Virus record (IMG/VR): IMGVR_UViG_3300032116_012976
Direction: 5' to 3' (one strand)
Length of the DNA: 64,000 nt
DNA from: a virus
Taxonomy: Duplodnaviria; Heunggongvirae; Uroviricota; Caudoviricetes
In this document: positions 1-64,000 of the stretch, piece after piece
Numbering within the stretch: the first letter of the stretch is position 1
How the letters are laid out: the number at the start of each line of letters is the position of its first letter
The notes under the pieces: generated by a model
The model's database searches: none
The model's input: only the letters and a program-made list of their open reading frames with translations
Told to the model about the DNA's origin: nothing
Translations under genes and position numbers: made by a program

Positions 1-612
1 TATGTCAAGCAGTTGTGCGACGGGCGCATAGAACACTTCATGCAGTACGTGAGTTTAGACGGCTGGGGCTCACAAGCAGAATACATGCGTCACGGTATGG
101 ACTTCAATTTACTATGGGACAGGGTAAATCAATTTCTAACAGAAGTACCCAGCTACAACAGTCTAACGTTTATTGTGACCATGAACAATCTATCAGTAAC
201 CAGCTTGGAAAACCTGTTTGCTGGCATTCTAGGTCTGCGTAAAACCTATAGCAAAACCTATCAACGTGTGTGGTTTGATACACCTGTACTACGCGAACCG
301 GCTTGGCAGAGTTTGCAAATACTGCCAGAAAGCTATGCTGAACGACTGGAATATCTCTGGGCGTGGATGATACGTTGGACAGAAACTGCCGAAGATCCAT
401 TCCACGGATTCAAAGACTACGAACTTGCTAGACTGGACAGAGACATTGCATGGATGCGAGCAGGCCAAGGACAAGATCATTCCGCAGCAAAGGCAGACTT
501 TTATAGATTCTTTCGAGAACACGATCGCCGCAGAGGCACTGACTTTTTAAAGACCTTTCCAGAAATGAAAAGCTGGTGGGCAGAATGTGCATATCATGCT
601 AGGAACACATAA
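1..612 (+). CDS. radical SAM paralog, C-terminal fragment; the 5' end lies before the window
   Basis: The reading frame is open from nt 1. The motif GSQAEYMRHGMDFNLLWDRV matches the conserved G..EYIR.G.DW block in the C-terminal halves of the radical SAM paralogs at 1686, 3027, 4283, 6490 and 40403. Confidence 0.45.
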   Translation, partial: YVKQLCDGRIEHFMQYVSLDGWGSQAEYMRHGMDFNLLWDRVNQFLTEVPSYNSLTFIVTMNNLSVTSLENLFAGILGLRKTYSKTYQRVWFDTPVLREPAWQSLQILPESYAERLEYLWAWMIRWTETAEDPFHGFKDYELARLDRDIAWMRAGQGQDHSAAKADFYRFFREHDRRRGTDFLKTFPEMKSWWAECAYHARNT

Positions 613-1699
613 GCTCATAGTAGACGAATGGGCCGAAGTCTGGGACTTGCTCAAGCCATATGCTGACAGCAGTTTTTGGCAGTTGCCCAGCTTGGATCCT
701 GCCAATGTGTATGTTGTTGGCCGTGTGATATTGAAAGACAACTGGCAGACAATAACTGACTGGGCCACTCAGCACCCTGGACGCATTGTGTTCTCCAACC
801 CTGCAGAAGGATCAGAAACCATACTGCTACAGCTCAAGCGACTGCGCATTGCTGACTTGGTCCAAGACGGGCGCATAGGACTGTTGACGTCTGGGGATTT
901 AGAACCAGGGTGGAGCTATTGTAAAACAGACTGTTACTTTTCAAACATAGTGGAATACACAGAAAACAAATCGGCGCAACTACAAGCTGACATGGATTCA
1001 AAAGCGCATCGCCCATATGATTTTCTTTTTTTAAATGGCCGCCTGCGCCCACATCGCAAAGCACTGATAGACGGCCTGCGTGAAAATCAGCTGTTGGATC
1101 ATGCATTATGGACCAACCTGGGCAGTTCTGTTGAAATGGCATTTACTTCTGCACTGCAAACCAATCAGCTTGAGCCTATTAGACTGTTGCCCCCAGAATA
1201 TGAAATTGAACGTGCTGTACCCAACATGGAATCAGCGTATGCACACAGTTTTTGCAAGCATCATTTGTTTGGCAATACCTGGGGCGATGCCATTGTTAAT
1301 CCTGCTTGCTACACAAGCACATGGTTCTCAGTGGTAACAGAAACCATATTTGATTACCCGCACACATTTAGAACAGAAAAGATATGGAAGCCCATATTAA
1401 TGGCACACCCATTTGTGGCAGCTGCCAACAGGGGTTACTTGCGAGACTTGCGCAACGCAGGATTCCGCACGTTCCACAACTACATCGACGAATCCTACGA
1501 CCAAATTGATTGTCCAAGCAAGCGAATAGATAGTATAATAGCAACAATTGGCGAGATCTGTCAGAACGGTGCTGCTGAATTCTGGACAGCCGCCCAGGAT
1601 ATCTGTAAATATAATCAACAGCACCTAGTGGAGCACAATCAATTGGAACGTGCCCAACTCCCCATCAATTTAGAAAAGTATTTAGATGAACGATCTTGA
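587..1699 (+). CDS. GT10-like (TEK-motif) glycosyltransferase paralog
   Basis: The C-terminal block ...VTETIFDYPHTFRTEKIWKPILMAHPFVAAANRG...GFRTFHNYIDESYDQ is shared with ORFs 5478, 13420, 14594, 55318 and 58621. The TEK(F/I)(W/F)K...P(V/I)V pattern resembles the alpha1,3-fucosyltransferase (GT10) motif. The call rests on recalled motifs. Confidence 0.4.
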   Translation: MHIMLGTHKLIVDEWAEVWDLLKPYADSSFWQLPSLDPANVYVVGRVILKDNWQTITDWATQHPGRIVFSNPAEGSETILLQLKRLRIADLVQDGRIGLLTSGDLEPGWSYCKTDCYFSNIVEYTENKSAQLQADMDSKAHRPYDFLFLNGRLRPHRKALIDGLRENQLLDHALWTNLGSSVEMAFTSALQTNQLEPIRLLPPEYEIERAVPNMESAYAHSFCKHHLFGNTWGDAIVNPACYTSTWFSVVTETIFDYPHTFRTEKIWKPILMAHPFVAAANRGYLRDLRNAGFRTFHNYIDESYDQIDCPSKRIDSIIATIGEICQNGAAEFWTAAQDICKYNQQHLVEHNQLERAQLPINLEKYLDERS

Positions 1700-3017
1700 G
1701 TTCCGTCAGCAAGTATTAGACCCTCTCTCAGCCAGCTTTTGTGCGGCAAAATGGTATAACGCAACCATTTGGTTAGGAAGTGGACAGACCACAAGTTGTC
1801 ATCACCCGCCAGCTCATTTGATCGACAAAGATAAAGTCAGCATCAACCCTAGGCTACTGCACAATACTGATCAAAAGAAGGCAGATCGCCAACAAATGAT
1901 CAACGGGGAGCGTCCCCCTGGCTGTGAGTACTGTTGGAAAATAGAAGACATGGGTCGCAATGCCATTTCAGACCGTGTGTATAAGAGTAAGATATATCCC
2001 ATAGAGGCATTACATGAAGCTAGAAATACACCATACACTGAAGACGTCAACCTCCGTACACTTGAGATCGCTTTTGATCGCACTTGTCAGTTTGCTTGTA
2101 GCTATTGTAATCCAGCTTTCAGTTCAACATGGGTTAAAGACATCCGACGCAACGGAGCTTACCAGAACTTGGTCAGTGATGGTCGCAACCATTTTACCCA
2201 TGATCATGCTAACGCACAACTTTGGGATTATGGAGAACACAATCCTTACATTGATGCATTTTTTAAGTGGTGGGAGTCGGATCTGCATCGCACACTGCAA
2301 GAGCTCCGTATCACAGGAGGAGAGCCCCTCATGTCTGGTCACACATGGAAGCTCATTGACTGGTTTCGAACAAATTCAGGCAAGAGTTCAACACGCCTGG
2401 CTATCAACAGTAACCTAGGCACAGACGTAGACATTGACCGCTTGCTAGATGCAACGCAAAACATGGCAATTGACATATACACTTCAAACGAAGCTGTGGG
2501 TGTGCAAGCAGAGTACATACGCGACGGGTTGGTCTGGGCGGACTGGATGAACAATGTCAACCGCTTGTTAAGTTCCAAGCAGTTCCGTAGCATACATGTG
2601 ATGTGTACCATCAATGCCCTGTGCCTAGACAGCTTGGATCAATTGCTAGAGTGCATAGTGAAATGGAAGCTGGAGTATGGGCGTGATGCTATATCATTCA
2701 CACTAAACATCTTGCGTTTTCCCAGCTTTCAAAGTCCGTTGATACTGCCTGCGGAGTTGAAAACACACTACAAAACAGTGTTGGAAACTTGGCTCACAAA
2801 TCACAGCCACAGTGAATACCTGCACGAACACGAAATCAATCATTTACAAAGATTGATTGATTACCTGGATGTGGTGAAAACACCGCATTCAGACACATTT
2901 GAAATGCCCAAGCTATTGAATGATTTCAAACAATTCCACACACAGTATGACCAGCGTCGCAACAAAGACTTTGGCACAGCGTTCCCAAATCTGCAGGCCT
3001 GGTATAATTCACTATAA
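1686..3017 (+). CDS. radical SAM enzyme, paralog 2
   Basis: Radical SAM signature CQFACSYC (CxxxCxxC). An N-terminal Cys cluster is present (C..C...CxxC: PPGCEYCW). The start overlaps the stop of the upstream gene by 4 bp, which indicates translational coupling. Confidence 0.7.
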   Translation: MNDLEFRQQVLDPLSASFCAAKWYNATIWLGSGQTTSCHHPPAHLIDKDKVSINPRLLHNTDQKKADRQQMINGERPPGCEYCWKIEDMGRNAISDRVYKSKIYPIEALHEARNTPYTEDVNLRTLEIAFDRTCQFACSYCNPAFSSTWVKDIRRNGAYQNLVSDGRNHFTHDHANAQLWDYGEHNPYIDAFFKWWESDLHRTLQELRITGGEPLMSGHTWKLIDWFRTNSGKSSTRLAINSNLGTDVDIDRLLDATQNMAIDIYTSNEAVGVQAEYIRDGLVWADWMNNVNRLLSSKQFRSIHVMCTINALCLDSLDQLLECIVKWKLEYGRDAISFTLNILRFPSFQSPLILPAELKTHYKTVLETWLTNHSHSEYLHEHEINHLQRLIDYLDVVKTPHSDTFEMPKLLNDFKQFHTQYDQRRNKDFGTAFPNLQAWYNSL

Positions 3018-3026
3018 TTCACTATA

Positions 3027-4286
3027 ATGTCATATAATTACAACTCTACAGATCTAGTAAGACCCACAGAATTAACTGAGCGTGAGGAATTCTTACTAAA
3101 AGATTCAAAGACATTTTGCATTTATCCCTGGATCCATTTGCACGCCTATCCCACAGGCGAGGCATATCCCTGCTGTCATGCTGAAATGAAGCCAGGCATA
3201 GTAGGCAACTGTAGAACAAATACCTTAGAAGAAATATGGCAGGATGCACCCATGCAGAAGCTACGTGCAGACATGCTGAGCGAAACGCCACACGCTGCCT
3301 GCACACGTTGTTATGAGCAGGAAGAATCAGGATTCTTTTCAGGCCGTAAGAGTGCCAACAAACATCACGGACATCACATAAAGAAGCTGGATCAAAATCC
3401 TTTTGAAATGACCTACTGGGACATTCGTTTCTCAAACTTGTGCAATCTAAAATGCCGTAGCTGCGGATACATATTCAGCTCACAATGGTATCAGGATCAA
3501 GCCAAACTTGCTGGCGGCGACTGGAAAGCCCGCAACACAGTGCTAAACTATGCAGGGCGTACTGAAACTGACATGTGGGAACAATTAAAGCCTCATTTGG
3601 ACTATGTGGAACAGATCTACTTTGCTGGCGGTGAACCCTTGCTTATGGCGGAACACTACAATATTCTAGACGAGCTGGTGCGAAGAAAACGCTTTGACGT
3701 TAGACTCATATACAACACCAACTTCACACACACGGATCTCAAGGGTCGTTCAGTATTTGAATACTGGCGCCAGTTCGATTCAGTTGCTGTGGGTGCCAGC
3801 CTGGATGCGTCGGGCGCACGTGGGGAATACATTAGAAAAGGCACAGACTGGGCCGTAGTAGAACAGAACAGACGTGATATGTTGCGTGTGTGCCCTGAAG
3901 TGGATTTTTACATTTCACCTACCTTGAGCATAATGAATGCCTGGCACCTGCCTGATTTCCACCGTGACTGGGTGGAAAAAGGCCTGATCCGCGCACAGGA
4001 TTTAAATATAAATATCCTACAAGATCCTGCGCACTATAGAATAGACATTGCCACAGCCGAATACAAACACTCACTCACAGCACTGTATCAAAATCATATC
4101 CATTGGCTTAAAGGTCAGGACCCGCTAAATCGTGCCACACAAGGCTTTGAATCAGCCATTACCTTTATGATGGCCACAGACAACACACACTTGATAGATA
4201 CATTCTGGCGCAAAACAAATGAACTAGATTCAATAAGAAATGAATCAATATTGGATATAATTCCAGAATTGGCGGCACTAAAATGA
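3027..4286 (+). CDS. radical SAM enzyme, paralog 3
   Basis: Motif FSNLCNLKCRSCG (CxxxCxxC). N-terminal Cys cluster FCIYPW...YPCCHA...CTRCY. A GGEPL-like motif FAGGEPLLM. The C-terminal block GARGEYIRKGTDW. Confidence 0.7.
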   Translation: MSYNYNSTDLVRPTELTEREEFLLKDSKTFCIYPWIHLHAYPTGEAYPCCHAEMKPGIVGNCRTNTLEEIWQDAPMQKLRADMLSETPHAACTRCYEQEESGFFSGRKSANKHHGHHIKKLDQNPFEMTYWDIRFSNLCNLKCRSCGYIFSSQWYQDQAKLAGGDWKARNTVLNYAGRTETDMWEQLKPHLDYVEQIYFAGGEPLLMAEHYNILDELVRRKRFDVRLIYNTNFTHTDLKGRSVFEYWRQFDSVAVGASLDASGARGEYIRKGTDWAVVEQNRRDMLRVCPEVDFYISPTLSIMNAWHLPDFHRDWVEKGLIRAQDLNINILQDPAHYRIDIATAEYKHSLTALYQNHIHWLKGQDPLNRATQGFESAITFMMATDNTHLIDTFWRKTNELDSIRNESILDIIPELAALK

Positions 4287-5500
4287 ATATTCCACACGAT
4301 CAATTTTGCGTATTGCCCTGGGTGAGTTTAGAAGCCTCTCCCATTGGCACTGTACGCCCATGTTGTCTGGCAGATGATGAACTGACGGATGACTCTGGCA
4401 CAAAGTTCTCGCTATTGAATGCTAACTTTGCTGACATACAAAACTCACGTGCAATGACACGCCTGCGTGAACAGTTTCTTGCAGGCGAAAAGCCACAGAC
4501 CTGCCGCAAGTGCTGGATGGAAGAACGTGCTGGCCGCACATCAAAACGCATGCACACCTTGGACAGAATGAAACACATGGGCATATCAGGAGAATGGACC
4601 ACTGACGCCAAGCCGCTGATGTTCCTGGATTTGAAGCTGGGCAACATCTGCAATTTAAAATGTCGTATATGCGGATCATGGTCATCAAGCCAATTTGCCA
4701 CAGAAGAATTAAATGACATGCATCCAGATGACGATAAGAAAAAGACATTTCCCTATCAGATGCTGCGAGCAGGTGCGTGGCCCAGGGAAAATCAATCATT
4801 TTGGACAGAAATTGATGCCTGTTTAAATGACATACGCTACATTGAATTTACAGGTGGCGAGCCATTCATGATTGATCAGCACTTTGACATGTTGCAGGGC
4901 ATTGTGGATCGCGGAATTGCACATCAAGTGGAAATACACTACAACACAAATGGCACACAATGGCCTGCTCGCGGCCCGGACATCTGGCGCCATTTTAAAA
5001 CAGTAGAAGTGGCGTTCTCAATAGATGATGTGGGTGAACGCTTTGAATATCAACGCACCAATGCAGACTGGGCATTGGTGCTGGACACAATCACAAGTTT
5101 TCAATATCTTAGAGATCAACTGCCCAACCTGCGTTTACAATGCTGTAGTACCGTGAATGTGTTTAATGTGCGGTACATTGATCAACTAGCACACTGGATA
5201 GCACTGCAACGCTTTGACTTTGTGTACTGGAACATGATGCATGATGCCTGGTACTTTTCAATTGCCACACTGCCTGACACAGCCAAAGCTGCTGTCACAG
5301 AACACCTACGTTCAGCAGATGTGCCCGCACAATATCGTGAGGAGTTTGATAGAATCACAGACTTTATGAATGGGGGTGCGTCAACGGACGGCTTTATGTT
5401 GCGAATGAAAGTACGTGATTTAGATCGCAAAAGAAAACAAAATTTACGTGATGTAGCGCCAGAATTTGCTGAAATAATTGGGTATGACTATGACCAGTAA
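4283..5500 (+). CDS. radical SAM enzyme, paralog 4
   Basis: Motif GNICNLKCRICG. N-terminal Cys cluster CVLPW...RPCCL...CRKCW. Motif FTGGEPFM. Overlaps the neighbouring genes at both ends. Confidence 0.7.
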   Translation: MNIPHDQFCVLPWVSLEASPIGTVRPCCLADDELTDDSGTKFSLLNANFADIQNSRAMTRLREQFLAGEKPQTCRKCWMEERAGRTSKRMHTLDRMKHMGISGEWTTDAKPLMFLDLKLGNICNLKCRICGSWSSSQFATEELNDMHPDDDKKKTFPYQMLRAGAWPRENQSFWTEIDACLNDIRYIEFTGGEPFMIDQHFDMLQGIVDRGIAHQVEIHYNTNGTQWPARGPDIWRHFKTVEVAFSIDDVGERFEYQRTNADWALVLDTITSFQYLRDQLPNLRLQCCSTVNVFNVRYIDQLAHWIALQRFDFVYWNMMHDAWYFSIATLPDTAKAAVTEHLRSADVPAQYREEFDRITDFMNGGASTDGFMLRMKVRDLDRKRKQNLRDVAPEFAEIIGYDYDQ

Positions 5501-6497
5501 TCTGGTATTGATGCACGACACCAGACTGGTTCCTGCCAATTTGTCAAGGCATTTTCCTGTGGACTATGAGTTTTTTGATCCTGGCAAAACATATCCCAGC
5601 AACACAGTTTTTGTTTATGATCATTATCTCAGTGAAATTGCAGTCAAACAGCATCTTGACAGTCATCTGCAAGCTGGCTACAGAGTAATATACGACAACA
5701 AAAATGAACATTGGTTTACCACTGACCAATGGTGGATTGTTGAGCTGCTACAAAAATATCCACAACAACACCTTTTGTTTAGTTTGGGATCACAGCCTGG
5801 CGCATTGCCTGGACTCAGAGTGCAGGCTGTGCCTGCTTGGATATGGCTGCGTTGCCGAGACTATTGGGAAAAATTGAACTATCACAATATTGCATATACT
5901 CCAACTGCACGGTATAAAACATTGTGTATGATCAACTACACACGACCCTGGCGAGACCTGGTGTGGCAAGCATTGAATCCCATGGAGGCAGATGTGATGC
6001 GTAGTTATTTGTCCCAGGGGATCAGCATGCCCGACGATGTTACAGGTGATGGACACTTGTGGCAGGTAAATCCACGTTGGTTTCATATTTCTGCAATGAG
6101 CTTGGTGTGCGAAAGTTCAATTGGTGCTGTTTCTGGAGAAATTTCAGTCACTGCACCGTCAGGTGTGTTTGTGAGCGAAAAAAGTCTAAAGCCCATGGCC
6201 ATGCAACATCCATTTATTGTGGTAGCAACCCCGGGTACCCTAGCAGAGATACAGAGTTTTGGATTTGAAACATTCCCAGAGTTATGGGACGAAAGCTACG
6301 ATTCAATTGTGGACTTTGGTCAGCGATTAAACGTCATTATGCAACAAGTGCAACAGTTTGATACAGCACAATTAAACCAGCTGGTAGTGCAACAAAAACT
6401 CCAACACAATCAGCACAGGATTTTTGATCCTGCGGTAACACAGCAATTGCTACAGCAACAGGTGTTGGATCCCATATTAGAATTTTTAAATGAATAA
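5478..6497 (+). CDS. GT10-like (TEK-motif) glycosyltransferase paralog
   Basis: Block FVSEKSLKPMAMQHPFIVVATPG...FGFETFPELWDESYD. The start may be the ATG at 5484 or 5490. Confidence 0.4.
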   Translation: MGMTMTSNLVLMHDTRLVPANLSRHFPVDYEFFDPGKTYPSNTVFVYDHYLSEIAVKQHLDSHLQAGYRVIYDNKNEHWFTTDQWWIVELLQKYPQQHLLFSLGSQPGALPGLRVQAVPAWIWLRCRDYWEKLNYHNIAYTPTARYKTLCMINYTRPWRDLVWQALNPMEADVMRSYLSQGISMPDDVTGDGHLWQVNPRWFHISAMSLVCESSIGAVSGEISVTAPSGVFVSEKSLKPMAMQHPFIVVATPGTLAEIQSFGFETFPELWDESYDSIVDFGQRLNVIMQQVQQFDTAQLNQLVVQQKLQHNQHRIFDPAVTQQLLQQQVLDPILEFLNE

Positions 6498-7779
6498 ACC
6501 TGATACCATGTGCCTGGCACCTTGGGTGCATACCTATCTAAGCCCGCAAACTGAACGGCGCATGTGCTGTGCGTCACGCGAGCCTGCACAGAATTTTCGG
6601 CAGTACATAGACACTGAGTCAGGTACTGGTCAGTATATTCCTGTCACACTTGAAGAACATTGGAATTCAAATCACATGCGATCAGTGCGTCGCAGAATGA
6701 TGGCCGGAGAAACTTTACCTGAATGCGAAGTATGCAATGACCGACTCCTTAACACTAGCGTTTACCGCACCTACTTCGATCATTTATTTCAGCACAAACT
6801 GCCAGAAGTATACGCTAACACACAGCCCGATGGCACTACGACTATGGAACCTGTTTCATGGGATTATAGGTTCTCAAACTTATGTAACTTCAAATGCAGA
6901 ACCTGCGGAGATATGCTTTCAAGTGCCTGGGAGAGTGAACAAAAACAGAACAACATGGTCAACTGGGCTGATCCTAAAAACAATTGGATGCGAGACAGTA
7001 TACGTGACAGCATCTCCCAATTTCAGGATAGTCAAATTGAAGCCGAATTTGCTGCCGCCGTTGAACAACATCGTGTAGAAGAAATCTACTGGGTGGGCGG
7101 AGAGCCGCTAATGTACGAACAGCATTGGCGCCACATGAAAAGAATTGTTGAACTAGGAGATGGACCACGTGTTTATGCTAGATATAATACTAATCTCAGC
7201 CGTGTGCGTTACGGCGGTGTGGATCTATTTGATGATATCCTGGCGCACATTCGCGATTGGCAAATATGTGCTTCCCTGGATGGAACTGAGCAGATCGGGG
7301 AATATATTCGTACAGGATTGGATTATGCACAGTTCTGTCGTAATTTTGAACACGGACTCAAATACGCTACCAACCCTAGACAGATGCGTCTTGACTTTAC
7401 CCTCACACTGCCCGGCATGTTCGAGACTGGCGCAATGGAAAAGTTATCACAGACGTATGGGGTACAATTGTTAGCCAAAGTGATATTCAGCTTTAGTCCA
7501 GACATTGTTATGAGTCCACTTGCGCTGCCCAGACACTTGTTGGATCCATGGGTTGACGAACTAGCAGGCCGCTCCGCAGGTGACATGCGTGATGTACTGC
7601 TACAATTAAAGAACCGTCCATGCTTTGAGGAACAATGGCCGGATACATATCGCGCAGGACTTGCAAAAGGCAAAGCTCGTGTGTTACAATTAGAAAGCAT
7701 ACGCACACAGAAGATTACTATGGCAGAAATACTTGCTCAAAGACCAGCAGTGCTAGAATGGTGGAATAAAATTGCTTGA
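6490..7779 (+). CDS. radical SAM enzyme, paralog 5
   Basis: Motif FSNLCNFKCRTCG. N-terminal Cys cluster CLAPW...RMCCAS...CEVCN. Motif WVGGEPLM. Block GTEQIGEYIRTGLDY. Confidence 0.7.
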   Translation: MNKPDTMCLAPWVHTYLSPQTERRMCCASREPAQNFRQYIDTESGTGQYIPVTLEEHWNSNHMRSVRRRMMAGETLPECEVCNDRLLNTSVYRTYFDHLFQHKLPEVYANTQPDGTTTMEPVSWDYRFSNLCNFKCRTCGDMLSSAWESEQKQNNMVNWADPKNNWMRDSIRDSISQFQDSQIEAEFAAAVEQHRVEEIYWVGGEPLMYEQHWRHMKRIVELGDGPRVYARYNTNLSRVRYGGVDLFDDILAHIRDWQICASLDGTEQIGEYIRTGLDYAQFCRNFEHGLKYATNPRQMRLDFTLTLPGMFETGAMEKLSQTYGVQLLAKVIFSFSPDIVMSPLALPRHLLDPWVDELAGRSAGDMRDVLLQLKNRPCFEEQWPDTYRAGLAKGKARVLQLESIRTQKITMAEILAQRPAVLEWWNKIA

Positions 7780-8833
7780 TCACATTGAAATAGACCTACG
7801 CGGACAAAACAGCCTACTAACTGTGCATATAGATGTGGCGGACAACACACTAAGTCGCAAATGGCTAACCGCGCTAAATGACATCATTAGAACTGATCTT
7901 CATTTGGAAAAGAATTACTGTTGGATGGGATGGACTGAAAGTGAACGAAATGCACAATACCTTTGTGAGCAAATTAATGCTAGTATTGATCACATCAATC
8001 GAAGTGGTATTGGCTATTGTATTGATTGTGATGCTTATACTGTAGAGAATACCATTGAGCCAGGAATCATTGGCACCAATCTAATCATCGGTGGCGTGGT
8101 GCATGAAAAAATGAACAATCTACACAGGTATTTTGAAGACCTACAAGGGTGGTCAGGTGGCATTTCAAATTATTATACTCGTGCAGATCCTGCTACACGC
8201 TGGCACATACGTCAACTAAATCTCCTGTGTCATGAATATGAAAGTCTTGTATTGAGCATGCGCAAGGCTGTGCATGCCCCTGAATGGCGCAGACCCTCAC
8301 AGTTGATGTGTTGGCTTAATGCACCGCGTTTTGCACTAGAACCCGCGGACTATGAATTGTTTGGCGTAGAAACCATCAACAGAACTCTAGGCGGTGTTTA
8401 TTTGGGTGTAAATAAAGCAGTTGGCAAACATCACTGGGAGGTGTTCAATGATGAAGGTAGGGATTCGCGTGTTGGCGAGCTTGTTACTACAGGACTGCGT
8501 GCTCAAACTGAAGCCGCTGGCGACTTTGATATCGAATGGGCCCGTGACCCAGGAGCATATCACTGGCAAATCAAAAAGTTACAAGAATTCCGCGCCTGGC
8601 TATTGGACAATGGGTTTGATCCAGAGGACAAAAGTCTCACCATTGGTCACCCAAAGGTGGCACAAGTTGACGTGATGCGAACATTTGGAACAACGGATTA
8701 TGAAAAGATTTGGGCGCAGTTGGCTCAACATCTTGATGTGTTGAGCATACGTACCGGGTGGGGCGAAGCTACATACAACTATCGCTGGAGCGATCCAGAC
8801 TATCATGAACAGCAAATAAGGAGATTGAAATGA
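7772..8833 (+). CDS. hypothetical protein
   Basis: A 353-aa ORF coupled to the upstream radical SAM gene. No recognisable motif. Confidence 0.4.
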   Translation: MLDHIEIDLRGQNSLLTVHIDVADNTLSRKWLTALNDIIRTDLHLEKNYCWMGWTESERNAQYLCEQINASIDHINRSGIGYCIDCDAYTVENTIEPGIIGTNLIIGGVVHEKMNNLHRYFEDLQGWSGGISNYYTRADPATRWHIRQLNLLCHEYESLVLSMRKAVHAPEWRRPSQLMCWLNAPRFALEPADYELFGVETINRTLGGVYLGVNKAVGKHHWEVFNDEGRDSRVGELVTTGLRAQTEAAGDFDIEWARDPGAYHWQIKKLQEFRAWLLDNGFDPEDKSLTIGHPKVAQVDVMRTFGTTDYEKIWAQLAQHLDVLSIRTGWGEATYNYRWSDPDYHEQQIRRLK

Positions 8834-8927
8834 ATTGGATTAGACAAATTTGGGATAGAATTACACTAGAGTATCGTTATCGTAAAAAACTAAAAGAGCT
8901 ACGCAAAAGAGATCCTTTTATCTACAA

Positions 8928-9575
8928 ATGAAAAATCAGTTACTCACAATAGGTGATAGCTTTACACATGGTGACGAATTGTCAGATGTGTATCAAGCCT
9001 GGCCCTATCGTCTGTCAGACAAACTAGGATACGAAGTCCACAATCTTGGACAGTCAGGGTGCAGTAACGCTAGTATTTTGCGTAGAACATTAGAAGAACT
9101 TGCGACCAATCATTATGATTTAGTTATTATAGGGTGGACTTATCCGGGTAGAATTGAATGGAAAGATGACATTGGCATAGCGTATGATTTATGGCCAGGT
9201 GTGCCCAACGATACTAAATTTTTTAAAGATCATCCTTGGAGAGTTGATTTTTTAAACTTTATAAGTCAACATCACAATTCTGCTTATCTATACCAACAGT
9301 ATCTGATACAAACAATTTTGTTGCAATCGTTTTGCCAAGTCAACAGCATTGATTATAGAATGTTAGATGTACAATGGCACAATTACTACAGAAAAGTTGG
9401 ATCAGAAATGCATGATAAGTTAGAAGCAAAAATAGATACAACAAAATTTATAGGTTGGCAAAAGTTTGGTATGAGAGAACTAGTGGCTGATTTACCAAAA
9501 GGTCCTCAAAATCATCCGCTAGAACAAGGACATGAGAGAATAGCAAATGAAATCGCAAAACATATTGGGAATTAG
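8928..9575 (+). CDS. SGNH/GDSL-family hydrolase
   Basis: N-terminal GDSL block LLTIGDSFTHGDEL, with a downstream G and a GHER motif. Confidence 0.5.
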   Translation: MKNQLLTIGDSFTHGDELSDVYQAWPYRLSDKLGYEVHNLGQSGCSNASILRRTLEELATNHYDLVIIGWTYPGRIEWKDDIGIAYDLWPGVPNDTKFFKDHPWRVDFLNFISQHHNSAYLYQQYLIQTILLQSFCQVNSIDYRMLDVQWHNYYRKVGSEMHDKLEAKIDTTKFIGWQKFGMRELVADLPKGPQNHPLEQGHERIANEIAKHIGN

Positions 9576-11037
9576 TGCAGGCTTTCATGACGCTGCCTTG
9601 ACCTTGTTAGACCAGCACGGCAAGATTGTGTTTGCCGGCCATTCAGAACGTTACAGCAAGCAAAAAAATGATGCTGATATTTCATCAGCCATGCTTGACG
9701 AAATTGACATGAGTCAGGTAGGTACCATTGCGTACTACGAACGTCCGTGGATGAAACAACTGCGTCAATGGTATGCAGGACAGGGTATTGAGTGGAACAA
9801 AGTAACCACAAGACAAATACTAGAGCAACAGCTTGGCGCTGACCAAGTCAATGGCAAACGCATTAAAAACTACAATCATCATTTGTGTCATGCTGCTGCT
9901 GGTTTTCAAACAAGCCCTTATCCCATAGCCACAGTGGTTGTGATAGATGCTGTGGGCGAATGGGACACAGTGTCAATCTGGGGAGCAATGTATGATAAAA
10001 ATCTTAAAGCAACGTATACTCGACTTTGGTCGCAGAGTTATCCACATTCAATTGGATTATTCTACAGTGCTATTACTAAGCGCATTGGCCTACACCCACT
10101 AGACGAAGAATACATCACCATGGGCATGGCCGGATGGGGAACACCTCGATGGACCGAAGTCATGCGTGATGTACTCGTGGACAATCCAGAACAACTGCGG
10201 TTTAGATCAAACTTACACACAGGACTTGATTCAAGTTTTTTAGATTGTGCAACCAATGAAGATATTGCTGCTTCGGCACAACAACTCACAGAGTATCTAA
10301 TACACCAAGTTATGACCAAGGCCAAAAACTTTGGGTGGAGTGACAACTTGGTTTACATGGGCGGAGTGGCGCTAAACTGTTTGGCCAATAGGAGGTTAGG
10401 TGAATACTTTGATAACATATGGATTATGCCTTGTCCTGGTGATGCTGGCAGTAGCCTGGGCGCCGCCGCTCTTGCACACGGCGGTTGTGTTCAGTGGACT
10501 AGTGCTAGTCTTGGCCATAATATACCTGGTGATTACCCTGTTTACAATGCCATGGCTGCTCTTCTCACTGATCGTATTGTGGGTGTGGCATCGGGCCGAG
10601 CAGAATTCGGACCCAGAGCCCTAGGCAATAGATCATTGCTAGCAGACCCCCGTGGCGCTGACATAAAAGACCAAGTGAATTCGATCAAACGCAGACAAAA
10701 ATTTAGACCTTTTGCCCCAGTTATTCTGGAGGAGTTGGCTGACGATTACTTTGATATGCCTCGTTGCTGGAGTGACAGTAGGTATATGCAAATTGTCGCT
10801 CGTTGCCGGCATCCTGACTTATTTCCCGCTGTTATTCATGTTGACGGCACTAGTCGTGTACAGACTGTGCCCCGCGACGGATCAGGCATAAGAAAGCTGT
10901 TGGAAGCATGGTACGCCGAGACAGGTTGCCCTATGTTGCTTAATACAAGTTTAAACATACGTGGGGAGCCAATGGTAAACGACAGAGCAGACGCAGACCG
11001 ATTTGAAACACTGTATGGTGTAAAGGTATGTTCATGA
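9547..11037 (+). CDS. carbamoyltransferase (NodU/CmcH family)
   Basis: The N-terminus ILGISAGFHDAALTLLDQHGKIVFAGHSERYSKQKND is typical of NodU/CmcH/HypF-like carbamoyltransferases. Length 496 aa. Confidence 0.7.
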   Translation: MKSQNILGISAGFHDAALTLLDQHGKIVFAGHSERYSKQKNDADISSAMLDEIDMSQVGTIAYYERPWMKQLRQWYAGQGIEWNKVTTRQILEQQLGADQVNGKRIKNYNHHLCHAAAGFQTSPYPIATVVVIDAVGEWDTVSIWGAMYDKNLKATYTRLWSQSYPHSIGLFYSAITKRIGLHPLDEEYITMGMAGWGTPRWTEVMRDVLVDNPEQLRFRSNLHTGLDSSFLDCATNEDIAASAQQLTEYLIHQVMTKAKNFGWSDNLVYMGGVALNCLANRRLGEYFDNIWIMPCPGDAGSSLGAAALAHGGCVQWTSASLGHNIPGDYPVYNAMAALLTDRIVGVASGRAEFGPRALGNRSLLADPRGADIKDQVNSIKRRQKFRPFAPVILEELADDYFDMPRCWSDSRYMQIVARCRHPDLFPAVIHVDGTSRVQTVPRDGSGIRKLLEAWYAETGCPMLLNTSLNIRGEPMVNDRADADRFETLYGVKVCS

Positions 11038-11720
11038 TTATAATTATGGGCGATAGTTGGGGCGTGGGAGAATGGGGATCGGATAAAGATCGCAGTTGTT
11101 GTTTAACGGGTCCGGGAATAGGTCAATTGTTTTCTTTGCATGGCAAAGTAATAAATTTTAGTCAGGGCGGTGCTAATAATTTTGAACAACAACAGGAGTT
11201 TGAACGGTTGTTGGCAAAATTCAAACCAGATGACAATGATCAATTTTATTGGATAGTTACAGATCCTTTAAGAAATGTTGTACCTAGCACGTTACTAGAA
11301 ACTGCTTCAAGTATTGAATCTGCCGCACAAGAACTGTTAAATTTGTTTTTTAAAAATATTAATTTCATTGCAACTAGTCGCAATATAACCATTAGGTTAA
11401 TTGGAGGGCTCTGTGATCTTGAACCTATATCTTACAGCCATTTAAAAGTGGTTGTTCCAAGTTGGTGCAAAATGCTTAATGCAACTCATACATCATCAAT
11501 TTTTGTAGATGACACAATTAAAGAGCTTGCACCATATATTGCAGCGCATAGGCCTGATTTAAAACATGAATGGACAGAAATAGCCAAAACTGCATTGGAC
11601 AAAAGAAAAAGTGTTAAGTACTTAGAATCTTGTGGGCTAATAGTGGCAGACCATCCTTCAAGACAAGCGCACAGATTACTAAGAGATTATTTGTCACCGG
11701 GCAACGAAAATGTTTTTTAA
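11028..11720 (+). CDS. GDSL-like hydrolase (second copy, divergent)
   Basis: N-terminal block IIIMGDSWGVGEWG. It is flanked by a duplicated gene-end junction (see findings). Confidence 0.4.
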   Translation: MFMIIIMGDSWGVGEWGSDKDRSCCLTGPGIGQLFSLHGKVINFSQGGANNFEQQQEFERLLAKFKPDDNDQFYWIVTDPLRNVVPSTLLETASSIESAAQELLNLFFKNINFIATSRNITIRLIGGLCDLEPISYSHLKVVVPSWCKMLNATHTSSIFVDDTIKELAPYIAAHRPDLKHEWTEIAKTALDKRKSVKYLESCGLIVADHPSRQAHRLLRDYLSPGNENVF

Positions 11721-11777
11721 AAACATTGGTGTTAATATAATGCTAATTCAATCAGTTGATTCTTGTGGGAGTTTGAC

Positions 11778-11864
11778 CTTGCACATACGTGGTGAGCCCA
11801 TGGTCAACGATAGAGCAGATGCAGATAGATTTGAACGTGAGTATGGTGTCAAGGTCTGTTCATG
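11778..11864 (+). repeat. 87-nt degenerate duplication (~79% identity) of the carbamoyltransferase 3' end (10951-11037)
   Basis: An ungapped alignment of the two 87-mers. Both end in gttcATGa, which overlaps the start of the next gene. Confidence 0.6.
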
Positions 11865-12407
11865 AATGTGCATGCAATTCATTTGCCCAATCAGGCTCGA
11901 TGTTTTTTAATTGACAGCTTTTTCCCACAAAGTCATCTAGCCAGCATACATGAAATATGTGAGGCTTTCAGCAAAGAGTCTGTGGCCTGGCAGCATCCTG
12001 AGTGGACCACGTATCGTTACATATATCAAAACTGCTCACCTGAATGGCAGTCAGTTGTGGACTATCTAAAAGTTCCCAACCCAGAACTCACTCAAGCACT
12101 GGGCTATGCTGTGACATGTGATGAAGTGTTGTTATGGGCAGAGTTTCAAGGCATTGGAATATTGCAACCGCATGTTGAAATACCCGGCGGTAAAAATCTC
12201 AGTCAGTTGTATATTACCAAACAGCCAGTGCCCAATAACGGCACTACCATCTATACCGATCAAAAAGAAATATTATGCTTGTTGCCGTATCGTGACAACT
12301 TTGGATGGTTCTTTGATGACAGTGGTCGAGTCATGCATGGGCGTGACAATGACGTACCACCAGACATCATACGTTTTACCATGATGATGCACTGGTCTAA
12401 AGTGTAA
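11862..12407 (+). CDS. hypothetical protein
   Basis: A 181-aa ORF. Its ATG overlaps the duplicated TCATGA junction sequence. Confidence 0.4.
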   Translation: MNVHAIHLPNQARCFLIDSFFPQSHLASIHEICEAFSKESVAWQHPEWTTYRYIYQNCSPEWQSVVDYLKVPNPELTQALGYAVTCDEVLLWAEFQGIGILQPHVEIPGGKNLSQLYITKQPVPNNGTTIYTDQKEILCLLPYRDNFGWFFDDSGRVMHGRDNDVPPDIIRFTMMMHWSKV

Positions 12408-13448
12408 TTACAGATAAGTTTCTAAACCGCCACGACGGCGGATATCCTGTGTGCAACAAGATATACCGCCGTCCCAGAAGTAGCTGTGACGCAACTCACA
12501 TATAATGGGTTCAATCCCATGCTTCCTACAGTAATCAAAAACTTCTTTGTTGTACGCACTAAAGATCACGTGCGATTCATCTAACACAAGACAGTTGACA
12601 TCAAACACAGTTTCGGCCACAAAGCCAGTCCATTTGGTCAGATAAGTGTTCACAAAGTCTGTGAACTCAGGTGTGGGTGTTTGGCCTTGCACATACCATG
12701 CGCCAGGTGATTGTTCGTACTTGAACTTGCCCACTTCCATAGCGGCCCAGATTGAACTGTCCCAGATCTTACATACGTCCCAGCCAGGAAAGTCTTTGGC
12801 TAGATCCAAGTTAACATCGTGCTTGCTGGACAGTAACACACCGGGTTTGAGAATAGCAAACACAGCATCACCGTGTCCATCTGTAACAGCTTCGTGTATG
12901 CGATACTCTGGACCTAGGCAATTGTCCACAATCCAACGAGTTTGATCAGGACGCAAAAAGTCTGAGTTGTCAAAGAACACATCACGCCCCACACGCACAA
13001 TACAACTTGCACTTGCACCATTTAGTATGCAATCTGGATCCCAGGCGCTTTTGTGTGGGTTAATGACTGCATCTCCGTAGCCTCGGCAAACGTTATCCAG
13101 TTCAGGCATGGCCAACACACGCAACAATTTGCCGCCCAAGGTGATTTGCCAGTCGCGTGGTGTGAGTGGCGGCAGCGGAGCACCTCCTCCTTCAGTTTGG
13201 AACCATACAAATTGATCTTTTGCAGGTAGATCTGGACGACGAACTTGAGCTCCAAACTGCTCAATGGTCTTGGACAAGTTAGCAAGATCTTCTTCAGTTT
13301 CATGGAGAATCTGTTGCAGTTGATTGCGCACTTGTGGATTGTCTATGAAATCAAAGTAGTCAGGCGAGTAAGCACGACCCACAATTACTTCTTCAAGTGG
13401 TTGCCAGCTGGTGTAGGAGTTAACGATATTGCTCATGTATTTTCTCAA
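12408..13448 (-). CDS. amidinotransferase-superfamily-like protein (tentative)
   Basis: The C-terminal motif HSYFWDGGISCCTQD resembles the catalytic Cys region (GG.x.C.T) of arginine deiminase / amidinotransferase / StrB1-type enzymes. Length 346 aa. Confidence 0.35.
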   Translation of the reverse strand: MRKYMSNIVNSYTSWQPLEEVIVGRAYSPDYFDFIDNPQVRNQLQQILHETEEDLANLSKTIEQFGAQVRRPDLPAKDQFVWFQTEGGGAPLPPLTPRDWQITLGGKLLRVLAMPELDNVCRGYGDAVINPHKSAWDPDCILNGASASCIVRVGRDVFFDNSDFLRPDQTRWIVDNCLGPEYRIHEAVTDGHGDAVFAILKPGVLLSSKHDVNLDLAKDFPGWDVCKIWDSSIWAAMEVGKFKYEQSPGAWYVQGQTPTPEFTDFVNTYLTKWTGFVAETVFDVNCLVLDESHVIFSAYNKEVFDYCRKHGIEPIICELRHSYFWDGGISCCTQDIRRRGGLETYL

Positions 13449-14610
13449 TCAAGCTATTTAAACGCTTGCTCTTGTTGGCAACAAATAATTGCTGGTTGTG
13501 TTCTATGTCTGCTCTGGCAGCTTCGAACAACTGCGGTAACCTGGGTTGAGCGGCTGCTATGCTGTCACGCAAGCTCTCCCAACGCTGTGTGTGGTTTGCA
13601 ATTTTATCGTAACTGTTATCCAGTATGCCATCAAACACACGATAGCCCAGATCACGCAACACTTGCAAACTACCAGCACCACCGCCCACAAAAAACAACT
13701 GCCCGTGTTTGATAGGTTTGAATGTTTTTTCTGTAACAAATGCACCATTTGACTGATCCACATCAAATTGACTTTCCAACACTATGTTACAGTATGCGTT
13801 TGCAAAATATTTTGGTTCCATTACAGAATGATTGTTGCGATCGCTATCACTTAGTTCATCGCTGATGTAAGGTGCCTGATCCAGGAACCGTTTGCGATCA
13901 TAACGCAGCTGACTGATCATATCTACTTCTATTGGGCAGTCGGTATCTTCACCGTAAGGTTCTTCACAATAACTCCAATAACTGTTGCTCAGTATACCAG
14001 AGCGATGCAGGTCTGCCATGGCAGTGGCCCGCCACCATTTGTGCAGTCTGCTCAAACAAGTAAAATCTCGTTCTCGTGGCAAGTTGTGAATTTCTAAAGG
14101 CGCACTGTTGATGTTGCGCTGATAATACCACAGTTCAAAGTCGTGAAATGTAACAAAGCCGGGCAACTGGTCTGCGGATGTATTACTGCTGACAAATATA
14201 TAACAGTCTGGTGGCAACAGGTGTTGTTCGGCTAATGCGTCCAGTCTGTTTTTGATTCGTCTAGGACTGTCACCTTCGTGGTACATGAACAACACACGTA
14301 ACTCACTGCGGTGCAGTTTTTTTCTTACAGCAACTGTCATTAATTCAAAGTAGTCAATGTCAAAGTCAAAGAATCCCAAGCAAACAGGATAGTATGTGTT
14401 GGCTGGCAAGCTGTGGTCGATGTTGTGAACTGTTAAATCAATACCATGTTGACCACAGTATTCTTGTATTCGCACAGGAGTAGTGTATGGCCAGTGCTCG
14501 CCAAACTGTCTCCAGCCGGGAGTGTAAGGTCTAGCTTCGTGCCGTGCCAGGGCAGGATATATTTTACCTTTGATGGTTTGATCAGCAACAAGATTAAGTT
14601 TGTAATTCAT
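13420..14610 (-). CDS. GT10-like (TEK-motif) glycosyltransferase paralog
   Basis: Block VLESQFDVDQSNGAFVTEKTFKPIKHGQLFFVGG...LGYRVFDGILDNSYD. Confidence 0.4.
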   Translation of the reverse strand: MNYKLNLVADQTIKGKIYPALARHEARPYTPGWRQFGEHWPYTTPVRIQEYCGQHGIDLTVHNIDHSLPANTYYPVCLGFFDFDIDYFELMTVAVRKKLHRSELRVLFMYHEGDSPRRIKNRLDALAEQHLLPPDCYIFVSSNTSADQLPGFVTFHDFELWYYQRNINSAPLEIHNLPRERDFTCLSRLHKWWRATAMADLHRSGILSNSYWSYCEEPYGEDTDCPIEVDMISQLRYDRKRFLDQAPYISDELSDSDRNNHSVMEPKYFANAYCNIVLESQFDVDQSNGAFVTEKTFKPIKHGQLFFVGGGAGSLQVLRDLGYRVFDGILDNSYDKIANHTQRWESLRDSIAAAQPRLPQLFEAARADIEHNQQLFVANKSKRLNSLIEKIHEQYR

Positions 14611-15790
14611 ACAACATGTTTTGTAGTTCAGGCCAAAGTATGCTAGTCAATCCGCCTTGGTAAAAATGATGAAAGTTGTGTTCTACTAAGGGCACACATG
14701 CACGATGAATTTGCTCACGTTCTTTCAACGACAAACTGTCAAGGTCCTTGAGTAATTTTACTACCTTTTCCACACGCAGTTGATCATCGGTTTCTTGGTC
14801 GTAACTTTCGTCAAACACAGAATCAAATGTTTTGAAACCATAACTGCGCATGTATTCCAAACTGCCAGCAGGCGCCATCAACACAAACGGCATTTCTAAT
14901 GCAATGGCCTTGAATGTTTTTTCAGTAATGTGCAATCGACGTCCAAAATAAACTGTTTCAGTTGGCACATACACAAGAGAATCCTGCGCTTCTGTAAAAT
15001 TGGTAAGCCAACAGCTGGCCATCTGTTGAGTTTCTTCGCCAGCAAACAGTCTAGGCAATTCAGCAGTTCGAAACACTTGCTCAATGTCTGGATATATGTT
15101 ATTATACTTCTTAGCAATGTCAACAATGTCAACATTTTCATACACACAGACTCGTGGAGCTGAAATGTGATTGTGTTCCAATTGCTGTTTGAACACATGA
15201 TACAAAAACAACACTCGATGATCACGTTTGCCAGCAACAATCCGATTGGGACTCATGAACGTTTTGGTAGGAGCACGATCACGTGCTCTAGGAATCAAAA
15301 AAGACTTATCGTATCCACGAAACCAATCTTGACAGGCCCATCCATGATAAAAATAGTAATGACTTTTCCAGCCATATATATCACACAACTGTTCAACTTG
15401 TTCTCCATGCTCGCTAACAATAACATGTCCTTGTGATGTTTTTATTTGTTTGTTTTTAATAATGTTTGCTAAATTTAGATCAGTATAATTTGCAATTAAA
15501 AAATCAGCCATGTTAATGTAGTTGCTGTCAGGATCGTTAAGTCTGTACACAACATCAGCCATGCGATCTAACACTTCGTTAAACAATCCTCCATGTGCAT
15601 CTAAATGAACTGGTTCTTGATCATGAAAAAATATATAATCTTCTTCCTCGATGCCATCATACCCAAAATTCAACAATGCGTTGGGGCTGGTATCACCAGG
15701 TGGATCACAAAAGAACATGCGTGTGCCAGGAACATTTTGCTTGATCCAAGGCCAAAATGTATTGTTGTAAATTTCGTCTATTCTAATCAT
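14594..15790 (-). CDS. GT10-like (TEK-motif) glycosyltransferase paralog
   Basis: Block ITEKTFKAIALEMPFVLMAPAG...YGFKTFDSVFDESYDQ. Confidence 0.4.
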   Translation of the reverse strand: MIRIDEIYNNTFWPWIKQNVPGTRMFFCDPPGDTSPNALLNFGYDGIEEEDYIFFHDQEPVHLDAHGGLFNEVLDRMADVVYRLNDPDSNYINMADFLIANYTDLNLANIIKNKQIKTSQGHVIVSEHGEQVEQLCDIYGWKSHYYFYHGWACQDWFRGYDKSFLIPRARDRAPTKTFMSPNRIVAGKRDHRVLFLYHVFKQQLEHNHISAPRVCVYENVDIVDIAKKYNNIYPDIEQVFRTAELPRLFAGEETQQMASCWLTNFTEAQDSLVYVPTETVYFGRRLHITEKTFKAIALEMPFVLMAPAGSLEYMRSYGFKTFDSVFDESYDQETDDQLRVEKVVKLLKDLDSLSLKEREQIHRACVPLVEHNFHHFYQGGLTSILWPELQNMLYELQT

Positions 15791-18700
15791 GTTTGATGTT
15801 TTTTATTCGGGGAAAAAACCCAATGTTGTGGTGGGAGTACAAGAAGCTGAATCGATTGATCATGCACGTCAGTTGAGTCGCACACGATATTTTTGGTGGA
15901 TACACTACTTAGCAGATCTCGAGCACTGGGATTTTTCTTGGGAGCCTGTACCGTGGCAAAGTCACCAACGCCACGCCTGGGCCAACCAACATCAACCTGA
16001 CGCTGGCATATATCTTGTGCCTGCAAACTGGGATGGGCAAGAAACCAATTATCACTCTGCTCCTGCAATACATCACGGGGTTGATGCAAACTACTGGCAC
16101 ATTCCCGGCTGGATTGATGCTACCAGCATAGATCCACAATGGAGTCCAGACCCAATGGATCCACCTTATATCTACGAGTTTCCTGTGGAGTGGGGATGGG
16201 ATAGAATTGGTGGGCCACAGTATCGAGTTCCTGGTGCTAGTGAAATCAAATACGTCAACGCTTTTGTAACAAAAACTCAGCACAATCCATTGCCTTGGTT
16301 TCAGCATTGTGAGTTTAACTGGACTGACGAAGCCTATCGTTGGCGCCCATGTCCCGAAGATCCTCCTTACATCTATGTGTTTGGTAATCAATGGTATCCA
16401 GCTGAAGTCATGCCTACTGTGGAATATCGAGTTCCTGGCGCCACAGAACGCAAATACATGGATCTGCGTGTGCAGTTACCAGAACGTCACACTAACCACT
16501 GGCACACTTTGCATGATTGCGAATGGGATTATTCATGGGTGCCAGACCCAGGAGATCCACCTTATATCTATGTTTTTGGCAATCAACATTGGCCTGCTGA
16601 AAAAATGCCCACAGTGGAATATCATGTGCCAGGCGCTACCGAGCGCAAGTACATGCACATGACTGCAAGATTACTCAGTGACAAAACCAATTGGACCATA
16701 CACGAATACATCAAACGATGGGACTATTCATGGGTGCCGGATCCAGGAGACCCACCATACATCTACATATGGGGCAATCAACATTGGCCCGGCGAGATCA
16801 TGCCCACCTTAACATATACAATGCCTGGTGCAACAGATATCAAATACGTAGATGGACCACAACCTGAGTTGGGCAGTTGCATGGGCAATTGGGAATGGTG
16901 CGAAGATATCAACGACAGTGAGTGGGATTGGACGTGGGTACCCAACCCCAAGGACCCTCCCTATATCTATGTGTTTGGCAATCAATGGAATCCGCCAGAA
17001 TTAAAAGCCAGTATCAAGTATCATGTAGATGGTGCTACAGAAGTCAAGTATATGGATCGACGCACCACAAGATTGCCGCAGCCTGATCTTTTTACTAATG
17101 TTCTTCCAGTGACGCAGTTTGATTACTCTTGGGAACCTGATCCCACAGATCCGCCAATGACCTATGTGTTTGGTAGTCAGTGGAATCCTGGTGTGCTAGA
17201 ACCCGCTGTAACATACAGCACTGGAGGCACAGAAATCAAGTATGTAGACAACATAATTGCTCAAGTGGCACCAAACCCTGAGTCCTGGACACTGCTGGAC
17301 GATGTGATAGAGTTTGACTACAGTTGGAGACCAAATCCCACAGATCCCCCTTACATTTATGTGTTTGGTAATCAATGGCTAAGTGCAGAAGTCCGACCTG
17401 CACTAGAGTATCATGTGCCAGGTGCTACAGAACGCAAGTACATGGATCATCCACGGGCTCAACGTCGTGGCAACCCAGAGTTATTTGTGAAGTTACATCC
17501 TTGTGCGTTTGATTGGTCGTGGGAACCAGAACCAGGATCGCCTCCTTACAAGTATGTGTTTGGTAATCAATGGCACGCCGCAGAAATCATGCCCACAGTT
17601 GAATACAACATGCCAGGTGCTACTGAACTCAAGTATATGGACGAGCCAAAAGCTAAACTACCCGAAAACCCCAATCGACCTTGGTACAATGTAGTTGAGA
17701 GCGACATGGATTATTCATGGGTACCGGATCCCGGAGATCCTCCATATATCTATGTGTTTGGCAATCAATGGCACTCAGCTGAAATCATGCCCACAGTAGA
17801 ATATCGCATGCCCGGCGCTACAGAACGCAAGTACGTGGATATATCCGCACAATTGCTACCTGACTTGACACACTGGCACATACCTGATCATGTTGATGTC
17901 ACGGACATGGACTTCTCTTGGGTACCTGATCCAGGTGAGCCGCCCTACATCTATCAGTTTGCCACACAGCACCAAAAAACAGGCGGCCCGCAATATCGGG
18001 TGCCATGTGCTAGTGAAGTCAAGTATGTGGATATGATGCGAGCCGAAGTCAAACGTGAGGCTGTGCCTATTTTTGAAATTGATCACATGGACGGCAATGC
18101 TGGTCAGATCCCTAACGTGGTCAAAAAGATTCGATATTTTGACAACTATAGAGACACTCTAATACGTCTGGCCAAGAGTCTAGTGGGCGAATACGAGCAT
18201 GTGTGGGTGTGTAGCAGTATATGCGATTACACTGACTTTGATTTTTCATGGCATCCAGAAACATGGCAAAGCACCATGCTCCATGTGTTCCCTAGCAACA
18301 AACAAAAGTTTGGGGACACATTCTACATGCATGTGCCTACCTTTGCTGAACGAGCAGAAAAGAAACAGTTGTTAGAATGGTATTCGGTAAACTATGTGTC
18401 ACGACGGGCAGTGCCACGCAGACCTATGCCTGTGATTGTGCATGATGGCGACAGTCAAGTTGATGCTGTAAAGTCACAAGACTTTGTGGGTCCATTGGCC
18501 ATGTTTACCAATCATGACTATGTGCCTAGCGACCTTGTTACAGTGCCCTTGTGGCGGCAAGAAACCAAGACTATTGTGCCTGTAAGTTCAGGCGCTGGCA
18601 GTGTAGTTGTGCCTAAAGTGGCTGTGCCCTTTATCAAGACACAGTTGTATGACTATCCGCACATAGACAAAACACAACGAATGTTGAAAGACAAGCCATT

Positions 18701-19388
18701 AGACATTGTGTTTATCAGCAATGGTGAAATCAACGCTAATCGACACTTTGAACATCTAGCCAGTGCGACTTGTAATTTAAAAAATAAACTGCATCGTGTG
18801 GATGGTGTGAATGGACGTGTGGCTGCTTATCATGCTGCCGCACAGGTCAGCGGTACACCTTGGTTCTTTGCAGTATTTGCTAAGTTGCAGGTCAATAAAG
18901 AATTTGACTGGAACTGGCAACCTGACCGCATGCAACAGGCCAAACACTATATCTTTCATGCCAAGAATCCTCTCAATGGACTGGTATACGGACACCAGGC
19001 CATGATTGCATACAACAAGAAGTTAGTGCTAGAGAACAAAGGTCTGGGCCTAGACTTCACACTAGACCAGCCACACGAAGTAGTACCCATCTTGTCAGGC
19101 ACAGCATGGTACACTGACTCACCGTGGATGGCCTGGCGTACTGCTTTCCGTGAAGTAATTAAACTGATGACCACTTTGCCTGATGTGGAAAGTGAATACC
19201 GCTTGAACAAATGGCTTGATATCAACAGCGACGAAGCGGACCCGCAGTGGAGTCGACTTGGTGCAGAAGATGCTGAGGAATATTACAACTCAGTCAACGG
19301 AGACTTTGCAGAACTGCGAAAGAGTTATGATTGGGCTTGGCTGGCTAGCTATGCGTTTATTAAACGATCTCTAACAACTGATCAATAA
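15789..19388 (+). CDS. large tandem-repeat protein (about 10 repeats of ~88 aa) with a distinct C-terminal domain
   Basis: A 1199-aa ORF. The repeated unit is W(D/E)(Y/F)SWVPDPGDPPYIYVFGNQW..AE(I/V)MPTVEY.VPGATE.KYMD. Copies are seen at PPYIYEF, PPYIYVFGNQWYP, PPYIYVFGNQHWP, PPYIYIWGNQHWP, PPYIYVFGNQWNP, PPMTYVFGSQWNP, PPYIYVFGNQWLS, PPYKYVFGNQWHA, PPYIYVFGNQWHS and PPYIYQFATQ. Confidence 0.6.
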   Translation: MFDVFYSGKKPNVVVGVQEAESIDHARQLSRTRYFWWIHYLADLEHWDFSWEPVPWQSHQRHAWANQHQPDAGIYLVPANWDGQETNYHSAPAIHHGVDANYWHIPGWIDATSIDPQWSPDPMDPPYIYEFPVEWGWDRIGGPQYRVPGASEIKYVNAFVTKTQHNPLPWFQHCEFNWTDEAYRWRPCPEDPPYIYVFGNQWYPAEVMPTVEYRVPGATERKYMDLRVQLPERHTNHWHTLHDCEWDYSWVPDPGDPPYIYVFGNQHWPAEKMPTVEYHVPGATERKYMHMTARLLSDKTNWTIHEYIKRWDYSWVPDPGDPPYIYIWGNQHWPGEIMPTLTYTMPGATDIKYVDGPQPELGSCMGNWEWCEDINDSEWDWTWVPNPKDPPYIYVFGNQWNPPELKASIKYHVDGATEVKYMDRRTTRLPQPDLFTNVLPVTQFDYSWEPDPTDPPMTYVFGSQWNPGVLEPAVTYSTGGTEIKYVDNIIAQVAPNPESWTLLDDVIEFDYSWRPNPTDPPYIYVFGNQWLSAEVRPALEYHVPGATERKYMDHPRAQRRGNPELFVKLHPCAFDWSWEPEPGSPPYKYVFGNQWHAAEIMPTVEYNMPGATELKYMDEPKAKLPENPNRPWYNVVESDMDYSWVPDPGDPPYIYVFGNQWHSAEIMPTVEYRMPGATERKYVDISAQLLPDLTHWHIPDHVDVTDMDFSWVPDPGEPPYIYQFATQHQKTGGPQYRVPCASEVKYVDMMRAEVKREAVPIFEIDHMDGNAGQIPNVVKKIRYFDNYRDTLIRLAKSLVGEYEHVWVCSSICDYTDFDFSWHPETWQSTMLHVFPSNKQKFGDTFYMHVPTFAERAEKKQLLEWYSVNYVSRRAVPRRPMPVIVHDGDSQVDAVKSQDFVGPLAMFTNHDYVPSDLVTVPLWRQETKTIVPVSSGAGSVVVPKVAVPFIKTQLYDYPHIDKTQRMLKDKPLDIVFISNGEINANRHFEHLASATCNLKNKLHRVDGVNGRVAAYHAAAQVSGTPWFFAVFAKLQVNKEFDWNWQPDRMQQAKHYIFHAKNPLNGLVYGHQAMIAYNKKLVLENKGLGLDFTLDQPHEVVPILSGTAWYTDSPWMAWRTAFREVIKLMTTLPDVESEYRLNKWLDINSDEADPQWSRLGAEDAEEYYNSVNGDFAELRKSYDWAWLASYAFIKRSLTTDQ

Positions 19389-20460
19389 TGTATTCTACCT
19401 CTAAGTCTGTAAGCTCAGGGTAGATAGGCAAACTCAAACATCTGCGGCTAAGTGCATAACTGGCACTCAACATGTCTGGCCCTTGGTACTGTTGGAATAC
19501 AGGCAGTTCCTGTAGTGGTTCGGCATAGTGGATCTTGGTTTCAATCTTGCGCAAAGAGAGATTGCGTTGCACAATGTCACGTTGATCCACTTCAATCACA
19601 AACTTGTGATAGCAATGTTTGTCAAAATTGCTTTTGTCAATCAATGATCGTATGGGTGACTTTTCCAAGCGGTTCATCCAATAGGCAGCAATAGTACTTC
19701 TACGACTTTGCCATGCAGCCAAGTGCCGGGTCTTGATCATCATTTGCGCACAGTCCACCTCACTCATGCGTGAGTTGGTGCCTATTTCGCTGTGCTTGAG
19801 ATACTTGCCGTTGTTTACATAGTCTCTAGCAAACTCTTGCAGTTCATACCTGTTGGTCACTACAGCACCACCGTTGCCGTAGTTGGCAAAGTTTTTTGTA
19901 GGGTCAAAACTTATAGCGGCTGATTCGCTATGTCTATGGCATTTGTCGGCCAACCAGTGCTGTGCGGCATCTTCCACAATGATGTCGCCGTGATTGCGCC
20001 AGTGCTGATGAACACTCTGTCCATACAGGCCAACAAGGCACACTGCTTGATAACTTAGGTCTCGAGGCAACTTTCTATAGTCCATTTGCCCATAGTTGTC
20101 TGTGTCCAAGATGTAGATATTCCAGCCGGCTCGAATCCAAGCATTGGCAGTGGCTGGATAGGTCAGCGCAGGTATGACCACTGTGGGTGGTGTGATGCCG
20201 ATCTTGCTTCTAAAGTATTCAGCAATGATCTCTAGGGCATGTGTGCCTGAGTGACACAAGGTAGCATACTTGACACCGTTCTTTCTGCTGATCCAATGCG
20301 CAAACTCAGCAGTATAGTTGCCATCCATCAGTTGTCCCGAACGCAACACTTCATCAGTCACGTCCAGGATTTCCTGTCGGAGATTGTTATACTGCTTGCG
20401 GAGACCAGTAAACGGAATTGTTAAGCCAGTGGTAGTAATTTTCAAATCCTTCTTGAACAT
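19360..20460 (-). CDS. DegT/DnrJ/EryC1/StrS-family PLP-dependent sugar aminotransferase
   Basis: Motif ILDVTDEVLRSGQLMDGNYTAEFAHWISRKNGVKYATLCHSGTHALEI. The PLP-lysine region SFDPTKNFANYGNGGAV is present. The probable start is the Met at 20460 (MFKKDL...). Confidence 0.7.
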   Translation of the reverse strand: MFKKDLKITTTGLTIPFTGLRKQYNNLRQEILDVTDEVLRSGQLMDGNYTAEFAHWISRKNGVKYATLCHSGTHALEIIAEYFRSKIGITPPTVVIPALTYPATANAWIRAGWNIYILDTDNYGQMDYRKLPRDLSYQAVCLVGLYGQSVHQHWRNHGDIIVEDAAQHWLADKCHRHSESAAISFDPTKNFANYGNGGAVVTNRYELQEFARDYVNNGKYLKHSEIGTNSRMSEVDCAQMMIKTRHLAAWQSRRSTIAAYWMNRLEKSPIRSLIDKSNFDKHCYHKFVIEVDQRDIVQRNLSLRKIETKIHYAEPLQELPVFQQYQGPDMLSASYALSRRCLSLPIYPELTDLEVEYIIDQLLEIV

Positions 20461-21382
20461 CAACCCGGGGATCAAAGCCTAATACTTGTCTGGCCTTGTC
20501 GATATTTAGTGCGCCACGGCTGGGAAAGTCTGCGTCTTTGTCTTTTACTTCTATTGAGCCCGAGCCCACAATGTCAACCACCATTTGGGCGGCCTGGAGG
20601 AGTGAGACTGAATGAGATTTAGTGATATTGTAAGTGTCGTTCGCAGCACCCACTTCCAATGCAGCCGCCACAATGCCATCCGCAGCGTCATCAACATAGG
20701 TAAAGTCAAGAGTCTCTCCCGCTCCGTTGACATTGAGAACTTGACCACGCATGGCTCGGAGCATAAATTTTGCCACAACACGATCTTCAACATCCAACGG
20801 ACCGTATACCGCTGAGGGGCGTATAATAACATATTCCATTCCTGTTCGACGAGCATAATCTTTTACCAGCCATTCTCCTGCAAGTTTCATGATGCCGTAT
20901 TGTCCAATTGGATTGCACGGAGCATCCTCAGTTACCTGATCGTCGAAGTCTCCGTACACCATTGAGCTTGAGATGTACACAAAGCGTCTAACACCGTATC
21001 TTTTGGCACTCTCAAGAACGTTGATCAGGCCACGCATCATTACATCAGCGCCGTGTGCAGGATTGGCGTTGACAACTTTCTGACGTGGAAATGAGGCCAT
21101 ATGGACAATCACTTCAGGCTGTTGAACTCTGATCACATAGTCAATGGTGTCCGCAGTTTCAATTGAGGCTGCATACAAAGGATGCCGATCAATCTTGACG
21201 GCTCGTTCTTCCATCAAGTAGTCTAATTCGGCCTGTGGAATAATGCCATAGTTGGTTTTGTTGTCAATGATGCTGACTGTGTGACCCTGGCGTTTGAGCC
21301 TTTGCACCACATTGTGTCCAATTAGGCCGTAGCCACCAGTTGTTAGTATTTTCATTTGTTTCTCCACTTCATTTGATACCAC
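20387..21382 (-). CDS. NAD-dependent epimerase/dehydratase (SDR family)
   Basis: Rossmann motif MKILTTGGYGLIGHNV. Catalytic YxxxK (YGIMK). Motif YISSSMVYG. Confidence 0.7.
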   Translation of the reverse strand: MVSNEVEKQMKILTTGGYGLIGHNVVQRLKRQGHTVSIIDNKTNYGIIPQAELDYLMEERAVKIDRHPLYAASIETADTIDYVIRVQQPEVIVHMASFPRQKVVNANPAHGADVMMRGLINVLESAKRYGVRRFVYISSSMVYGDFDDQVTEDAPCNPIGQYGIMKLAGEWLVKDYARRTGMEYVIIRPSAVYGPLDVEDRVVAKFMLRAMRGQVLNVNGAGETLDFTYVDDAADGIVAAALEVGAANDTYNITKSHSVSLLQAAQMVVDIVGSGSIEVKDKDADFPSRGALNIDKARQVLGFDPRVDVQEGFENYYHWLNNSVYWSPQAV

Positions 21383-21651
21383 ATATAGACTCGTTCGTCC
21401 ATTATGGTAAAGTTGCCTGCTCTACTGTAGTCCCAAAAACGCCCATTGATATATTGTCCTGGATAGCCATAAGTTTCGATCAACCAACGCTCTTGCTCTA
21501 TAGTATGCACACCTTTGTGTTTGTACAGTGTCATTGGCACAAACTTTTCACCATCCCATACCTGCTTGCGCACCGGAGGTGGGAGAACTATATCTGACTC
21601 GTCGGCATATTCTATTACTGGTTGCCACCCCATTTGAGCCTCCAGAAACAT
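21352..21651 (-). CDS. hypothetical protein
   Basis: A 99-aa ORF in an operonic position. Confidence 0.3.
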   Translation of the reverse strand: MFLEAQMGWQPVIEYADESDIVLPPPVRKQVWDGEKFVPMTLYKHKGVHTIEQERWLIETYGYPGQYINGRFWDYSRAGNFTIMDERVYMWYQMKWRNK

Positions 21652-21944
21652 TCATTCTGTTCGCTGAGTCTGGCCACAATATCATAACGATGCCCGTAAC
21701 TGGCATAGTCAGTAGTTCTGTGCCAGTAAGGTTTTTCCACAGCATGTTCCATGACGAATTTACCAGCATCACTTTCTTGCCATTCGTAAATGGGCTGTGC
21801 CACAAACAGGTCTGGATCTTCAACATCGCCCATGCGGATGGTGTGTACTATAACATCACGGAAACTGATCCATTTACCATCAACCCATTTGGTTTGAGAT
21901 GGTTGCCAGTGAGTGGGTTTGGTATGATCTTGTGTGATGCCCAT
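21615..21944 (-). CDS. hypothetical protein
   Basis: A 109-aa ORF. A consensus sigma70-like promoter lies immediately upstream at 21950-21978. Confidence 0.4.
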   Translation of the reverse strand: MGITQDHTKPTHWQPSQTKWVDGKWISFRDVIVHTIRMGDVEDPDLFVAQPIYEWQESDAGKFVMEHAVEKPYWHRTTDYASYGHRYDIVARLSEQNECFWRLKWGGNQ

Positions 21945-21949
21945 GTGCT

Positions 21950-21978
21950 AGTATAGCACACCGACTATGATTGTGCAA
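21950..21978 (-). promoter_or_regulatory. sigma70-like promoter TTGCAC-N17-TATACT
   Basis: The minus strand reads TTGCACaatcatagtcggtgtgcTATACT upstream of the gene that starts at 21944. Confidence 0.55.
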
Positions 21979-22657
21979 CCAAGTCTGCAGCCATTGGAAA
22001 GATTGCAGTAATGGCCTGGGCACAAGCACGGGCAATATCCATGTGTTCTTTTTGGGTGCCATTGCTGGCACGAAGTTCGATGTAATGTATCCACGAGCGC
22101 AATGTACCGTTCATGTACATGCGGCTAACAGTGAGACCTTCGGGCAACACTGCACGAGCTTGTTCTTTGGCAATACCGTTGTCAATAGCCCACTTGTACT
22201 CTTTCTTCACAGCATACAACACACGCTTTTGAGCACGTTCCCACTCGTAAGCAAGAAGCTTCTGCTCCTCATCCTCCATGTCCAAGTCTACGCTGTTCTG
22301 TCTATTCCGGGTGTCTTGGAATCGTGCCTCACGTAACACAAACGCCTCATCGAGTTCAGCTGTAGGATCAGCATATCGCTGGGAGAACTCTTGAAAGCTG
22401 AAACTTCTGTGACGTAGAATCTGTCGCGCAATGTCACGGGTGGTGACAATTTCCATGCAGGCAGAGACCATTTCGAGTGGGCTCCAGTGCTGGTGCTTGA
22501 TAAGGTATCTGATGAGTCGTTCGCTTGTGTCTGTGTTGAATTGATTGGCTGGGTTGGACACACGGGCGCAATACGCAATGAGTTCCTGAGCGTCATCAAC
22601 ACCTTGGGATCTAAATGATTCAGTTGGTTGACTGTAGGAAAGTAGCTTAACATTCAT
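21965..22657 (-). CDS. thyX: flavin-dependent thymidylate synthase
   Basis: The ThyX signature RHRSFSFQEFSQRY (RHRxxSxxxxSxR) is present. Length 230 aa. Confidence 0.75.
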   Translation of the reverse strand: MNVKLLSYSQPTESFRSQGVDDAQELIAYCARVSNPANQFNTDTSERLIRYLIKHQHWSPLEMVSACMEIVTTRDIARQILRHRSFSFQEFSQRYADPTAELDEAFVLREARFQDTRNRQNSVDLDMEDEEQKLLAYEWERAQKRVLYAVKKEYKWAIDNGIAKEQARAVLPEGLTVSRMYMNGTLRSWIHYIELRASNGTQKEHMDIARACAQAITAIFPMAADLVAQS

Positions 22658-22959
22658 TTTAATTTGATAAGAATTTTATCAGTTTCGGGTTGTACAATTT
22701 CGGCAACAGCCGCGGCATCAACAATAAAGTTAACGGTATGAAGATCAGCTTCAATTTCACTAAGTGTGCGGCCCACAACAATCTCTAGTTCTTCACTGTC
22801 GAGACCCTGGCGCCGCAGTGTCTGCAGATTGATGGTTTTCTGTTTGCCACCTTTCTGCCGAATCACCACTTTTTTAATACATTCAAGTGGAATTTGTGTT
22901 TTGGTAACCTCATCAATGAGGTGCTCCCACTTGGCTAGAAATTCGTCACTGAACGGCAT
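22654..22959 (-). CDS. hypothetical protein
   Basis: A 101-aa ORF coupled to thyX. Confidence 0.35.
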   Translation of the reverse strand: MPFSDEFLAKWEHLIDEVTKTQIPLECIKKVVIRQKGGKQKTINLQTLRRQGLDSEELEIVVGRTLSEIEADLHTVNFIVDAAAVAEIVQPETDKILIKLK

Positions 22960-23674
22960 GTGCGGTTACCTTGGCAGGTCGACCACGTTTCTTTGCTGGT
23001 GCAGCCACAGGTGCTTGCACGGTGTTGTTTACAACCACTCCAGGAAACATACGTTCAGCTTCTTTTTTCATTCTAGCAGCTTCGTTGATCAAGCCCTGTG
23101 CGTCAGCTTCCATGCGCTTGGCTTGCGTTAACATATTTGATGCAAGTGTTTTGTCATCCAGTGCATTGGAGGCATCGGCTTGCATGACTGGCATGCCGGC
23201 ACGTTGTTGAGCAGCTTCTTGTTCTAAACGTTGACGTTTGAACTCTTGCTCGGCCTGGCGCTTTTGCGCAGGATCAACCAAGCCAGAATTTGAATCTAGA
23301 TCAGCCATGCGTTTGGCAGCATCTTGACCTGATTCCATTTCTTTGACCAGTCGATTGAGTTCGTCTAGCTTGACTGAACTGGTTGTGGTAGGAGTAACAA
23401 TAACTTGATTGGTAGGAATCTTTTTAAGCATGCCTTCTTTGTGCAATGCTTCAAGGATTGCACGACCATCAGGCAGCAAGCTACGATGTAATGCATTGGC
23501 TAATGAAGTTTCTTGTTGTCCTGTTGGACTTTCTAACACTCTCATTACGGTATCATGAATGTGTGTGGGCAACACATCTGGATAAATTACAAGGCACATG
23601 TGATCTTCGCCAGGTATCTCTCTGAATATAATTGCGACCTTTCGATCGCCGTGACGTCCTACGTGTTTAAGCAT
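22946..23674 (-). CDS. hypothetical protein with a low-complexity Q/A/E-rich C-terminus
   Basis: The probable start is MLKHVGRHG at 23674, with the strong SD AAGGAGATCAAA upstream. The ORF track gives a longer form extending to 23758. Confidence 0.4.
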   Translation of the reverse strand: MLKHVGRHGDRKVAIIFREIPGEDHMCLVIYPDVLPTHIHDTVMRVLESPTGQQETSLANALHRSLLPDGRAILEALHKEGMLKKIPTNQVIVTPTTTSSVKLDELNRLVKEMESGQDAAKRMADLDSNSGLVDPAQKRQAEQEFKRQRLEQEAAQQRAGMPVMQADASNALDDKTLASNMLTQAKRMEADAQGLINEAARMKKEAERMFPGVVVNNTVQAPVAAPAKKRGRPAKVTAHAVQ

Positions 23675-23861
23675 TTTGATCTCCTTGTGCTTGTTGTGCT
23701 TGTAGTTGAGCTTGACTATGGTCGAGAAACTTAGACAGTTTGTCATAGAGTCCACCAACAGTGCTCATTTCGGCTGCTTTGAATGCACCCCGATTGCAAG
23801 CCGCTTCGAGAAGCGACTTCATTGAAGCCATATCGGCTAGGGTAAGTTGTACATTTTCCAT
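23667..23861 (-). CDS. hypothetical small protein
   Basis: A 64-aa ORF whose stop overlaps the downstream start (ATGCTTAA). Confidence 0.3.
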   Translation of the reverse strand: MENVQLTLADMASMKSLLEAACNRGAFKAAEMSTVGGLYDKLSKFLDHSQAQLQAQQAQGDQNA

Positions 23862-23899
23862 ACAGATATTTAATATATAAACATCTGACGGAAATGTTT

Positions 23900-24106
23900 T
23901 TATGGGGTATTTTGGAAGAATTTGTTGGCCTTTTGGACAGCCTCTTCAATGGTCAGCGCAGGCACTATCACAAATGCCTGGTTGCTCACTATCTCCATGT
24001 CGTAAGGTATGCTACCAGTAAAACAAAAATCTTCTGGCACTTCCACCTGCACTTCAAAGTCCTGCATGCGGCGTGCTCGATCAATTACGTCAAGATGATC
24101 GCTCAC
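23900..24106 (-). CDS. hypothetical small protein
   Basis: A 68-aa ORF in a minus-strand gene train. Confidence 0.3.
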   Translation of the reverse strand: MSDHLDVIDRARRMQDFEVQVEVPEDFCFTGSIPYDMEIVSNQAFVIVPALTIEEAVQKANKFFQNTP

Positions 24107-24291
24107 AGGATCTTACGCTCGTGGATCAGTGTTTCAAAGGTATCCCAGACTTTTTGGAACTTGCGTTCGTAGTAGTCAATCAGGACCTTGGTGTCTTCAA
24201 TGCTGGCACCTTGATCAATGTACATTTGCAAATCATTCGTGATCTTCCAGCACTCCATAATTTCTTGCTCAAAATCAAAACGGTCACTCAT
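24103..24291 (-). CDS. hypothetical small protein
   Basis: A 62-aa ORF with a 4-bp overlap to its neighbours. Confidence 0.3.
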   Translation of the reverse strand: MSDRFDFEQEIMECWKITNDLQMYIDQGASIEDTKVLIDYYERKFQKVWDTFETLIHERKIL

Positions 24292-24569
24292 TTGAACTCC
24301 TTTAGTTCTTTGGGTTTCACAAAAATAAAATTATGCACTCGGCCATCCAGCTTGATAGGCAAATCCAAATGCACACTCACACGCGGACCTTCTACTAAGT
24401 TTATCTGCGTGTCATTGCCTACAGTGCCTCGGAATGGAATTTTGTTCCAAGTGCCTTGCACACGGTCTCCTATAAACCAAGTTGGCTTATATCCCACACG
24501 ATTAAAATAATCAGTTTGATTACCCACGGGGCTGACTCCATTCATCACGTGCCAGTTTGAACTCTGCAT
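24288..24569 (-). CDS. hypothetical protein
   Basis: A 93-aa ORF with a 4-bp overlap. Confidence 0.3.
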   Translation of the reverse strand: MQSSNWHVMNGVSPVGNQTDYFNRVGYKPTWFIGDRVQGTWNKIPFRGTVGNDTQINLVEGPRVSVHLDLPIKLDGRVHNFIFVKPKELKEFK

Positions 24570-24659
24570 ACACTCGGCGGAGCATGGTCACCACAGGAAT
24601 AAAGAAAAAGCCCGCAATAAATCCATACAGCAACCACTTTACGGCTTCCCATAAATCCA

Positions 24660-24893
24660 TCATACAATTTGTCCTAGTCCTGCATAGATAAGTTGATCCA
24701 GCTCTGTTTGATAATCTGTACGACCCATTCTGCGTTTAAGCCAAATAGCGTTCAACAAATCTTTGGCACCATGCGAACTGTCAACAGGCAACTCGGCTCT
24801 AGACTCTAGTTCTTCTAAGAGATCTTCAGTATCAAAGTCACCAAGATCAACATCTACTTCTACTTCTGTGGTAATAGTTCTATACATCTTCAA
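24660..24893 (-). CDS. hypothetical small acidic protein
   Basis: A 77-aa ORF. Confidence 0.3.
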   Translation of the reverse strand: MKMYRTITTEVEVDVDLGDFDTEDLLEELESRAELPVDSSHGAKDLLNAIWLKRRMGRTDYQTELDQLIYAGLGQIV

Positions 24894-25104
24894 TTCCTAA
24901 TGTTGCAGGAGCATGATCCAACACATCTTGATCATCGCGGCGATAAAAATGCGCATCTGGATCTGTTATGGTCACACACAAATCACTGTGAGCGATGTCG
25001 TAGTCAACAAAGTCTCCACTGCTATTGTATACTCTAAACAAATAGGTGTCAAGTAATGCACTGTAGATCAAATGCCCTTCCACGCCGTTTGCAGATTGTG
25101 TCAT
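24880..25104 (-). CDS. hypothetical protein
   Basis: The start is the internal Met MTQSANG at 25104, preceded by the RBS GAGGAAAAG. The longer ORF-track form overlaps the vWA gene. Confidence 0.35.
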   Translation of the reverse strand: MTQSANGVEGHLIYSALLDTYLFRVYNSSGDFVDYDIAHSDLCVTITDPDAHFYRRDDQDVLDHAPATLGIEDV

Positions 25105-25105
25105 C

Positions 25106-26416
25106 TTACTTTTCCTCGTAGTAGGCGTATTGACCCCAGGGCGGAACAATGCTGTCGGTGCCATGCAGTATCCATACAGTGTCTGCATAATTCTCATCAC
25201 CCCACGAACCAAACGGGTAGCCGTCTGTAAACACAACCAGACGCTTGGGCTCAATTTCATTTTCTTTGAGATAGCGGAAGATAGCATCAAAGTCTGTTCC
25301 GCCGCCACCTGCGACTTCGTAATCACAAATACCGTCCAAATTGTCCGAGTCGTATTGTGCAGGGTTATAACACTCGGTATCAAAGGTAACCACATGGATT
25401 CGGTATGCAGGGAACGATTCCATGATGCCTTGGATTTCGCTTAAGAAGTCCTTGAGCATGCTCTCGCTAATGGATCCACTTGCATCCAACGCCACTGCAA
25501 TATCAATCATAGGATCCAGCTTCATGCCTGGCATCACAGCATCCATGTGCCAACCTTTGCGGCTGGCTCGCATCCATGTGTAGTCTGACTTGATGGTTGA
25601 CTCCAATTGCATACGGAGCAATTCGCGCCAGTTCATCTTGGGCTCGGTCAAGTCCTGAATCAGACGTTTGACACCTGCGGGCAAGTTACCTGCTCCATCC
25701 ACTGTAGCGGCAGCCGCTAACATGGCTTCCTTGATCTCGTCCTTAATTGCTTGACGCTCTTCGGGTGTGAGTTTGGGGCGACCCTTGCCTTTGCCTTCCT
25801 CGTCTCCGTCTCCGTCACCATCTGCGGGATCGCCATCACCGTCCAGATGGTCGTCCAACAACTTGTCAACAAGGTCGCTCAAGTTAATTTTCTTGGCGTT
25901 CTTCATCAAGTCATCATACACTTCCTCCGAACTCATACCCTCATACTTCTTGTCATACAGGCAAGGCACGGAAGTAATGAACTCACCCACATTGTGCTTT
26001 TTCAAGTCTGCGTTAACACAGAAGTCATTGGCAACGTTCCAAATCTGCGGGTCCCGCTCGCCACGGCGTCCAAAGTGGTCATACACACAATGCAACACCT
26101 CATGTCCAAACAAGAATTCAACTTCTTTGGGCTTGAGCAATTTAATGAACTTGCAGTTATAGTAGAAATTGCGTCCATCCGTTGCGGCAGTAGGACACCA
26201 TTCGTCAGCGTTCACCAACTTCAAACGAGTAGCAAGATTGCCAAAGAAACTGGCCTTAAGCAACAAACCCACACGGGCAGTAATCAATTGTTCACGCACC
26301 TCGCGATCCAGTTTGGGATCCATCTTGCCCAATAGATTTTTAAACTTGTCTGCTTCTTTGGAGTCAGCAGTGGTGCCTGCTTTGGCATATAACATGTCTG
26401 GATTGAAATATTGCAT
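25106..26416 (-). CDS. vWA-domain protein with an N-terminal HExxH metallopeptidase-like motif (DUF2201/CobT-like)
   Basis: HExxH motif (HEVLHCVYDHF). MIDAS-like DIAVALDASGS. Block ...VVFTDGYPFG. The start is MQYFNPDM at 26416, with RBS AAGGAAC upstream and a promoter at 26451-26489. Confidence 0.6.
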   Translation of the reverse strand: MQYFNPDMLYAKAGTTADSKEADKFKNLLGKMDPKLDREVREQLITARVGLLLKASFFGNLATRLKLVNADEWCPTAATDGRNFYYNCKFIKLLKPKEVEFLFGHEVLHCVYDHFGRRGERDPQIWNVANDFCVNADLKKHNVGEFITSVPCLYDKKYEGMSSEEVYDDLMKNAKKINLSDLVDKLLDDHLDGDGDPADGDGDGDEEGKGKGRPKLTPEERQAIKDEIKEAMLAAAATVDGAGNLPAGVKRLIQDLTEPKMNWRELLRMQLESTIKSDYTWMRASRKGWHMDAVMPGMKLDPMIDIAVALDASGSISESMLKDFLSEIQGIMESFPAYRIHVVTFDTECYNPAQYDSDNLDGICDYEVAGGGGTDFDAIFRYLKENEIEPKRLVVFTDGYPFGSWGDENYADTVWILHGTDSIVPPWGQYAYYEEK

Positions 26417-26450
26417 GGGCTGTTCCTTAGTTGATGTGTATATTATAGCA

Positions 26451-26489
26451 AAAGATGATTTATTCGTCAACTTACGACTTCAGTATTAG
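26451..26489 (-). promoter_or_regulatory. sigma70-like promoter TTGACG-N17-TGCTATAAT
   Basis: The minus strand reads TTGACGaataaatcatcttttgcTATAAT upstream of the vWA gene. Confidence 0.6.
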
Positions 26490-26775
26490 TTGTGGGTCTG
26501 TTCAGGTATTTGAGCTGGAACCAACTTTGTGCGGCTTCGCTAAAGAAGTCAACATGCACTTGCTGTTCGTAGTGCATGCTGGGACCGTCTTTGTATGGAT
26601 GCTCGTTTGCAACCAAGCCACGATGGTGCCGATACGTGAAACCCATCTCTTTTCGAAGCTGAGTCCGCAGTGCCATTTTCATGCCAAAGTCTCGAAGAAT
26701 CATGGCATAGATGTCCGACCACTCTCCGGGGTTGTGAAAGATGATCAAGTTCTTTTTGACAGTTACTTTGGACAT
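26467..26775 (-). CDS. hypothetical protein
   Basis: A 102-aa ORF. Confidence 0.3.
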   Translation of the reverse strand: MSKVTVKKNLIIFHNPGEWSDIYAMILRDFGMKMALRTQLRKEMGFTYRHHRGLVANEHPYKDGPSMHYEQQVHVDFFSEAAQSWFQLKYLNRPTTNTEVVS

Positions 26776-26841
26776 ACTCTAAAAAGAGAGAGCCGTGTAG
26801 TCCACAGCCCGTGTATTTAATCTACACAGCCCTCTCTTATA

Positions 26842-27927
26842 TTAGGCTGATGCCTGCAAGATGTACTTGCCGTATTTGCTGTGGAACTCGTCAAAGTTCT
26901 TGAGCTTGGTGGGCAAGAACGGCAAGTCGTATGTGGTAAGTGCAATACGAGCACCCATCACAGTGAGCTCAGTCTCAAAGTTCTTCATCATGAAACCCAG
27001 GAAGTTATCCGCCATCTCATGGAACTTCTTGTCCTCAACCTTCTTCTCCACTGCATCCTTGAGCTCATAGCACATGGAGATAACCAGTGAGTACATGGCA
27101 CTGACCTCTTTCACGTTCAAGTCCTTGACCTTGCCTGCCAACACATCTGCAGGGTTGGGCATCTTGCTGGACACCTTGCGGTGGGCCATGAACTTAACTG
27201 CAAGACCTTCGCCCACAGTACCAGCAATCAAGTTGGTAAGGGTATCATTGTCTCCATCCTCGTCCTCCAACAGCTGGCTCACAAAGGTCCAGGTACGTGG
27301 AGTAGCAAAGGCACGGCTAGAACTCTTGGCATCAAAGTCGTACAAGTCCTGCTTGGCAAAACTCAAGTAACCCACCACGTCCTTGTGGATTTTGTTTTTA
27401 ACAGCCCAGTCTTGGTAGCTGGCAAAGTCCACTTTCATTTCCTGGTGCAGGAAACGGTTTGCAAGCGGAGTAGGCATGCGGTAGGTAACACCCTTGTCCG
27501 ACTCACGGTTACCTGCGGCAACCATCACAACGTTCTTGGGCAAGTGGTACTTGCCAATGCGTCGATTCAGAATCAACTGGTATGCGGCACTCTGCACTGA
27601 CGGAGCCGCAGAGTTGAGCTCGTCCAAGAACAGTACCACAATGGGATACTGGCTGGCAGTAGCCTCATCAGGCAATTCCACAGGAGGTGCCCAATCCATG
27701 ACACCTTTGTCTTTGTTGTAATAGGGAATGCCACGGATGTCTGTGGGCTCCATCTGACCCAAGCGGAGGTCAATCATGAGTCCGTCAAGTTCTTTAGTAA
27801 TGCCCTCAACCAGCTCTGACTTGCCGATGCCGGGAGGACCCCACAGGAACAACGGACGCTGAACTTTAAATGCTTTGAGCAGGCTTTTACGTGCCTGGAC
27901 GGAATTGACGGTGCGGGTATCTGACAT
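26842..27927 (-). CDS. MoxR/CobS-type AAA+ ATPase
   Basis: Walker A motif FLWGPPGIGKSELVEG. Length 361 aa. It is adjacent to the vWA partner, a typical pairing. RBS AAGGACACAGCCCATG. Promoter at 27962-27990. Confidence 0.7.
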   Translation of the reverse strand: MSDTRTVNSVQARKSLLKAFKVQRPLFLWGPPGIGKSELVEGITKELDGLMIDLRLGQMEPTDIRGIPYYNKDKGVMDWAPPVELPDEATASQYPIVVLFLDELNSAAPSVQSAAYQLILNRRIGKYHLPKNVVMVAAGNRESDKGVTYRMPTPLANRFLHQEMKVDFASYQDWAVKNKIHKDVVGYLSFAKQDLYDFDAKSSSRAFATPRTWTFVSQLLEDEDGDNDTLTNLIAGTVGEGLAVKFMAHRKVSSKMPNPADVLAGKVKDLNVKEVSAMYSLVISMCYELKDAVEKKVEDKKFHEMADNFLGFMMKNFETELTVMGARIALTTYDLPFLPTKLKNFDEFHSKYGKYILQASA

Positions 27928-27961
27928 GGGCTGTGTCCTTAAAATGTGTTAGTAAGCCGTT

Positions 27962-27990
27962 AGTATAACTGAAGTTGATTTATTGGTCAA
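27962..27990 (-). promoter_or_regulatory. sigma70-like promoter TTGACC-N17-TATACT
   Basis: Upstream of the MoxR/CobS-like gene. Spacer exactly 17 nt. Confidence 0.6.
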
Positions 27991-28162
27991 CTATTGCAAG
28001 TCTCAAAAGGACTAAACAATTCTTCGTGATTGTCGCTTTCTTGCGACAGTTGTTCGTAGACCCACTCCACAGGGATCTCAAGATATCGTGCAATGGCACG
28101 AGGTTCGTGGCCTTCTTCCAGCATGGATTGGATGTCAATGCTAAGTTCGCTCATTCTACTCA

Positions 28163-28465
28163 TTATACAGTTCCTTCAAGGTAAGGTTGAATTCGTTTGG
28201 CTTGACGGAAATCTTTTTCGGTCCACAACAGCCAGCTGTCAATGTCTTTTCTAGAGTCAGACAGTGTCATGTAATAACAAATATGGTGTCCACTGGGTGA
28301 TTTGGCAAGCAGAGTATTTTTATAATCTTCGTATGTGACAGCGGCTGGATTAAACACCTTGACAAGGCGAGTGTAAGGATCGTAAAAATGCGTCTGTGTG
28401 ACCAGCTCCACGTAGAAATCTCTTAGTTCAGAAAAATTACTCATTATGCAGTCTCCTTCATGCAA
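28163..28465 (-). CDS. hypothetical protein
   Basis: A 100-aa ORF. Confidence 0.3.
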   Translation of the reverse strand: MHEGDCIMSNFSELRDFYVELVTQTHFYDPYTRLVKVFNPAAVTYEDYKNTLLAKSPSGHHICYYMTLSDSRKDIDSWLLWTEKDFRQAKRIQPYLEGTV

Positions 28466-28707
28466 TATTCAAACAAAACCCACTTGGCGCGGTTCAAAAA
28501 TTGACGAGCATAGTCGGCACGCTTGGCGTTAACCTTACCATATTCCGAGTCGATCATTTCCTGGGCATCACTCATCAAACTGGCTACCAACGTAGCAGGA
28601 CTAGAATAACGATAGATCAGGTCTTGCTCAACTTCTTCGCGCAATTCTGCTTCGGTCATGCCATACATGTGGATATCGCGTTTTTGACTTTCATTTAGTT
28701 GCTTCAT
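28444..28707 (-). CDS. hypothetical protein
   Basis: An 87-aa ORF with a promoter at 28738-28766. Confidence 0.35.
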   Translation of the reverse strand: MKQLNESQKRDIHMYGMTEAELREEVEQDLIYRYSSPATLVASLMSDAQEMIDSEYGKVNAKRADYARQFLNRAKWVLFEYCMKETA

Positions 28708-28737
28708 TCCAGGCTCCTTTTTGCTTTGTATGCCACT

Positions 28738-28766
28738 ATTGTAGCAGATAGGGATTTATTGGTCAA
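28738..28766 (-). promoter_or_regulatory. sigma70-like promoter TTGACC-N17-TGCTACAAT
   Basis: The minus strand reads TTGACCaataaatccctatctgcTACAAT. It lies immediately after a terminator. Confidence 0.55.
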
Positions 28767-28768
28767 AC

Positions 28769-28798
28769 CAAAAAAAAAGCCCTACATGTTGTAGGGCT
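28769..28798 (-). terminator. rho-independent terminator
   Basis: On the minus strand, the hairpin agccctacaacatgtagggct is followed by T9. It lies downstream of the dioxygenase-like gene. Confidence 0.6.
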
Positions 28799-28843
28799 AT
28801 TGTAACACTTGAGTATTACCTTTTGAAATGTAGTACTCTAGTA

Positions 28844-29575
28844 TTACATTGGGATCAAATGCTCCAGCTCGCTTTGCCCATGCACATCAATGATAAAGTG
28901 CAGTCTTGGATGTGGGCTGTTATTTTTTACCCAGTGCTTTAGACCTGCGTTGAAAAAATAAACACGACCGTCTGCTGGTAGGTGCTGTTCTTGTATGCCT
29001 TGTTTGGTTAGCATAAACATACTGACGTCAGGGTGAGTCAGCACAGGAATGTGAAACCTTGTGACATAACTGGGGTCATAATCAAAGTGCGGTTTGATTT
29101 CGTGACCTGCTCCTAGGTATGCCAGTCTTGCTCTAGTAATTCGACTGGTAAACATGTCAAAAATCCGTTCAATCTCACCAGTCACCATGTTGGTGCGTAC
29201 TCCGTAGTTGAGATCGTCAGCTTCGGGCACATACCGAGGATCATTGGGATCCTGACGCTTGACTCGTTCTATCATGGTTGTGGCTTTAACTTCCACAGGC
29301 CCACGGCTTTTTGATTTGTCAAACTCAGTAAGTTGTATCTGTCTAAATTTTTCACTTTCCAAACTGGGTGCATCTGCTTCTTTAAACAAATTATCCAAGG
29401 TCCATTGGTTGGCTTTGATGAATGGAGTGAATGCACCATCAGTACTGGCCTTGACATCAACATAGTGATCCCAGTCTAGGAGACTGTTGTCTTTCAAGTG
29501 TTTGATCAATTGTGGTGTGTCTATGTGAAAATTGTTCAGATAGCCAAACGCTGGAAGTTGTTTTCGTGTTTTCAT
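28844..29575 (-). CDS. Fe(II)/2-oxoglutarate dioxygenase-like protein (PhyH-like)
   Basis: A HxD...H arrangement: HEIKPHFDYDP...GLKHWVKNNSPHPRLHF. Length 243 aa. Followed by a rho-independent terminator. Confidence 0.4.
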   Translation of the reverse strand: MKTRKQLPAFGYLNNFHIDTPQLIKHLKDNSLLDWDHYVDVKASTDGAFTPFIKANQWTLDNLFKEADAPSLESEKFRQIQLTEFDKSKSRGPVEVKATTMIERVKRQDPNDPRYVPEADDLNYGVRTNMVTGEIERIFDMFTSRITRARLAYLGAGHEIKPHFDYDPSYVTRFHIPVLTHPDVSMFMLTKQGIQEQHLPADGRVYFFNAGLKHWVKNNSPHPRLHFIIDVHGQSELEHLIPM

Positions 29576-30303
29576 TGTTTGACCAGTCTAATTAAATATC
29601 CAGCAACATCAATTTGCCACCACTTTAGTCCAAAGCGCCAGTCACTGGGATTGGCATGATGATTGTTGTGCCATCCTTCGCCCCACACAAGTACACCTAA
29701 AATAGGATTGTTAACACTGGTATCTTTGCCAGGATAATCTTGCCAGCCTATGGTGTGACCAATGTTGTTGATCAAACCGCCTGCATGGAATAAAAACAAA
29801 GCAGGCACCAAGTGAGCATAGACCACAGCCATTGGATCTATAGCATACAGTATCACAGCATACGCACCGTGTATGGCCCAATAGTAATTGTGCATGAATG
29901 CATGAAATCTACTGCGCATGAGATCAGTAACCATTCTAAGACTGGGCTGATTGAACATGATTAAAAATTGCACACGGAAGAATCCTTTGTGCAAGGGACT
30001 GTGGGGATCGCGTTCGGTATCCACAAATTTATGATGTTCACGATGTATGGCAACCCAAGCAATACTAGAGCCCACTCCACCGAGAGTGCCAATTATGGTG
30101 CCAAGGTATTCCCACCAAGCAGGTGCTTTATAACTTCTATGACTCAATAGTCTGTGAAAAGTTGCACTGGCACCAATACTGCCAGTTACAACGTATACGC
30201 CAAACGCTACGGCCCATTGCCACCATTCACCATTCACCATTAGGCACACCAAGGCAGCTATGCACATGGTTTGAAAAACAAACAACCAGTTTATGCGTTT
30301 CAT
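29572..30303 (-). CDS. membrane fatty-acid desaturase (delta9-like)
   Basis: Three histidine boxes: HRLLSHRSY, HREHHKF and HNNHHANP. The N-terminus is hydrophobic. Confidence 0.75.
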   Translation of the reverse strand: MKRINWLFVFQTMCIAALVCLMVNGEWWQWAVAFGVYVVTGSIGASATFHRLLSHRSYKAPAWWEYLGTIIGTLGGVGSSIAWVAIHREHHKFVDTERDPHSPLHKGFFRVQFLIMFNQPSLRMVTDLMRSRFHAFMHNYYWAIHGAYAVILYAIDPMAVVYAHLVPALFLFHAGGLINNIGHTIGWQDYPGKDTSVNNPILGVLVWGEGWHNNHHANPSDWRFGLKWWQIDVAGYLIRLVKQ

Positions 30304-31079
30304 GATCTTACTACCTCGCCATAGATTCTTCTAGTGTTGTTGCCACCAGCCAAAGAAACAATCTCTCCCGGTTCTACATCTCTAGTAACAGTGATTCGAG
30401 GATGTAGTTCAGCATTACTACCAATATTTGGTCCGCGCTCATTGTTAAATTTGCCGTACCCTACAATTGCAGTGTCAGGGTGAATTAACACATTGTCACC
30501 TAATGTTACTCTACTACAAATTTTTACAAATTCATGTAGGATGCAATTTTTTCCAATAGTGGTATGATGCGCAACAGTAGTAGAATTATGTATTCGGCTG
30601 TGAGCACCAATCTTTGTATAATGTGCTACTCCGGCGTTGAATCCAATATAGCACCCTGGGCCAATTTCTGCTTCGTCATACACCTCACTGGCTGGATGTA
30701 TCAGCGTTGCACAGTTGAGTTTATGTTGATCAATCAGATCAATATACGCAAGTCTTTTGGATTTCGATCTTAGATCAAGACTTGACCAAGACATTCCAAC
30801 AAAAAAATCATACTGGTCTCGAGCAGCCTCAAAATCAAACGAGTCTTCGCTTCCAATCACAGGCAATCCATTTTTAGTATCAGTGTTCCTGTAATAATCA
30901 CTGTCAACAATACCTGCAACGGGTATGTTACGAAGAGTACACACTCTTATAAAAATTTCTAAGTTTGTACTGGTGCCTAAAAAAACAATTGGTTTGTGCA
31001 TGCGATTATTTAAGTTAGTGTGCGAGCAAATAAATATTTCATATGAAAATCTCTCGCTCCTTGATCGACCCAGTGGCAC
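30300..31079 (-). CDS. NeuD/PglD-like hexapeptide-repeat sugar N-acetyltransferase
   Basis: N-terminal Rossmann-like IVFLGTST...AGIVDSD. A left-handed beta-helix repeat region IGPGCYIGFNAGVAHYTKIGAHSRIHNSTTVAHHTTIGKNCILH. Confidence 0.6.
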   Translation of the reverse strand: MPLGRSRSERFSYEIFICSHTNLNNRMHKPIVFLGTSTNLEIFIRVCTLRNIPVAGIVDSDYYRNTDTKNGLPVIGSEDSFDFEAARDQYDFFVGMSWSSLDLRSKSKRLAYIDLIDQHKLNCATLIHPASEVYDEAEIGPGCYIGFNAGVAHYTKIGAHSRIHNSTTVAHHTTIGKNCILHEFVKICSRVTLGDNVLIHPDTAIVGYGKFNNERGPNIGSNAELHPRITVTRDVEPGEIVSLAGGNNTRRIYGEVVRS

Positions 31080-31093
31080 TCAGTTCCGTTGGC

Positions 31094-31825
31094 ATGTTAT
31101 TTCCAATTTGGACAGTGATCTGGTTGACAATAAACTGGTCATGGACTACATTTTTTGTTGTGCTATTGACCAGTTGGTTTATGGGAATTCACATCACTAT
31201 GTTTGCGCATCGCGCCTGGTGTCATCGCGCCTGGAAACCTAGTTCAGTAGTTGATTTGTATGGACTTGTTGTATTTACCTTGTGCCTAGTAGGCAACAGC
31301 ATTGGATGGGTGGGAATTCATCGCGAACATCATGCACATTGTGACACTGACCGTGATCCACATTCTCCATATCATAAGAGTCGGTGGGCTATTCAATTTT
31401 TGAGCTATTTCAATCAAGTCAAAACCAAATACATTGTGGACCTTGGTAGAGATTCTCGCCATCTTTGGTTTTATCATTGGTACTGGGCCCTCAACATAGT
31501 TTGGTTTGCATTGTTATTTGCAATTGATCCTGCCCTGGTAGGATTATGGATAGCAGTAATTGGACTCACAGTGTTCAAACTTCACACAATCAATTCATTG
31601 TGTCATCGCACACCTTGGTTCTTGCTACCTATACACAATGATGACACCAGCAGTAACAGTGTGCTGATGGTGTTATTAAACATCAACAATGGCGAAGCTT
31701 GGCACAAGAACCATCATCAAAATGCAGCCAACTATAGATTCAGTCAACGCTGGTATGAAATTGACCCACCTGCCAGAATAATTGAACTACTGGCGCAATT
31801 CAAGCTGGCCAGTATCAATCGCTGA
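31094..31825 (+). CDS. membrane fatty-acid desaturase, second copy
   Basis: His boxes HRAWCHRAW, HREHHAH and HKNHHQN. The ORF track starts at 31043; the internal Met at 31094 avoids overlap with the divergent gene. Confidence 0.65.
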   Translation: MLFPIWTVIWLTINWSWTTFFVVLLTSWFMGIHITMFAHRAWCHRAWKPSSVVDLYGLVVFTLCLVGNSIGWVGIHREHHAHCDTDRDPHSPYHKSRWAIQFLSYFNQVKTKYIVDLGRDSRHLWFYHWYWALNIVWFALLFAIDPALVGLWIAVIGLTVFKLHTINSLCHRTPWFLLPIHNDDTSSNSVLMVLLNINNGEAWHKNHHQNAANYRFSQRWYEIDPPARIIELLAQFKLASINR

Positions 31826-32698
31826 CCCATCAAATGGGCTAACATAGCCCATGGCTCTCCACAACAGACGGTTTTCAATATTTTCAAATGCAGGACGAGC
31901 ATGCATGCTCAACCACTGGCAATTGATAATTATTTCATAGTCTTGCCAATGATGAGCGTACTGGTACTTGGGCTGAGTTAGAAATTTGTACAGATAACTG
32001 AACCATGCTTGTTGTCCAGCGTTTGGAACTGGTGTTTTGCCAATATAGAATATTGGATTTTGCATGGGTGACCAATGGATGCCCGTGGCCCCTGATTTGT
32101 TTTGAGTAACAAATTTGTTAAATCCTGTTCTGCCTTGATAGTTAACGTCTGCAGCCATAGGCCCGTTATCTGTACTGCCTGAGTAATTGTAATAACACAT
32201 GAGCTGATCCAGACTTCTTAATAGTCCAACTGGTGTATCGGTTGCTTGCCTAAGATCGTTTAATGCTTGTATGCTGTTGGTAAATCCTGTGATGCTGCCT
32301 TCAGTATGTTCTACCCCGTACAAACACAAAGCATCGGGACGTTCTGCGGCAGTTCTTCCTGGTTCGTTGCAGTGCCAAGGCAAATCATCTGGCATGCCAA
32401 ATAATCCAGTGATTTCACCGTGGACATCTTTCTTACCAGTGACTCTGATAATTTCTTTGTTGGTTTGTTCGACAAATATTTTTTCTTTGGCTGGAAGATC
32501 GTTATTGAGATCATCAAACACACCAGAAGTAAATTGATGATATTGATCAATGGTTAACGGTTGCGTGTTATGGATTACAACCAGCAAGTTGGTATAAGGT
32601 AGCGTTCTTAATTGATCGCGTTCGGTGCTGTTTACATCTAGCACGTTTAGTTGATCTACATGCACTACCCAGCCGTTTGGATCTAAAGTTAATTTCAT
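31787..32698 (-). CDS. TauD/TfdA-like dioxygenase-superfamily protein (tentative)
   Basis: Motif DLPWHCNEPG. Paralogous to 33739..34608 (KLTLDPNGWVVHVD / KIQLHENGWTSIITD). Metal ligands are not firmly assigned. Confidence 0.3.
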   Translation of the reverse strand: MKLTLDPNGWVVHVDQLNVLDVNSTERDQLRTLPYTNLLVVIHNTQPLTIDQYHQFTSGVFDDLNNDLPAKEKIFVEQTNKEIIRVTGKKDVHGEITGLFGMPDDLPWHCNEPGRTAAERPDALCLYGVEHTEGSITGFTNSIQALNDLRQATDTPVGLLRSLDQLMCYYNYSGSTDNGPMAADVNYQGRTGFNKFVTQNKSGATGIHWSPMQNPIFYIGKTPVPNAGQQAWFSYLYKFLTQPKYQYAHHWQDYEIIINCQWLSMHARPAFENIENRLLWRAMGYVSPFDGSAIDTGQLELRQ

Positions 32699-32817
32699 AA
32701 TTGTAATAAAATTACCGGTTACGACTCCGGTGCTGAACTATGGTGTCAGCCGTTCTGATCTGTACCCTATCACTTCACCATACTTTCACAAGCAGAGGGC
32801 TAGGCAGAAAGCCGCCT

Positions 32818-33438
32818 TTAATCTACATGATGCTCAGTTTTGAAATTGCCGTTTTGCAAGCCAATCCGTCCACCTTCTGCTTCAATGCGTTTGTACACAT
32901 CTTCCAACAAGATAGGCGCAAAATCAGTCTGCTCCACACATACGCAATGATACCGCACATCCAGTTCTGTGCCATACAAGATCTCTCCTGTACGGGCATC
33001 AACACCACGAGCTTTCTTAACTCGAGTGGCGTGCAAGTGTCCGTGGATGTTTACACCAAAGCGACCCAAGCTAGATTCATGCACAGGAATGTGACTCAAG
33101 ATCATTCCGTTCAACACATGATATGCTCGCAATTCACGAAAGTACCTGCGGTACTCATCATCACGGAAGATATCATGGTTGCCGCGGATCAATACCTTGT
33201 CGCCGTTCAAGCGATGTAACGTAGGCAATGCCTTGCGGTTAATAACCACGTCACCCAAATGGTAGACCTTGTCTGATGGACGAACACGGTCGTTCCAACG
33301 GCGGATCATTTCCTCATCCATCTCTGCAGGATCATCCCACGGACGCAATTTCACAGTGTCATCATCTGGGTGTGTAAACTTGCACACGCCAACATGACCA
33401 AAATGCGTGTCGCTTACCAAAAATGTTGCTGGCATCAT
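32818..33438 (-). CDS. calcineurin-like metallophosphoesterase
   Basis: Motifs GDVV...GNHD. Length 206 aa. Confidence 0.6.
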   Translation of the reverse strand: MMPATFLVSDTHFGHVGVCKFTHPDDDTVKLRPWDDPAEMDEEMIRRWNDRVRPSDKVYHLGDVVINRKALPTLHRLNGDKVLIRGNHDIFRDDEYRRYFRELRAYHVLNGMILSHIPVHESSLGRFGVNIHGHLHATRVKKARGVDARTGEILYGTELDVRYHCVCVEQTDFAPILLEDVYKRIEAEGGRIGLQNGNFKTEHHVD

Positions 33439-33449
33439 GTGCCTCCTTT

Positions 33450-33683
33450 TTATTCTACTACTTTACAATAACGGCACTGAAATGCAAATGCTAATTTTTG
33501 ATGAGTTTTTCTCTCACCATTGTCTTGCCATTCGTATTCAATCCAGTCACCGTCTACTGTGACAATTTTGACTTCGCGGTTACTGCCGTCGGCAGGTGCC
33601 CAGCGTTGACCGCTTGCAAGCTCGTCGGCCGGGAAGAAGTGGCCACAAACAAGGTTGCGACCGTTTACAGTTTCAATTCTCAT
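33450..33683 (-). CDS. hypothetical protein
   Basis: A 77-aa ORF with a promoter at 33710-33738. Confidence 0.35.
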   Translation of the reverse strand: MRIETVNGRNLVCGHFFPADELASGQRWAPADGSNREVKIVTVDGDWIEYEWQDNGERKTHQKLAFAFQCRYCKVVE

Positions 33684-33709
33684 TTTGCACTCCTTTCTGT
33701 TAATGTGTA

Positions 33710-33738
33710 ATTATAGCAGATCAGGAATTTTTGGTCAA
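33710..33738 (-). promoter_or_regulatory. sigma70-like promoter TTGACC-N17-TGCTATAAT
   Basis: The minus strand reads TTGACCaaaaattcctgatctgcTATAAT. Confidence 0.6.
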
Positions 33739-34608
33739 TCACACTAAAGTATTAGAAATGTTGCAGTGATCAAAGTTAAGAGCAATGCGATGCACCACTC
33801 GATTCTGAATGTTTTCACAGCGCCATCTTTTGTGAATACTTAACCATTGTTCACTTAACACAATGTCACCGTCTTGCCAATCGTGGTGATATGTGTATTT
33901 TTCTTGCTCCACATGTTGTCGTAATTTTTGAATTAGGGCATCGCTTTTGTCTTTGTCAAAACCCAGTATCTGATGAATTTGTAAAAACGAAAAAAACATG
34001 CCTGTGACACCAGCCTGGTTGGTGTGTAACAAACTTGGATACCAATTGTGGTTGATGGCATTTGAATCTCGACTGGTGATTGTGTAAGTGTCTTCAGAGA
34101 TCACCCTAGCATCAAACCCCATGACCAGTTTTAAATCTTTGATTTGTTCTTTGAGTTCTTGGTCAAGATCTTGATAACTCAAAATGTTGTTGATCCAACT
34201 GGTTCGGCTGCCAACAGAATCTTTTACTGAATACAACCAAATCAACGGATCTCGGTCTTCACTACCGGTTCTATTGCAGTGCCAATCTAGATCACTCACA
34301 TGTTCAAACACACCTGGTTGTCCATGATGGTGACCACCGCCACCTACTCTGACAATTTTACCACGCCCGCCTTGTACTAATTTTGTGCCCGGTGTTGGCG
34401 TATTAGCCGGCGCCACTTGCTCACATGCACCAATTTTTTCACAGATGTCAACTTCGTCTCCGGGCAAAAGGTGTTGATCGCGTATCACAACCACGGTGTC
34501 TTTGGCAGCAAGCCAAGCAATGGTATTCATCTCTTGCTGTGAAGCAGAACGTAAATCAATATCAGTAATGATTGAAGTCCAACCATTTTCGTGTAGTTGT
34601 ATTTTCAT
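33739..34608 (-). CDS. TauD/TfdA-like dioxygenase-superfamily protein, paralog (tentative)
   Basis: Motif DLDWHCNRTG. Paralog of 31787..32698. Confidence 0.3.
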   Translation of the reverse strand: MKIQLHENGWTSIITDIDLRSASQQEMNTIAWLAAKDTVVVIRDQHLLPGDEVDICEKIGACEQVAPANTPTPGTKLVQGGRGKIVRVGGGGHHHGQPGVFEHVSDLDWHCNRTGSEDRDPLIWLYSVKDSVGSRTSWINNILSYQDLDQELKEQIKDLKLVMGFDARVISEDTYTITSRDSNAINHNWYPSLLHTNQAGVTGMFFSFLQIHQILGFDKDKSDALIQKLRQHVEQEKYTYHHDWQDGDIVLSEQWLSIHKRWRCENIQNRVVHRIALNFDHCNISNTLV

Positions 34609-35030
34609 GTGTCTAATTGCACTTCTTGCCAGGTCGAGTCGCCGAGCATTTTAACTGCCATCACGTAGGTGTGCTGTTCTCCAGGGCCAGCGCACCAGTG
34701 ATGCGGATGATTCATACTCAACCAATGCTCGTTTTTTATTGAGTTAAAATACACATAGTAAGTTTTACCATGTCGAGGTTGTAAGCCGTACTTGACGCCG
34801 TGCATGATCTCACTAACATGCAGGCGTTGTTGAAGTGCGTCGGCCTGTTGTTTTAACACTTCAACTTGTTGCATGATCCTGTCATATTCTTGTTGAGCAT
34901 GCATTCGCCCTACATTGAGTATGACATCTTTTTCTCGTTCAACAGGAACAGGGGCAAACGCAGGACTGCCCAACTCCATTGGGTAAGGCAGACTGTTTCT
35001 TCTATCTCCGTCTTCTTTAGATAGATCCAT
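34605..35030 (-). CDS. hypothetical protein
   Basis: A 141-aa ORF with a 4-bp overlap. Confidence 0.3.
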   Translation of the reverse strand: MDLSKEDGDRRNSLPYPMELGSPAFAPVPVEREKDVILNVGRMHAQQEYDRIMQQVEVLKQQADALQQRLHVSEIMHGVKYGLQPRHGKTYYVYFNSIKNEHWLSMNHPHHWCAGPGEQHTYVMAVKMLGDSTWQEVQLDT

Positions 35031-35286
35031 TGGTTCTACGTCTACGTCGGGGTTCTAAATCTTGTTCGCGATAGAGATAGTCTCTTGTGATTTTGCCTTG
35101 TTCAATTTCTTCAAGTACTGCCACTGAGTTGCTGTTTTTACTTGCAACTTTTCGCATGTCGCCGCGATTGAGTTCGCGCAATCGTCGAGAAGCCACTAGC
35201 ACCAAGTCATAGCGATTGCCAATTGCGGCTACTGCGGCTTCGCTGGTCAACCCGGCTGTTCTGTCGTTACTGTGAATAATTTTCAT
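35017..35286 (-). CDS. rpoZ: DNA-directed RNA polymerase omega-subunit-like protein
   Basis: The segment EAAVAAIGNRYDLVLVASRRLRELN...VAVLEEIEQGKI aligns with the conserved core of bacterial RpoZ (IGNRFDLVLVAARRARQ...ALREIEEG). Confidence 0.5.
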   Translation of the reverse strand: MKIIHSNDRTAGLTSEAAVAAIGNRYDLVLVASRRLRELNRGDMRKVASKNSNSVAVLEEIEQGKITRDYLYREQDLEPRRRRRTNGSI

Positions 35287-35572
35287 TGTTGTTTCCGTTT
35301 GAGTGATGGTGGTTGAGGGAATCTAAATCTTGAAATAGTTTTTTCTCTTGGGCTGTAAGTTTGTCTTTATGTGTCTTACGTGGATTGCCACACAAGTAAC
35401 ATGCAGGATTGCCGCAGTCCATGGCATGATGTTTGGCCAGGCGATGTGTTTGCCTAATGCTTCGTAAGTTGTAGGTGCTATGACTTTTGGCAATTTTGAC
35501 TTGTCTAGCAATTGCAACATCTGTTTTATGACGGCGAGCTGAGTTTTTGAATTTAGCAAAGTCGTTAGCCAT
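35267..35572 (-). CDS. hypothetical basic protein with CxxC...CxxC zinc-ribbon-like motif
   Basis: Motif CGNPACYLCGNP. Length 101 aa. Confidence 0.3.
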   Translation of the reverse strand: MANDFAKFKNSARRHKTDVAIARQVKIAKSHSTYNLRSIRQTHRLAKHHAMDCGNPACYLCGNPRKTHKDKLTAQEKKLFQDLDSLNHHHSNGNNNENYSQ

Positions 35573-35760
35573 CAGCCACCTCTTCCGCTGGCTTTTCTAA
35601 CAGGTGCTCCTTTGATCATTGGTGCGCCGTAGTTTTGTTTGGTCTTGGTAGTTTTGGTTTTTACTGTGGGTCGAGCAGCCTCATGCTTTTTGGCAAGAGC
35701 CTCTCGCACAGCGTCAGTGAGTTTGGAAGATTTTGGATCGTTCATATAACTATTTAACAA
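35572..35760 (-). CDS. hypothetical small basic protein
   Basis: A 62-aa lysine-rich ORF. Confidence 0.3.
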   Translation of the reverse strand: MLNSYMNDPKSSKLTDAVREALAKKHEAARPTVKTKTTKTKQNYGAPMIKGAPVRKASGRGG

Positions 35761-35797
35761 TGTAGAACCAGTATAACACAGTTCTACATTGTTGTCA
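35755..35797. repeat. 13-bp perfect inverted repeat (hairpin) downstream of rubredoxin
   Basis: aacaatgtagaac...gttctacattgtt. Confidence 0.45.
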
Positions 35798-35799
35798 AG

Positions 35800-35928
35800 T
35801 TACATTGCCTGGAATTCTTCCTTACCGCAACCACACTCTGGACAGTTATAGTATTTTGGCAAATCGTCAAATTTACCATCTGTCTCTTCATTGTGGACAT
35901 GGCCACATACAGTGCATACGTATTCCAT
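35800..35928 (-). CDS. rubredoxin-like protein
   Basis: Motif MEYVCTVCGHV...CPECGCG (CxxCG...CPxCG). It has its own RBS GGAGA 6 nt upstream of the ATG at 35928. The ORF track gives a longer N-extended form. Confidence 0.6.
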   Translation of the reverse strand: MEYVCTVCGHVHNEETDGKFDDLPKYYNCPECGCGKEEFQAM

Positions 35929-35938
35929 TTCCGTCTCC

Positions 35939-36376
35939 TTATTGTGCTTCTTTGTGAGCAGCCAGGGCTTTGGTGAAACGATTGGCATGTGAGCGTTCGG
36001 CTTTGGCCAGTGTTTCAAACCAGTCAGCAATCTCGTCTAAGCCTTCGTCTCTGGCAGTTTTGGCCATGCCAGGATACATGTCAGTGTATTCATGTGTTTC
36101 GCCATGAATAGCACTTTCCAGAGCCTGCTCAACAGATTTGGCACTCATGCCAGTGGCGGGATCTCCAGCACCACCTTCGATCAAGTATTCCATATGACCG
36201 TGTGCATGTCCAGTTTCGCCTTCGGCAGTTGAACGGAACAAGGCAGCAACGTCATTGTCGCCTGCTACGTCGGCCATGTTTGCGAAATACAAGTATCGAC
36301 GATTGGCTTGCGATTCTCCGGCAAATGCCGCCTTCAAGTTTTCTTCGGTACGGGTACCTTTTACAGATTGTGTCAT
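35939..36376 (-). CDS. rubrerythrin (ferritin-like diiron domain only)
   Basis: Diiron E..H motifs: [13 protein letters not shown] and [18 protein letters not shown] promoter lies upstream at about 36401-36430. Confidence 0.65.
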
Positions 36377-36400
36377 GTTTCCTCCTATAGTGACATCACT

Positions 36401-36430
36401 AGTATATAGTATAGAACATACCTAAGTCAA
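36401..36430 (-). promoter_or_regulatory. sigma70-like promoter TTGACT-N16/18-TATATA/TATACT
   Basis: Upstream of the rubrerythrin gene, which has RBS GGAGG. Confidence 0.45.
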
Positions 36431-36478
36431 GGCATTTTGCTATTGTATTTTTCTATGACGGAGTTTGAGGTTTTTTAT

Positions 36479-36553
36479 TGGCCGGCCCTGAGAGGATCGA
36501 ACTCCCACCGCTTGTTTCGAAGACAAGCATGATATCCATTTCACCAAGGGCCG
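36479..36553 (-). tRNA. tRNA-Arg(TCG)
   Basis: A hand-folded cloverleaf. T-arm GGGAGTTCGATCCTCTC. Anticodon loop CTTCGAA. CCA is encoded. Confidence 0.65.
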
Positions 36554-36636
36554 AGAATTGGTGCTCCCAACTGGTAACGATCCAGTGTTTCTACATTACC
36601 AATGTAGTGTAATGCCTTTATACTATGAGAGCTAAG

Positions 36637-36710
36637 TGGAGCAGGATACCAGAATCGAACTGGTGACTGGACCTTGGCAAGGTTCTATTTTACCCCTAAA
36701 CTAATCCTGC
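36637..36710 (-). tRNA. tRNA-Gly(GCC)
   Basis: T-arm CCAGTTCGATTCTGG. Anticodon loop TTGCCAA. CCA is encoded. Confidence 0.6.
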
Positions 36711-36723
36711 ATTCCGTTACTTA

Positions 36724-37200
36724 TTAGGCAGCTCGTAAACTCTTAAATCTATCTGCCGCGTATGATGCTGCAAATGCTTCTGGCTTCACAAACGGAATCA
36801 CATTGCATGTTCCTTTGATGTAGCCCACAGCTTGCGAGATCACACAACTTGAACCGTATTGTTCGTCTGGGTTGATGTCCAAGTGAACTTCAACTTGACG
36901 GCCTTCTAGTACGTCAGCCAGTTTCAAATACAGTTCTGAAACCTTGTACACTTCGGTCATCAAACGCATGGCAGGTTTGCCTGGTTTCACGTCCCACACA
37001 CGCTCGCGTTGAACTTCGCCAAACAGTTTGCAGCCGTTGTTGCCGTTGATGTGTACCACAATGGCCAACACATAGTCGGCATACCAGGTACCGTCAATTT
37101 TGATTCGTTCAGAGTCGCAGCCAAGGTAGATGCGAGTTTCGGGCGTTTGTTTCTGGATAAATTCTGCTACTGATGCTATATCGAGCTTTTTCATTTTCAA
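36724..37200 (-). CDS. hypothetical protein (possibly RNase H-like / DUF458-like)
   Basis: A 158-aa ORF. There is only a weak family impression from ...VHLDINPDEQYG.... Confidence 0.3.
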   Translation of the reverse strand: MKMKKLDIASVAEFIQKQTPETRIYLGCDSERIKIDGTWYADYVLAIVVHINGNNGCKLFGEVQRERVWDVKPGKPAMRLMTEVYKVSELYLKLADVLEGRQVEVHLDINPDEQYGSSCVISQAVGYIKGTCNVIPFVKPEAFAASYAADRFKSLRAA

Positions 37201-37223
37201 CTTTCAAAAATATTTATTGATAG

Positions 37224-37300
37224 TGGTACCCCAGGAGGGATTCGAACCCTCAGAATTCTCCTTTTGAGAGAGACACGTATTCCAGTTCCGTCACCGGGGC
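37224..37300 (-). tRNA. tRNA with anticodon CAA (Leu) on a class-I scaffold
   Basis: T-arm GAGGGTTCGAATCCCTC. By position counting, the anticodon loop is CTCAAAA. The variable region is short. Confidence 0.5.
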
Positions 37301-37305
37301 ATTTG

Positions 37306-37342
37306 CAAAAAAAAAAACAGTAGGACTGGCCTACTGTTTTTA
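37306..37342. terminator. bidirectional rho-independent terminator
   Basis: The A11 run, the 8-bp stem acagtagg/cctactgt and the T5 run. Confidence 0.55.
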
Positions 37343-37371
37343 TAACTTGTGTCAGACAATCTGATCATGCG

Positions 37372-37707
37372 TTATTCTGTATAATCTTCTACAGTAAATG
37401 ACACAGGAACAACACTAAAAGTTGAAAGTTGTGCAGTCATCCATTCAACAAAGTCTTCTGCATTTTTTTTGTTTTCCCATTTTCGAGTTACAGTTAAATG
37501 GGTGGGACCTAGTTCTGACGGGTCGAGACCTGCGGTACCAACCACAGTAAAGTCATCATGCCCACCGTCTCCAACAATTTGTAAATAATTACTCCAAGGG
37601 ATAATAGTTCTTGCTGTTTCTCGATCTTCTACAGACGCATACACCAACACAGTTTTAGCAACTATAGCCATAATAATCTCCTTTTTGTATTTATTGCTTT
37701 GCGGCAA
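37372..37707 (-). CDS. hypothetical protein
   Basis: A 111-aa ORF followed by a bidirectional terminator. Confidence 0.3.
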   Translation of the reverse strand: MPQSNKYKKEIIMAIVAKTVLVYASVEDRETARTIIPWSNYLQIVGDGGHDDFTVVGTAGLDPSELGPTHLTVTRKWENKKNAEDFVEWMTAQLSTFSVVPVSFTVEDYTE

Positions 37708-38464
37708 TCACGCTTAAATGCCAACCTAGCTGTTGATTGACAGCCTGGCGTTGTGCATCGCTCATGGCAGCAAACCATGGTTCCAACACATAATTTCCTT
37801 GTTTGTACTGCTCTACATTGTACATAAAACAGTAATCTTGCTTGATGCTTTTGATATCAAAGTGTACGTCCAGCAGTTTTTGTATTTCTCCTTGACTGTA
37901 AACTCTGGCATATGGGCAGTTGTCTTGCGCTTCAAACTGGTCCAGCCCAGACTGAATCATTGCCCATTTCCAACTGTTGCGAGCATACACTAGGAAACGA
38001 AACTCCCCATCAGATGCTAGACTTGCGTAAGCATTGCTGACCACTTGTTCTACATTGGGATAGTGATGCAATACACCACAAGCATACACCATATCAAATT
38101 GTCCTAGCCCTGCAACACGCTGACTGTCGCCTGCGTCCATGTGATAGAATTCAGCATCTAATCCCATAACAGTAAATCTCTGCTCACAAAGTTCTATGCT
38201 ACGACTGCTAAGATCAATCCCAACGTATTCAGCACCATGCCGTACAAATTGTTCAGCATCAGATCCAATGCCGCATCCTAGTTCTAGCACCCGCCGTCCC
38301 TTGCAGTTTTCAAAGTCGGCCAACTGCCACAAATGCGGCCCAACAAACCATCTACGACGATTGATGTTGTTCCAAAATTCTTCTGTGCCTTCTGGTGCCA
38401 ACCCATGCTTTATATTACAAGGTTGTTGATCCCAGTACTGTTCTATTTGAGTAATTGTAGCCAT
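37691..38464 (-). CDS. class I SAM-dependent methyltransferase
   Basis: Motif I RVLELGCGIGSD. Length 257 aa. Confidence 0.6.
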   Translation of the reverse strand: MATITQIEQYWDQQPCNIKHGLAPEGTEEFWNNINRRRWFVGPHLWQLADFENCKGRRVLELGCGIGSDAEQFVRHGAEYVGIDLSSRSIELCEQRFTVMGLDAEFYHMDAGDSQRVAGLGQFDMVYACGVLHHYPNVEQVVSNAYASLASDGEFRFLVYARNSWKWAMIQSGLDQFEAQDNCPYARVYSQGEIQKLLDVHFDIKSIKQDYCFMYNVEQYKQGNYVLEPWFAAMSDAQRQAVNQQLGWHLSVIAAKQ

Positions 38465-38502
38465 ACAGTGTATTTAAAAGTCTGTGCAAGCTACATTAAA
38501 TT

Positions 38503-38579
38503 TGGTGCCCCAGAGGAGACTCGAACTCCTAAAATTTGGCTTCTAAGACCAACACGTATACCAATTCCGTCACCGGGGC
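38503..38579 (-). tRNA. tRNA with anticodon TAG (Leu) on a class-I scaffold
   Basis: The acceptor/D-arm GCCCCGGTGACGGAA.TGG.ATACGTG is nearly identical to that of the tRNA at 37224. Anticodon loop CTTAGAA. Confidence 0.5.
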
Positions 38580-38795
38580 TTAAATACATCATGCAAACCA
38601 AACAAGACTCCATCAAAAAAATAGAGCGTTTGCTTGCAATGGAAACATTGGGCAAAACGTTTGTGACCAAACAACAACAGTTGGCCTACGAGCGCGGATA
38701 TCTAACAGGCTTGCTGGCTGCTATGGCCTACAACGACAATTCAGTCGAGCATGTGGTGAATCAACGCATCAAACATCTTACACCTAAAATCTAAC

Positions 38796-38871
<76 letters not shown>

Positions 38872-38876
38872 ATGAA

Positions 38877-38951
38877 TGGTGGGTGATGAGAGGATCGAAC
38901 TCCCGACAAACTGCGTGTAAGGCAGCGACTCTACCGCTGAGCTAATCACCC
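38877..38951 (-). tRNA. tRNA-Val(TAC)
   Basis: Anticodon loop CTTACAC. T-arm GGGAGTTCGATCCTC. Confidence 0.65.
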
Positions 38952-38956
38952 GTATA

Positions 38957-39047
38957 TGGTGGAAGTGGTGAGATTCGAACTCACGGACCCCTTTCGGAGC
39001 CGGCAGTTTTCAAGACTGCTGCAATCAACCAACTCTGCCACACTTCC
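38957..39047 (-). tRNA. tRNA-Ser(TGA)
   Basis: A long variable arm. Anticodon loop CTTGAAA. T-arm GTGAGTTCGAATCTCAC. Confidence 0.65.
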
Positions 39048-39240
39048 TAAAAAATTAAAAAAGATACTGCTTTGCGTTTAAAGGTACTGAACATCCTTTC
39101 GGGTAGCTCACATCCTTCCTGGCACATGGTTCGACTGTGACTAGCAGTCTGGAACTTAATCCCAGCGGCACCTGGATAACGTTAAGGTCCCTAGCAGTTG
39201 GGCCCATAGTCAATGAGTTTTTCACACATCTTTTCTAAAC

Positions 39241-39316
39241 TTGGAGTAGGTGACAGGACTCGAACCTGCATTATACGGATTTGCAATCCGGCGCCTAGCC
39301 ATTCGGCACACACCTA
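39241..39316 (-). tRNA. tRNA-Cys(GCA)
   Basis: Anticodon loop TTGCAAA. T-arm GCAGGTTCGAGTCCTGT. Confidence 0.55.
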
Positions 39317-39322
39317 CATCTA

Positions 39323-39399
39323 TTGGTCGGAGTACGAGGGTTCGAACCTCGGACCTCCTGGTCCCAAACCAGGCGCACTACCAGGCTGTGCTATACTCC
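39323..39399 (-). tRNA. tRNA-Pro(TGG)
   Basis: Anticodon stem CCTGG/CCAGG. Anticodon loop TTTGGGA. Confidence 0.65.
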
Positions 39400-39406
39400 G
39401 TGTATT

Positions 39407-39625
39407 TTATTTTACTTTGGGTTCTTGACTTTTGTCAAGTTCATGGGGTTCAGCAAATCTTGTGCCGTGGCCCAGATTCCAACTGTCTGCTGTGAAAATT
39501 TTTACAGGCTTCCAGTAACGACTTATGATGTTGTTGACAGCAACAGCCGCCGCCACAATCACTACAAATCCTATTGCTGTCAAAATACTACCAGCTAAGA
39601 ATACAGCCGCTTGATCCATGTCCAT
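39407..39625 (-). CDS. small hydrophobic (membrane) protein embedded in the tRNA array
   Basis: A 72-aa ORF with the hydrophobic core AVFLAGSILTAIGFVVIVAAAVAV. RBS AAGGAAC 7 nt upstream of the ATG. Confidence 0.35.
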   Translation of the reverse strand: MDMDQAAVFLAGSILTAIGFVVIVAAAVAVNNIISRYWKPVKIFTADSWNLGHGTRFAEPHELDKSQEPKVK

Positions 39626-39638
39626 TGTTTGTTCCTTG

Positions 39639-39712
39639 TGGAGCAGGGTAGGGGAATCGAACCCCTCGCTTTAGCTTGGAAGGCTAAGGTATTACCACTA
39701 TACGAACCCTGC
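39639..39712 (-). tRNA. tRNA-Gly(TCC)
   Basis: Anticodon loop CTTCCAA. T-arm GGGGTTCGATTCCCC. Confidence 0.65.
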
Positions 39713-39760
39713 GTTAAAATACTTATTATACAACACTCAGACACTGTTGTAAAGATCATT

Positions 39761-39835
39761 TGGTTGCCATGGACAGTTTCGAAATGTCGACCTATCGCTT
39801 ATCAAGCGATTGCTCTTCCTCTGAGCTACACGGCA
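39761..39835 (-). tRNA. tRNA-Ile(GAT)
   Basis: Anticodon loop TTGATAA. D-arm GCTCAGAGGAAGAGC. The T-arm is aberrant/palindromic (GACATTTCGAAACTGTC). Confidence 0.55.
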
Positions 39836-39841
39836 AAAACT

Positions 39842-39915
39842 TGGCACGGGTACTAGGGCTCGAACCTAGAATGACAGAGTCAAAGTCTGTAGTGTTACCA
39901 TTACACTATACCCGA
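39842..39915 (-). tRNA. tRNA-Gln(TTG)
   Basis: Anticodon loop CTTTGAC. A T1:T72 mismatch at the top of the acceptor stem. Confidence 0.55.
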
Positions 39916-39925
39916 ACAAAAACTA

Positions 39926-40002
39926 TTTGGTGGATGTAAGTAGAGTCGAACTACCACTTGACTCCGTATGAAGGAGGCGCACTACCATTATGCTATACAT
40001 CC
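39926..40002 (-). tRNA. tRNA with anticodon CAT (Met or Ile2)
   Basis: Anticodon loop TTCATAC. T-arm GTAGTTCGACTCTAC. Confidence 0.6.
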
Positions 40003-40006
40003 ATGT

Positions 40007-40098
40007 TGGTACCCCCACCGGGAGTCGAACCCAGATGAACCAATTATCTGTTGCTTACGGGATATAAATCCGCCGTTTTACCATTAAACTATAGGGGC
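40007..40098 (-). tRNA. class-II-like tRNA (92 nt), anticodon unresolved (candidate UAU)
   Basis: The acceptor, D-arm (TAGTTTAATGGTAAAAC) and T-arm (CTGGGTTCGACTCCCGG) are clear. There is a 25-nt variable arm. The anticodon arm GCGGA-TTTATAT-CCCGT folds imperfectly. Confidence 0.4.
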
Positions 40099-40103
40099 AT
40101 GTC

Positions 40104-40188
40104 TGGGGTGTCGTATGAGAATCGAACTCATGACAGCGGAATCACAACCCGCGGTTTTGCCACTAAACTAACGTCACCATATAGGAAC
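40104..40188 (-). tRNA. tRNA-His(GTG) with encoded G-1
   Basis: Anticodon loop TTGTGAT. An extra 5' G pairs with C73, which is the bacterial His identity element. Confidence 0.65.
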
Positions 40189-40266
40189 ACACTCAGGCGT
40201 AGTAGTTCGTTAGCCCACTAAGATACACGGCTACCACCCGTGTCATTAGTTGAATGTGTTTTTATA

Positions 40267-40341
40267 TGGTAGGGGCGCCGGGATTCGAACCCGAAATTGG
40301 CAGATTAAAAGTCTGCTGTGATACCGTTTCACCACACCCCC
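40267..40341 (-). tRNA. tRNA-Lys(TTT)
   Basis: Anticodon loop CTTTTAA. T-arm TCGGGTTCGAATCCCGG. Confidence 0.65.
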
Positions 40342-40402
40342 GGTATCTTGTCACTCTTGTCACTATTCATGACAGACTCTCCTTTTTAAAATAAGTATTT
40401 GA

Positions 40403-41527
40403 ATGAACAAATATTGTCCAAAACCATTTGTTAGTATTCATATGTATACTGATAAAGATCTCAATCCAACTGTTAGGCCTTGTTGCAATTACAAACCTAT
40501 CAAGCAGTACGCAACGATTAATGATTATTTGCAATCATCTGAACTAGCGTCTCTTCAGCAACATTTGCTTACAAAAGAATCATTGCCAGATGGATGCAAG
40601 GCATGCAAAGTAGACGAAGATAATAACTTGCCTAGTATCCGAAACAAGTATATTAAAGTGTTTGAGCATGAAACCAAAACTAAAATTGTTGACTTGGAAA
40701 TTTTCCCTGGCAACGCATGTAATCTCAGTTGCTTGTCGTGCAATCCTTCTCATAGTACCAAATCAGGTCAGGAATATGCCAAACTTGGATGGATTAAACA
40801 ATCAATAGTGATCAATCACGAAGATCATGCACTTGAAGTTATTAAACAGTTGCCAGACCTTAAATCAATAGGTTTTATTGGCGGCGAATTTTTTGTAACC
40901 AAACACAATATTGAATTGCTCGATGCGGTTATTGAAAAAAATCTTAAAACACGAATTATTACCAATGCCACTCAACTAACCAAAAAACATCTTGAGCGGT
41001 TACAAAAAATATCTGACCTTGATGTGATGGTTAGTGTAGACGGTACTGGGCCAACATTTGAATTTTTACGCTATCCGGCACAATGGTCAGTTGTGCAATC
41101 AAACATTGTTGCACTACAACAGGCATTGCCCGGAGCAAAGATACATTTGTCGGCAGTGTTGCAATTTTTAAATTTGCAAAATATCATTGAACTGTTTGAA
41201 TACGCCAATGTCCGTCGACTGCCATTTAATGTGATCCCTTTATCTTATCCTGTTTGGCTACAGTCAGAAGTGCTTACCACTCTCGAACGTCAGCAGTTGA
41301 TTGCAGTTATACAAAAACAACTAACAGTTGCAAAACTTACCAAAACACAAAAACAGTTAATGACTGATACATGTAGTATGCTAGAAACAATACAGCACTC
41401 ACCTGCTCAACGAGAACAGTTTGTGTCTCGAACAAGCCAGCTGATTCGACTGCGCAACATCACACAACACACAATCAACTCAGTGTTTGGTGTGCTAGAA
41501 AATTTAGCGCAAGAAGTTATACAATAG
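40403..41527 (+). CDS. radical SAM enzyme, paralog 6 (inside the tRNA array)
   Basis: Motif GNACNLSCLSCNP (CxxxCxxC). N-terminal Cys cluster C..CC...CKACK. Motif FIGGEFFV. Block GPTFEFLRYPAQW. Confidence 0.65.
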   Translation: MNKYCPKPFVSIHMYTDKDLNPTVRPCCNYKPIKQYATINDYLQSSELASLQQHLLTKESLPDGCKACKVDEDNNLPSIRNKYIKVFEHETKTKIVDLEIFPGNACNLSCLSCNPSHSTKSGQEYAKLGWIKQSIVINHEDHALEVIKQLPDLKSIGFIGGEFFVTKHNIELLDAVIEKNLKTRIITNATQLTKKHLERLQKISDLDVMVSVDGTGPTFEFLRYPAQWSVVQSNIVALQQALPGAKIHLSAVLQFLNLQNIIELFEYANVRRLPFNVIPLSYPVWLQSEVLTTLERQQLIAVIQKQLTVAKLTKTQKQLMTDTCSMLETIQHSPAQREQFVSRTSQLIRLRNITQHTINSVFGVLENLAQEVIQ

Positions 41528-41567
41528 CCAGGGACCTAACTCGTCAAGGGAGAGTATGGCTATGTGT

Positions 41568-41645
41568 TGGTACCACCTGAGAGATTCGAACTCCCCGCCC
41601 CTGCGTTCGTAGCACAGTGCTCTAATCCAAATGAGCTAAGGTGGT
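41568..41645 (-). tRNA. tRNA-Arg(ACG)
   Basis: Anticodon loop CTACGAA. D-arm GCTCATTTGGATTAGAGC. Confidence 0.6.
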
Positions 41646-41856
41646 GTATTGAATTTGAGAGTAGTAGCATCACTGTTATTGCTACCATTGACCCGTGTAA
41701 TAAAGCCGGCCGGGAGGGTGATACGTCACTTGGAATACTTAACACACAGATTGATTACTTAGTTGTGTACGGAATCACGCCGCCCGTGCTTTACACTAGG
41801 TTGACCTTCGAAGAATCTTCCTAGCGTGTCTTTCTCTTGCTGACACTCTCAAAACT

Positions 41857-41930
41857 TGGTGCCCCACGACAGAATCGAACTGCCATCACAGGATTACAAA
41901 ACCAGTGTACTACCATTGTACTAGTAGGGC
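41857..41930 (-). tRNA. tRNA with anticodon TGT (Thr); the anticodon stem carries two mismatches
   Basis: Position counting from both ends gives the loop TTTGTAA. The stem CTGGT/TCCTG has T:T mismatches. Confidence 0.45.
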
Positions 41931-41936
41931 GAATTG

Positions 41937-42026
41937 TGGTGGAAGACTAGGGAGTCGAACCCTATGACCCTATTACTAGAATCTACAGATTAGCAATCTG
42001 CTGCATTACCGTCCTGCCCGTCTTCC
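41937..42026 (-). tRNA. tRNA-Ser(GCT)
   Basis: A long variable arm. Anticodon loop TTGCTAA. Confidence 0.6.
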
Positions 42027-42031
42027 TGACT

Positions 42032-42107
42032 TGGCTCCCCAGCGTGGGATCGAACCACGGACACCTTGATTAACAGTCAAGTGCAACTACCGCTGTGCTA
42101 CTAGGGA
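42032..42107 (-). tRNA. tRNA-Asn(GTT)
   Basis: Anticodon stem CTTGA/TCAAG. Anticodon loop CTGTTAA. Confidence 0.65.
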
Positions 42108-42147
42108 ATAATCTACTTAGTAGGCACTCGAGCCTACTACAAAAATA

Positions 42148-42240
42148 TGGTGGAGCAACTTGGAGTCGAACCAAGAATGTTTACCACGAGGGGACGGATT
42201 TACAGTCCGCCGATGCACACGCCATAGCATCAATTGCTCC
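42148..42240 (-). tRNA. tRNA-Tyr(GTA), class II
   Basis: A long variable arm. Anticodon loop CTGTAAA. Confidence 0.6.
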
Positions 42241-42245
42241 ATATT

Positions 42246-42320
42246 TGGTGGACCGGCGGGGGATCGAACCCCGACTAAAGGCTTGCAAAGCCCCTGTGCT
42301 CCCATTATCACTACCAGCCC
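42246..42320 (-). tRNA. tRNA-Ala(TGC)
   Basis: Anticodon loop TTTGCAA. The G3:U70 Ala identity pair is present. Confidence 0.65.
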
Positions 42321-42326
42321 AAATTT

Positions 42327-42400
42327 TGGCATCCCGGGAGGGACTCGAACCCCCACGAACGGTTTTGGAGACCGTCATGCTGCCATTACACCACCGAGAC
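42327..42400 (-). tRNA. tRNA-Trp(CCA)
   Basis: Anticodon stem ACGGT/ACCGT. Anticodon loop CTCCAAA. Confidence 0.65.
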
Positions 42401-42574
42401 ATAATTTTAACACACTCTTGCGAATGTGTGTATTAAAACATTCTAAACTACTTAGGCTGCCTGTTTGTAAAGAATGTTTTAATACGCTCGGATTTTTTTA
42501 TGTACAAGAACATAAGCCATCCCCGAGGCCGCCCATTTGTAGTTTAGAGTGATACAGGCTCGCGTTGCCGTTGC

Positions 42575-42612
42575 ACTAAATGAAAAAACCCAGGGTTTTT
42601 ACGCCTGGGTCC
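42575..42612. terminator. terminator-like hairpin
   Basis: aaaaaacccaggg-ttttta-cgcctgggtcc. Confidence 0.35.
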
Positions 42613-42809
42613 TTGGGTAAGATACGGTTGTATACTACTTAGGACCCTCTGCCTCCTGGAATGCTATTCATGCGACCATAGGCGTGTGACCAAACTGGTG
42701 TCTGGGCAAACTTGGGTAGCAGTGAACAATATTGTGTTTTCATCATAAGTCCTATTGTACAGTATTTACCTTTTGAGGTCAACCACTGTGTTAAAGTTAT
42801 TTAGCCTTT

Positions 42810-42884
42810 CGGCTGAATTGGTTGCGGGGGAAGGAATCGAACCTCCGTCTCCCAGGTTATGAGCCTGGTGGTCTACCGCTGACG
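42810..42884 (-). tRNA. tRNA-fMet(CAT), putative initiator
   Basis: Anticodon loop CTCATAA. A C1:A72 mismatch, as in bacterial initiator tRNA. The anticodon stem CCAGG/CCTGG has two of the three initiator G:C pairs. Confidence 0.55.
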
Positions 42885-44014
42885 TACCCCGCGATTGAAT
42901 TATTTATATAGAAACACACTCTATGCTTGGGGAACAATTCATTGAATTGAGCAACCACCAACGGGTACGGAGTGCGTTTGTATATAAAGTGGCGGACTGA
43001 GAATACATCCTAACCCAGTAACACCTCGGACATTATTACAAACCTTGCGAGTCTGCTTTCTTCCGATTTCCACTGCAACCATATTGCTATGTATCACAGT
43101 CTGTTACCAGTATCGCCGTTTTTAAAGACAGGCAGTAGTCTTGTCATCACATGCTACTCTACACCATCTATCCCGTTGACCTTTAGAGCCATTCACTGTC
43201 GCTAAACAGTTACGAAACTTCCAGTATAAACAGATTTCACCTTGCGAGTTACGTCTGACTGTATTGCCTTGCGGCTACAGCATTAGATACTTTTCACACA
43301 TGACCGAGTCAGTCTTTGCTTTTATGTTAGATAGTGGTTTTGAAGCCACAGCCTATTCCTTAACAGGGAATTGCTCTACGATGAGCTATATCAACCTACT
43401 GCGATGTGCTGACTCAGTTGCTTCATACTCTTTTGGAATACAAAATACAACACACCACGTTCCTTTTGTCTTGCGAACTACTCAGACGTCTTTTGCGATC
43501 AGTGTCGGGTCTCGGCTTTCGCGTACCTCCACCAACCACTCAAACTGCATACGAGCCCTTGGGTGCAACCCCTCGGACCGATACGCTACCCTTTCTCATA
43601 CCAATTAACTGGGCTGGTTTTGTATAGAAGTCAGCACCACCTGTTACTTTTCTGCAACTCCGGTTACCCTTGCGGGCCGGTAAGTTACAGCTCTTTCCTA
43701 TACTCCCAGCGTCATTGTTACAACCACCGGTCTTATCAGTGATCGGATCCTCACGGACCTGAGCAGGCTTGTTTACATGAACCATTGCTGGCGGACTTAT
43801 GTAGGCATACATCCTTTGGCTGGGTCACCCCAGTTATTCTTCGTACAGCTGGGCGAACCATACTGCACAGGACAATAAACTGCCCTATGTATCTATTGTA
43901 AGACAAACGTCTTTTGTTGTCAAACAGTTTTGGATAAATTTGTTGTTTATCTATCCAAAATAGTCTGTAACAGTTTTCTGCAGTCGTGTTACAGTGGGCA
44001 AATAAGTACCCCAC

Positions 44015-44986
44015 ATGATCACTGAAATCTTAACCTATCACCACAGTCTCGACTGGAACATTGAACAATTCGTTGATAGCACATGTCTAGCAAACATTGT
44101 TCAGCCACACTGGCCAATGGTAACTTCTTCCAAAGGAGGATTGATACCAACAAATAAACCCAGCCGAGACTTTTTTGAGCTCAATAAAAAACGAGGACGT
44201 CCTACTGAACTTAGGAACAGTACCATTGACGCCTTGGTCAGTCTTGTGGCAACAAAATTGCATCTCAACGGATTTGTTACGAATGTGGTAGCAGAATGCA
44301 GTGGAAGCATGCATGCCTTGTACACTGCATCCATGGTGAGCTTGCAACACCAATTACCAGTGATTGTTTTTTGTGCTGATAATTTAGTTGATGACGAACT
44401 TCACATGTGGCGATTTGCCAGTATGGGTGCATTGGATCAATCCTCAGGAAGAGCATTTGACTCAACCAGTACTGGATTTCGAATGGGTAGAGGCATGGCT
44501 GCAATGTTGATAAAACATCCAAGTGTAAAATTCAACATGAGTGCATTTGCCACAATCAGCAATTATATCTTTCGTACCAACCCCACACTCATAGCCAATC
44601 CAGGTGATGCGCACCAATTGGCCAGAGATATTTCTGGCATCAATTTTGACACCATTGATTTTTGGAATGCACATGCAACAGGCACTCCAGTGGGAGATCA
44701 ATTTGAGTACAATGTTTTTAATTCTTTAGTTCACAAAGACATACCTATTGTCAGCTACAAAAGCCGCATAGGGCACTGTATCTCAGCCAGCGGCGCCATT
44801 GAAATGTGCATGAGTTTTGACGATTACCGTGCAAAAACCCTAAGACCCAATGTGTTAGCTGGTGATCTCATAGTCAAAGATTCAAGGATCATCGTAGATG
44901 CTGTGCCGTTTCCGGGCAAACGCATACTCAAGGCCAATTTTGGATTTGGCGGCAAAAACAGTTTTTGCCAAATTGACATTGAATAG
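44015..44986 (+). CDS. beta-ketoacyl-ACP synthase (FabF/FabB)-like protein lacking the N-terminal ~100 residues; possible gene remnant
   Basis: KAS motifs AECSGSMHAL (active-site Cys region), NAHATGTPVGD, KSRIGHCISASGAIE and NFGFGGKNSF. The alignment to FabF begins around residue 100. It is flanked by more than 1 kb of non-coding sequence on each side. Confidence 0.55.
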   Translation: MITEILTYHHSLDWNIEQFVDSTCLANIVQPHWPMVTSSKGGLIPTNKPSRDFFELNKKRGRPTELRNSTIDALVSLVATKLHLNGFVTNVVAECSGSMHALYTASMVSLQHQLPVIVFCADNLVDDELHMWRFASMGALDQSSGRAFDSTSTGFRMGRGMAAMLIKHPSVKFNMSAFATISNYIFRTNPTLIANPGDAHQLARDISGINFDTIDFWNAHATGTPVGDQFEYNVFNSLVHKDIPIVSYKSRIGHCISASGAIEMCMSFDDYRAKTLRPNVLAGDLIVKDSRIIVDAVPFPGKRILKANFGFGGKNSFCQIDIE

Positions 44987-44988
44987 AT

Positions 44989-45144
44989 TCTATAGTCAAG
45001 CACCGAGAGATGCTCAATTTATGCGTCCTCCGCTAAGAGTGCAATAGCCGATAGCAGTTATATTAGGATCCGTTCCCGGCCGGTTGGACCCGAATAGCGT
45101 AAGCGTCCTTACACGATACCTTTATCGGTGCTTGACTATAAAAA
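44989..45144. repeat. 16-bp perfect inverted repeat pair (tatagtcaagcaccga / tcggtgcttgactata) enclosing ~120 nt directly after the ketosynthase-like ORF
   Basis: Read directly from the sequence. Confidence 0.5.
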
Positions 45145-45596
45145 CTAAAAGTTCGGATTTGAAAATCAAATCCTCCCACTGCTAACTACTGCTTCCCAAT
45201 TTATCGTCCATCGGCACCCGTGGTAGGGCTTGCGATGCTCATCGGCCCTGAGTTCTGGCTCAGGTGATCCTTGGGATAGGACTGCTGGGCCTTGTCCTGC
45301 CCAGCATCAGGAAAATTAGTTGCTCTGCATCCCCCGGCGGTAATTGTAGTGCATCATCTCTTGGGTTGCCCCGCAATTCTCACACACCTTCCACCCGCTT
45401 CCCGACAGGGACCGCTATCGTGTTGCTAACGGCCTTTCGGTAAGAAGACTACCACCCTTGAGAGTCACCTCACTTCTTATCCTGCGGGTCACAGTATCCG
45501 CTAACCAAGCGGAACGTCGGGGAGAAGCCACGGTTGCAGGACCTAGTGCTCTTGCGAGGAAGTGTCCAGGCGATGTGGCTTCAAACTTGAGGCATC

Positions 45597-45676
45597 ATGT
45601 GGGATTCGAACCCACGCAAGAAAACCTTGATGATCATTCAAGGTTGAAGCAAACCACACTCCGTTACATCCTATGA
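45597..45676 (-). ncRNA. tRNA-like remnant or unknown structured RNA
   Basis: Read on the minus strand, a perfect T-arm GTGGGTTCGAATCCCAC and a pairing acceptor (GCGTCAT/ATGATGC) are present. The internal region does not fold as a standard tRNA, and no CCA is encoded. Confidence 0.3.
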
Positions 45677-46063
45677 CGCCATAAACTTGGTGGACAACAA
45701 TGGGAATCTAACCCACTTCTTCCTCGTATGCTATTACGAAGTTTCATACCAGCCTCAGGTAATTGACACATCATGTCCATAAACTTGGCGGTCCCAGGGG
45801 GTAACGATCCCCCTCCTCAGCAGTGACAGTGCTGTGTGCGTCCATGAACACCTTGAGACCAAATTAGGATAAGCTACTGGGTTCCACGCCAGCCCTTAAT
45901 TGAGCAGTTACTCTGTCCATCTCATTTATTCAAAGTCTGTGTGCAGTGAGATTCTGCCTATCAGAGTCTGTAAGGGTAGTCTCCATCCTTACGCTTACGG
46001 TCTTCTGCCACCGGATCTCTATCGCTAATCAAACGCTACTTTAACGAAAGTAGTAACGGGATT

Positions 46064-46138
46064 TGGTAGAGCGTAGGGGAATCGAACCCCTCTTACAGGC
46101 GTGAAAGGCTTGTGTCCTAACCGATAGACGAACGCTCC
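46064..46138 (-). tRNA. tRNA-Glu(TTC)
   Basis: Anticodon loop CTTTCAC. T-arm AGGGGTTCGATTCCCCT. Confidence 0.55.
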
Positions 46139-46473
46139 ATAGTTCACTATATGAAAACACATTAGGGAAGTTCTTGACACGCATCACCAACTTGCATCAA
46201 GACCTCATTACAGGCCCAGTAGTTCCGCCGCCTTCCTGGAGTTTGGTGTAGCCTTATCCCTCACGCTCGATGGTGTCTCGCGCTACTCTTAGGCCCTCCT
46301 GCTTCATGGGTATCCGGCTCGAATCAGCCTTTGTTCACCCCTAACGGACTAGGTAACCCTAATGTGTTTACATATAGTGCCCAGAACTTAATCTGGGGCA
46401 CTATACAAAATTAAATTTTTAACGAACTTCAAAGTAGTTTCGATCAACTGCCTTTGTTTTCTAACTAGTCTCT

Positions 46474-46502
46474 AGTATAGCATCTCCTGCTTTACTGGTC
46501 AA
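46474..46502 (-). promoter_or_regulatory. sigma70-like promoter TTGACC-N17-TGCTATACT (copy 1 of a tandem pair)
   Basis: It lies within a 26-nt direct repeat ttttctaact.gt.tctagtatagca. It is oriented toward tRNA-Glu and the non-coding region. Confidence 0.5.
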
Positions 46503-46572
46503 CTTGTTTTGTAAATGCCCCGCCTTGTTGCAGGGTCTTTACAAACTTCGCTGTTTTTCTAACTTGTGTCTA

Positions 46573-46601
46573 GTATAGCACCAATCCAATTATTGGTCTA
46601 C
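46573..46601 (-). promoter_or_regulatory. sigma70-like promoter TAGACC-N17-TGCTATACT (copy 2, weaker -35)
   Basis: The second copy of the direct repeat. Confidence 0.4.
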
Positions 46602-46607
46602 TGCCAT

Positions 46608-46638
46608 AAAAAAACCCGCCTACTTGGCGGGTTTTTTG
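46608..46638. terminator. bidirectional rho-independent terminator downstream of the porin-like gene
   Basis: aaaaaaacccgcctacttggcgggtttttt. Confidence 0.65.
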
Positions 46639-46656
46639 GTTTGTACTACTTCTGTT

Positions 46657-47547
46657 TTAGAACTGTACGACCAACCCGCCTGCTACTTGTTTGACATCAG
46701 TGGCTGCTGAGGTTCCCTCAACTGTACGATACAAAACTTGTGCATAGGTCTTTTTGCTGAAAGCATACTCAGCACCTACGTTGTAACTCTTGATGCCATT
46801 TTCAATGCGACCATAGCTGGCCTTCACTGTGACTGGTCCACCAAGTTTGTGTGCCACGCCGACCAACTGAGCACGGTTGGTGTTGGCAGCAACGCCTTTG
46901 TTGTCGCTTGCGCTGGCAAACACAGTGGTTGCACCAAATTTAGCACGAGCAGCCAACACGTCACTGGTTTCTGCGCCAGCTTCGTAACGAGCATAAGTCA
47001 ACACAGCAGGTCCAACTGCGGCAATCACGGATGCGGCATAAGGATCAGCGGCAGTGCCAACAGCACCAGTGCTACGATCAAAGTTAGCAGAGACATTGCC
47101 AAAGTTCACAGAAGTGAAAGCGGCATTGCTCAAACGCAAACCACGCAGGTTATGCACGTCGGCAGCTGAGCTACCAATCAATGTGCCAAATGGATCATTG
47201 TCGCTGATGGCCAAGAAGTGAGTGTGAACATTGCGACCAAGATCAACGCTACCCATTTTGTGAGCAATACCCACGGTGCTTTGGCGATCGCCAAGTCTAG
47301 TGTCAGTACCAGTGTCTGGGCTGTTGGCTTGGATGCCGGTCTCGTATGTGGCACGAGCTGTTAATCCGCCACCTAAGTTTTCAGTAGCACGAATGCCAAA
47401 GTGACTCAAGTCATTGGCCATGCCTTGCACGGTGGAAGCACCAGTTTTGGTGTTGTCAAGGTAAGTGCCAACACGACCATAGATACCAACTTGTGCGCTT
47501 GCAACACCAGCAACTGCCAGGGTCAACGCAATTAGAACTTTCTTCAT
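46657..47547 (-). CDS. outer-membrane beta-barrel porin-like protein
   Basis: Signal peptide MKKVLIALTLAVAGVASAQ. A Gly/Thr/Ala-rich body. C-terminal ...GGLVVQF ending in Phe. Its own promoter and terminator are present. Confidence 0.5.
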   Translation of the reverse strand: MKKVLIALTLAVAGVASAQVGIYGRVGTYLDNTKTGASTVQGMANDLSHFGIRATENLGGGLTARATYETGIQANSPDTGTDTRLGDRQSTVGIAHKMGSVDLGRNVHTHFLAISDNDPFGTLIGSSAADVHNLRGLRLSNAAFTSVNFGNVSANFDRSTGAVGTAADPYAASVIAAVGPAVLTYARYEAGAETSDVLAARAKFGATTVFASASDNKGVAANTNRAQLVGVAHKLGGPVTVKASYGRIENGIKSYNVGAEYAFSKKTYAQVLYRTVEGTSAATDVKQVAGGLVVQF

Positions 47548-47595
47548 AAGTAATTTTTCCTTGTTAATGAAATGATCAAATGTCGATCATAGAGT

Positions 47596-47625
47596 ATTAT
47601 ATAGCACAAACACTGAGAATGTCAA
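47596..47625 (-). promoter_or_regulatory. sigma70-like promoter TTGACA-N16-18-TGCTATATAAT
   Basis: Upstream of the porin-like gene. Confidence 0.5.
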
Positions 47626-47644
47626 AGAAAATGGCTACTTTCGC

Positions 47645-47680
47645 AGCCATTTTGGTGGTTTCTGTTACGAGGTATTTCCT
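47645..47680. terminator. terminator-like hairpin between the minihelix region and the porin promoter
   Basis: aaaatggct-actttcgc-agccatttt. Confidence 0.35.
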
Positions 47681-48024
47681 ACCCTAGACGACCTTAAGCG
47701 GCCATCAAGAATTTTTCATCATTTGCAGATAAAAGTTTTGCTTGATTTACGGTCATCGCCTACCGTGCTGTCCACTCTGTTACTCTTTGCCCTGTCGAAT
47801 CTAGGTCAGGCCCATCATAAAGAAACTTAATCTACGCTTAATGTTGTTAACAACAAGCATAATATTGGAAAAACAATTAATAAAAATTTTGCTAAATTTT
47901 CCATATTACCATAACTCACAGTTTTTTATTTTCTCTTCGTCCAATGTGGTATCACGTGTAAAATAAAATACACCAAACACTAACCAAAATAACAAAAATA
48001 AAACATAACCTATCATTAAACTTC

Positions 48025-48070
48025 CTTATGGTGGACCTGGGGGGATTCGCACCCCCGTCCAGAACACTTT
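48025..48070 (-). ncRNA. tmRNA/tRNA 3'-end-like minihelix (T-arm, acceptor 3' strand and CCA) without a 5' partner
   Basis: The minus strand reads GGACGGGGGTGCGAATCCCCCCAGGTCCACCA. This resembles tmRNA 3' ends (GGACG.GGGTTCAA.TCCC.CCAGCTCCACCA). No complementary 5' acceptor strand was found within 400 nt. Confidence 0.35.
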
Positions 48071-48278
48071 TCTCTCGGCTTCATACAGCAATAACTCGCA
48101 GTATATATTTATTCTTTGGGCTTGTCAACTGCTTTGGAGATGATGTCATACACTTGTGCGTATGCATCAGTAATTTTGTCTAGTTGTTGTTCCGACACCA
48201 AGTCTGTGTCCTCCAGACTGACCAAGTCTCGGGCTAGATTTTCTTGTAGTTTTTTTATGGGATTGAGCACATACCTAT

Positions 48279-48812
48279 TTATTCATCCCCGCTATCTACT
48301 GGGATCCAGCCCAACTTAAAAAAGTCTTCCTGGATTTCTTCTGTGACATGTCCTTCGGGTACATATCTTTTAACACCGTCAGCATCACCATTGCCCAGTC
48401 CATCGCCTATGCCCGAACAGTACCAATCAATATAGTCACCTTGTTCACGCATGTCGGCAACAATACCCCCGGCATAGCGCCACGAACAACTGTAGGTCTC
48501 TCCCTTTAGCAAAGGCCATACTTCGTTGCGTTGCCAGTCTTGATTGCACAAGGCTGCGTAGATGTTTTGAGCGTAGGTATCGCTGGCCTTGGCTTTGTCG
48601 CAAACCCACTTGGTGCTACGCAAATCATATTCAAGATTGTTTTCTCGCCACCGTTCGTCGGCTTCGCGTTGAGCCTGATGTTCGTTGATCATGCGTTCAA
48701 GATCTAAAGCTCGTTGAACATCTTCGTCAGTGGCAGGATCTCCTCCTTCCGCAATGACATCTTCAATTCTGCATTGACTGTGAAAGGTTCCGCGAGTAGG
48801 ACTTTTGTTCAT
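48279..48812 (-). CDS. hypothetical acidic protein
   Basis: The start is reassigned to the internal Met (MNKSPTRG) because the ORF-track N-terminus overlaps tRNA-Leu. Confidence 0.4.
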   Translation of the reverse strand: MNKSPTRGTFHSQCRIEDVIAEGGDPATDEDVQRALDLERMINEHQAQREADERWRENNLEYDLRSTKWVCDKAKASDTYAQNIYAALCNQDWQRNEVWPLLKGETYSCSWRYAGGIVADMREQGDYIDWYCSGIGDGLGNGDADGVKRYVPEGHVTEEIQEDFFKLGWIPVDSGDE

Positions 48813-48818
48813 AATGTT

Positions 48819-48904
48819 TGGTACCAGAGACGGGACTCGAACCCGTATGCCCTTGCAAGCGGCAGATTTTAAGTCTGCTGTGTATACCATTCCACCACTC
48901 TGGC
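48819..48904 (-). tRNA. tRNA-Leu(TAA), class II
   Basis: Anticodon stem GCAGA/TCTGC. Anticodon loop CTTAAAA. A long variable arm. Confidence 0.65.
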
Positions 48905-48922
48905 TTTGCGTTATTTAATACA

Positions 48923-48997
48923 TGGTCCGGCGTAGAGGAATCGAACCTCTATAATGACTTTAGAAGAATCATGTCCTATCCGTTGAACGAACGCCAG
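48923..48997 (-). tRNA. tRNA-Arg(TCT)
   Basis: Anticodon loop CTTCTAA. T-arm AGAGGTTCGATTCCTCT. Confidence 0.6.
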
Positions 48998-49002
48998 ATG
49001 TT

Positions 49003-49077
49003 TGGTGGGCCAACTTGGAATTGAACCAAGACTCGACCGATTATGAGTCGGTTGCTTTACCATTAAGCTATTGGCCC
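49003..49077 (-). tRNA. tRNA with anticodon CAT (third CAT tRNA; Ile2/Met)
   Basis: Anticodon stem ACCGA/TCGGT. Anticodon loop CTCATAA. Confidence 0.6.
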
Positions 49078-49085
49078 TGTGCTAC

Positions 49086-49114
49086 ATTGTAGCAGGAAAA
49101 CTATTTAGTGTCAA
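49086..49114 (-). promoter_or_regulatory. sigma70-like promoter TTGACA-N17-TGCTACAAT
   Basis: Immediately upstream of the tRNA trio at 48819-49077. Confidence 0.55.
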
Positions 49115-49481
49115 CTGTTCCGTCGGCCAGGTGGTCATGTTTGATTTCTTTTACAGGATGCCCTAAAATGCTGGCAACAGAATTTTTGTAAGCAATACGT
49201 TTGTTGTTATGATCTCTAATGGCAATGGCTCGGCGACCAATCTCCTGAAGGCTCAACATTTGCTCCACGCCTGATTTGAGCTGCCATTCTAGATCCCAGA
49301 TAGCATGATGGATGTCGGTCATTGCTTGAATGTCCTCATCTAGTTCTGCGCTTTGTGGTAGTTGTCGAAACTTGTCCTCGTACCAATCAAGTTCAACTTG
49401 GTTGGCGCCTTTGGTTCGTGCATGTTTTACTCTGGCAATGCAGAGTCGATCAATTAGTTCTAATACTGGAAGAAATTCCAT
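49101..49481 (-). CDS. hypothetical protein
   Basis: A 126-aa ORF with a consensus promoter at 49511-49539. Confidence 0.35.
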   Translation of the reverse strand: MEFLPVLELIDRLCIARVKHARTKGANQVELDWYEDKFRQLPQSAELDEDIQAMTDIHHAIWDLEWQLKSGVEQMLSLQEIGRRAIAIRDHNNKRIAYKNSVASILGHPVKEIKHDHLADGTVDTK

Positions 49482-49510
49482 AGCATACCCTTTCTATTTT
49501 GTATAGAATT

Positions 49511-49539
49511 ATTATACAAAAATGCTAAGTGTTTGTCAA
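49511..49539 (-). promoter_or_regulatory. sigma70-like promoter TTGACA-N17-TATAAT
   Basis: The minus strand reads TTGACAaacacttagcatttttgTATAAT. Confidence 0.6.
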
Positions 49540-50300
49540 CGGTCTTTGTCAGTTCTTACCAATTGAATTAAGCGGTATCCAGGATCAAATTCCCACCATT
49601 TTTTGCCAAACTGTGGATCTGCGGCAGCGGCGTGATGATTGTTGTGCCAGCCCTCTCCACCAGTCAAATATCCTACCAGCAGGTTATTTGAACTTTGATC
49701 ACGTGTGTCAAAATTTCTATATCCTGATGGACTGTGAGTGAGAGAGTTGGTCAGTGAACTGGCATGTTGCAACAATAGTGACGGAACCAAATAAGCATAC
49801 ACTACTGCATAAGGATCTATCATGTAAACTGCCACCCCGACCAAGATAGTGTACAACCAATGATTGTAGTACATGTGCATGTGAAATTTGGATTTCACAA
49901 TCTCTGGAGCATAACTTAATTTTGGAGTAGCAGGTGTGAGTCTAAATTGCACGGCTAGATAACCGTATACCGCAGGTGAGTGCGGATCATCTTTTGTGTC
50001 AGAGTGTCTATGATGCGCTCGATGTATTGCTACCCAATACAACATTGGTAAAGTTGTGCCAGGAATAGCAATCAATGTTCCTAGATATTCAAACCATTTT
50101 GGTGCTTGAAAAGAACGATGGGTGATCAGCCGATGAACTGTTACAGTTCCGACTACCATCTTGATATAGTAGACCAACAGACATATTGCCCACTGCCATG
50201 CTTCACTGTTGAAGATAAAGTAGACCAGGATCACATGTAGACAGGCACTGTATGCAATCATTTCGTTGTGCGAAGGCACAAACCAGTTTTTCTTTTTCAT
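49536..50300 (-). CDS. membrane fatty-acid desaturase, third copy
   Basis: His boxes HRLITHRSF, HRAHHRH and HNNHHAA. Confidence 0.7.
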   Translation of the reverse strand: MKKKNWFVPSHNEMIAYSACLHVILVYFIFNSEAWQWAICLLVYYIKMVVGTVTVHRLITHRSFQAPKWFEYLGTLIAIPGTTLPMLYWVAIHRAHHRHSDTKDDPHSPAVYGYLAVQFRLTPATPKLSYAPEIVKSKFHMHMYYNHWLYTILVGVAVYMIDPYAVVYAYLVPSLLLQHASSLTNSLTHSPSGYRNFDTRDQSSNNLLVGYLTGGEGWHNNHHAAAADPQFGKKWWEFDPGYRLIQLVRTDKDR

Positions 50301-50463
50301 GCAGATACTTATGCATCTACTTGCAGTAGGTCAGCCTCTTGATCCATTTCCATTTCGGTAATCAGCAGGTCAGCAAATTGCTGACAGAAGATAGCAAACC
50401 AAAGTTGGTCCATCGCTTCTTCGGGTGCGCCAGCGGCCCGCACCAGGCGTTCAAGTTCAGTAT

Positions 50464-50760
50464 TCATAGCCTGGAATCATAAGTGAAGGCAGCAAGATAT
50501 CGCATGCTGGCACGGCTGGGAATGTGCTGATTACAGAACCGTTGGTATGCCGCACGCCAACGCTTTTGGACAGGTGCTGGCGCATGGCAAGCAAGATAAT
50601 GCAAGTGGCCAAATCTGCGCCCAATGCTGATGTGATTGGGCTTCCAGCCTGCAGGATACCATTTGTCGCGAGTTTGCCAATTGTAGTTTACCCAGACACC
50701 CATTCGGCGTTCTTGCATGATATACTTTTTAGATATATCTTGTGGTCTAAATCGGTTCAT
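50464..50760 (-). CDS. hypothetical protein
   Basis: A 98-aa ORF. Confidence 0.3.
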   Translation of the reverse strand: MNRFRPQDISKKYIMQERRMGVWVNYNWQTRDKWYPAGWKPNHISIGRRFGHLHYLACHAPAPVQKRWRAAYQRFCNQHIPSRASMRYLAAFTYDSRL

Positions 50761-51551
50761 TTTTGCATCATCAGCGCATTGAAGTTTGCAGGAACAACAA
50801 TTGTTTGCACACGACCGTTCTTGATACCTTCTGAGATATTCATCATAGCCTGCGCTTGCATGTAAGCAATTGACTGAGCACCTTGATTACTCAATGCTTG
50901 CATACGTTCTGCTTCCATCTTAGCAGTCTTAACTTCAACTTCTTTTTGTTTCAATTCATTCTTGGCACGAACCAACTCATTTGCACTCGCAACCACAGAA
51001 TCTGCAGGTACAATATTCCGAATCAACACTTGACCAACAACCAAACTACCATCAAGTTTTTCATCAGCCAAACTCTTTTGAATTTGTTCTTTAATTGCTT
51101 GTTCCATCACTTGGCGATTATCAGCCATGTCTAGTGCCTCGTACTTTCGGGCTTCTTTGTAGATGGCATTACGAGTGGTTTGAACCATATAGTTGTACAT
51201 CAAGTAGATGTCGCCGTTGTGCCGAGCATGGAATGCTTGACTCTTTTGGCTATACAACTCGGCTACCTGTGCTTGATTGATGTTATAGATAACCACTGCA
51301 TCAAAGTCTTTCATTGTTGAGTTATCTTTAGCAACAGGTGTCATGTCCTCCAGTTTGACATTAACGTCCTTGATTGGGAATGTAAGAACATCACCCCAAA
51401 AGGTTTGATTAAACGAGCCAGGCATTAATTCACCTTGCTGGACTTGTTTATCAAAGCCAACACGTACACCAACTTCACCTGTTTCGATACGAGTACAACC
51501 TGTTGCCAGCACAGCCGCGGCAAGAACGGAGAGAGTCAAAATACGTTTCAT
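50757..51551 (-). CDS. SPFH/band-7 (prohibitin-like) lipoprotein
   Basis: Lipobox LATGC. A coiled-coil/SPFH-like body. Length 264 aa. Confidence 0.45.
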   Translation of the reverse strand: MKRILTLSVLAAAVLATGCTRIETGEVGVRVGFDKQVQQGELMPGSFNQTFWGDVLTFPIKDVNVKLEDMTPVAKDNSTMKDFDAVVIYNINQAQVAELYSQKSQAFHARHNGDIYLMYNYMVQTTRNAIYKEARKYEALDMADNRQVMEQAIKEQIQKSLADEKLDGSLVVGQVLIRNIVPADSVVASANELVRAKNELKQKEVEVKTAKMEAERMQALSNQGAQSIAYMQAQAMMNISEGIKNGRVQTIVVPANFNALMMQK

Positions 51552-51560
51552 TTTATTTCC

Positions 51561-51749
51561 TTAAAAAAGTACCACAAGGGCAAGTAGACTACCAAAAGTA
51601 AGTATAGCACAAAATGCACTGTAAGTCAAGAGTTTTACCAAACTCCACGATTCTTTTCCGGACATGTTCCGTAGGTACTGAATGCCGAAAAAGAACATGC
51701 CAAACACAACAACAAAAGCCAATAGGATTCTAATCATCACACTCTCCAA
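51561..51749 (-). CDS. small membrane protein
   Basis: A 62-aa hydrophobic ORF. Confidence 0.3.
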   Translation of the reverse strand: MESVMIRILLAFVVVFGMFFFGIQYLRNMSGKESWSLVKLLTYSAFCAILTFGSLLALVVLF

Positions 51750-52210
51750 ATTTCTTCAAAACCTTCCGACAAGTCTGGCTCTTCCCAGTCCCGAATCATG
51801 CGAGCAATCACCTCAGATGGGATTGTTTTGCCCGGACGGCCGGCCAATCGTCTAGCCAATTCTTCAGGCTCGGGCGTTCGAAATACCACAGCAATGGCCG
51901 AGTATTCCGGCAACATGCGAAACTTTTTGGCCCGGCTTGCCCGTGTGGTGCTGGTCTGATCCCAGATGATGTCGTTGTTGTTAGCCTGTGCAGTCAACGC
52001 ATGGTTGGTCATCAGGCGAACAGCAATAGGCATGTATTCTTCAAACACTTCTGAATAGGTCTTGCCTTGGCTCCGGGCATAATCTTCCACCCAGGGGTCT
52101 GTGCTGACCACACTCAAGCCCAAGGCCCAGACCTGGTCTTTGATCCAGGTGCTTTTGCCTGATCCTGGCACTCCTACCAACATGTACAATTTAGGCACTT
52201 TCAACTCCAA
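51737..52210 (-). CDS. P-loop NTPase, predicted kinase
   Basis: Walker A LVGVPGSGKST. Length 157 aa. Confidence 0.55.
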   Translation of the reverse strand: MELKVPKLYMLVGVPGSGKSTWIKDQVWALGLSVVSTDPWVEDYARSQGKTYSEVFEEYMPIAVRLMTNHALTAQANNNDIIWDQTSTTRASRAKKFRMLPEYSAIAVVFRTPEPEELARRLAGRPGKTIPSEVIARMIRDWEEPDLSEGFEEIWRV

Positions 52211-52418
52211 AATGTTCTTTGATATTCTTTGCAGAAAAGGTCAACGCTCTATCCCATTGATTATTACCGTGCCCGTTACCAATGCTTGCTTGTTCAATAC
52301 ATTCTCTCACAATCAACTCGGCGAATTTTTTACACTCTGGCATATCCCAGTGTCCAATGCCAAACATATCTTTTTCGTAGCCAGCCTGTTCAGCAAGTTG
52401 TCGAATTCGTTCGTTCAT
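52191..52418 (-). CDS. small protein, paralog A
   Basis: MNERIRQLAEQAG...KFAELIVRECI, paralogous to 52785..53078. Confidence 0.4.
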   Translation of the reverse strand: MNERIRQLAEQAGYEKDMFGIGHWDMPECKKFAELIVRECIEQASIGNGHGNNQWDRALTFSAKNIKEHFGVESA

Positions 52419-52624
52419 ATCATACCCTCAAACAATTTTTTAACCGATATCGCCTGACCTGTAGTATAAACAATATCAAAACTATCATTCTCAATGTGAT
52501 ACCGATTGCGGTTGCAATTTACATACTCACCCTTGTCATCAGTATACACTTGTCGCATCTGTGTATAGGTTTTATCCACAGCACCATCAAAGATAACCCG
52601 TGTAGTGATTTTACGCTTGTTCAT
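52415..52624 (-). CDS. hypothetical small protein
   Basis: A 69-aa ORF. Confidence 0.3.
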   Translation of the reverse strand: MNKRKITTRVIFDGAVDKTYTQMRQVYTDDKGEYVNCNRNRYHIENDSFDIVYTTGQAISVKKLFEGMI

Positions 52625-52784
52625 TCTTCAACCTCTGTTTCAAAAGTAGAAATTTCTTGATCTTCTGTCAGATCCAGACTTTCTAGTGCGTATTCTAAAT
52701 TGTTCCTGGATGCAAACACACGGACACTCACATCGGGCACTTCACTGTCTTTGTCAAATGTTTGAACAGCATAGCCGTAGACTT

Positions 52785-53078
52785 TCATTCTTCAACTCCA
52801 AATTTCTTTTTCGCTAATTCTTGTTCGCATTGAGCAATGGAGGCGTCAAGCATAGCAGTTGTGATTTCTTTGGGATTCATTCCAAAATGCAATTTAATCA
52901 AATCTACTCCCTGACCGCGACTGATCATGTCACGCAACATGGGATTCAATGCTATGCAACATTCCCGCACAATCAACTCGGCGAACTTTTCAATTTCGTC
53001 ATCTAACAATGAAACAGCATGGTCATTGCTGTATACTGCGCCAGCCTCAACCGCAAGTAGTTTAATTTGTTCGTTCAT
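52785..53078 (-). CDS. small protein, paralog B
   Basis: MNEQIKLLAVEAG...KFAELIVRECC. Confidence 0.4.
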   Translation of the reverse strand: MNEQIKLLAVEAGAVYSNDHAVSLLDDEIEKFAELIVRECCIALNPMLRDMISRGQGVDLIKLHFGMNPKEITTAMLDASIAQCEQELAKKKFGVEE

Positions 53079-53285
53079 TTTACATCCTTATATAACCATC
53101 GGCGGAATCTTGTTGATACTGTTGTTAGCACATTTATGCCAATAATAACAACGACTGCAATAACAATAACAATTTCAATCATTCTTTAACTCCAAAATGT
53201 TTTTTACATTTGTGAAATGGCATAATACGACCAAGCCATCCAATCAGTTCACCGCAATTTTGGCAACAGTATGATGGGTATTTCT

Positions 53286-53564
53286 TCATTTCAAATCGCC
53301 ACGCAGGGTGTGCCACATTTTGGGATCGGTGCCCAAGTAGATGCGATACTTTTGATAATTGCGCCACTGGCTCAGTCGGTTCACACCACGCTCGACCCAG
53401 TCAAACATGGCACTGCGGAACCACAAGGGATTCACAATGGCCACAATCAGTGCTGCCGCCACAGGCACAATCAGCACAGCCACAACCACCCAATGAAATG
53501 TCATGGCACGGTAGTAACGGCCACCACCAGGCACCAGTTCAATTTCTTTACTCATATTTGCCAT
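53286..53564 (-). CDS. membrane protein
   Basis: A 92-aa ORF with the hydrophobic segment HWVVVAVLIVPVAAALIVAIV. Confidence 0.35.
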   Translation of the reverse strand: MANMSKEIELVPGGGRYYRAMTFHWVVVAVLIVPVAAALIVAIVNPLWFRSAMFDWVERGVNRLSQWRNYQKYRIYLGTDPKMWHTLRGDLK

Positions 53565-53965
53565 TCCTTTTTTGTTTTGCGTTTGAAAGTTGTTGGGTCA
53601 ATCACTGCCGACAGGGCTTGCGTGACATCTTCCGCAGTGTCTGGGTCAGTGCTCTTTTTGAGTCCTAGTGCAACCTTTTCTTCTGCTGTGAGTTTACGCA
53701 GGGCCGCACGCCGCAGGCGCAGACGCTCTTGTTTGCGTTCTTCCTTTTCGCGGGCCTTGCGGTCTGCTTCTTTGTGTTTAGCCCACCATTCACGCACCTC
53801 GTCATCACGGAGCAACAACAGATCTTCAATCTTGTTGTTTTCCAGTTCAGTCATGGCCTTGCAGGCAATGCGAGCCAGCATGTCAGCACGGTCTTTGAGA
53901 TCGCGATACTGCCAACTGTCAGTGGGGCTGGAATAACTGTCTGATGCATAATCTCTACAGGGCAT
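53552..53965 (-). CDS. hypothetical charged/coiled-coil protein
   Basis: A 137-aa ORF rich in K/E/R. Confidence 0.35.
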   Translation of the reverse strand: MPCRDYASDSYSSPTDSWQYRDLKDRADMLARIACKAMTELENNKIEDLLLLRDDEVREWWAKHKEADRKAREKEERKQERLRLRRAALRKLTAEEKVALGLKKSTDPDTAEDVTQALSAVIDPTTFKRKTKKEWQI

Positions 53966-53966
53966 G

Positions 53967-54359
53967 TTACTCTCCTTGTGTCTGCAGGGCTTTCAAAAAC
54001 TCCACACATGCGGCCTCGGTGCGCTTGGTCACTACCACCCGGCCACCCCAGAAGCCCACATACAGACTGCGGTGCTCCACAAACTTCACTTCACCGTCAG
54101 CACCAGTATGCTTTTGACGAGCCGCTGGCTTTGCAGGCACTGCCTTTTTTGCAGGTGCTTTAGGCACTGCGGCCACCACAGGCTTTGCTGTCACTGCCTT
54201 TGCAGGTGCAGGCACTGCAAGCGGACGATGCTCAAAGCCATGTTTCTTATCATACTTGGCAATGGCTTTTTCATCCATGCCCCATGTGGCCAGTAGTCGG
54301 CGAACTTCAGTGCCGGGCAGTTGATTCCAGTGTATGATAGGGTCAGTCCAGTTGGTCAT
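53967..54359 (-). CDS. hypothetical protein with an A/K/P-rich (histone H1-like) segment
   Basis: Segment PAPAKAVTAKPVVAAVPKAPAKKAVPAKPAARQK. Confidence 0.35.
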   Translation of the reverse strand: MTNWTDPIIHWNQLPGTEVRRLLATWGMDEKAIAKYDKKHGFEHRPLAVPAPAKAVTAKPVVAAVPKAPAKKAVPAKPAARQKHTGADGEVKFVEHRSLYVGFWGGRVVVTKRTEAACVEFLKALQTQGE

Positions 54360-54369
54360 GTTGGGCTCC

Positions 54370-54570
54370 TTAATAAGATTGATGTGAATGTCCGATACGA
54401 TACACGGGTGCGCCTGGCGTCAAATCATTTTCCGGAGTATACACTTCCGGCAACATGATATCCGCAAACTCACCGTAGGAGTAATAACCAGACTCGGTCA
54501 CTACCAAGCGAGCATCAGCGGGCAGGGCACGGAGTGCCTCAATCATTTGTGCTACAGTTATAGTGGTCAT
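54370..54570 (-). CDS. hypothetical small protein
   Basis: The start is the internal Met MTTITVAQ with RBS AAGGAG. The longer ORF-track form would run through the promoter at 54598-54626. Confidence 0.35.
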   Translation of the reverse strand: MTTITVAQMIEALRALPADARLVVTESGYYSYGEFADIMLPEVYTPENDLTPGAPVYRIGHSHQSY

Positions 54571-54597
54571 CTCAAGCTCCTTAGTGTCTATGTGTGT

Positions 54598-54626
54598 ATT
54601 ATAGCAAATTGGGAATTTTTGGTCAA
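54598..54626 (-). promoter_or_regulatory. sigma70-like promoter TTGACC-N17-TGCTATAAT
   Basis: The plus strand reads tgtgtgtattatagca...ttggtcaacc. Confidence 0.6.
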
Positions 54627-54823
54627 CCGTGCAGAGCAGTCCAGGTTTCCCAGGGCTGATCGCGAATGTATTGTATTGCCTTAACACCACCTTTAACCCT
54701 GCAGGCATACTGCATGGCTGTGGCAAATTTGCCACGCTGACGATGTGTTTTGCGAGCTAATCCTACCGGATTGAGCTTCCATTTCCACAGCGAGTCATAT
54801 TTGCCGCGAATCATCTTGTGCAT
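54623..54823 (-). CDS. hypothetical small basic protein
   Basis: A 66-aa ORF with RBS AGGAG. A perfect-consensus promoter lies at 54851-54879. Confidence 0.35.
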   Translation of the reverse strand: MHKMIRGKYDSLWKWKLNPVGLARKTHRQRGKFATAMQYACRVKGGVKAIQYIRDQPWETWTALHG

Positions 54824-54850
54824 GGTGGCTCCTCTGTTGTCTATGTGTGT

Positions 54851-54879
54851 ATTATAGCAAAACGGTGATTTGGTGTCAA
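54851..54879 (-). promoter_or_regulatory. sigma70-like promoter TTGACA-N17-TGCTATAAT (perfect consensus)
   Basis: The minus strand reads TTGACAccaaatcaccgttttgcTATAAT. Confidence 0.65.
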
Positions 54880-55205
54880 CCGTTTTGCTTCACGCGAACG
54901 TCCGTGTTCAGCGCAGGTGCATACTTTTGTATTAACTCGCGCTCCAACTTATGTGCGGCATCTTTGCCACGCACAATGTCCACGATAGCCACGTTCATTG
55001 CTTCAGTACCGTTTGCGCGAATTGCTTCGTACAAGTTCCAGCCTTTGTCTTCTGTGCGGCTACGGTAGATGTGCTTGTTCACACGGCTACGGAGCGACAT
55101 GTTGATTGTGCGCTGGGTTTTTGCGGTAATACCAATGTAGTACTCAAATCCAATTTGGATCATGTACACTATGTGGCTGCGATCAGTACGTTTCTTTCTC
55201 ATCAT
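54876..55205 (-). CDS. GIY-YIG nuclease-domain protein
   Basis: Motif [15 protein letters not shown] (GIY...YIG) with R and N downstream. Length 109 aa. Promoter at 55212-55240. Confidence 0.5.
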
Positions 55206-55211
55206 GTGTGT

Positions 55212-55240
55212 ATTATAGCATTTTGGGCATTTTTGGTCAA
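55212..55240 (-). promoter_or_regulatory. sigma70-like promoter TTGACC-N17-TGCTATAAT
   Basis: Upstream of the GIY-YIG gene. Confidence 0.6.
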
Positions 55241-55349
55241 CCGAAATGCCTGTTGCAAAAATACAACAAAAGTACTACTTTTTTTAGCCCTAAAAGTAGT
55301 ACTTTTTTCAGCAAAAATTGAATATTTGGTCAACCAAAGTGTGGGCTAT

Positions 55350-56433
55350 AAGTAACAGCATGGACACTGATCTTTACCACGACATTTACACTAGCGAAAT
55401 TTTTGACACCAGCCAATGCATATGGCACGAAAATAATACCATGAATTTCTTTCACAGTTTGTTGATCAAACTGGGATATGAGCCTGTGCAAGATGGACAC
55501 AAAACATGGCGCCGTGGAGACCGTACTGTGGTGCTGTGTCTGGTAGACGACTACATCTCTACCACATACGACTATGACACACCAGTGGCATATCGATTTG
55601 ATCGCAATACCACAGTGATCACAGACAACTATGTTACCAGTCCAACCTTGTACAAGGTGTTTCAACTGCCATCCAGTTTCTTTGGCATCTATCATTATGA
55701 ACCCAAGCTGACCAATTTCAATCCCACACGCAGATTTAATTTTTCAGTCAATCGCATTGATTCCAAACGCATGTTGACCATGCTGGAAATTGCGTTGCGT
55801 TGTGAAAAGTATCCAGATGCTGAAACGTTGGACTTTATCAATTTCAACTGCTGGAGTTGGGAAGGTGACAATTCCACAGCTGAAGGATGCAATCAAAATT
55901 TCAGAGATGCCTACGAAAAACTAGAGCCACAATACAAAGCAGTGTATGGTGACACTTTTGAACGCATTGCTCAAACCATGCCATTTAAAAATCATGACAT
56001 GTCAGTTGAGCAGGCACACCTCAGTGCTTATGTGAACATGGTAATTGAAACCTACTCCAGTGACAGTTCAATTGCTCTCAGCGAGAAGATATTCCGTGCA
56101 TTGGTCACTCCGGCACCCTGGCAAGTGTATGCTGGCCGCCATGCAGTGGCCTATCTGGAAAGTCTAGGATTTGACACACTCAAAGACATTGTCAATCACA
56201 GTTACGATGTCATGATGGAAAACAAAACTGCTGCCTATGGTGACAAACTGGTTGAATACATCTTTGCTGGCGCAGATACATTTACCAAACTCAGTGCTAT
56301 GGATCGCACAGAACTGCGACATCGTTGCCTTACTGCCAGCAGACAAAATCAAAAGGTGCTCAAAGACATGAGTGCTCGTTGGCCTGCAGAGTTTGCCGCT
56401 TGGTTGCCGGCTGTTATAGACCATATCAAATAA
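55350..56433 (+). CDS. GT10-like (TEK-motif) glycosyltransferase paralog
   Basis: Block SEKIFRALVTPAPWQVYAG...LGFDTLKDIVNHSYD. The ORF track starts at 55318; the ATG at 55350 (MDTDLY) is an alternative. Confidence 0.4.
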
Positions 56434-56434
56434 C

Positions 56435-57976
56435 ATGTGTGGTGTTCTATACGTAAAAAGCACCACTGATATACCGCTAGAAAAGCACAACCAAGCTCTA
56501 GAAATTTTAAAAGATCGCGGTCCAGATTTTACCTGTTACCAACATCATGGTCGTGTGTTCTGTGCGCAAACAGTTCTGCACATCACTGGCAACACACAAT
56601 TTTACAATCGACAGTCAGATGATTTTTTTGCATTCAATGGCGAAATCTACAACTATCGCTGGTTTGGTTCCTACAGCAACGACACTGAGCTGATGTATCG
56701 TGCTGTAAAAGACGCACCAGTAAAAAAACTCAAATACTTTGAAGGACCGTGGGCGTGGGTGTATGCTCAAGGCGACCAAGTGATATATGCCACTGATCCA
56801 CAAGGCGAAAGATGCCTGTACAGATATCAAGACAACAACATACTGATTGTGAGTTCTGAGGTGGCAGCTATTTTGGTATACATCCGACCAAAATTACAAG
56901 ACATTGATTACACAACCAAACACTATCCAATTTGGCAAAACACGCCTTGGCAAGGAATTGAACGATGTGTGCCAGGTGTGATGTATGATCAGTCGGGCAA
57001 CACCACAGTGATTGACAGTATCTTTTCATGGGCCAAACCCAGTAGTATTCAAACATTGGACCAGGCCTGGGAAGAATATCAACCCTTGTGGGAACGGGTA
57101 ATCACTGACATGCGGCCAGAAACATCTTATGCCTGCACATTCAGTGGTGGGCTTGATTCTGGCGTGGTTGCAAAAAGTCTTCCACAAAGTCAGCACTATT
57201 ATACCACCAACATGCTGGGCAAAGACCCAGTGAGTGAACAATCTCAACGTATGTTGGAAGGCAGTCAACGAGACAAAATCATCAACATTGGTGTTACAGA
57301 ACAGCAATGGGCCGATGCATTTGAGCAAGTGTGTCGTCGCACACTGATGCCAGTTCAAAGCTACAGTTTTGTTGGCCAGTGGATAATTGCTCAACACTGC
57401 AAAGAACGTGTGTTGTTTACTGGTGTAGGCGCTGATGAACTGTTTGGTGGCTATGGCGTTTACTCACAGCTTGAATACACCACACAAACAAGTGCAAGTC
57501 CTTACAGTTCATTTGGCAATGACACTCACGCTCAACAACTGTGGCAACAATGTTTGCATGCACATCAAGGTCAAGCAGAGCCAGCCACTCTGTTGATGGA
57601 TTATATCACTCAAATTTGTGCAATAGACATGCGTGGCATTGACGTTTGTACCATGGCACATGGCATTGAACCACGCTCGCCATTTGTGCATCCTAAGATC
57701 ATTCGGTTTGCACTTGGCCTTCCCATGCACCTGAGGCGCGGCAAACCTTTGATTCGTCGACAGTTTTTGGCCTCCTGGCCTGAAGAAATGATACTTCCCA
57801 AAAAAGGATTCACTGGACATTGCAATGATTCATTGCCTTGGATGAAATTCACTGTGCCAGATCAGGCTCGGGCACCACAGTGGAAGCAAATTGTCAAAAC
57901 TGGATTTAGATATTATGCCAATCAATATCTTGATCAAACCACTCAGGACTTATCCGCACATGCGGATGTTGCTTGA
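56435..57976 (+). CDS. asparagine-synthase (AsnB)-family glutamine amidotransferase
   Basis: The N-terminus MCGV carries the Ntn Cys2. The PP-loop motif SGGLDSGVVA is present. Length 513 aa. Confidence 0.65.
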   Translation: MCGVLYVKSTTDIPLEKHNQALEILKDRGPDFTCYQHHGRVFCAQTVLHITGNTQFYNRQSDDFFAFNGEIYNYRWFGSYSNDTELMYRAVKDAPVKKLKYFEGPWAWVYAQGDQVIYATDPQGERCLYRYQDNNILIVSSEVAAILVYIRPKLQDIDYTTKHYPIWQNTPWQGIERCVPGVMYDQSGNTTVIDSIFSWAKPSSIQTLDQAWEEYQPLWERVITDMRPETSYACTFSGGLDSGVVAKSLPQSQHYYTTNMLGKDPVSEQSQRMLEGSQRDKIINIGVTEQQWADAFEQVCRRTLMPVQSYSFVGQWIIAQHCKERVLFTGVGADELFGGYGVYSQLEYTTQTSASPYSSFGNDTHAQQLWQQCLHAHQGQAEPATLLMDYITQICAIDMRGIDVCTMAHGIEPRSPFVHPKIIRFALGLPMHLRRGKPLIRRQFLASWPEEMILPKKGFTGHCNDSLPWMKFTVPDQARAPQWKQIVKTGFRYYANQYLDQTTQDLSAHADVA

Positions 57977-58622
57977 AATATTTTTCAACCCAATCCAAGC
58001 ATTGTGATTCGCTAGGAGTCACTGACCTAGTGCGAGAACTGTTGAATTCATACCAGTACAACCCGTATGGTGCCTGAGAATCTGTAAATCTAAAAGTAAA
58101 CAACTGTCCGGGATCTGCTCCGCACAGTTTGGCAAATCTATCAAAAGTTGTGATTGGTTCAAAGTCTGAATACAAGTGTGCTCGACTGTGATGTGTGGTA
58201 ATAAATCCTGGCACAGTTTGTATTTCGGGCAATCGTTCTAGACATCGCAATCGTGAATCTCCATTGCCAGCAAGATATGTGCCATCACCCTGATCTAACA
58301 CCAAAAATGGTTTTATAATGCCCTGTGCTCGTATGTCTCGTATCCACATGTTGAGCTTGACAAGATTGGCAATGTCATAGTGATTGCGCGGCTCAGCTAG
58401 AAACCCTGCTGGCCCATCATGATCTAGCCACTGATTGGCCCATTCGCAAAGATCATTCAGTCGTTGGTTGGTTGAAAAGTGTCGAAATTCGCAACTGGGA
58501 TTCCAGAACAAGCAATGCATGCCTTGATTTGAACTGATCTGAATGGGATCTTGTTTGCTGGGCCAGTGAAATTCCACAAGAGGATTATTCCAATACATAG
58601 ATCTACTTAGTAAATAGGTCAT
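57906..58622 (-). CDS. hypothetical protein
   Basis: A 238-aa ORF. Confidence 0.35.
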   Translation of the reverse strand: MTYLLSRSMYWNNPLVEFHWPSKQDPIQISSNQGMHCLFWNPSCEFRHFSTNQRLNDLCEWANQWLDHDGPAGFLAEPRNHYDIANLVKLNMWIRDIRAQGIIKPFLVLDQGDGTYLAGNGDSRLRCLERLPEIQTVPGFITTHHSRAHLYSDFEPITTFDRFAKLCGADPGQLFTFRFTDSQAPYGLYWYEFNSSRTRSVTPSESQCLDWVEKYFKQHPHVRISPEWFDQDIDWHNI

Positions 58623-59580
58623 GGACTATACATCTTTGTTTGCCAACACACTCTCTGGCTTGGGGTTTGATCTGCATGCAGTTTACAACTGCTTTGATCC
58701 GCCATATCGTCCAGAAACTGGTTGGCCGTTAAAGTTGCCCAACATTGAATTCAAACACAACACACTGCTGTTGTTGCATTTTCAAGATTTCATAACACCA
58801 TGTCAGGGTCGCATACTTGAACTGGAACAAGTAGAACGCCACTATGGCGCCAATGCACATCGTGTGCTGGTAACTTATTGGAGTCATAATTTACAAAAAT
58901 ACTATCAAGGACCAGTGAACCTTATCGAATTCAGCAATCACAACATGGCCACTGTGACTGCTATCCAAGCTCGTGAGTCACAATGGACCAATTCAATAAA
59001 TGCAAAAACTTCAGCATGGCAATGCCTCAATGGTCGCATGTGCTTGCATCGTCGACGTGCTGTGGACATCTTGCAACATTGGCCTAATGGTGTGTTAAGT
59101 TACGGCAACGACATTCCACTTGATGCTTGGGCTTATGACACCTATCGCGGCACAGAAAACGAAGATAACTTCATGCGACTGTTGCCGGTATATGCAAAAT
59201 GTCAAGTGAACATTGTGACTGAAACACAGTATGATGAGCCGCCAGGCATTGTGAGCGAAAAAACATTGATGGCGATGATTGCACAGCAGGTACCCATTGT
59301 GATTGGTCACCAAGGTATTGTGCAAGACTGTAGAGAGCTTGGGTTTGACATGTTTGACGACCTGGTGGACACCAGCTATGATAGCATGTCCAATGACGTT
59401 CGAGTCGAACAAGCCATAATGAAAAATCAAGATCTCATACTGGGAAAAATTAACCTTGCGCCATACCAAGAGCGACTGCAAAAACAAAGAAGTTTTTTGC
59501 TTGATGAATTTATAACTGGCACACAACAACGGTACATTCAAGACGTTGAACAGTTGGCTAAAAAACTAAGTGCGATTTAA
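58621..59580 (+). CDS. GT10-like (TEK-motif) glycosyltransferase paralog
   Basis: Block VSEKTLMAMIAQQVPIVIGHQG...LGFDMFDDLVDTSYD. Confidence 0.4.
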   Translation: MDYTSLFANTLSGLGFDLHAVYNCFDPPYRPETGWPLKLPNIEFKHNTLLLLHFQDFITPCQGRILELEQVERHYGANAHRVLVTYWSHNLQKYYQGPVNLIEFSNHNMATVTAIQARESQWTNSINAKTSAWQCLNGRMCLHRRRAVDILQHWPNGVLSYGNDIPLDAWAYDTYRGTENEDNFMRLLPVYAKCQVNIVTETQYDEPPGIVSEKTLMAMIAQQVPIVIGHQGIVQDCRELGFDMFDDLVDTSYDSMSNDVRVEQAIMKNQDLILGKINLAPYQERLQKQRSFLLDEFITGTQQRYIQDVEQLAKKLSAI

Positions 59581-59931
59581 AAACTTCAACCACTTTTCTA
59601 GATCGCCGTACATGGCCAACATCACTGCCTGCTGACTGCCAAACAAAACAATTTGCGGATGCTTGCCAATTTTAATGTAGTAAGGGCAATCTAACTTTTT
59701 ATCCAAGGTCAGTAAATGTTTGGGTTTAGCAACCAAGTCAGAAGGAGCATCAAATGCGTATGTTTCTAAGTCACAAGTACCAATTGCTGTATATCCAGCA
59801 TTGGTCAGTCTGAATCCGCCGCCATCTCTAAAGTTCATCCACCATGACTTGCAGGCTTCGTCGTAGGTCAGTTGGTCTTCCGACGGAAGACCTGTCAGTA
59901 TGCGTTCGGTAATCTGTTGTTTAGTTAACAT
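59566..59931 (-). CDS. hypothetical protein
   Basis: A 121-aa ORF. Confidence 0.3.
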   Translation of the reverse strand: MLTKQQITERILTGLPSEDQLTYDEACKSWWMNFRDGGGFRLTNAGYTAIGTCDLETYAFDAPSDLVAKPKHLLTLDKKLDCPYYIKIGKHPQIVLFGSQQAVMLAMYGDLEKWLKFLNRT

Positions 59932-60229
59932 TGGGGTACACTTGTTCCCCTTGTGTTAACAGCATGACTGTGAATTTGTCAGTCTTGAACTGTGCATTTA
60001 ATTTTTTTGCCAAATTTTTAGCATGCCCTGGATTTGAGAAACTGACTTTTTTGTACTTGGGTCCGGGGTATTGCGTAAGCATGTTACCAGTCTTGAGATT
60101 GATTGGCTTTTGATCGTAAAAGACCGCCCACACACCTTCAGAGGCCAATACTTGTTCGGTCTTATAGGTTTGTTTCTCAGTGTGCTCAATTAGAACTAGC
60201 GGTTTGGGTCTACTCATATTTTCTCCCAA
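59921..60229 (-). CDS. hypothetical protein
   Basis: A 102-aa ORF. Confidence 0.3.
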   Translation of the reverse strand: MGENMSRPKPLVLIEHTEKQTYKTEQVLASEGVWAVFYDQKPINLKTGNMLTQYPGPKYKKVSFSNPGHAKNLAKKLNAQFKTDKFTVMLLTQGEQVYPNVN

Positions 60230-60247
60230 GTTTATTTATCTAATAAA

Positions 60248-60463
60248 CTAGGTGTTTTTGAAGCTTCCGCCTGCGAGTTCTACCGTAATCACTTCATTGG
60301 AATTTGTAGCAGTGTTTGACCGTAGTTCTTCCAAAGTTACCAATAGCTTGGTAATGTCTGCATGCAGATCCTTAGCGTCACGAAGTGTCATGATAAAATC
60401 ACGTTGGTTGCGTGACTCATGCGCCTTGATAGAATCAACAAATCGGTGTATGTGTAAACTCAT
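60248..60463 (-). CDS. hypothetical small protein
   Basis: A 71-aa ORF. Confidence 0.3.
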   Translation of the reverse strand: MSLHIHRFVDSIKAHESRNQRDFIMTLRDAKDLHADITKLLVTLEELRSNTATNSNEVITVELAGGSFKNT

Positions 60464-60849
60464 TTTTTAAGATATGGGTTGAGATCAGGTGGCGTCCAGC
60501 CTACAGGTTTGAGTACCTTACCATCTTCGCGCTTGCGAACCTTGCCGGTGTCTCGATCAATCTTGGCAAAGTTAGTTTTCATGACTTCTTTCCAAGCACC
60601 TTCGGCATCTGCGCCCATACTGTGTAATGCACCAATAGTAACAACCAAAATGTCAATAAGTGCATCAACAGTTTCGACTTGGTCGTGTGCTGTGATTGCA
60701 TCAGCCAATTCGTTGGCTTCTTCTTCAATCAATGTAACATACAAGTTAAATTGATCTTTGTTAAACTCGTTGACACTTTGGTCGCAAGCCTTCATAAATT
60801 TTTCTTGATCTCTAAACGGATTGGTCATAAGTTCTCCCGAAGTTCCCAA
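60460..60849 (-). CDS. mazG: MazG-like nucleotide pyrophosphohydrolase
   Basis: Motifs LYVTLIEEEANELADA...VDALIDILVVTIG...AWKEVMKTNFAK (the EExxE NTP-PPase fold). Confidence 0.55.
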   Translation of the reverse strand: MGTSGELMTNPFRDQEKFMKACDQSVNEFNKDQFNLYVTLIEEEANELADAITAHDQVETVDALIDILVVTIGALHSMGADAEGAWKEVMKTNFAKIDRDTGKVRKREDGKVLKPVGWTPPDLNPYLKK

Positions 60850-61451
60850 AGTGCTACCCAGCCATTAGATTTTGGAAAATAACTGGTTTGTAATTTATGT
60901 GATATTTTTAAATCATATCCCATATTTGACAGTGATTGATTAATAATAAAGAAGGGAGTTTTAAAATTGACCCCACAATGCTTCCAAGATTTTCGAAGTT
61001 GTCTCGACCCGCTGATATTAATATCTTCTGGTAGATAAGCTAACGGATGCTCGGCAGTTACACAATCAAGCATTATGTATTTTGGTGTATTATAATTTAC
61101 AAATAGTTCCAACAGATGCAATGAACTATGATGATGATACAACACACCAAAACAAATTACAACATCAAATGGTTTAGCATCTCTCATAAGCCAAACATCA
61201 TCAACCACAACTTTGTCTACTCCAGGAATATCTTCTAATGTAGATTGGTGAACTATATTCCCTTCAATGCATTCTAAGTAACATGGTGCATGTTTTGCAA
61301 TTAATTTAGTGTGTTTTCCAACATGCGGCCCTACTTCAAGTACTCGAGCATTAGCACATACCTTCAAATAGTTTTCATCTATAAAATTATAATATTCAGT
61401 CTCATTACCAGTAACAGTTTTTACATCTTCTTTAAAGTCATAAGGATGCAT
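60825..61451 (-). CDS. SAM-dependent methyltransferase-like protein
   Basis: Motif I-like RVLEVGPHVGKHT. Confidence 0.45.
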   Translation of the reverse strand: MHPYDFKEDVKTVTGNETEYYNFIDENYLKVCANARVLEVGPHVGKHTKLIAKHAPCYLECIEGNIVHQSTLEDIPGVDKVVVDDVWLMRDAKPFDVVICFGVLYHHHSSLHLLELFVNYNTPKYIMLDCVTAEHPLAYLPEDINISGSRQLRKSWKHCGVNFKTPFFIINQSLSNMGYDLKISHKLQTSYFPKSNGWVALWELRENL

Positions 61452-61881
61452 TTGCTTGCTCCTCGGTGTAAAATGGTCCTTGATAGGTATAACGTTCTAG
61501 CACAATTAGTTTGGGATTCTGTAGCACTTTCCAACTGCGATGTTGTTTGATCGAATACCATCCGGCAGCAAACCATGATTTGCTTTTGGTTGTTTTGGTA
61601 AACAACGGCAATTTTAACTGCACATTCCACATGCCATTGTGTGTTCGGCAACCTGTAGGATAACCATGCACACAATCTTTTGGAATAGGCGTGACATGTT
61701 CTGGTTCAGCAAATTCAATGTTGGCCTGTCGGCGCAACATTCGAATGGTTTTAAATTTAGCAACCTTGTTGCGGATGGTAAGAGCAAACCCACCATCTAC
61801 AGCTTGAACGTTGCCAATTTTTTCATCGTCTTGTTTGAGTATCCAGTATTGATTGTCAATTACCGGTTTTGCTACTATCAT
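61438..61881 (-). CDS. hypothetical protein
   Basis: A 147-aa ORF. Confidence 0.3.
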   Translation of the reverse strand: MIVAKPVIDNQYWILKQDDEKIGNVQAVDGGFALTIRNKVAKFKTIRMLRRQANIEFAEPEHVTPIPKDCVHGYPTGCRTHNGMWNVQLKLPLFTKTTKSKSWFAAGWYSIKQHRSWKVLQNPKLIVLERYTYQGPFYTEEQANASL

Positions 61882-62912
61882 TTTAACACTCCTTGATATG
61901 TTTGATTCAGCCAGCGACCAATTGGTTCGGCTTGGTCACTCAGCTTGGTAAGCTCATACTTGCCACAGAACTTGAGAAAGTGTGCGCCCACCATCCCTAT
62001 GTCTTTGTTACTGACTTGTTCACCAATCACAGCATCCACAGTATCTTTTACTTCTTGTGGTTGTGCAGTAAGGTCAATTAGTGTGACATTGCGTTCGTAG
62101 TCTTCGAGCACCTTGTGTTCTTTTTCTTCGTGGTCGGTCCAACGTTGCAACATGAGATTGTTCCAATTGTAGCCTTTTTTGTTGCGATCTTCAAATGCTT
62201 CTGTAATGCCTACACGATTCTTTGTGCCTTTTACTGGTGCACCAGGGTATGCTGAGAACACATTGTCGCCGGGATCACCGCGCACACATTTCAAGAACAG
62301 CACCCATTTCTGATAGTCAGTTGGGGCCACAAAGCTCCGGTCGGCTTTGCCTACTTTGATCTTTGAATTGCTTTCGATTGTGAAACTCAATTTGTTGCCT
62401 TTGGCATCAGTTACGCCATCAATACTGAACAGGTGGTCGTTTATGCCATTGTACAATTGCACATTTGGTGCAACCAACTGAACGAAGTCTGAATCACTGC
62501 TGACAATAATATGTTCATCTTGGGGGTGTAGTGCAATCCAGCGGCCTATGATATCGTCCGCTTCTGCTGTTGCGCAACGAATCACGCTACAATTTGTTTT
62601 CTCAGACAAGTATTTAGTCAGCTCATCATAGGTTTCCCAAAACAACTTGTCCTCTTCTGCTTCAGTTTCACTCATGGCACCACGGGCCACAGCACGATTA
62701 GCTTTGTAGGGCTTGTAGTGATCTTTACGCCAGCTACGCCCTTCTAGTGCAAAAACCACATGGTCTACACCAAAACGCCTAGCTACTTTATTTGCACTCA
62801 TCATGGTCAAGTGCAGTGCAAAGCCTAATTTAGTCCATGTGTCGCTGGCCCTGTGTGCTGAATGGCGGGCACGGAAAAACATGTTAGCAGTATCAATCAG
62901 TAGATATTTCAT
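61878..62912 (-). CDS. 5'-3' exonuclease / flap endonuclease (phage RNase H-like)
   Basis: The N-terminus MKYLLIDTANMFFRARH matches the FEN/PIN family (LLLVDGSxLxYRA). Length 344 aa. Confidence 0.55.
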   Translation of the reverse strand: MKYLLIDTANMFFRARHSAHRASDTWTKLGFALHLTMMSANKVARRFGVDHVVFALEGRSWRKDHYKPYKANRAVARGAMSETEAEEDKLFWETYDELTKYLSEKTNCSVIRCATAEADDIIGRWIALHPQDEHIIVSSDSDFVQLVAPNVQLYNGINDHLFSIDGVTDAKGNKLSFTIESNSKIKVGKADRSFVAPTDYQKWVLFLKCVRGDPGDNVFSAYPGAPVKGTKNRVGITEAFEDRNKKGYNWNNLMLQRWTDHEEKEHKVLEDYERNVTLIDLTAQPQEVKDTVDAVIGEQVSNKDIGMVGAHFLKFCGKYELTKLSDQAEPIGRWLNQTYQGVLK

Positions 62913-63621
62913 TAGGGCGGTCCAGAAGTTTGTGTTCCTTCAAGTATTGTAACACATATTCCGACCAAAATCTATGACCATCGGCTCCAAAGTGATAACT
63001 TTTGGGATTCACATGCTCAAATCCGTTGTTTTTTAGTATGGCATTCCAACTGTGGTCTCTTGAATATGGCTCAATGTAATGCCCTTGCCAATCTCTTAGA
63101 TTAAATAAATCACTAAATGTACTGTTGCCACTGTAGAATAAATGTCGTACATTTAGATCTTTCAACCGACAATGCAGGTGCCATATTTTGTTATGCCATT
63201 CATCTGTTTTTTGAGTCCAGTTGACATCCAAAATGTACTGACGATACCTATCTTCAAGCTCTGGTGGTACCATGTCCACACCACTGGCGTTTACTTGATA
63301 GCATCGGCCTTCATACTCCCATTCTTCTCGTTCCCAAGTGGTCCATTGGATTACCATCACAGTGTCATACAAACGGCTATAGTTCTCATGAATCCACTTG
63401 TTAGTGGTACGCAGTATGCGGTCATTGCTGGCTGCTGACTCAGCATCACAGTAAAATTCAGTGTTGAGCATTCGGCTCAATTGCTTGCCCCAGCTGGCTT
63501 CCAAGTTGATTGGATGAGGTCTACGGTCAATGCCATATCTACCATCATCCACAGCAAAGCAATCAGGCACCACTGCTTCGGCAGCCGCTGTATGGCTGCA
63601 TCCATTTACATACAAGATCAT
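62893..63621 (-). CDS. hypothetical protein
   Basis: A 242-aa ORF with N-terminal LYVNGCSHT. Confidence 0.3.
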   Translation of the reverse strand: MILYVNGCSHTAAAEAVVPDCFAVDDGRYGIDRRPHPINLEASWGKQLSRMLNTEFYCDAESAASNDRILRTTNKWIHENYSRLYDTVMVIQWTTWEREEWEYEGRCYQVNASGVDMVPPELEDRYRQYILDVNWTQKTDEWHNKIWHLHCRLKDLNVRHLFYSGNSTFSDLFNLRDWQGHYIEPYSRDHSWNAILKNNGFEHVNPKSYHFGADGHRFWSEYVLQYLKEHKLLDRPNEISTD

Positions 63622-64000
63622 TTTTGTAGCAGTACTTTTTCGGTCTCTGCGGCAACCACACGCTTGCGCAGGCTACTGGATGAGAATGAGTGATCTCGGC
63701 CGTTGAATACTAGTTCAATCCCGCGGTCATAGCATTCGTCGCGACCGGTAAAGTCTTTGTGTTCGTATTCTACTCCCAGTACTCGAACATCTAATGGCAG
63801 AATTAGTAGAAGGTCACGTAGATCTTGTTCGGTTTGGTACACAACAACTTCATCAACGTAACGGCATGCAGCCAGCTGTATCTGTCTCTCCACAATACTT
63901 TGTATCGGACGATTCTTAGTCTCAGGCCTATCGATAGTTGGGTCCGTTTGGAGCCCACAGATGAGGTAGTCACAGTGATTTTTTGCTTCAGAAAGCATGG
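63618..64000 (-). CDS. cytidylyltransferase-like nucleotidyltransferase (RfaE-II/TagD-like), C-terminal part; the N-terminus lies beyond the window end
   Basis: ...RYVDEVVVY...DVRVLGVEYEHKDF...LVFNGRDHSFSSSSLRKRV resembles the C-terminal half of glycerol-3-phosphate / ADP-heptose cytidylyltransferases. Confidence 0.45.
   Translation of the reverse strand, partial: MLSEAKNHCDYLICGLQTDPTIDRPETKNRPIQSIVERQIQLAACRYVDEVVVYQTEQDLRDLLLILPLDVRVLGVEYEHKDFTGRDECYDRGIELVFNGRDHSFSSSSLRKRVVAAETEKVLLQK

Follow-up and report, generated by a model that had tools for sequence, protein, structure and literature searches.

The leftward gene block and its predicted promoters

The window, the whole 64,000-nt stretch of DNA that was analysed, comes from an uncultured jumbo phage and contains a leftward-transcribed block at 21.9-55.3 kb. 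The block holds small ORFs without known function, auxiliary metabolic genes and a porin gene, together with RNA genes for 30 tRNAs, a permuted tmRNA and a GOLLD RNA. Its predicted promoters (given as -35, spacer length and -10), a half copy and a stem-loop are as follows.

21950..21978, minus strand: extended -10 promoter TTGCAC-17-TGCTATACT, with a weak -35 (TTGCAC) and reliant on TGcTATACT; at the thyX 3' end, upstream of ORF 21615-21944; conserved in L012
26442..26470, minus strand: TTGACG-17-TGCTATAAT, upstream of gene 25106-26416
27962..27990, minus strand: TTGACC-17-TATACT, ahead of an AAA ATPase gene (26842-27927); conserved in both L012 and L020
28738..28766, minus strand: TTGACC-17-TGCTACAAT, directly past terminator 28778-28798 (9-bp stem, then T9), the two forming a stem-loop and promoter composite
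33710..33738, minus strand: TTGACC-17-TGCTATAAT, directly past the stop codon of the TauD-like gene 33739-34608 and upstream of ORF 33450-33683
35770..35798, minus strand: TTGACA-17-TGTTATACT, found by pattern and generic score; a perfect 13-bp inverted repeat AACAATGTAGAAC-N12-GTTCTACATTGTT (35756-35793) brackets the -10
36401..36430, minus strand: TTGACT-18-TATACT, upstream of the rubrerythrin-like ORF 35939-36376
39409..39438, minus strand: TTGACA-18-TAAAAT, predicted +1 2 nt ahead of tRNA-Pro (39400)
39725..39753, minus strand: TTTACA-17-TATAAT, predicted +1 6 nt ahead of tRNA-Gly (39712)
42754..42782, minus strand: weaker promoter TTGACC-17-TACAAT, in a 418-nt gap upstream of tRNA-Trp
43895..43923, minus strand: TTGACA-17-TACAAT, preceded by a 12-bp hairpin
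46474..46502, minus strand: TTGACC-17-TGCTATACT, with a hairpin of -19.6 kcal/mol ahead of it; followed by a 329-nt ORF-free segment (46139-46467) and then tRNA-Glu
46572..46600, minus strand: TAGACC-17-TGCTATACT, directly past the strong terminator 46609-46637
47596..47625, minus strand: TTGACA-18-TATAAT (alternatively TATATA at 16 nt), ahead of the porin gene 46657-47547; terminator hairpin 47628-47653 adjoins the -35
48100..48128, minus strand: TTGACA-17-TATACT, upstream of the permuted tmRNA (47694-48090); predicted +1 (48093) 3 nt ahead of the tmRNA start
49086..49114, minus strand: TTGACA-17-TGCTACAAT, upstream of a Met-Arg-Leu tRNA cluster; predicted +1 (49079) 2 nt ahead of the tRNA-Met 5' end (49077)
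49511..49539, minus strand: TTGACA-17-TATAAT, upstream of ORF 49101-49481; the TGA in the -35 terminates the fatty-acid-desaturase-like ORF 49536-50300
51601..51629, minus strand: TTGACT-17-TGCTATACT, located within small ORF 51561-51737, with the SPFH gene 50757-51551 downstream; promoter and both genes conserved in L020
54598..54626, minus strand: TTGACC-17-TGCTATAAT, upstream of the 66-aa ORF 54370-54570
54851..54879, minus strand: TTGACA-17-TGCTATAAT, upstream of the 66-aa ORF 54623-54823; the TGA in the -35 terminates ORF 54876-55205
55212..55240, minus strand: TTGACC-17-TGCTATAAT, found by pattern, PWM and generic score
55268..55306, no strand: symmetric stem-loop AAAAGTACTACTTTT...AAAAGTAGTACTTTT with T-runs on both flanks; the leftward block and the plus-strand gene 55360-56433 diverge here
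55305..55333, minus strand: degenerate half promoter, -35 and spacer retained, -10 changed to TGAAAA

Many of these promoters abut the preceding gene, the TGA within TTGAC being its stop codon, and several follow a terminator hairpin; an upstream stem-loop is present at 6-7 of 22 sites in the window. The 46572 and 46474 promoters are tandem units 98 bp apart, with 46572 first (repeat D16). At the promoters of protein genes, predicted starts lie 18-43 nt ahead of the start codons, and four others fall 2-6 nt ahead of mature 5' ends (tRNA-Met, tRNA-Pro, tRNA-Gly and the permuted tmRNA). The predicted +1 of the 55212 promoter (55205) coincides with the A of the ATG that opens ORF 54876-55205, which has a weak GIY-YIG Pfam match. 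This position implies a leaderless mRNA, and the ATG 7 nt past the -10 is kept in L004, L006, L007 and L008. The 43895 promoter is likely that of the GOLLD RNA, because 430 nt separate its predicted +1 (43888) from the conserved 3' domain (42994-43458) downstream. This distance agrees with the 420-nt 5' domain of GOLLD env-38 (PMC12286853).

Motif geometry and conservation in related loci

The motif of a preliminary description, taken literally as TTGAC[CA]-N17-TGnTATAAT, occurs at chance level (2 matches versus 1.44 expected). The true geometry is TTGAC[CA]-N14-TGC-TATAAT, the TGC being counted within the 17-nt spacer. With ≤3 mismatches allowed, the corrected pattern (TTGACM-N14-TGC-TATAAT) gave 20 matches versus 5.22 expected (at most 11 in any shuffle); 18 are on the minus strand, and the two on the plus strand are weak. 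Scanning with a 40-nt PWM at ≥12 bits returned 17 minus-strand matches and 1 plus-strand match versus 0.76 in shuffles, and a generic sigma70 score, built independently of the motif sites, returned 22 minus-strand and 2 plus-strand matches versus 3.6 in shuffles (both strands). A de novo repeat finder independently recovered the promoter motif as the top direct-repeat family (D1/D5/D6). The motif is strand-specific, as first reported, and its intergenic placing is borne out by 18 of the 22 generic minus-strand matches, which are intergenic or at gene edges. Promoters lie on the coding strand ahead of mostly small genes, again as described; neighbouring gene blocks lack the motif, and scanning the window revealed no credible site beyond 21.9-55.3 kb on either strand.

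Other details required revision. Twelve of the 14 original coordinates were exact, 26451 being corrected to 26442 (9 nt off) and 46573 to 46572. The spacer, said to be exactly 17 nt, has this length at 12 of the 14 sites and is 18 nt at 36401 and 47596. The count of at least 14 copies described a real, non-random family and fell short by at least seven further sites (35770, 39409, 39725, 42754, 43895, 48100 and 51601), with 25024 as a possible extra one; the family is predicted to comprise about 20 strong bacterial-type promoters in the block. A downstream ACACACA had also been noted; ACACA(T) is genuine at about half of the sites.

About 90 related metagenomic jumbo-phage loci were compared, the analysis covering the window and 10-kb flanks of relatives. 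The positions of the -35, TG, -10 and start site are conserved across them and the flanks are divergent. The promoter ahead of gene 25106-26416 is seen in nearly all of 80 related loci (76-95% protein identity), and its orthologues (26442 position) have drifted in the spacer core and flanks and kept the sigma70 contact positions. In PA5oct, the nearest cultured relative by the protein of this gene (46% identity), the orthologous site reads TTGCAG-17-TGtTATACT. Of 306 TTGACN-Nx-TATAAT sites in related loci totalling 1.5 Mb, 279 have a 17-nt spacer, and the extended pattern occurs 248 times on the gene strand versus 7 on the other, although these counts, like the sequence logo, include orthologous copies and are therefore not fully independent. 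A Shine-Dalgarno sequence and start codon lie 10-29 nt past 64% of 347 unique sites versus 4% of random positions. Because element positions are conserved, flanks are divergent and the spacing is mostly 17 nt, we assign the motif sites to sigma70-type -35/TGn/-10 promoters; conservation of the elements at orthologous positions agrees with the original proposal of sigma70 promoters with an extended -10.

Logo sites were preselected for TTGAC at -35 and TAnAnT at -10. Among the positions left free, T-10, A-8, T-15/G-14, T-17 and C-1/A+1 are conserved, as expected of a sigma70 promoter, and the unselected flanks are flat. Outside the canonical elements, A-26 (82%), A-25 (68%), A-6 (77%) and T+2 (70%) stand out; the clade logo has a strong A-tract at -29 to -24 and weak UP-element-like A/T enrichment at -40 to -60. 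Both the A-tract and the A at -6 lie outside the general sigma70 consensus. The sites fall into two correlated flavours, TTGACC sites being far richer in TG, TATAAT and CAT than TTGACA sites (Fisher p = 2e-8 for TG).

Putative promoter-bounded cassettes at the start of the leftward block

The cluster of promoters at 54.6-55.3 kb had been proposed to be a control hub. Two observations speak against this: the cluster is the start of the leftward block, with one small ORF per promoter, and two of its three ORF-promoter units are missing from the near-identical relatives L004 and L008. Both lack a ~460-bp block (about 54357-54818) consisting of an ORF, the 54598 promoter and an ORF, and the indel junctions lie between the -10/leader and the Shine-Dalgarno/ATG. 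Gene order in L020 is reshuffled with breaks at promoters, and an extra promoter-bounded ORF there has a promoter 39/42 identical to the 55212 promoter. Judged from sequence, the cluster reads as a plastic cassette region rather than a regulatory hub. The half promoter at 55305 stays where L005, L006 and L007 hold an intact promoter and an extra ORF.

A family of sigma70-type promoters is expected in large phages; more interesting is that these promoters mark sites at which close relatives differ by the gain or loss of small gene cassettes. Near-identical copies would offer homology patches at which recombination could insert, delete or swap promoter-plus-ORF cassettes, and our comparisons suggest that a second, evolutionary role of this kind is likely. 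Similar behaviour characterizes the promoter-early stem-loop (PeSL) mobile regulatory cassettes of RB49/phi1, T4/PST and KVP40/nt-1 (Arbiol 2010, PMC2839356; Comeau 2014, PMC4122927), whose crossovers in RB49/phi1 were mapped between the -10/leader and the Shine-Dalgarno/ATG (PMC2839356). Shared with PeSLs are near-perfect sigma70 promoters (RB49: TTGACA-N17-TATAAT) repeated in plastic regions and flanking small ORFans, promoter-bounded indels between close relatives (crossover points falling in the interval from the -10 to the Shine-Dalgarno/ATG), degraded half copies near indels, and a stem-loop with a T-run ahead of some copies. However, the upstream stem-loop that defines PeSLs occurs at only about 15% of family sites, its sequence in the window is not uniform and the phage lineage is different.

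Polymerase use and alternative explanations

We consider it very probable that the repeats are functional sigma70-class promoters, probably used by the host holoenzyme and likely to act as recombination patches as well. Each would combine TTGAC(C/A) as the -35 with TATAAT as the -10, separated by a 17-nt spacer that ends in the TG(C) of the extended -10. Transcripts are predicted to begin at the A in a conserved CAT some 7 nt past the -10, and each promoter would open a short transcription unit within the leftward block. Host sigma70 holoenzyme is the most likely user because every sigma70 contact element is near consensus, and it would act as soon as the phage DNA is inside the cell, on the model of the early or constitutive programmes of T4 and T5. 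From this resemblance to consensus we infer both early timing and use by the host polymerase. The hexamers, TG at -15/-14, T-17, 17-nt spacer and CA start are those of canonical bacterial -35/extended -10 promoters. In T4, unmodified E. coli sigma70 holoenzyme uses early promoters of the 'uber' UP/-35/TGn/-10 kind (Hinton 2010, PMC2988021). Like them, the present family unites near-consensus -35, TGn and -10 elements around a 17-nt spacer, is present in many copies in a large lytic phage, ahead of tRNAs and small non-essential genes, and has additional family-specific consensus positions outside the canonical elements. In contrast, its -35 is TTGACC/A rather than the T4-type GTTTAC, its UP-element A/T enrichment is weak, and the phage is not T4-type; by one protein its nearest cultured relatives are PA5oct and jumbo phages of the Rak2 type, with identities of no more than about 46%.

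The conserved positions outside the canonical elements, which have no established sigma70 explanation, could reflect another factor. The promoters might then form a middle-type class read by a polymerase that the phage modifies, or dependent on a sigma or co-factor of phage origin, with family-specific spacer and start-site positions as the discriminating signal. Strong conservation of A-26, A-25, A-6 and C-1/A+1/T+2 across the clade would fit, as would the correlated TTGACC and TTGACA flavours. However, three near-consensus elements at optimal spacing are what the unmodified holoenzyme prefers, and T4-type sigma appropriation replaces the -35, here the element conserved best. Among the window proteins scanned, none was found to resemble a sigma factor, AsiA or MotA, most small ORFs giving no match of any kind; beyond the window and the 10-kb flanks of relatives that were covered, the genome may encode a sigma factor or RNA polymerase of its own. 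We regard such a dedicated class as unlikely. It is improbable, too, that the repeats are mainly PeSL-like mobile cassettes kept uniform by gene conversion and mobility, with promoter activity secondary. The L004/L008 junctions inside the promoter leader, the half copy at a deletion point (55305), the 39/42 match in another genomic context in L020 and the 83-85% identity over 46 nt of the 54.6-55.2 kb copies (n=3), non-contact positions included, all argue for mobility. Most copies, however, are only 63-70% identical over 46 nt and alike at functional positions only, orthologous copies hold the sigma70 contacts while their spacers drift, and the motif precisely adjoins the 5' ends of RNA genes. 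Mobility moreover presupposes promoters, and so complements the sigma70 promoter reading more than it replaces it.

A dispersed repeat of no transcriptional role (a duplication relic, or a protein-binding or packaging signal) whose promoter likeness is coincidental would accord with the dyad symmetry around the -35 or -10 at 35770, 54851 and 55212. This explanation is highly implausible, since position-specific conservation fits sigma70 contacts, spacing is fixed at 17 nt, orientation strictly follows gene direction, the distance to Shine-Dalgarno/ATG and RNA 5' ends is fixed, and the motif is kept at orthologous sites in highly diverged genomes.

The GOLLD RNA, the permuted tmRNA, the tRNA clusters and the porin gene have promoters of the same type, which the preliminary description had overlooked.

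Motif geometry and distribution

Between 19.4 and 55.3 kb, where transcription runs almost entirely leftward, the window carries a family of motifs of one geometry and one strand that is confined to this block, conserved among relatives, fixed in its relation to genes and RNA 5′ ends, and associated with indels. The block consists of small ORFs without family matches, 30 tRNA genes, a permuted tmRNA and a GOLLD RNA, together with auxiliary genes (thyX, an epimerase, two TauD dioxygenases, rubrerythrin, a methyltransferase, a desaturase, an SPFH protein, AAA proteins and a porin). Every credible copy of the motif is found here. The plus-strand blocks (1–12.4, 15.8–19.4 and 55.3–59.6 kb) and the other minus-strand blocks (12.4–15.8 and 59.6–64 kb) contain only chance matches inside coding sequences.

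The preliminary description had listed 14 promoters, each with a −35, a 17 nt spacer and an extended −10. Each of the 14 coordinates does have, on the minus strand, a −35 of TTGAC type and a −10 of TATAAT type, but the geometry, two positions and two spacers were wrong. Searched literally, the pattern TTGACM-N17-TGNTATAAT occurred only at chance level (2 sites vs 1.44 expected), and we therefore re-derived the geometry. The true layout is TTGACM-N14-TGC-TATAAT, in which TGC is counted within the 17 nt spacer. With up to three mismatches allowed, this corrected pattern occurs 20 times (5.22 expected; shuffle maximum 11), and 18 of these occurrences are on the minus strand. A PWM of 40 nt, derived from the sites, returned 17 minus-strand matches and one plus-strand match at ≥ 12 bits, compared with 0.76 in shuffles. 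A generic sigma70 score that is independent of these sites (≥ 10/12 hexamer matches, a TG bonus, spacers of 16–18 nt) found 22 matches on the minus strand and, in keeping with the expected absence from the plus strand, only 2 on the other (3.6 in shuffles, both strands together). The motif had also been expected to avoid coding regions, and 18 of these 22 minus-strand matches are intergenic or at gene edges. Enrichment and a strand bias thus emerge from all three scans, and the top direct-repeat family of a de novo repeat finder is the same motif.

Two of the listed coordinates move slightly, 26451 to 26442 and 46573 to 46572. The spacer is not exactly 17 nt throughout, since 36401 and 47596 have 18 nt, and the −35 at 21950 is poor. 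The count of at least 14 can be extended by sites previously overlooked, at 35770, 39409, 39725, 42754, 43895, 48100 and 51601; 25024 is a possible site and 55305 a degenerate half copy. Of the 23 listed sites, 19 have an unbroken TTGAC in the −35, the named exceptions being 21950 (TTGCAC), 46572 (TAGACC) and 39725 (TTTACA). The −10 stays close to TATAAT (TATAAT, TATACT, TACAAT or TAAAAT): variation is confined to positions 3 and 5, and T−12, A−11 and T−7 are kept. Among the 22 generic minus-strand matches the spacer measures 17 nt in 18, 18 nt in three and 16 nt in one, and the extended −10 TG (−15/−14) is found in 12. A perfect 13-bp inverted repeat, AACAATGTAGAAC-N12-GTTCTACATTGTT (35756–35793), has the −10 of the 35770 promoter at its centre and looks operator-like; a shared operator was not supported, as there is no second good copy in the window.

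Conservation in the phage clade and the likely polymerase

The phage has no close cultured relative, and its clade no cultured representative. DNA searches of the INPHARED phages, near and distant, gave no match or a single 119-bp match. The protein encoded at 25106–26416 leads to the broad PA5oct/Rak2/Atu_ph07 jumbo-phage group at ≤ 46% identity. More than 500 IMG/VR contigs, some of 200–346 kb, carry homologues of this protein that are 76–95% identical, which indicates an abundant uncultured jumbo-phage clade. Relatives were retrieved with this protein as anchor; an exact-pattern scan of IMG/VR with the promoter core gave only two unrelated contigs.

In 1.5 Mb of related loci, TTGACN-Nx-TATAAT has a 17 nt spacer in 279 cases, against 22 with 18 nt, 2 with 16 nt and 3 with 19 nt, and of the TG-bearing sites 248 are on the strand of the genes and 7 on the opposite one. 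We built a clade logo from 346 unique sites selected solely on TTGAC and TAnAnT. At the free positions it conserves T−10 (76%), A−8 (88%), T−15 (70%) and G−14 (68%), as well as T−17 and C−1/A+1, a pattern of the kind that a sigma70 promoter would predict. A−6 and T+2 are conserved too, which a sigma70 promoter does not require. The clade signature comprises rG ahead of the −35, C−30 (57%) and an A-tract from −29 to −24 (A−26 82%, A−25 68%), with A−6 (77%) and a CAT initiator on the start side. Two correlated flavours can be distinguished: TG, a perfect TATAAT and CAT are commoner in TTGACC than in TTGACA sites, and TTGACA sites in the window tend to precede RNA genes. UP-element enrichment is weak in the clade; at −40 to −60 we found no A/T block (≤ 0.16 bit per position at −40 to −44, ∼ 0 further upstream). 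Upstream of the 25106–26416 homologue, nearly all of 80 related loci keep the footprint TTGAC(C/G)-AWTAAWT-...-TG(C/T)TATAAT-AYACACAT, followed by a AACAAAGGA-N-ATG leader; the spacer core and all sequence further upstream are unalignable in the same loci. In the cultured relative PA5oct, the orthologous position reads TTGCAG-17-TGtTATACT. For the annotation of related contigs we propose the model rGTTGACC-AAWAAT-N7-TGCTATAAT-N6-CAT.

We suggest that the host sigma70 holoenzyme would recognize these sites without phage factors and that the promoters would fire early. Large lytic phages such as T4, T5 and RB49 commonly have strong sigma70-like promoters ahead of their early genes, accessory genes and tRNAs. 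A phage-specific sigma factor or co-factor class would account for the conserved non-canonical positions, but we disfavour it because the −35, the TG and the −10 are all optimal for the unmodified holoenzyme. The 1199-aa protein of 15789–19388, considered as a phage RNA polymerase candidate, had no Pfam, PHROG or PDB match and a weak match to Ralstonia phage RsoM2USA. Position, footprint, geometry, logo and the downstream genes make a non-transcriptional repeat very unlikely. If the copies were purely recombinational, this would complement recognition by the host holoenzyme, since such a role presupposes promoter identity. We give little credence to a more elaborate scheme in which the clade-specific extras (A-tract −29 to −24, A−6, CAT; strongest in TTGACC sites) form a phage-specific code, read by a virion-delivered or early phage factor that favours phage over host promoters, and/or in which cassettes are mobile via mini-circles or an adjacent leaderless GIY-YIG gene and shuffle genes across this very abundant freshwater clade.

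With its classical −35/−10 boxes and strong Shine-Dalgarno sequences, the phage would have a host of proteobacterial type rather than one from the Bacteroidota or Omnitrophota. Haliscomenobacter, Bacteroidetes and Omnitrophota, the MAG labels of four related loci (L092–L095, including a 183-kb contig), were rejected as hosts because these promoters and Shine-Dalgarno sequences would not fit; the relatives in Bacteroidota/Omnitrophota MAGs are probably binning contaminants. The porin gene (46657–47547, minus; Gram-negative Porin_4, E = 2.8e-25) is equipped with a promoter and a terminator of its own, and the porin is highly conserved (85–96% identity) across at least 120 metagenomic clusters from this phage clade. 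As a host clue it was discarded, its best 120 matches all coming from that clade.

Promoters and the 5′ ends of genes and RNAs

We placed the predicted start 7 nt after the −10. At protein genes the predicted starts are upstream of and co-oriented with the gene, 18–43 nt 5′ of start codons with AAGGAG-type Shine-Dalgarno sequences. At tRNA-Met, tRNA-Pro, tRNA-Gly and the permuted tmRNA, the mature 5′ end follows the predicted start by 2, 2, 6 and 3 nt, respectively. The boundaries of the RNA genes are independent of the promoter model, yet agree with it. For 64% of the unique clade sites, an ORF (≥ 40 aa) with a Shine-Dalgarno sequence begins 10–29 nt downstream; for random positions the figure is 4%.

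Transcription units are tightly packed. At five sites (26442, 27962, 49511, 54598 and 54851) the ORF upstream uses the TGA within TTGAC as its stop codon. A strong hairpin, in some cases with a T-run, stands 5′ of six or seven window sites (28738, 43895, 46474, 46572, 47596, 48100), with none at most others; a hairpin plus T-run lies upstream of 15% of clade sites vs 3% of random positions. Read-through between stacked units would be expected where a terminator is absent. In the tRNA clusters on the minus strand (49077–49091, 39400–39414, 39712–39730), the first nucleotide follows the predicted start by 2–6 nt, and the primary transcripts would thus have nearly no 5′ leader for RNase P.

Non-coding RNAs and ORF-free gaps in the leftward block
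42994–43458, probably to ∼ 43888, minus strand: GOLLD RNA, conserved 3′ domain (Rfam RF02032, 204 bits)
47694–48090, minus strand: permuted (two-piece) tmRNA (Rfam RF04321, 115 bits; ARAGORN tag ANDEKFLMAA)
46139–46467 (minus strand), 39048–39241, 41646–41856, 45861–46063 and 42401–42818: ORF-free gaps of 200–420 nt between tRNA genes, none with an Rfam match

From these positions a transcription map can be drawn for the region of accessory genes, tRNAs and non-coding RNAs in a clade with hundreds of metagenomic relatives; they assign likely promoters and 5′ ends to the GOLLD RNA and the phage-borne permuted tmRNA. The 43895–43923 promoter has its predicted start 430 nt before the conserved GOLLD 3′ domain, giving a predicted RNA of ∼ 895 nt. 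The 5′ domain of GOLLD env-38 comprises residues 1–420 (PMC12286853), and the putative 430-nt 5′ part of the window RNA matches the variable GOLLD 5′ domain in size. ORFs in the GOLLD stretch have poor coding scores, and a tRNA-like element is embedded at 43325–43395. The permuted tmRNA has its own promoter (48100–48128) and is followed by a hairpin (47628–47653).

The inter-tRNA gaps may represent new non-coding RNAs. Rfam searches with permissive E-value cut-offs assigned none of the 200–330-nt gaps to a family, and mutual alignment found no similarity between gaps. The gap at 46139–46467, 3′ of promoter 46474, has a predicted fold with a 13-bp closing stem (z-score −2.8). A tandem duplication of 98-bp period (46446–46600, minus; repeat D16) is made up of promoter 46572, a ∼ 45-nt transcript, a hairpin and then promoter 46474; its first unit may give a very short RNA or be a mere terminator–promoter spacer.

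Two plus-strand genes (40442–41527 and 44015–44986), a radical SAM gene and a ketoacyl-synthase-like gene, lie within the minus-strand tRNA region. Elsewhere, four consecutive radical-SAM-like genes and a Nol-type carbamoyltransferase occupy 1.9–11 kb (1896–7779 and 9547–11037, both plus). Together these genes suggest an unusual modification or biosynthesis cluster.

Signs of cassette turnover at 54.6–55.3 kb

The promoter cluster at 54.6–55.3 kb forms the 5′ end of the leftward block and adjoins a symmetric hairpin (55268–55306) and a divergent plus-strand gene (55360–56433). Each of its three promoters precedes one small ORF, encoding a 109-aa GIY-YIG-like protein or one of two 66-aa products. 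In the related metagenomic loci L004 and L008 the flanking genes share 80–100% protein identity with the window, and a ∼ 460-bp block composed of ORF 54623–54823, promoter 54598 and ORF 54370–54570 is absent from both. In alignment A1, identity runs through TATAATACACACATAGACA, is interrupted by a gap and resumes at the Shine-Dalgarno/ATG of gene 53967–54359, so that a putative crossover would fall after the −10 and ahead of the Shine-Dalgarno/ATG. Crossovers occupy the same interval in the PeSL (promoter-early stem-loop cassettes) of RB49 (PMC2839356). Of a fourth copy, at 55305, the window has only the −35 and spacer; related loci L005–L007 have an intact promoter and an additional ORF there. 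In locus L020 the homologues of window genes are reordered, the breaks falling at promoters, and an additional ORF is inserted between two promoters, one of which is 39/42 identical to the 55212 promoter.

In T4-type phages, PeSL are sigma70 promoters of near-perfect sequence flanking ORFans, and degraded half copies are found close to indels (PMC2839356, PMC4122927). The copies described here likewise flank ORFans and bound indels between close relatives (L004, L008, L020 and the 55305 site), and the cluster and its relatives show signs of the cassette turnover described for T4-type phages. The uniform PeSL stem-loop GTAGTACT...AGTACTAC, common in the relatives, occurs in the window only at 28830 and 55268–55306. 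Recombination between promoter copies would generate the indels. The cluster had been described as an early-region control hub; judged from the block absent in L004/L008, the L020 arrangement and the half copy at 55305, a plastic cassette region fits better. The concept of recurrent early promoters as joints at which ORF cassettes recombine is thereby extended beyond T4-type phages. Strong promoters of this sigma70-like kind are textbook in a large lytic phage; what the window adds is the PeSL-like behaviour outside T4-type phages and the likely promoters and 5′ ends of GOLLD and the permuted tmRNA.

Two start regions in the cluster are unusual. The GIY-YIG-like ORF 54876–55205 has its ATG exactly 7 nt after TATAAT and no Shine-Dalgarno sequence (55203–55217, minus), which implies a candidate leaderless mRNA. 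This arrangement is kept in L004, L006, L007 and L008; L008 has lost the second ATG and retained the first. On the plus strand, 55340–55362 (CTATAAGTAACAGCATG) holds a T4-late-like box, TATAAGTA, 5 nt before the ATG of gene 55360–56433, again with no Shine-Dalgarno sequence. A search of the window's other gene blocks for the T4-late TATAAATA class gave isolated candidates only. The box before 55360–56433 is conserved in L003–L007 and may represent another promoter class with a leaderless transcript.

Follow-up and report, generated by a model that had tools for sequence, protein, structure and literature searches.

The small early proteins AsiA, Alc and RpbA of T4, Gp2 of T7, P7 of Xp10 and the TraR-like proteins alter host RNA polymerase (RNAP), and none is a homolog of an RNAP subunit. 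To our knowledge, phages take over RNAP by binding it with a foreign protein, modifying it covalently, supplying a sigma factor or bringing a polymerase of their own, and never through a viral paralog of a core subunit. Large eukaryotic viruses encode their own copy of the subunit RPB6 together with a whole polymerase. The RPB6/RpoK subunits of eukaryotes, archaea and large DNA viruses belong to the same Pfam family as the bacterial omega subunit, RpoZ, whose gene sits in a gmk-rpoZ-spoT neighbourhood (seen here in a bacterial locus, L001). Residues 2-5 of E. coli omega take part in coordinating the phosphates of ppGpp bound at site 1; the effect of site 1 in that species is modest compared with that of site 2 (DksA), and deletion of rpoZ is mild (PMC7676912).

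The protein described here belongs specifically to the bacterial omega type, and is encoded away from the gmk-rpoZ-spoT setting, in a stretch of 64,000 nucleotides of viral DNA (Caudoviricetes; IMG/VR record IMGVR_UViG_3300032116_012976), the whole of which we call the window. The features on which the comparison rests are as follows.

35770-35798, minus strand: sigma70-type promoter heading the omega operon, TTGACA-17-(TG)TATACT, 11/12 consensus positions, with an extended -10 TG
35572-35760, minus strand: small ORF, first of the operon, 62 aa from TTG
35267-35572, minus strand: p101, a basic protein of 101 aa, the 3' end of its gene overlapping the omega start by 20 nt
35017-35286, minus strand: phage omega (RpoZ-like), 89 aa with an ATG start, identified from the ORF list, PF01192, TIGR00690 and PDB matches
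34605-35030, minus strand: DUF2452 protein, 141 aa, the start of its gene overlapping the omega stop by 14 nt
33739-34608, minus strand: TauD-family Fe(II)/2-oxoglutarate dioxygenase, last of the overlapping gene chain
33738-33710: next strong sigma70-like promoter, after TauD
26842-27927: MoxR ATPase, with 49.7% identity to PA5oct-like phages, 45.5% to Phosso and 37.7% to Atu_ph07
61878-62912: FEN/RNaseH-type exonuclease, closest to those of PA5oct, XaC1, XbC2, Kaldavass and CBB (~45-47% identity)
RNA genes of the window, each on the minus strand: a GOLLD RNA, a permuted two-piece tmRNA with the tag ANDEKFLMAA, and an array of 30 tRNA genes

The 89-aa ORF is a genuine homolog of RpoZ. It lies where the first-pass annotation had placed it, on the minus strand with an ATG start, its translation is MKIIHSNDRTAGLTSEAAVAAIGNRYDLVLVASRRLRELNRGDMRKVASKNSNSVAVLEEIEQGKITRDYLYREQDLEPRRRRRTNGSI, and the opposite strand at the locus holds no rival ORF longer than 41 aa. 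That annotation had proposed the homology from two RpoZ motifs, both of which we find in the ORF (AIGNRYDLVLVASRRLREL and VLEEIEQGKI), and had named in advance what would speak against it, namely the absence of a profile match with a similarity limited to a short low-complexity segment. The similarity is much stronger than chance would give and does not stem from low complexity. The Pfam profile PF01192 (RNA_pol_Rpb6) matches at 41.4 bits (E=1.4e-10, gathering score 26) over positions 5-52 of its 53, a span of 48 positions, and the NCBIfam model TIGR00690 (rpoZ) at 34.4 bits, above its cut-off of 23.6; against the narrower equivalog NF001579 the ORF scores 22.7, under the cut-off of 58. The best phmmer matches among PDB sequences are two omega subunits, that of Vibrio cholerae at E=4.3e-10 and that of E. 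coli at E=4e-8, with alignments spanning ORF residues 12-74.

The predicted structure agrees. An AlphaFold2 model built from 40 relatives (mean pLDDT 79.3, pTM 0.67) has helices at residues 15-22, 25-41, 53-62 and 68-72, and all of its top 50 Foldseek matches in the PDB are omega chains (target-normalised TM 0.65-0.78), with E. coli and Vibrio omega superposing on the model at 1.4-1.9 A rmsd over ~62 residues at 44-46% identity. The model reproduces the arrangement that characterises the omega fold, a short helix followed by a long one and then by helices 3 and 4, which wrap the beta' C-terminus; every sequence and fold feature by which we recognise the omega/RPB6 family is thereby present, the fold as a prediction. 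What is shared with the omegas of E. coli and V. cholerae thus comprises the profile match, the four-helix arrangement and the motifs IGNR[FY]DLVLVA-RR-R and EIE-G. At the level of residues, the cellular core is kept, and is for the most part invariant in the family, as I13, G14, N15, R16, F/Y17, D18, L19, V20, L21, V22, A23, R25, R26 and R28, and further along as G33, E53, I54, E55, G57 and L64. When 147 unique relatives are aligned to the omega of E. coli, G14, N15, R16, F17, L19-A23, R25, R26, R28, E53, I54, E55 and G57 prove either invariant or at least 90% conserved in the relatives. The gene is under purifying selection, with dN/dS of 0.05-0.25 in close pairs and a median of 0.33 over 140 pairs once L064 was removed, an outlier produced artificially by a fragment of 3 residues.

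The window appears to belong to a jumbo phage, uncultivated and ~360 kb in size. Its identity as a phage, proposed in the first-pass annotation, is well supported, though indirectly, by homology and by IMG/VR classification: the exonuclease and MoxR ATPase match those of jumbo phages, the array of tRNAs, tmRNA and GOLLD RNA is of a piece with this, and viral relatives are present in IMG/VR. A protein identical to the window omega occurs in 191 blocks of a public collection (up to 204 kb for the contigs examined), its cluster mates lie on metagenome contigs of 361-364 kb, and related IMG/VR viral contigs measure 320-367 kb. We found no virion genes (capsid, portal, terminase or tail) in the scanned ORFs of the window or in the 10 kb past either end, where the flanks hold only metabolic and 7-deazaguanine genes, and a nucleotide search with the 5 kb around omega matched none of ~50,700 phage records. 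The moraphages, with genomes up to 307 kb (PMC12619734), were considered as the lineage and rejected, since that size does not match a ~360-kb phage; the paper describing them makes no mention of omega.

Genes around omega are ordered rubrerythrin, rubredoxin, small ORF, p101, omega, DUF2452 and TauD. Metagenome annotations call the small ORF as 57 aa from an ATG at 35745, and its conservation is found mainly among close relatives. We assign the DUF2452 gene to the omega operon because of its 14-nt overlap with the omega stop; it is not kept beside omega in more distant relatives. Neighbours other than p101 vary by lineage, an AdoHcyase gene for example taking the place of DUF2452 and TauD.

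The promoter at the head of this operon, whose predicted start site is near 35762, is one of 14 sigma70 sites in the window that agree with the consensus at 11 or more of its 12 positions. Three of the 14 are perfect, and all lie on the coding strand in the interval 25-55 kb. When the sequence is shuffled by dinucleotides, 2.0 +/- 1.5 such sites arise, with a maximum of 6. Enrichment is strong in this near-consensus tier only; at 9 or more of 12 positions the counts barely exceed those of the shuffles. Because near-consensus promoters so far exceed the shuffled background, the 25-55 kb region is most likely read by the host sigma70 holoenzyme, and the use of sigma70 promoters noted in the first-pass annotation holds up on this count.

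Such promoters also bear on which polymerase the phage omega serves. Some jumbo phages have multisubunit RNAPs of their own (PMC12619734), and the window omega could in principle belong to a phage-encoded beta/beta' enzyme elsewhere in the ~360-kb genome, much as viral RPB6 homologs do, given that the region examined amounts to only about one fifth of that genome. We consider this very unlikely. At 44-46% identity to gammaproteobacterial omega and with a nearly identical predicted fold, the protein suits a cellular beta'; the beta' motif NADFDGD is absent in any frame from 1.38 Mb of sequence (the window and 106 loci, a partial coverage of the genomes); and the promoters are strong sigma70 sites in a phage whose closest cultured relatives are PA5oct-like. 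PA5oct itself reportedly depends on host RNAP, and we know of no omega or alpha subunit in the phage RNAPs of the phiKZ type. Large eukaryotic viruses carry the whole polymerase, whereas no viral beta or beta' was seen here in the region examined.

The first-pass annotation had called a phage copy of omega an unusual way to tune host RNAP, and here it requires amendment: the window protein is no rarity confined to one phage but a member of a large viral family. An alignment-based scan of IMG/VR returned at least 596 pattern matches, and tblastn upheld at least 555 of them, on contigs as long as 367 kb; identity to the window protein is 44-68% for the best 80. A word-indexed search gave 206 relatives, up to 99% identical and all with PF01192, and a HMMER scan of 1.84 billion cluster representatives gave 176 clusters at E<=1e-3. 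Among the best 150 of those 176 clusters the first canonical cellular-type omega (defined by 'MARVTV[EQ]D' and an acidic tail) appears at rank 69, and at least 77 of the 150 carry a viral 'TS[EQ]' signature; their tails differ in charge as well, TS[EQ]-type clusters being net positive (median +2) and canonical ones -3. Viral omegas fall into dozens of clusters at 50% identity.

Cultured phages and the literature are a different matter. A tblastn search of INPHARED gave eight matches, none of them a genuine homolog from a cultured phage: they are bacterial chromosome filed as phage or unannotated copies of E. coli type, and 'Acinetobacter phage MD-2021a' really displays a gmk-rpoZ-spoT, pil and bfr neighbourhood. 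PHROG has no omega family, and neither the comparative papers on jumbo or huge phages that we consulted, nor a review of 2026, nor full-text literature searches yielded a mention of phage omega. JGI automatic annotation, for its part, already labels phage proteins as omega. What we describe is a viral form, not reported before, of a subunit family that is itself well known; it has a signature and a partner gene of its own, and its homology was already contained in automatic annotations.

Might the gene be a host rpoZ picked up in passing, with no role in infection? It does lie in a variable auxiliary region (rubrerythrin, TauD, desaturase) whose content differs among relatives. We nevertheless regard this as extremely improbable, given hundreds of divergent viral copies spanning 44-99% identity, the purifying selection on them and the residues that are invariant specifically within the family. 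Nor was a close cellular donor found: in a weak, word-limited search of 185,579 GTDB species genomes the best matches were to Planctomycetota, at 36-46% identity, and, as noted, cellular-type omega first ranks 69th among the best clusters.

The phage protein departs from cellular omega at both ends and in one loop, and none of the altered N-terminus, the altered C-terminus or the partner gene had been remarked on in the first-pass annotation. RpoZ as found in E. coli has no N-terminal extension, and has Arg3 and an acidic disordered tail; the phage protein has an extension, a Gly, an Arg-rich tail and p101. At the N-terminus, residues T10-A11-G12-L13-T14 align to M1-A2-R3-V4-T5 of E. coli omega, within a strongly conserved motif, T-A-G-L-T-S-E, whose G12, the counterpart of R3 in E. 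coli, is invariant in the 147 aligned sequences. Ahead of it lies a variable leader, an extension of 7-17 residues (residues 1-10 in the window protein), and the proteobacterial site-1 N-terminus, A-R-V/I-T directly after Met1, is absent from the window protein. In the loop after helix 2, where E. coli has QMQVGG, phage omegas have E-L-x-R-G-D, in which E38, L39 and G42 are invariant and D43 almost always present. The C-terminal tail of the window protein is basic (E78-P-R-R-R-R-R84), P79-R-R-R being nearly invariant in its clade, and takes the place of the ~25-residue acidic tail of cellular omega.

Viral omegas come in two N-terminal types. Among 52 unique omegas from viral loci, 38 are Gly-type, with the N-terminal extension and 8-17 residues ahead of the Gly, and 14 are Arg-type, keeping the Arg at the R3 position. 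Nine of the Arg-type proteins open with MARITSE, MSRLSSE or a like sequence; in the other five the start was probably mis-called at a Met further upstream. These MAR-type omegas (for example at loci L075-L077, L084 and L005) are 55-63% identical to the window protein and part of the same viral radiation, sharing with it TS[EQ] in place of TV[EQ]D, REL-RG, G-x-EYL-K and basic tails; what sets them apart is the MARITSE/MSRLSSE start with Arg3 kept, the lack of an extension, and the lack of an adjacent p101 (0/14).

These differences permit a conditional reading of ppGpp control. Because Arg3 is replaced by Gly and the N-terminus lies behind an extension, site-1 control of an RNAP carrying the phage omega would probably be lost or altered, a conclusion drawn from aligned residues with E. 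coli omega as the reference, which may be unlike the omega of the actual host. This conclusion must be tempered further. The advantage of removing site 1 is not obvious, since site 1 is modest and rpoZ deletion mild in E. coli, and many viral omegas keep a MAR-like start, so that abolishing site 1 cannot be what phage omegas in general are for. A stronger version, in which omega and p101 act as a module that replaces host omega and remodels the site-1 pocket, leaving RNAP blind to the stringent response, strikes us as doubtful; if it were true, phage promoters of the stable-RNA type (consensus sigma70 promoters serving the 30-tRNA array, tmRNA and GOLLD) would stay fully active in starved, ppGpp-rich freshwater hosts, and no bacterial virus would previously have been known to reprogram RNAP by exchanging a core subunit.

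The subtypes differ sharply in their association with p101. A p101 gene lies directly upstream of omega on the same strand in 59 of 90 phage loci; counted by unique omega, the adjacency holds for 33/38 Gly-type proteins and 0/14 of the Arg-type (Fisher p=6.6e-9), and it survives divergence to ~50% omega identity though other neighbours changed. The p101 family numbers 2680 proteins. Its motif HRLAKHHAMDCGNPxCYLCGNPRKTHKD is invariant (H43, R44, L45, K47, H49, M51, D52, C53, G54, N55, C58, L60, C61, G62, N63, P64, R65, K66, T67, H68 and K69), and the Cys/His portion is a probable Zn knuckle. Between the two lineages first compared, p101 is 81% identical as against 64% for omega, and its median dN/dS is 0.16. 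Searches of Pfam (36 members scanned), PDB and PHROG gave no match to p101, and an AlphaFold2 model (pLDDT 54) was too poor for a fold search. The 'CxxCGNP' motif, together with a layout of helix, Zn knuckle and helix, had suggested a secondary-channel factor like TraR or DksA. We rejected this candidate: hhalign gave TraR a probability of 17% over 10 residues (CxxCGNP) and DksA 0.5%.

Could the phage omega then be an adaptor, taking the normal seat of omega on host RNAP and using a phage-specific surface to recruit p101, another regulator or nucleic acid? The tight synteny with p101, the translational coupling suggested by the 20-nt overlap and the restriction of the adjacency to the Gly type would all fit, as would the conservation of TAGLTSE and EPRRR outside the beta'-binding core. 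There are precedents, in that omega fusions activate transcription (PMC7700224) and GafA of the gene transfer agent RcGTA reportedly acts through omega (PMC9638019). Set against this are the poor p101 model and the lack of detectable homology between p101 and RNAP-binding factors in the comparisons with TraR, DksA, Pfam and PDB; the association of p101 with omega, moreover, could be inherited synteny within one Gly-type clade and not functional coupling. We give the adaptor role a small chance as a separate account, and it overlaps with subunit substitution instead of excluding it.

A different outcome of binding is also conceivable, in which the phage omega acts as a poison or decoy that outbinds host omega on the RNAP core, impairs the enzyme and helps shut off host transcription. 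Dominant-lethal E. coli omega mutants offer a model: with the binding core intact they out-compete the wild type, bind alpha2-beta-beta' more tightly and yield an RNAP with altered behaviour, defective in initiation (PMC7700224). The phage protein similarly joins an intact binding core to altered termini, and its early expression from a sigma70 promoter is probable. Those lethal omegas, however, are laboratory point or silent mutants whose substitutions are not reproduced in the phage protein; at the site of the lethal N60D the aligned phage residue is T or G. The phage, furthermore, seems reliant on sigma70-type promoters over at least 30 kb including the tRNA array, and a general poison would harm the phage itself. 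We therefore think it unlikely that poisoning is the function.

The interpretation we favour, and hold to be probable, is that this is a virus-adapted omega paralog through which a ~360-kb jumbo phage replaces, or competes with, host omega on beta' and so retunes host RNAP. Host RNAP would express the gene early, starting at the near-consensus sigma70 promoter that heads a translationally coupled operon running from the small ORF through p101, omega and DUF2452 to TauD. Because the whole beta'-binding helical core is retained, the product is expected to dock on host beta', giving a phage-modified RNAP core whose regulation would then be altered by the phage-specific parts that face outward or toward regulators, probably with loss or alteration of site-1 ppGpp control, and with the co-inherited p101 as a candidate partner in contact with omega. 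The presumed purpose is the one served by AsiA, Gp2 and P7, but the phage omega would act by subunit replacement instead.

With relatives in hundreds of other phages, carriage of omega seems to be a widespread means, not described until now, by which phages modify host RNAP. Replacement of a core subunit by phages, and the scale of this family, would be relevant to specialists in transcription and in phages alike. The viral omegas amount to a natural, diversified set of variants, with two N-terminal types and a partner gene, by which questions about omega become testable: its role beyond assembly, the weight of ppGpp site 1 and the function of the tail. Omega and p101 may also serve as a marker for these uncultivated jumbo phages, an abundant lineage that is probably of lake origin.

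Directly upstream of omega, the 89-aa RpoZ-like phage ORF, lies a gene for a small Cys/His protein we call p101, carrying the motif HRLAKHHAMDCGNPxCYLCGNPRKTHKD. Besides the window, p101 was present in 59 of the 90 phage loci compared, and its family, for which no known relatives were found, numbers 2680 members. It is more widespread than omega, and thus also occurs without an adjoining omega. The genes in this part of the window are as follows.

Genes around omega (coordinates, strand, product)
25106-26470 (-), DUF2201/VWA-like protein (phrog_1314, E=5e-107)
26842-27927 (-), MoxR-type AAA ATPase, paired with the preceding protein (pair 25106-27927)
28844-29575 (-), Asp/Arg beta-hydroxylase
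29572-30303 (-), fatty-acid desaturase
30300-31079 (-), hexapeptide-repeat transferase
31787-32698 (-), TauD-family dioxygenase
32818-33438 (-), metallophosphatase
33739-34608 (-), TauD-family dioxygenase
35267-35572 (-), p101, a basic, very conserved 101-aa Cys/His protein
35800-36376 (-), gene pair for a 145-aa rubrerythrin and a rubredoxin

The rubrerythrin/rubredoxin pair, just upstream of the omega operon, has its own sigma70-like promoter (36430-36401); several distant viral loci (e.g. L058, L092-L099) also carry it close to omega. The stretch 28844-34608 (-) is a run of oxygen-dependent enzymes, made up of the two dioxygenases, the desaturase and the hydroxylase, with the metallophosphatase and hexapeptide-repeat transferase listed within it. 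The MoxR ATPase and DUF2201/VWA-like pair is likewise found near omega in the distant relative L007; the ATPase alone has matches in 851 phage records.

In the phage collection, two 'Acinetobacter phage MD-2021a' records (CAKLQH020000003.1 and CAKLQF020000004.1; locus L001) consist of 240-kb contigs whose genes are those of an ordinary chromosome (pil genes, ispH, gmk-rpoZ-spoT, bfr); they are apparently bacterial DNA deposited as phage. An E. coli-type rpoZ was found in other, unannotated 'phage' records: Campylobacter phages A11a and A18a, ECO95 1-6-1 and S.Kent 1-2-1.

The window also encodes structured RNAs.

RNA genes (coordinates, strand, identity)
36479-49077 (-), array of 30 tRNA genes, all on one strand, covering most amino acids
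42994-43458 (-), full-length GOLLD RNA (Rfam RF02032)
47603-48132 (-), permuted (two-piece) tmRNA, tag peptide ANDEKFLMAA

Located within the tRNA array, the GOLLD RNA scores 204 bits against a gathering threshold of 150 and matches model positions 1-416 of 416; inside it, a tRNA-like match at 43325-43395 was reported by Rfam only and not called by ARAGORN. The tRNA-Ile(tat) at 40007-40098 (-) is, at 92 nt, unusually long for an Ile tRNA, possibly reflecting an intron or a mis-assigned identity. The tmRNA reaches 115 bits with the RF04321 tmRNA_permuted model and 57.4 bits with alpha_tmRNA, whose gathering threshold is 50; it may hint at the host lineage.

Near-consensus sigma70 promoters (at least 11 of 12 -35/-10 positions) number 14, compared with 2.0 +/- 1.5 in dinucleotide shuffles. 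All lie on the minus strand at 25052-55240; neither the plus strand nor the parts of the window beyond 25-55 kb yielded any of this quality. Three are perfect (47625, 49539 and 54879), the first of which, TTGACA-18-TATAAT at 47625-47596, overlaps the 3' end of the ARAGORN tmRNA call and sits just downstream of the Rfam tmRNA matches; an 11/12 match at 48128-48100 is close to the tmRNA 5' end.

Further features lie toward the ends of the window.

Features toward the window ends (coordinates, strand, product)
3027-4286, 4283-5500 and 6490-7779 (+), three radical-SAM/SPASM proteins
9547-11037 (+), NodU/CmcH-type carbamoyltransferase
15789-19388 (+), 1199-aa ORF
60460-60849 (-), PRA-PH pyrophosphohydrolase (PF01503)

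The 1199-aa ORF had no match in Pfam or PHROG, and its similarity to a hypothetical protein encoded by Ralstonia jumbo phage RsoM2USA (29.6% identity) is confined to the C-terminal 220 residues. The radical-SAM/SPASM proteins belong, together with unknown proteins, to a long same-strand cluster (587-11037, +) that ends in a GDSL lipase-like/DUF6071 protein and the carbamoyltransferase and extends upstream of the window into AMP-binding and TctC proteins (locus L103); it has the look of a pathway for biosynthesis or modification. The PRA-PH family is MazG-related. Just past position 64000, the loci L105/L106 (1-9500) encode GTP cyclohydrolase I, PTPS/QueD, Vut_1 (from the family of queuosine-precursor transporters), a HIT protein and a B12-binding radical SAM protein, a 7-deazaguanine-type pathway that possibly serves DNA or tRNA modification.

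Follow-up and report, generated by a model that had tools for sequence, protein, structure and literature searches.

How can some 4 kb of an otherwise compact phage genome be almost devoid of protein-coding genes? The question is raised by positions 42410-46650 of a 64,000-nt stretch of Caudoviricetes DNA (the window, by which the whole analysed stretch is meant). A sequence-only reading had described low coding density around a single ketosynthase-like open reading frame (ORF), and had proposed either large structured non-coding RNAs or an acquired segment in decay that includes a ketosynthase pseudogene. The low density was confirmed: protein-coding sequence makes up 23% of the interval, and the ORF at 44015-44986 is the only credible one among those of at least 40 aa; the remaining ORFs do not exceed 130 aa, with many of them overlapping tRNA genes, and between 44987 and 46465 the longest comprises at most 72 aa. 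RNA features occupy another 67%, so that about 90% of the interval can be assigned. What looks like an empty stretch of 4 kb is closely packed with non-coding RNA (ncRNA) genes, which lie within the tRNA array of the phage, and holds an intact, compact ketosynthase gene as well.

An RNA gene block within the tRNA array

All 31 tRNA/tmRNA genes called by ARAGORN lie on the minus strand, and the RNA genes of the interval, which share this orientation, extend the array (Table 1). With a probability of roughly 85%, the interval is an extension of the minus-strand tRNA/tmRNA array of a large phage, packed with ncRNA genes whose transcript ends, processing and abundance we infer. Judging from PHROG matches of the phage (HNH endonuclease, exonuclease, auxiliary metabolic genes) and from the absence of RNA A from 185,579 species genomes, the region is of phage origin.

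Table 1. Features located in and around positions 42410-46650 of the window; promoters, terminator and RNA boundaries are predictions
Feature	Position	Strand	Remarks
Module F	42401-42818	-	promoter, ~170-nt transcript, terminator, hairpins
Inverted repeat	42430-42444 / 42471-42485		15 nt, perfect; forms 15-bp hairpin 42430-42485 in module F
tRNA-Met (CAT)	42819-42893	-	ARAGORN; Rfam tRNA model 55.1 bits
GOLLD cassette, ~1.07 kb	42917-43992		present/absent among close relatives
GOLLD RNA, ~895 nt	42994-43888	-	RF02032
tRNA-Asn (GTT) nested in GOLLD linker	43325-43396	-	Rfam tRNA model 50.6 bits
GOLLD promoter, sigma70-type	43895-43923	-	TTGACA, 17 nt, TACAAT; 11/12 matches
Ketosynthase cassette, ~1.02 kb	43965-44988		present/absent among close relatives
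Ketosynthase, FabF-like, 323 aa	44015-44986	+	Cys-His-His triad; Pfam, homologues, model
Inverted repeat	44984-45006 / 45125-45147		23 nt, 91% complementary, perfect 17-mer within; closes module A'
Module A', 164 nt	44987-45150	-	closed by 23-bp inverted repeat; optional 3' extension of RNA A
RNA A, 157 nt, pseudoknotted	45155-45311	-	loop hexamer UAGUUA; no Rfam match
RNA B core, ~199 nt	45321-45518	-	no Rfam match
tRNA-like element	45589-45680	-	Rfam tRNA model 20 bits, under gathering score 29
Second tRNA-like element (tentative)	45690-45780	-	ends CCACCA, T-arm-like hairpin; fold z -1.7
tRNA-Asp (GTC)	45786-45860	-	ARAGORN; Rfam tRNA model 36.2 bits
RNA C, ~200 nt	45861-46063	-	between tRNA-Glu and tRNA-Asp; no Rfam match
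tRNA-Glu (TTC)	46064-46138	-	ARAGORN; Rfam tRNA model 53.8 bits
Module D, ~330-nt leader RNA	46139-46465	-	upstream of tRNA-Glu; 5' hairpin 46373-46406 and 23-bp long-range stem (next line), tentative
Inverted repeat	46145-46167 / 46357-46379		23 nt, 96%
Direct repeat	46446-46482 / 46544-46580		37 nt, 81% identical; holds tandem promoters
P1, sigma70-type	46502-46474	-	TTGACC-17-TATACT; aims leftwards into region
P2, sigma70-type	46600-46572	-	TAGACC-17-TATACT; aims leftwards into region
Bidirectional intrinsic terminator	46609-46637		12-bp stem between A and T runs; ends upstream porin gene

Most of what had been noticed in the letters alone stands, namely the ORF, most of the repeats, the direct repeat carrying two sigma70 promoters, tRNA-Glu and a tRNA-like element, whereas the RNA genes had been overlooked: tRNA-Met, tRNA-Asp and the GOLLD RNA all lie inside the interval. 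Among the three inverted repeats reported as perfect, that at 42428/42470 is so over 15 nt and that at 44989/45129 over a 17-mer, but the one at 46383/46402 is bulged; TATAGTGCCCAGA (~46373-46385) pairs with TCTGGGGCACTATA (46393-46406) around a 1-nt bulge, and this repeat overlaps the longer one at 46145-46167 / 46357-46379, which had been missed. Scanning of the region yielded 8 promoter-like sites (6.5 +/- 2.6 in shuffled sequence) and 3 terminator-like sites (3.9 +/- 2.0), no excess in either case. The promoters are therefore supported by their conservation in related contigs and not by the scan; the tandem-promoter block (46454-46660) is retained, 75-93% identical, in over 10 contigs.

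The tRNA-like element, for which a perfect T arm had been claimed, indeed possesses a canonical one (GUGGG-UUCGAAU-CCCAC), albeit at an Rfam tRNA score of just 20 bits. It comprises an 8-bp acceptor stem and a further arm of 8 bp whose 7-nt loop reads AUGAUCA, its four-arm fold has a z of -3.0, and ARAGORN calls it at the 80% threshold only; the element is tRNA-like, but no standard tRNA. The sequence at 45690-45780 may tentatively be regarded as a second element of this kind. A 15-nt repeat detected by the repeat scan, CCATAAACTTGGYGG, marks the 3' ends.

GOLLD RNA and the ketosynthase gene

The Rfam scan that had been recommended for the interval detects GOLLD RNA (RF02032), a family reportedly described by Weinberg et al. 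in 2009. The match at 42994-43458 (204.1 bits as compared to a gathering score of 150, E 8.7e-57) covers model positions 1-416 of 416 and corresponds to the 3' domain, the linker and the last hairpin of the 5' domain; the 5' domain extends from 43459 to ~43888, where the 5' end of the RNA would lie according to the position of the promoter. For the 5' half, six sequences predict 142 consensus pairs, among which 32 are compensatory (z -14.6). In the GOLLD-bearing relative L069, the -35 hexamer of the predicted promoter is readable, as are the first 14 spacer positions, with three substitutions in the spacer. The nested tRNA-Asn, which ARAGORN calls at a relaxed threshold only, occurs in all five related GOLLD copies examined, and differs in sequence from the tRNA-Asn of the array (42032-42107). 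By its sequence, the RNA is a bona fide GOLLD family member. The two-piece tmRNA of the phage matches the Betaproteobacteria tmRNA model of Rfam, and on this basis the host range of this GOLLD phage probably lies within the Betaproteobacteria.

Comparison with close relatives identifies GOLLD and the ketosynthase gene as independent cassettes of ~1 kb. In L059, L060 and L169, window position 42916 abuts 43993, leaving the ketosynthase gene without GOLLD, while in L069 and L070 position 43964 is joined straight to 44982-44989 (junction CCAAAATAGTY followed by TCTATAGTCAAGC), leaving GOLLD without the ketosynthase gene. L164 has both and L173 has neither; no GOLLD was found by Rfam in L173 and L161. 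Ancestrally, tRNA-Met would have lain directly beside module A', and both cassettes would have entered this arrangement at short microhomologies.

The ketosynthase ORF had been read as N-terminally truncated, with intact C-terminal catalytic motifs, and as a possible pseudogene. The motifs, that is the Cys and both His motifs, are indeed present, and both PF02801 (1.3e-14) and PF00109 (8.6e-07) are matched past the Pfam cut-offs. The protein is, moreover, about 90 residues shorter than FabF (323 vs ~410 aa), its residues 36-316 aligning to FabF residues ~102-405, and its gene is alone on the plus strand amid minus-strand genes and, as a present/absent cassette, was acquired. These properties would fit a decaying acquired segment in which the N-terminus of the ketosynthase is gone and neighbouring genes have degraded to non-coding sequence. 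However, a length of 321-329 aa is kept in more than 50 homologues, which cover the full ORF at 39-93% identity, and C95, H220, K249 and H254 are invariant across 37 sequences of the family. The AlphaFold2 model (pLDDT 94.1, pTM 0.92; best PDB match FabF 4ddo, query-normalised TM 0.81) superposes on FabF along its full length and comprises a complete thiolase-type fold from the usual first strand. The flanks consist of structured RNA genes conserved in many contigs rather than of eroded ORFs, and in close relatives without GOLLD only ~50 nt separate the ketosynthase start from tRNA-Met, too little for a lost N-terminus to have been encoded there. For the latter reason, and because the DNA at 42900-44014 is the GOLLD gene, the proposed search for a frameshifted N-terminal remnant there is moot. 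We give next to no weight to decay; what stands of that reading is the acquisition of the gene, not its status as a pseudogene. The homologues and the model instead identify it as an intact, compact auxiliary metabolic gene, full length for its family.

Conserved RNA modules between the tRNA genes

Besides the full-length GOLLD match, six modules with consensus-structure energies below those of column-shuffle controls (z -3.1 to -12.8) support the view that the interval encodes large structured ncRNAs. Attention was drawn to RNA A by an 80.6% match in Bordetella phage PHB04, in DNA that carries no annotation. Metagenome contigs containing words of RNA A number at least 119 and IMG/VR contigs 52, two of the latter being unrelated sequences hit by chance. 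In alignment A4, 99.7% of cells pair, with 22 compensatory pairs out of 44; covariation scores 0.371, as compared to 0.124 in shuffled (the observed score being reached by 0 of 500 shuffles) and at most 0.065 in slid alignments. The pseudoknot covaries (CCUG/CAGG, CUUG/CAAG, UCUG/CAGA), helices 3 and 5 show no variation in the alignment, and several alternative CCCAA/UUGGG pairings are indistinguishable. Module A', located downstream of RNA A in 27 of 169 loci, has 37 consensus pairs, 21 of them compensatory (18 unique sequences, z -12.8).

RNA B, which in this lineage carries an added 5' hairpin up to 45590, contains an invariant 19-mer present in at least 117 IMG/VR contigs, some of them 300-520 kb in size; a word of RNA C likewise occurs in at least 117 IMG/VR contigs. 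The sequences of RNAs A, B and C were gathered by exact conserved words, and in the resulting alignments, skewed towards close relatives and without covariation in the most conserved stretches, RNA B has 42 pairs with 25 compensatory (93 unique sequences) and RNA C has 41 with 11 (87 unique sequences). The corresponding z values are -10.3 and -9.8 (-3.1, thus weaker, for the seven window-clade sequences of RNA C alone), against shuffle controls which related sequences without structure can also beat, an effect that the slid controls counter for RNA A only. Neighbouring tRNA genes are on the same strand in 564 cases for RNA A, 1441 for RNA B and 1418 for RNA C, and on the opposite strand in none; tRNA-Asp starts at most 40 nt downstream of RNA C in 55 of 99 loci. 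According to these searches, each of the three is present in over 100 contigs from viruses or metagenomes, invariably in the orientation of the tRNA genes. No match to Rfam 15 was obtained at E up to 10 in the window, or at the gathering score in 28 related loci; their conserved words were not found in the literature searched, and E. coli housekeeping RNAs show no similarity to them.

Of RNA A, 100 unique copies were parsable, and every one has a self-complementary loop hexamer. The six forms of this hexamer, UAGUUA, UUGUAA, UUGCAA, UCGCGA, UCGUGA and UAGCUA, all have this property, and positions 2 and 5 covary (AU, UA, CG), which suggests that the palindromic, purine-flanked loop pairs with that of a second RNA A copy (RNA-RNA dimerisation); it could instead be a protein-binding site at the DNA level. 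The modules as a whole might in the same manner be DNA elements, i.e., recombination hot spots, protein-binding palindromes, or origin or packaging signals, given that the region is a mosaic whose cassettes join at short microhomologies and that it contains several long inverted repeats besides this one palindromic hexamer. Yet G-U wobbles, which a DNA palindrome would not tolerate, are confined to one strand and persist from variant to variant (UAGUUA, UUGUAA, UCGUGA; GU pairs in the helices of A and B), the strand relation to the tRNA genes is absolute, and iteron-like tandem arrays were not seen in the repeat scan of the region, making this explanation very unlikely.

Module F possesses a promoter-like site (42782-42754), a predicted ~170-nt transcript with a conserved 35-44 aa frame (42746-42639), an intrinsic terminator (~42612-42580) whose stem covaries, and another hairpin directly upstream of tRNA-Trp. 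Promoter, frame and terminator are kept in 14 homologues; RNAalifold predicts 63 pairs, 18 of them compensatory (z -10.9 vs column shuffles), and a search of Rfam at E up to 10 gives no match. Module F could be an sRNA or a leaderless micro-ORF. Its frame, which starts at the predicted transcription start, contains a conserved NSIPG motif and is accompanied by promoter and terminator, speaks for the more general proposal that the conserved gaps code for small unannotated proteins instead of RNAs. Nevertheless, variable sites are spread evenly over its codon positions (18/22/23 of 35), i.e., without 3-periodicity. RNAs A, B and C combine helix covariation with long invariant stretches, also without 3-periodicity, the consensus sequences of B and C contain stop codons in every frame, and 44987-46465 is without any ORF beyond 72 aa; many copies of these RNAs have an end no more than 40 nt away from a tRNA, and many module copies are flanked this closely on both sides. 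Small proteins are, on balance, an improbable alternative to structured RNAs. The latter presumably include module D (41 pairs, 13 compensatory, 8 sequences, z -5.7), the detailed structure of which is tentative because its alignment is only 66% identical.

Proposed expression and comparison with known systems

Transcription from the tandem promoters at 46.5-46.6 kb would proceed leftwards through module D, tRNA-Glu, RNA C, tRNA-Asp, the two tRNA-like elements, RNA B, RNA A and module A', and internal promoters would restart it at GOLLD (43923-43895) and at module F. Because the transcript is punctuated by tRNAs, host tRNA-processing enzymes may free the intervening structured RNAs as discrete molecules, as suggested by how the genes are arranged and by their strand bias, which is absolute; RNase P would cut at tRNA 5' ends, and RNase Z, RNase E or exonucleases would trim 3' ends. 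Our working guess, by analogy with GOLLD, is that RNAs A, B and C act on translation or the tRNA machinery during infection.

The ketosynthase has both Pfam domains, the catalytic triad, the conserved Lys and the fold in common with the FabF/FabB beta-ketoacyl-ACP synthases of the thiolase superfamily. Apart from being shorter than FabF, it shares only 16-23% identity with solved structures, and forms a distinct family whose genes neighbour those for fatty-acid desaturases and hydroxylases on large phage-like contigs. As to the RNAs, the stable RNAs C and D (species 1 and 2) of phage T4 are small, situated between tRNA genes, co-transcribed, and freed by tRNA-processing enzymes. RNAs A, B and C, likened to them by description, also lie between tRNA genes but are larger and more elaborately structured; homology is unlikely, since a sequence search matched T4-like phages through their tRNA genes only.

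In the kissing loop of the HIV-1 DIS, a self-complementary six-nt sequence preceded by 5' purines is presented in a hairpin loop of 8-9 nt, and variants stay palindromic. The candidate dimer of RNA A shares all of these features, but the closing stem of RNA A has 2 canonical pairs only and most of its variants have central wobble pairs. A covarying self-complementary loop is the signature from which intermolecular kissing loops were deduced for GOLLD and OLE (PMC12286853). Like ROOL, manA and EGFOA, phage RNAs near tRNA islands which form RNA-only multimers (preprint 10.64898/2026.07.01.735769), RNAs A, B and C are phage-encoded, highly structured and located in tRNA islands; none of these Rfam families matches them at E up to 10, and as compared to ROOL they are much shorter (~160-200 nt vs ~580 nt) and unrelated in sequence and predicted fold.

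GOLLD RNAs are phage-encoded, consist of a variable 5' and a conserved 3' domain, reside in tRNA islands near tRNA-Met and carry a tRNA in the linker (PMC12286853). The RNA described here agrees with the family, for which a cryo-EM structure exists, in its ~0.9 kb size, two-domain plan, phage origin, tRNA-Met neighbour and linker tRNA, without essential difference, and by homology to the solved structure it would be expected to assemble into an RNA-only 14-mer cage (PMC12286853). The details new to the family are its own predicted sigma70 promoter, the probable betaproteobacterial host range and its occurrence as a 1.07-kb cassette that is present or absent among near-identical phages.

Coding content of the tRNA array and a GOLLD RNA

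The tRNA islands of phages are home to two puzzling giant RNAs, GOLLD and ROOL. The interval 42410–46650 sits within an array that extends over 36.4–49.1 kb of the window and comprises a two-piece tmRNA together with 30 tRNA genes, without exception on the minus strand. Other parts of the window match PHROG families (an HNH endonuclease, an exonuclease, a carbamoyltransferase auxiliary gene and a tRNA methyltransferase) and identify the source as a large phage. The permuted tmRNA is of the Betaproteobacteria type (tag peptide ANDEKFLMAA), which hints at hosts in this group; similar tmRNAs were found in Bordetella phage PHB04 and in 10 loci bearing RNA A, one of the modules listed in the table.

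Features of the window in and around the interval; z, structural signal of a module (nhmmer, MAFFT and RNAalifold) against column-shuffle controls; hits, homologues in the fetched phage loci (nhmmer)
Feature	Position	Strand	Remark
158-aa ORF	36724–37200	–	
Methyltransferase ORF	37691–38464	–	
Array gap	39048–39241		15 hits
Array gap	39401–39638		7 hits
tRNA-Ile (TAT)	40007–40098	–	92 nt
Radical-SAM ORF	40403–41527	+	
Array gap	41646–41856		211 nt; 40 hits
Module F	42401–42818	–	z –10.9
GOLLD (RF02032)	42994–43458	–	
tRNA-Asn (GTT)	43325–43396		
Sigma70 site for GOLLD	43923–43895	–	
Ketosynthase ORF	44015–44986	+	
Module A'	44987–45150	–	z –12.8
RNA A	45311–45155	–	157 nt
Module B	45312–45590	–	z –4.9
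tRNA-like element	45589–45680	–	
Second tRNA-like element	45690–45780	–	weak candidate
Module C	45861–46063	–	z –3.1
Module D	46139–46465	–	z –5.7
Porin gene	46657–47547	–	
Two-piece tmRNA	47603–48121	–	

Several further genes lie among or beside the tRNAs. The 158-aa ORF is a conserved protein gene, 67 stretches of the fetched phage loci being homologous to it, and the methyltransferase ORF matches phage tRNA-methyltransferase families. A Gram-negative porin gene (PF13609, E = 2.8e-25), whose product has a signal-peptide-like N-terminus, lies directly upstream of the promoters of the RNA operon. The tRNA-Ile gene is unusually long for its kind and may contain an insertion or intron. Three gaps of the array outside the interval, the 211-nt one devoid of a credible ORF, are matched by homologues in these loci and may be further tRNA-island RNA modules.

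Listing of ORFs left the ketosynthase ORF as the sole credible protein gene of the interval, which sets protein-coding density at 23% and bears out the low coding density noticed in the sequence-only reading. Of the two explanations offered there, structured non-coding RNA proved right, as the interval contains GOLLD and a series of conserved structured modules. The Rfam scan proposed in that reading found a full-length GOLLD (204.1 bits, E = 8.7e-57; gathering score 150), the match spanning positions 1–416 of the 416-position model. The model itself represents no more than the conserved 3' domain, the linker and the last hairpin of the 5' domain. The 5' region of GOLLD, about 420 nt, is less conserved, the linker sometimes houses tRNAs, and GOLLD env-38 self-assembles into a 14-mer RNA-only nanocage, as seen by cryo-EM (PMC12286853). 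In the window, a tRNA-Asn (50.6 bits by Rfam; called by ARAGORN at a relaxed threshold) is nested in the variable linker, and the position of a sigma70 site (TTGACA, 17 nt, TACAAT; 11/12) predicts a transcript of about 895 nt. Among six related sequences the consensus fold of the 5' half contains 142 pairs, with compensatory changes in 32 (z –14.6 against column shuffles). With these predicted ends, the RNA has the size of a large RNA of this type, often >800 nt, and a 5' domain that is structured and less conserved than the modelled 3' domain downstream; it is phage-encoded and lies inside a 31-gene tRNA array. GOLLD was also found in five relatives (165–204 bits), with a nested tRNA in every one, and the RNA described here is a new member of the known family.

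The ketosynthase gene and present-or-absent cassettes

The product of the ketosynthase ORF (323 aa) passes the cut-off of 20.8 bits for both PF02801 (54.6 bits) and PF00109 (29.2 bits). It had been described as an N-terminally truncated FabF-like protein with intact C-terminal motifs; the alignment to FabF does begin only at about residue 102 and contains the Cys and both His motifs, but the notion of a truncated remnant did not hold. Among 53 matches with E <1e-30, 51 have a length of 321–329 aa and align over ≥99% of the ORF with 39–93% identity. All 37 family members compared share residues C95, H220, K249 and H254, and the Cys-His-His triad (C95, H220, H254) aligns to the ketosynthase motifs. 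The AlphaFold2 model (pLDDT 94.1, pTM 0.92) opens with a beta strand (residues 3–11) and was matched by Foldseek to FabF 4ddo over 338 columns with a query-normalised TM of 0.81, as predicted for a complete thiolase-type fold; the target-normalised TM of 0.63 reflects about 90 residues absent as compared to FabF. Homologue lengths, invariant residues, the confident model and the whole-length superposition on FabF together argue against a truncated remnant. We conclude that the ORF is an intact, compact auxiliary metabolic gene belonging to a compact phage family, and the alternative of a decaying segment with a ketosynthase pseudogene is to be abandoned. The predicted activity of its product is that of beta-ketoacyl synthases, which condense acyl and malonyl thioesters on ACP. 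A likely misannotation would thereby be corrected, the family being one of conserved compact phage enzymes. Relatives of the gene were obtained through exact-protein look-ups; peptide patterns did not retrieve close relatives from IMG/VR. The homologues occur on large phage-like contigs, beside fatty-acid desaturase and hydroxylase genes. A 43%-identical homologue led to L055 and L056, contigs of a different phage lineage, in which a 1.7-kb gap free of genes contains a homologue of module D (10637–10971 and 10632–10966, respectively); more than one lineage thus combines the ketosynthase gene with tRNA-island RNAs.

In L059, L060 and L169, the contigs of the closest ketosynthase homologues, window position 42916 is joined directly to 43993, so that the entire 1.07-kb GOLLD unit including its promoter is missing and the ketosynthase start codon is about 50 nt from tRNA-Met. 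Two other related contigs, L069 and L070, retain GOLLD, with 43964 joined to approximately 44982–44989, and lack the ketosynthase gene. L164 possesses both units; L173 possesses neither, and here tRNA-Met comes directly after module A'. These junction patterns indicate two independent insertions, each of roughly 1 kb, one for GOLLD and one for the ketosynthase gene; ancestrally, tRNA-Met would thus have abutted the next RNA module, before both insertions. The junctions have only a few bases in common, and direct repeats around the ketosynthase gene (43922/44956), considered as deletion end-points, do not coincide with the real junctions. The radical-SAM gene, located on the opposite strand within the tRNA array, is apparently another present-or-absent cassette like the ketosynthase gene, L069 lacking window positions 40268–41522. 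Near-identical natural phages differing only in the presence of the GOLLD or the ketosynthase cassette constitute natural knock-outs for comparison.

Conserved modules between the tRNA genes

All remaining gaps of the interval are conserved modules with homologues in otherwise unrelated contigs. At least 117 IMG/VR contigs contain an invariant word of B, and at least 117 one of C; some of these contigs are 300–520 kb in length. In larger sets, aligned from exact conserved words as seeds, the structural signal of both modules became stronger: 42 pairs with 25 compensatory changes (z –10.3) for B in 93 unique sequences, and 41 pairs with 11 compensatory changes (z –9.8) for C in 87.

Searches of A, B, C, A', D and F against Rfam 15 at E ≤10 with lax filters yielded nothing beyond chance-level scores of ≤26 bits, far below gathering scores. 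Scanning 28 related loci with Rfam returned only tRNA, tmRNA, GOLLD and one group I intron, and eight loci bearing the B or C words returned tRNAs only. The B and C words were absent from the literature searched, and similarity of A, B or C to E. coli RNAs was not found. Candidate classes considered for A, B and C were the hammerhead (CCGAUGAG near CUGAUGAG), the twister (common words CCCAAG, GAUAAA and GGGAGG), RNase P, SRP, 5S rRNA, c-di-GMP-I, T-box, Y-RNA-like RNAs, and the Drum and freshwater motifs; since cmscan with lax filters returned nothing for any of them, the known classes were rejected.

Readings in which the modules are parts of larger RNAs were rejected. C and B, with the tRNA between them, were considered as a split giant RNA with a nested tRNA in the manner of GOLLD, but the distance between the two ranges widely, from 354 to 2259 nt, and either can be present alone. 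They are separate modules, with C always upstream of B. B, A and A' would add up to a single 600-nt RNA, but they are adjacent only in the clade of the window; elsewhere A stands alone between tRNAs, in the related locus L032 within ≤164 nt. As for A', a role as bidirectional terminator of the ketosynthase gene was considered, but neither strand has a U-run and the module occurs in phages without that gene.

The word CACUAUA is common to two arms in module D, the 3' arm of the 5' hairpin (46373–46406) and the 5' arm of a 23-bp stem (46145–46167/46357–46379), so the hairpin and the long-range stem partly exclude each other; D could be a switch, or the two elements could simply stack coaxially. 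In module F both the promoter and the terminator, with its covarying stem, are conserved, and the predicted transcript is about 170 nt long. A frame of 35–44 aa starting at the predicted transcription start is kept, with substitutions lacking 3-periodicity; F may be an sRNA or a leaderless micro-ORF. A canonical tRNA would reach at least 29 bits by Rfam or be called by ARAGORN at default settings, and would have a purine at position 37 and acceptor and anticodon stems of 7 and 5 bp. The tRNA-like element between B and C has four arms and, as previously claimed, a canonical T arm, but it falls short of such a tRNA: it scores 20 bits, is called by ARAGORN only at an 80% threshold, and has an 8-bp acceptor stem, an 8-bp arm and the loop AUGAUCA, which places C at position 37.

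Modules A, B and C are closely linked to tRNA genes. Among distinct loci analyzed with ARAGORN, the ratio of tRNA genes on the same and the opposite strand was 564:0 for A, 1441:0 for B and 1418:0 for C; many copies begin or finish within 40 nt of a tRNA, and tRNA-Asp is next after C in 55 of 99 loci, as in the window. Based on this strand agreement and proximity, we infer that A, B and C would be co-transcribed with the tRNAs and then released by tRNA-processing enzymes.

RNA A, a candidate self-associating RNA

When the interval was compared with cultured phages by blastn, the hits were tRNAs and one other match, in PHB04, where unannotated DNA beside the phage's own two-piece tmRNA is 80.6% identical to window 45191–45285. 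Exact matches to conserved words of RNA A were found in 52 IMG/VR contigs, although in two of them the match is due to chance and the sequence unrelated; a second conserved word was found in 25. RNA A is present in at least 119 metagenome contigs, and a conserved-word search of the genomes of 185,579 bacterial and archaeal species yielded none. The words were not found in the literature searched. A total of 167 copies, with 104 unique core sequences, was collected by means of exact conserved words. The tRNA region of one RNA A-bearing contig, L028, also contains a group I intron (RF00028, 51.2 bits; 5670–5872, minus strand).

A hand-built structure with an H-type pseudoknot was tested on 30 diverse copies: 99.7% of cells are standard pairs, and 22 of 44 pairs show compensatory changes. 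The covariation score was 0.371, as compared to 0.124 for shuffled alignments (none of 500 shuffles reached the observed value) and ≤0.065 for slid ones. The pseudoknot covaries as well (CCUG/CAGG, CUUG/CAAG, UCUG/CAGA). In each of the 100 unique copies that could be parsed, a loop hexamer preceded by purines is self-complementary, with five forms among them; the hexamers of PHB04 and of L083, a related locus, are also self-complementary, the latter in a sixth form, UAGCUA. Its positions 2 and 5 (alignment columns 133/136) covary, with AU in 15, UA in 9, CG in 6 and unpaired bases in none, so that the loop stays self-complementary as its sequence varies. Intermolecular kissing loops of GOLLD and OLE have been argued from covarying self-complementary loops (PMC12286853). 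Since the neighbouring nucleotides are unable to pair within one chain, the hexamer covariation leads us to infer that RNA A would homodimerise through this loop. Two resemblances were noted but, the stretches being very short, are not claimed: complementarity between the invariant GGAUCAC and the 3' end of 16S rRNA, and likeness of ACCA in one loop to the CCA end of tRNA. PHB04 (NC_047861, RNA A at 47.0–47.3 kb), a phage of Bordetella bronchiseptica, being the only cultured carrier, expression, processing, dimerisation and deletion phenotypes are directly testable.

It was unexpected that the island harbouring GOLLD also holds at least three widespread, putatively structured RNAs without an Rfam family, one of them with a dimerisation signature. 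This suggests that the RNA content of phage tRNA islands is broader than GOLLD and ROOL, comprising at least three more structured families, each in more than 100 viral contigs and without an Rfam match. In the most far-reaching interpretation, to which we assign even odds (about 0.5), A, B and C are three undescribed classes of structured RNA, embedded in and processed out of tRNA arrays in phages that are uncultured and come mostly from freshwater; RNA A would form an RNA-only homodimer or larger assembly via a DIS-like palindromic kissing loop, and together with GOLLD the three would make up a modular toolkit of tRNA-island RNAs, swapped as cassettes to manipulate host translation or evade tRNA-directed defence. 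Being short and having a covarying palindromic loop, RNA A is a candidate for the small list of natural self-associating RNAs; its self-complementary loop is like that of the HIV-1 DIS type and of the bridges of OLE and GOLLD.
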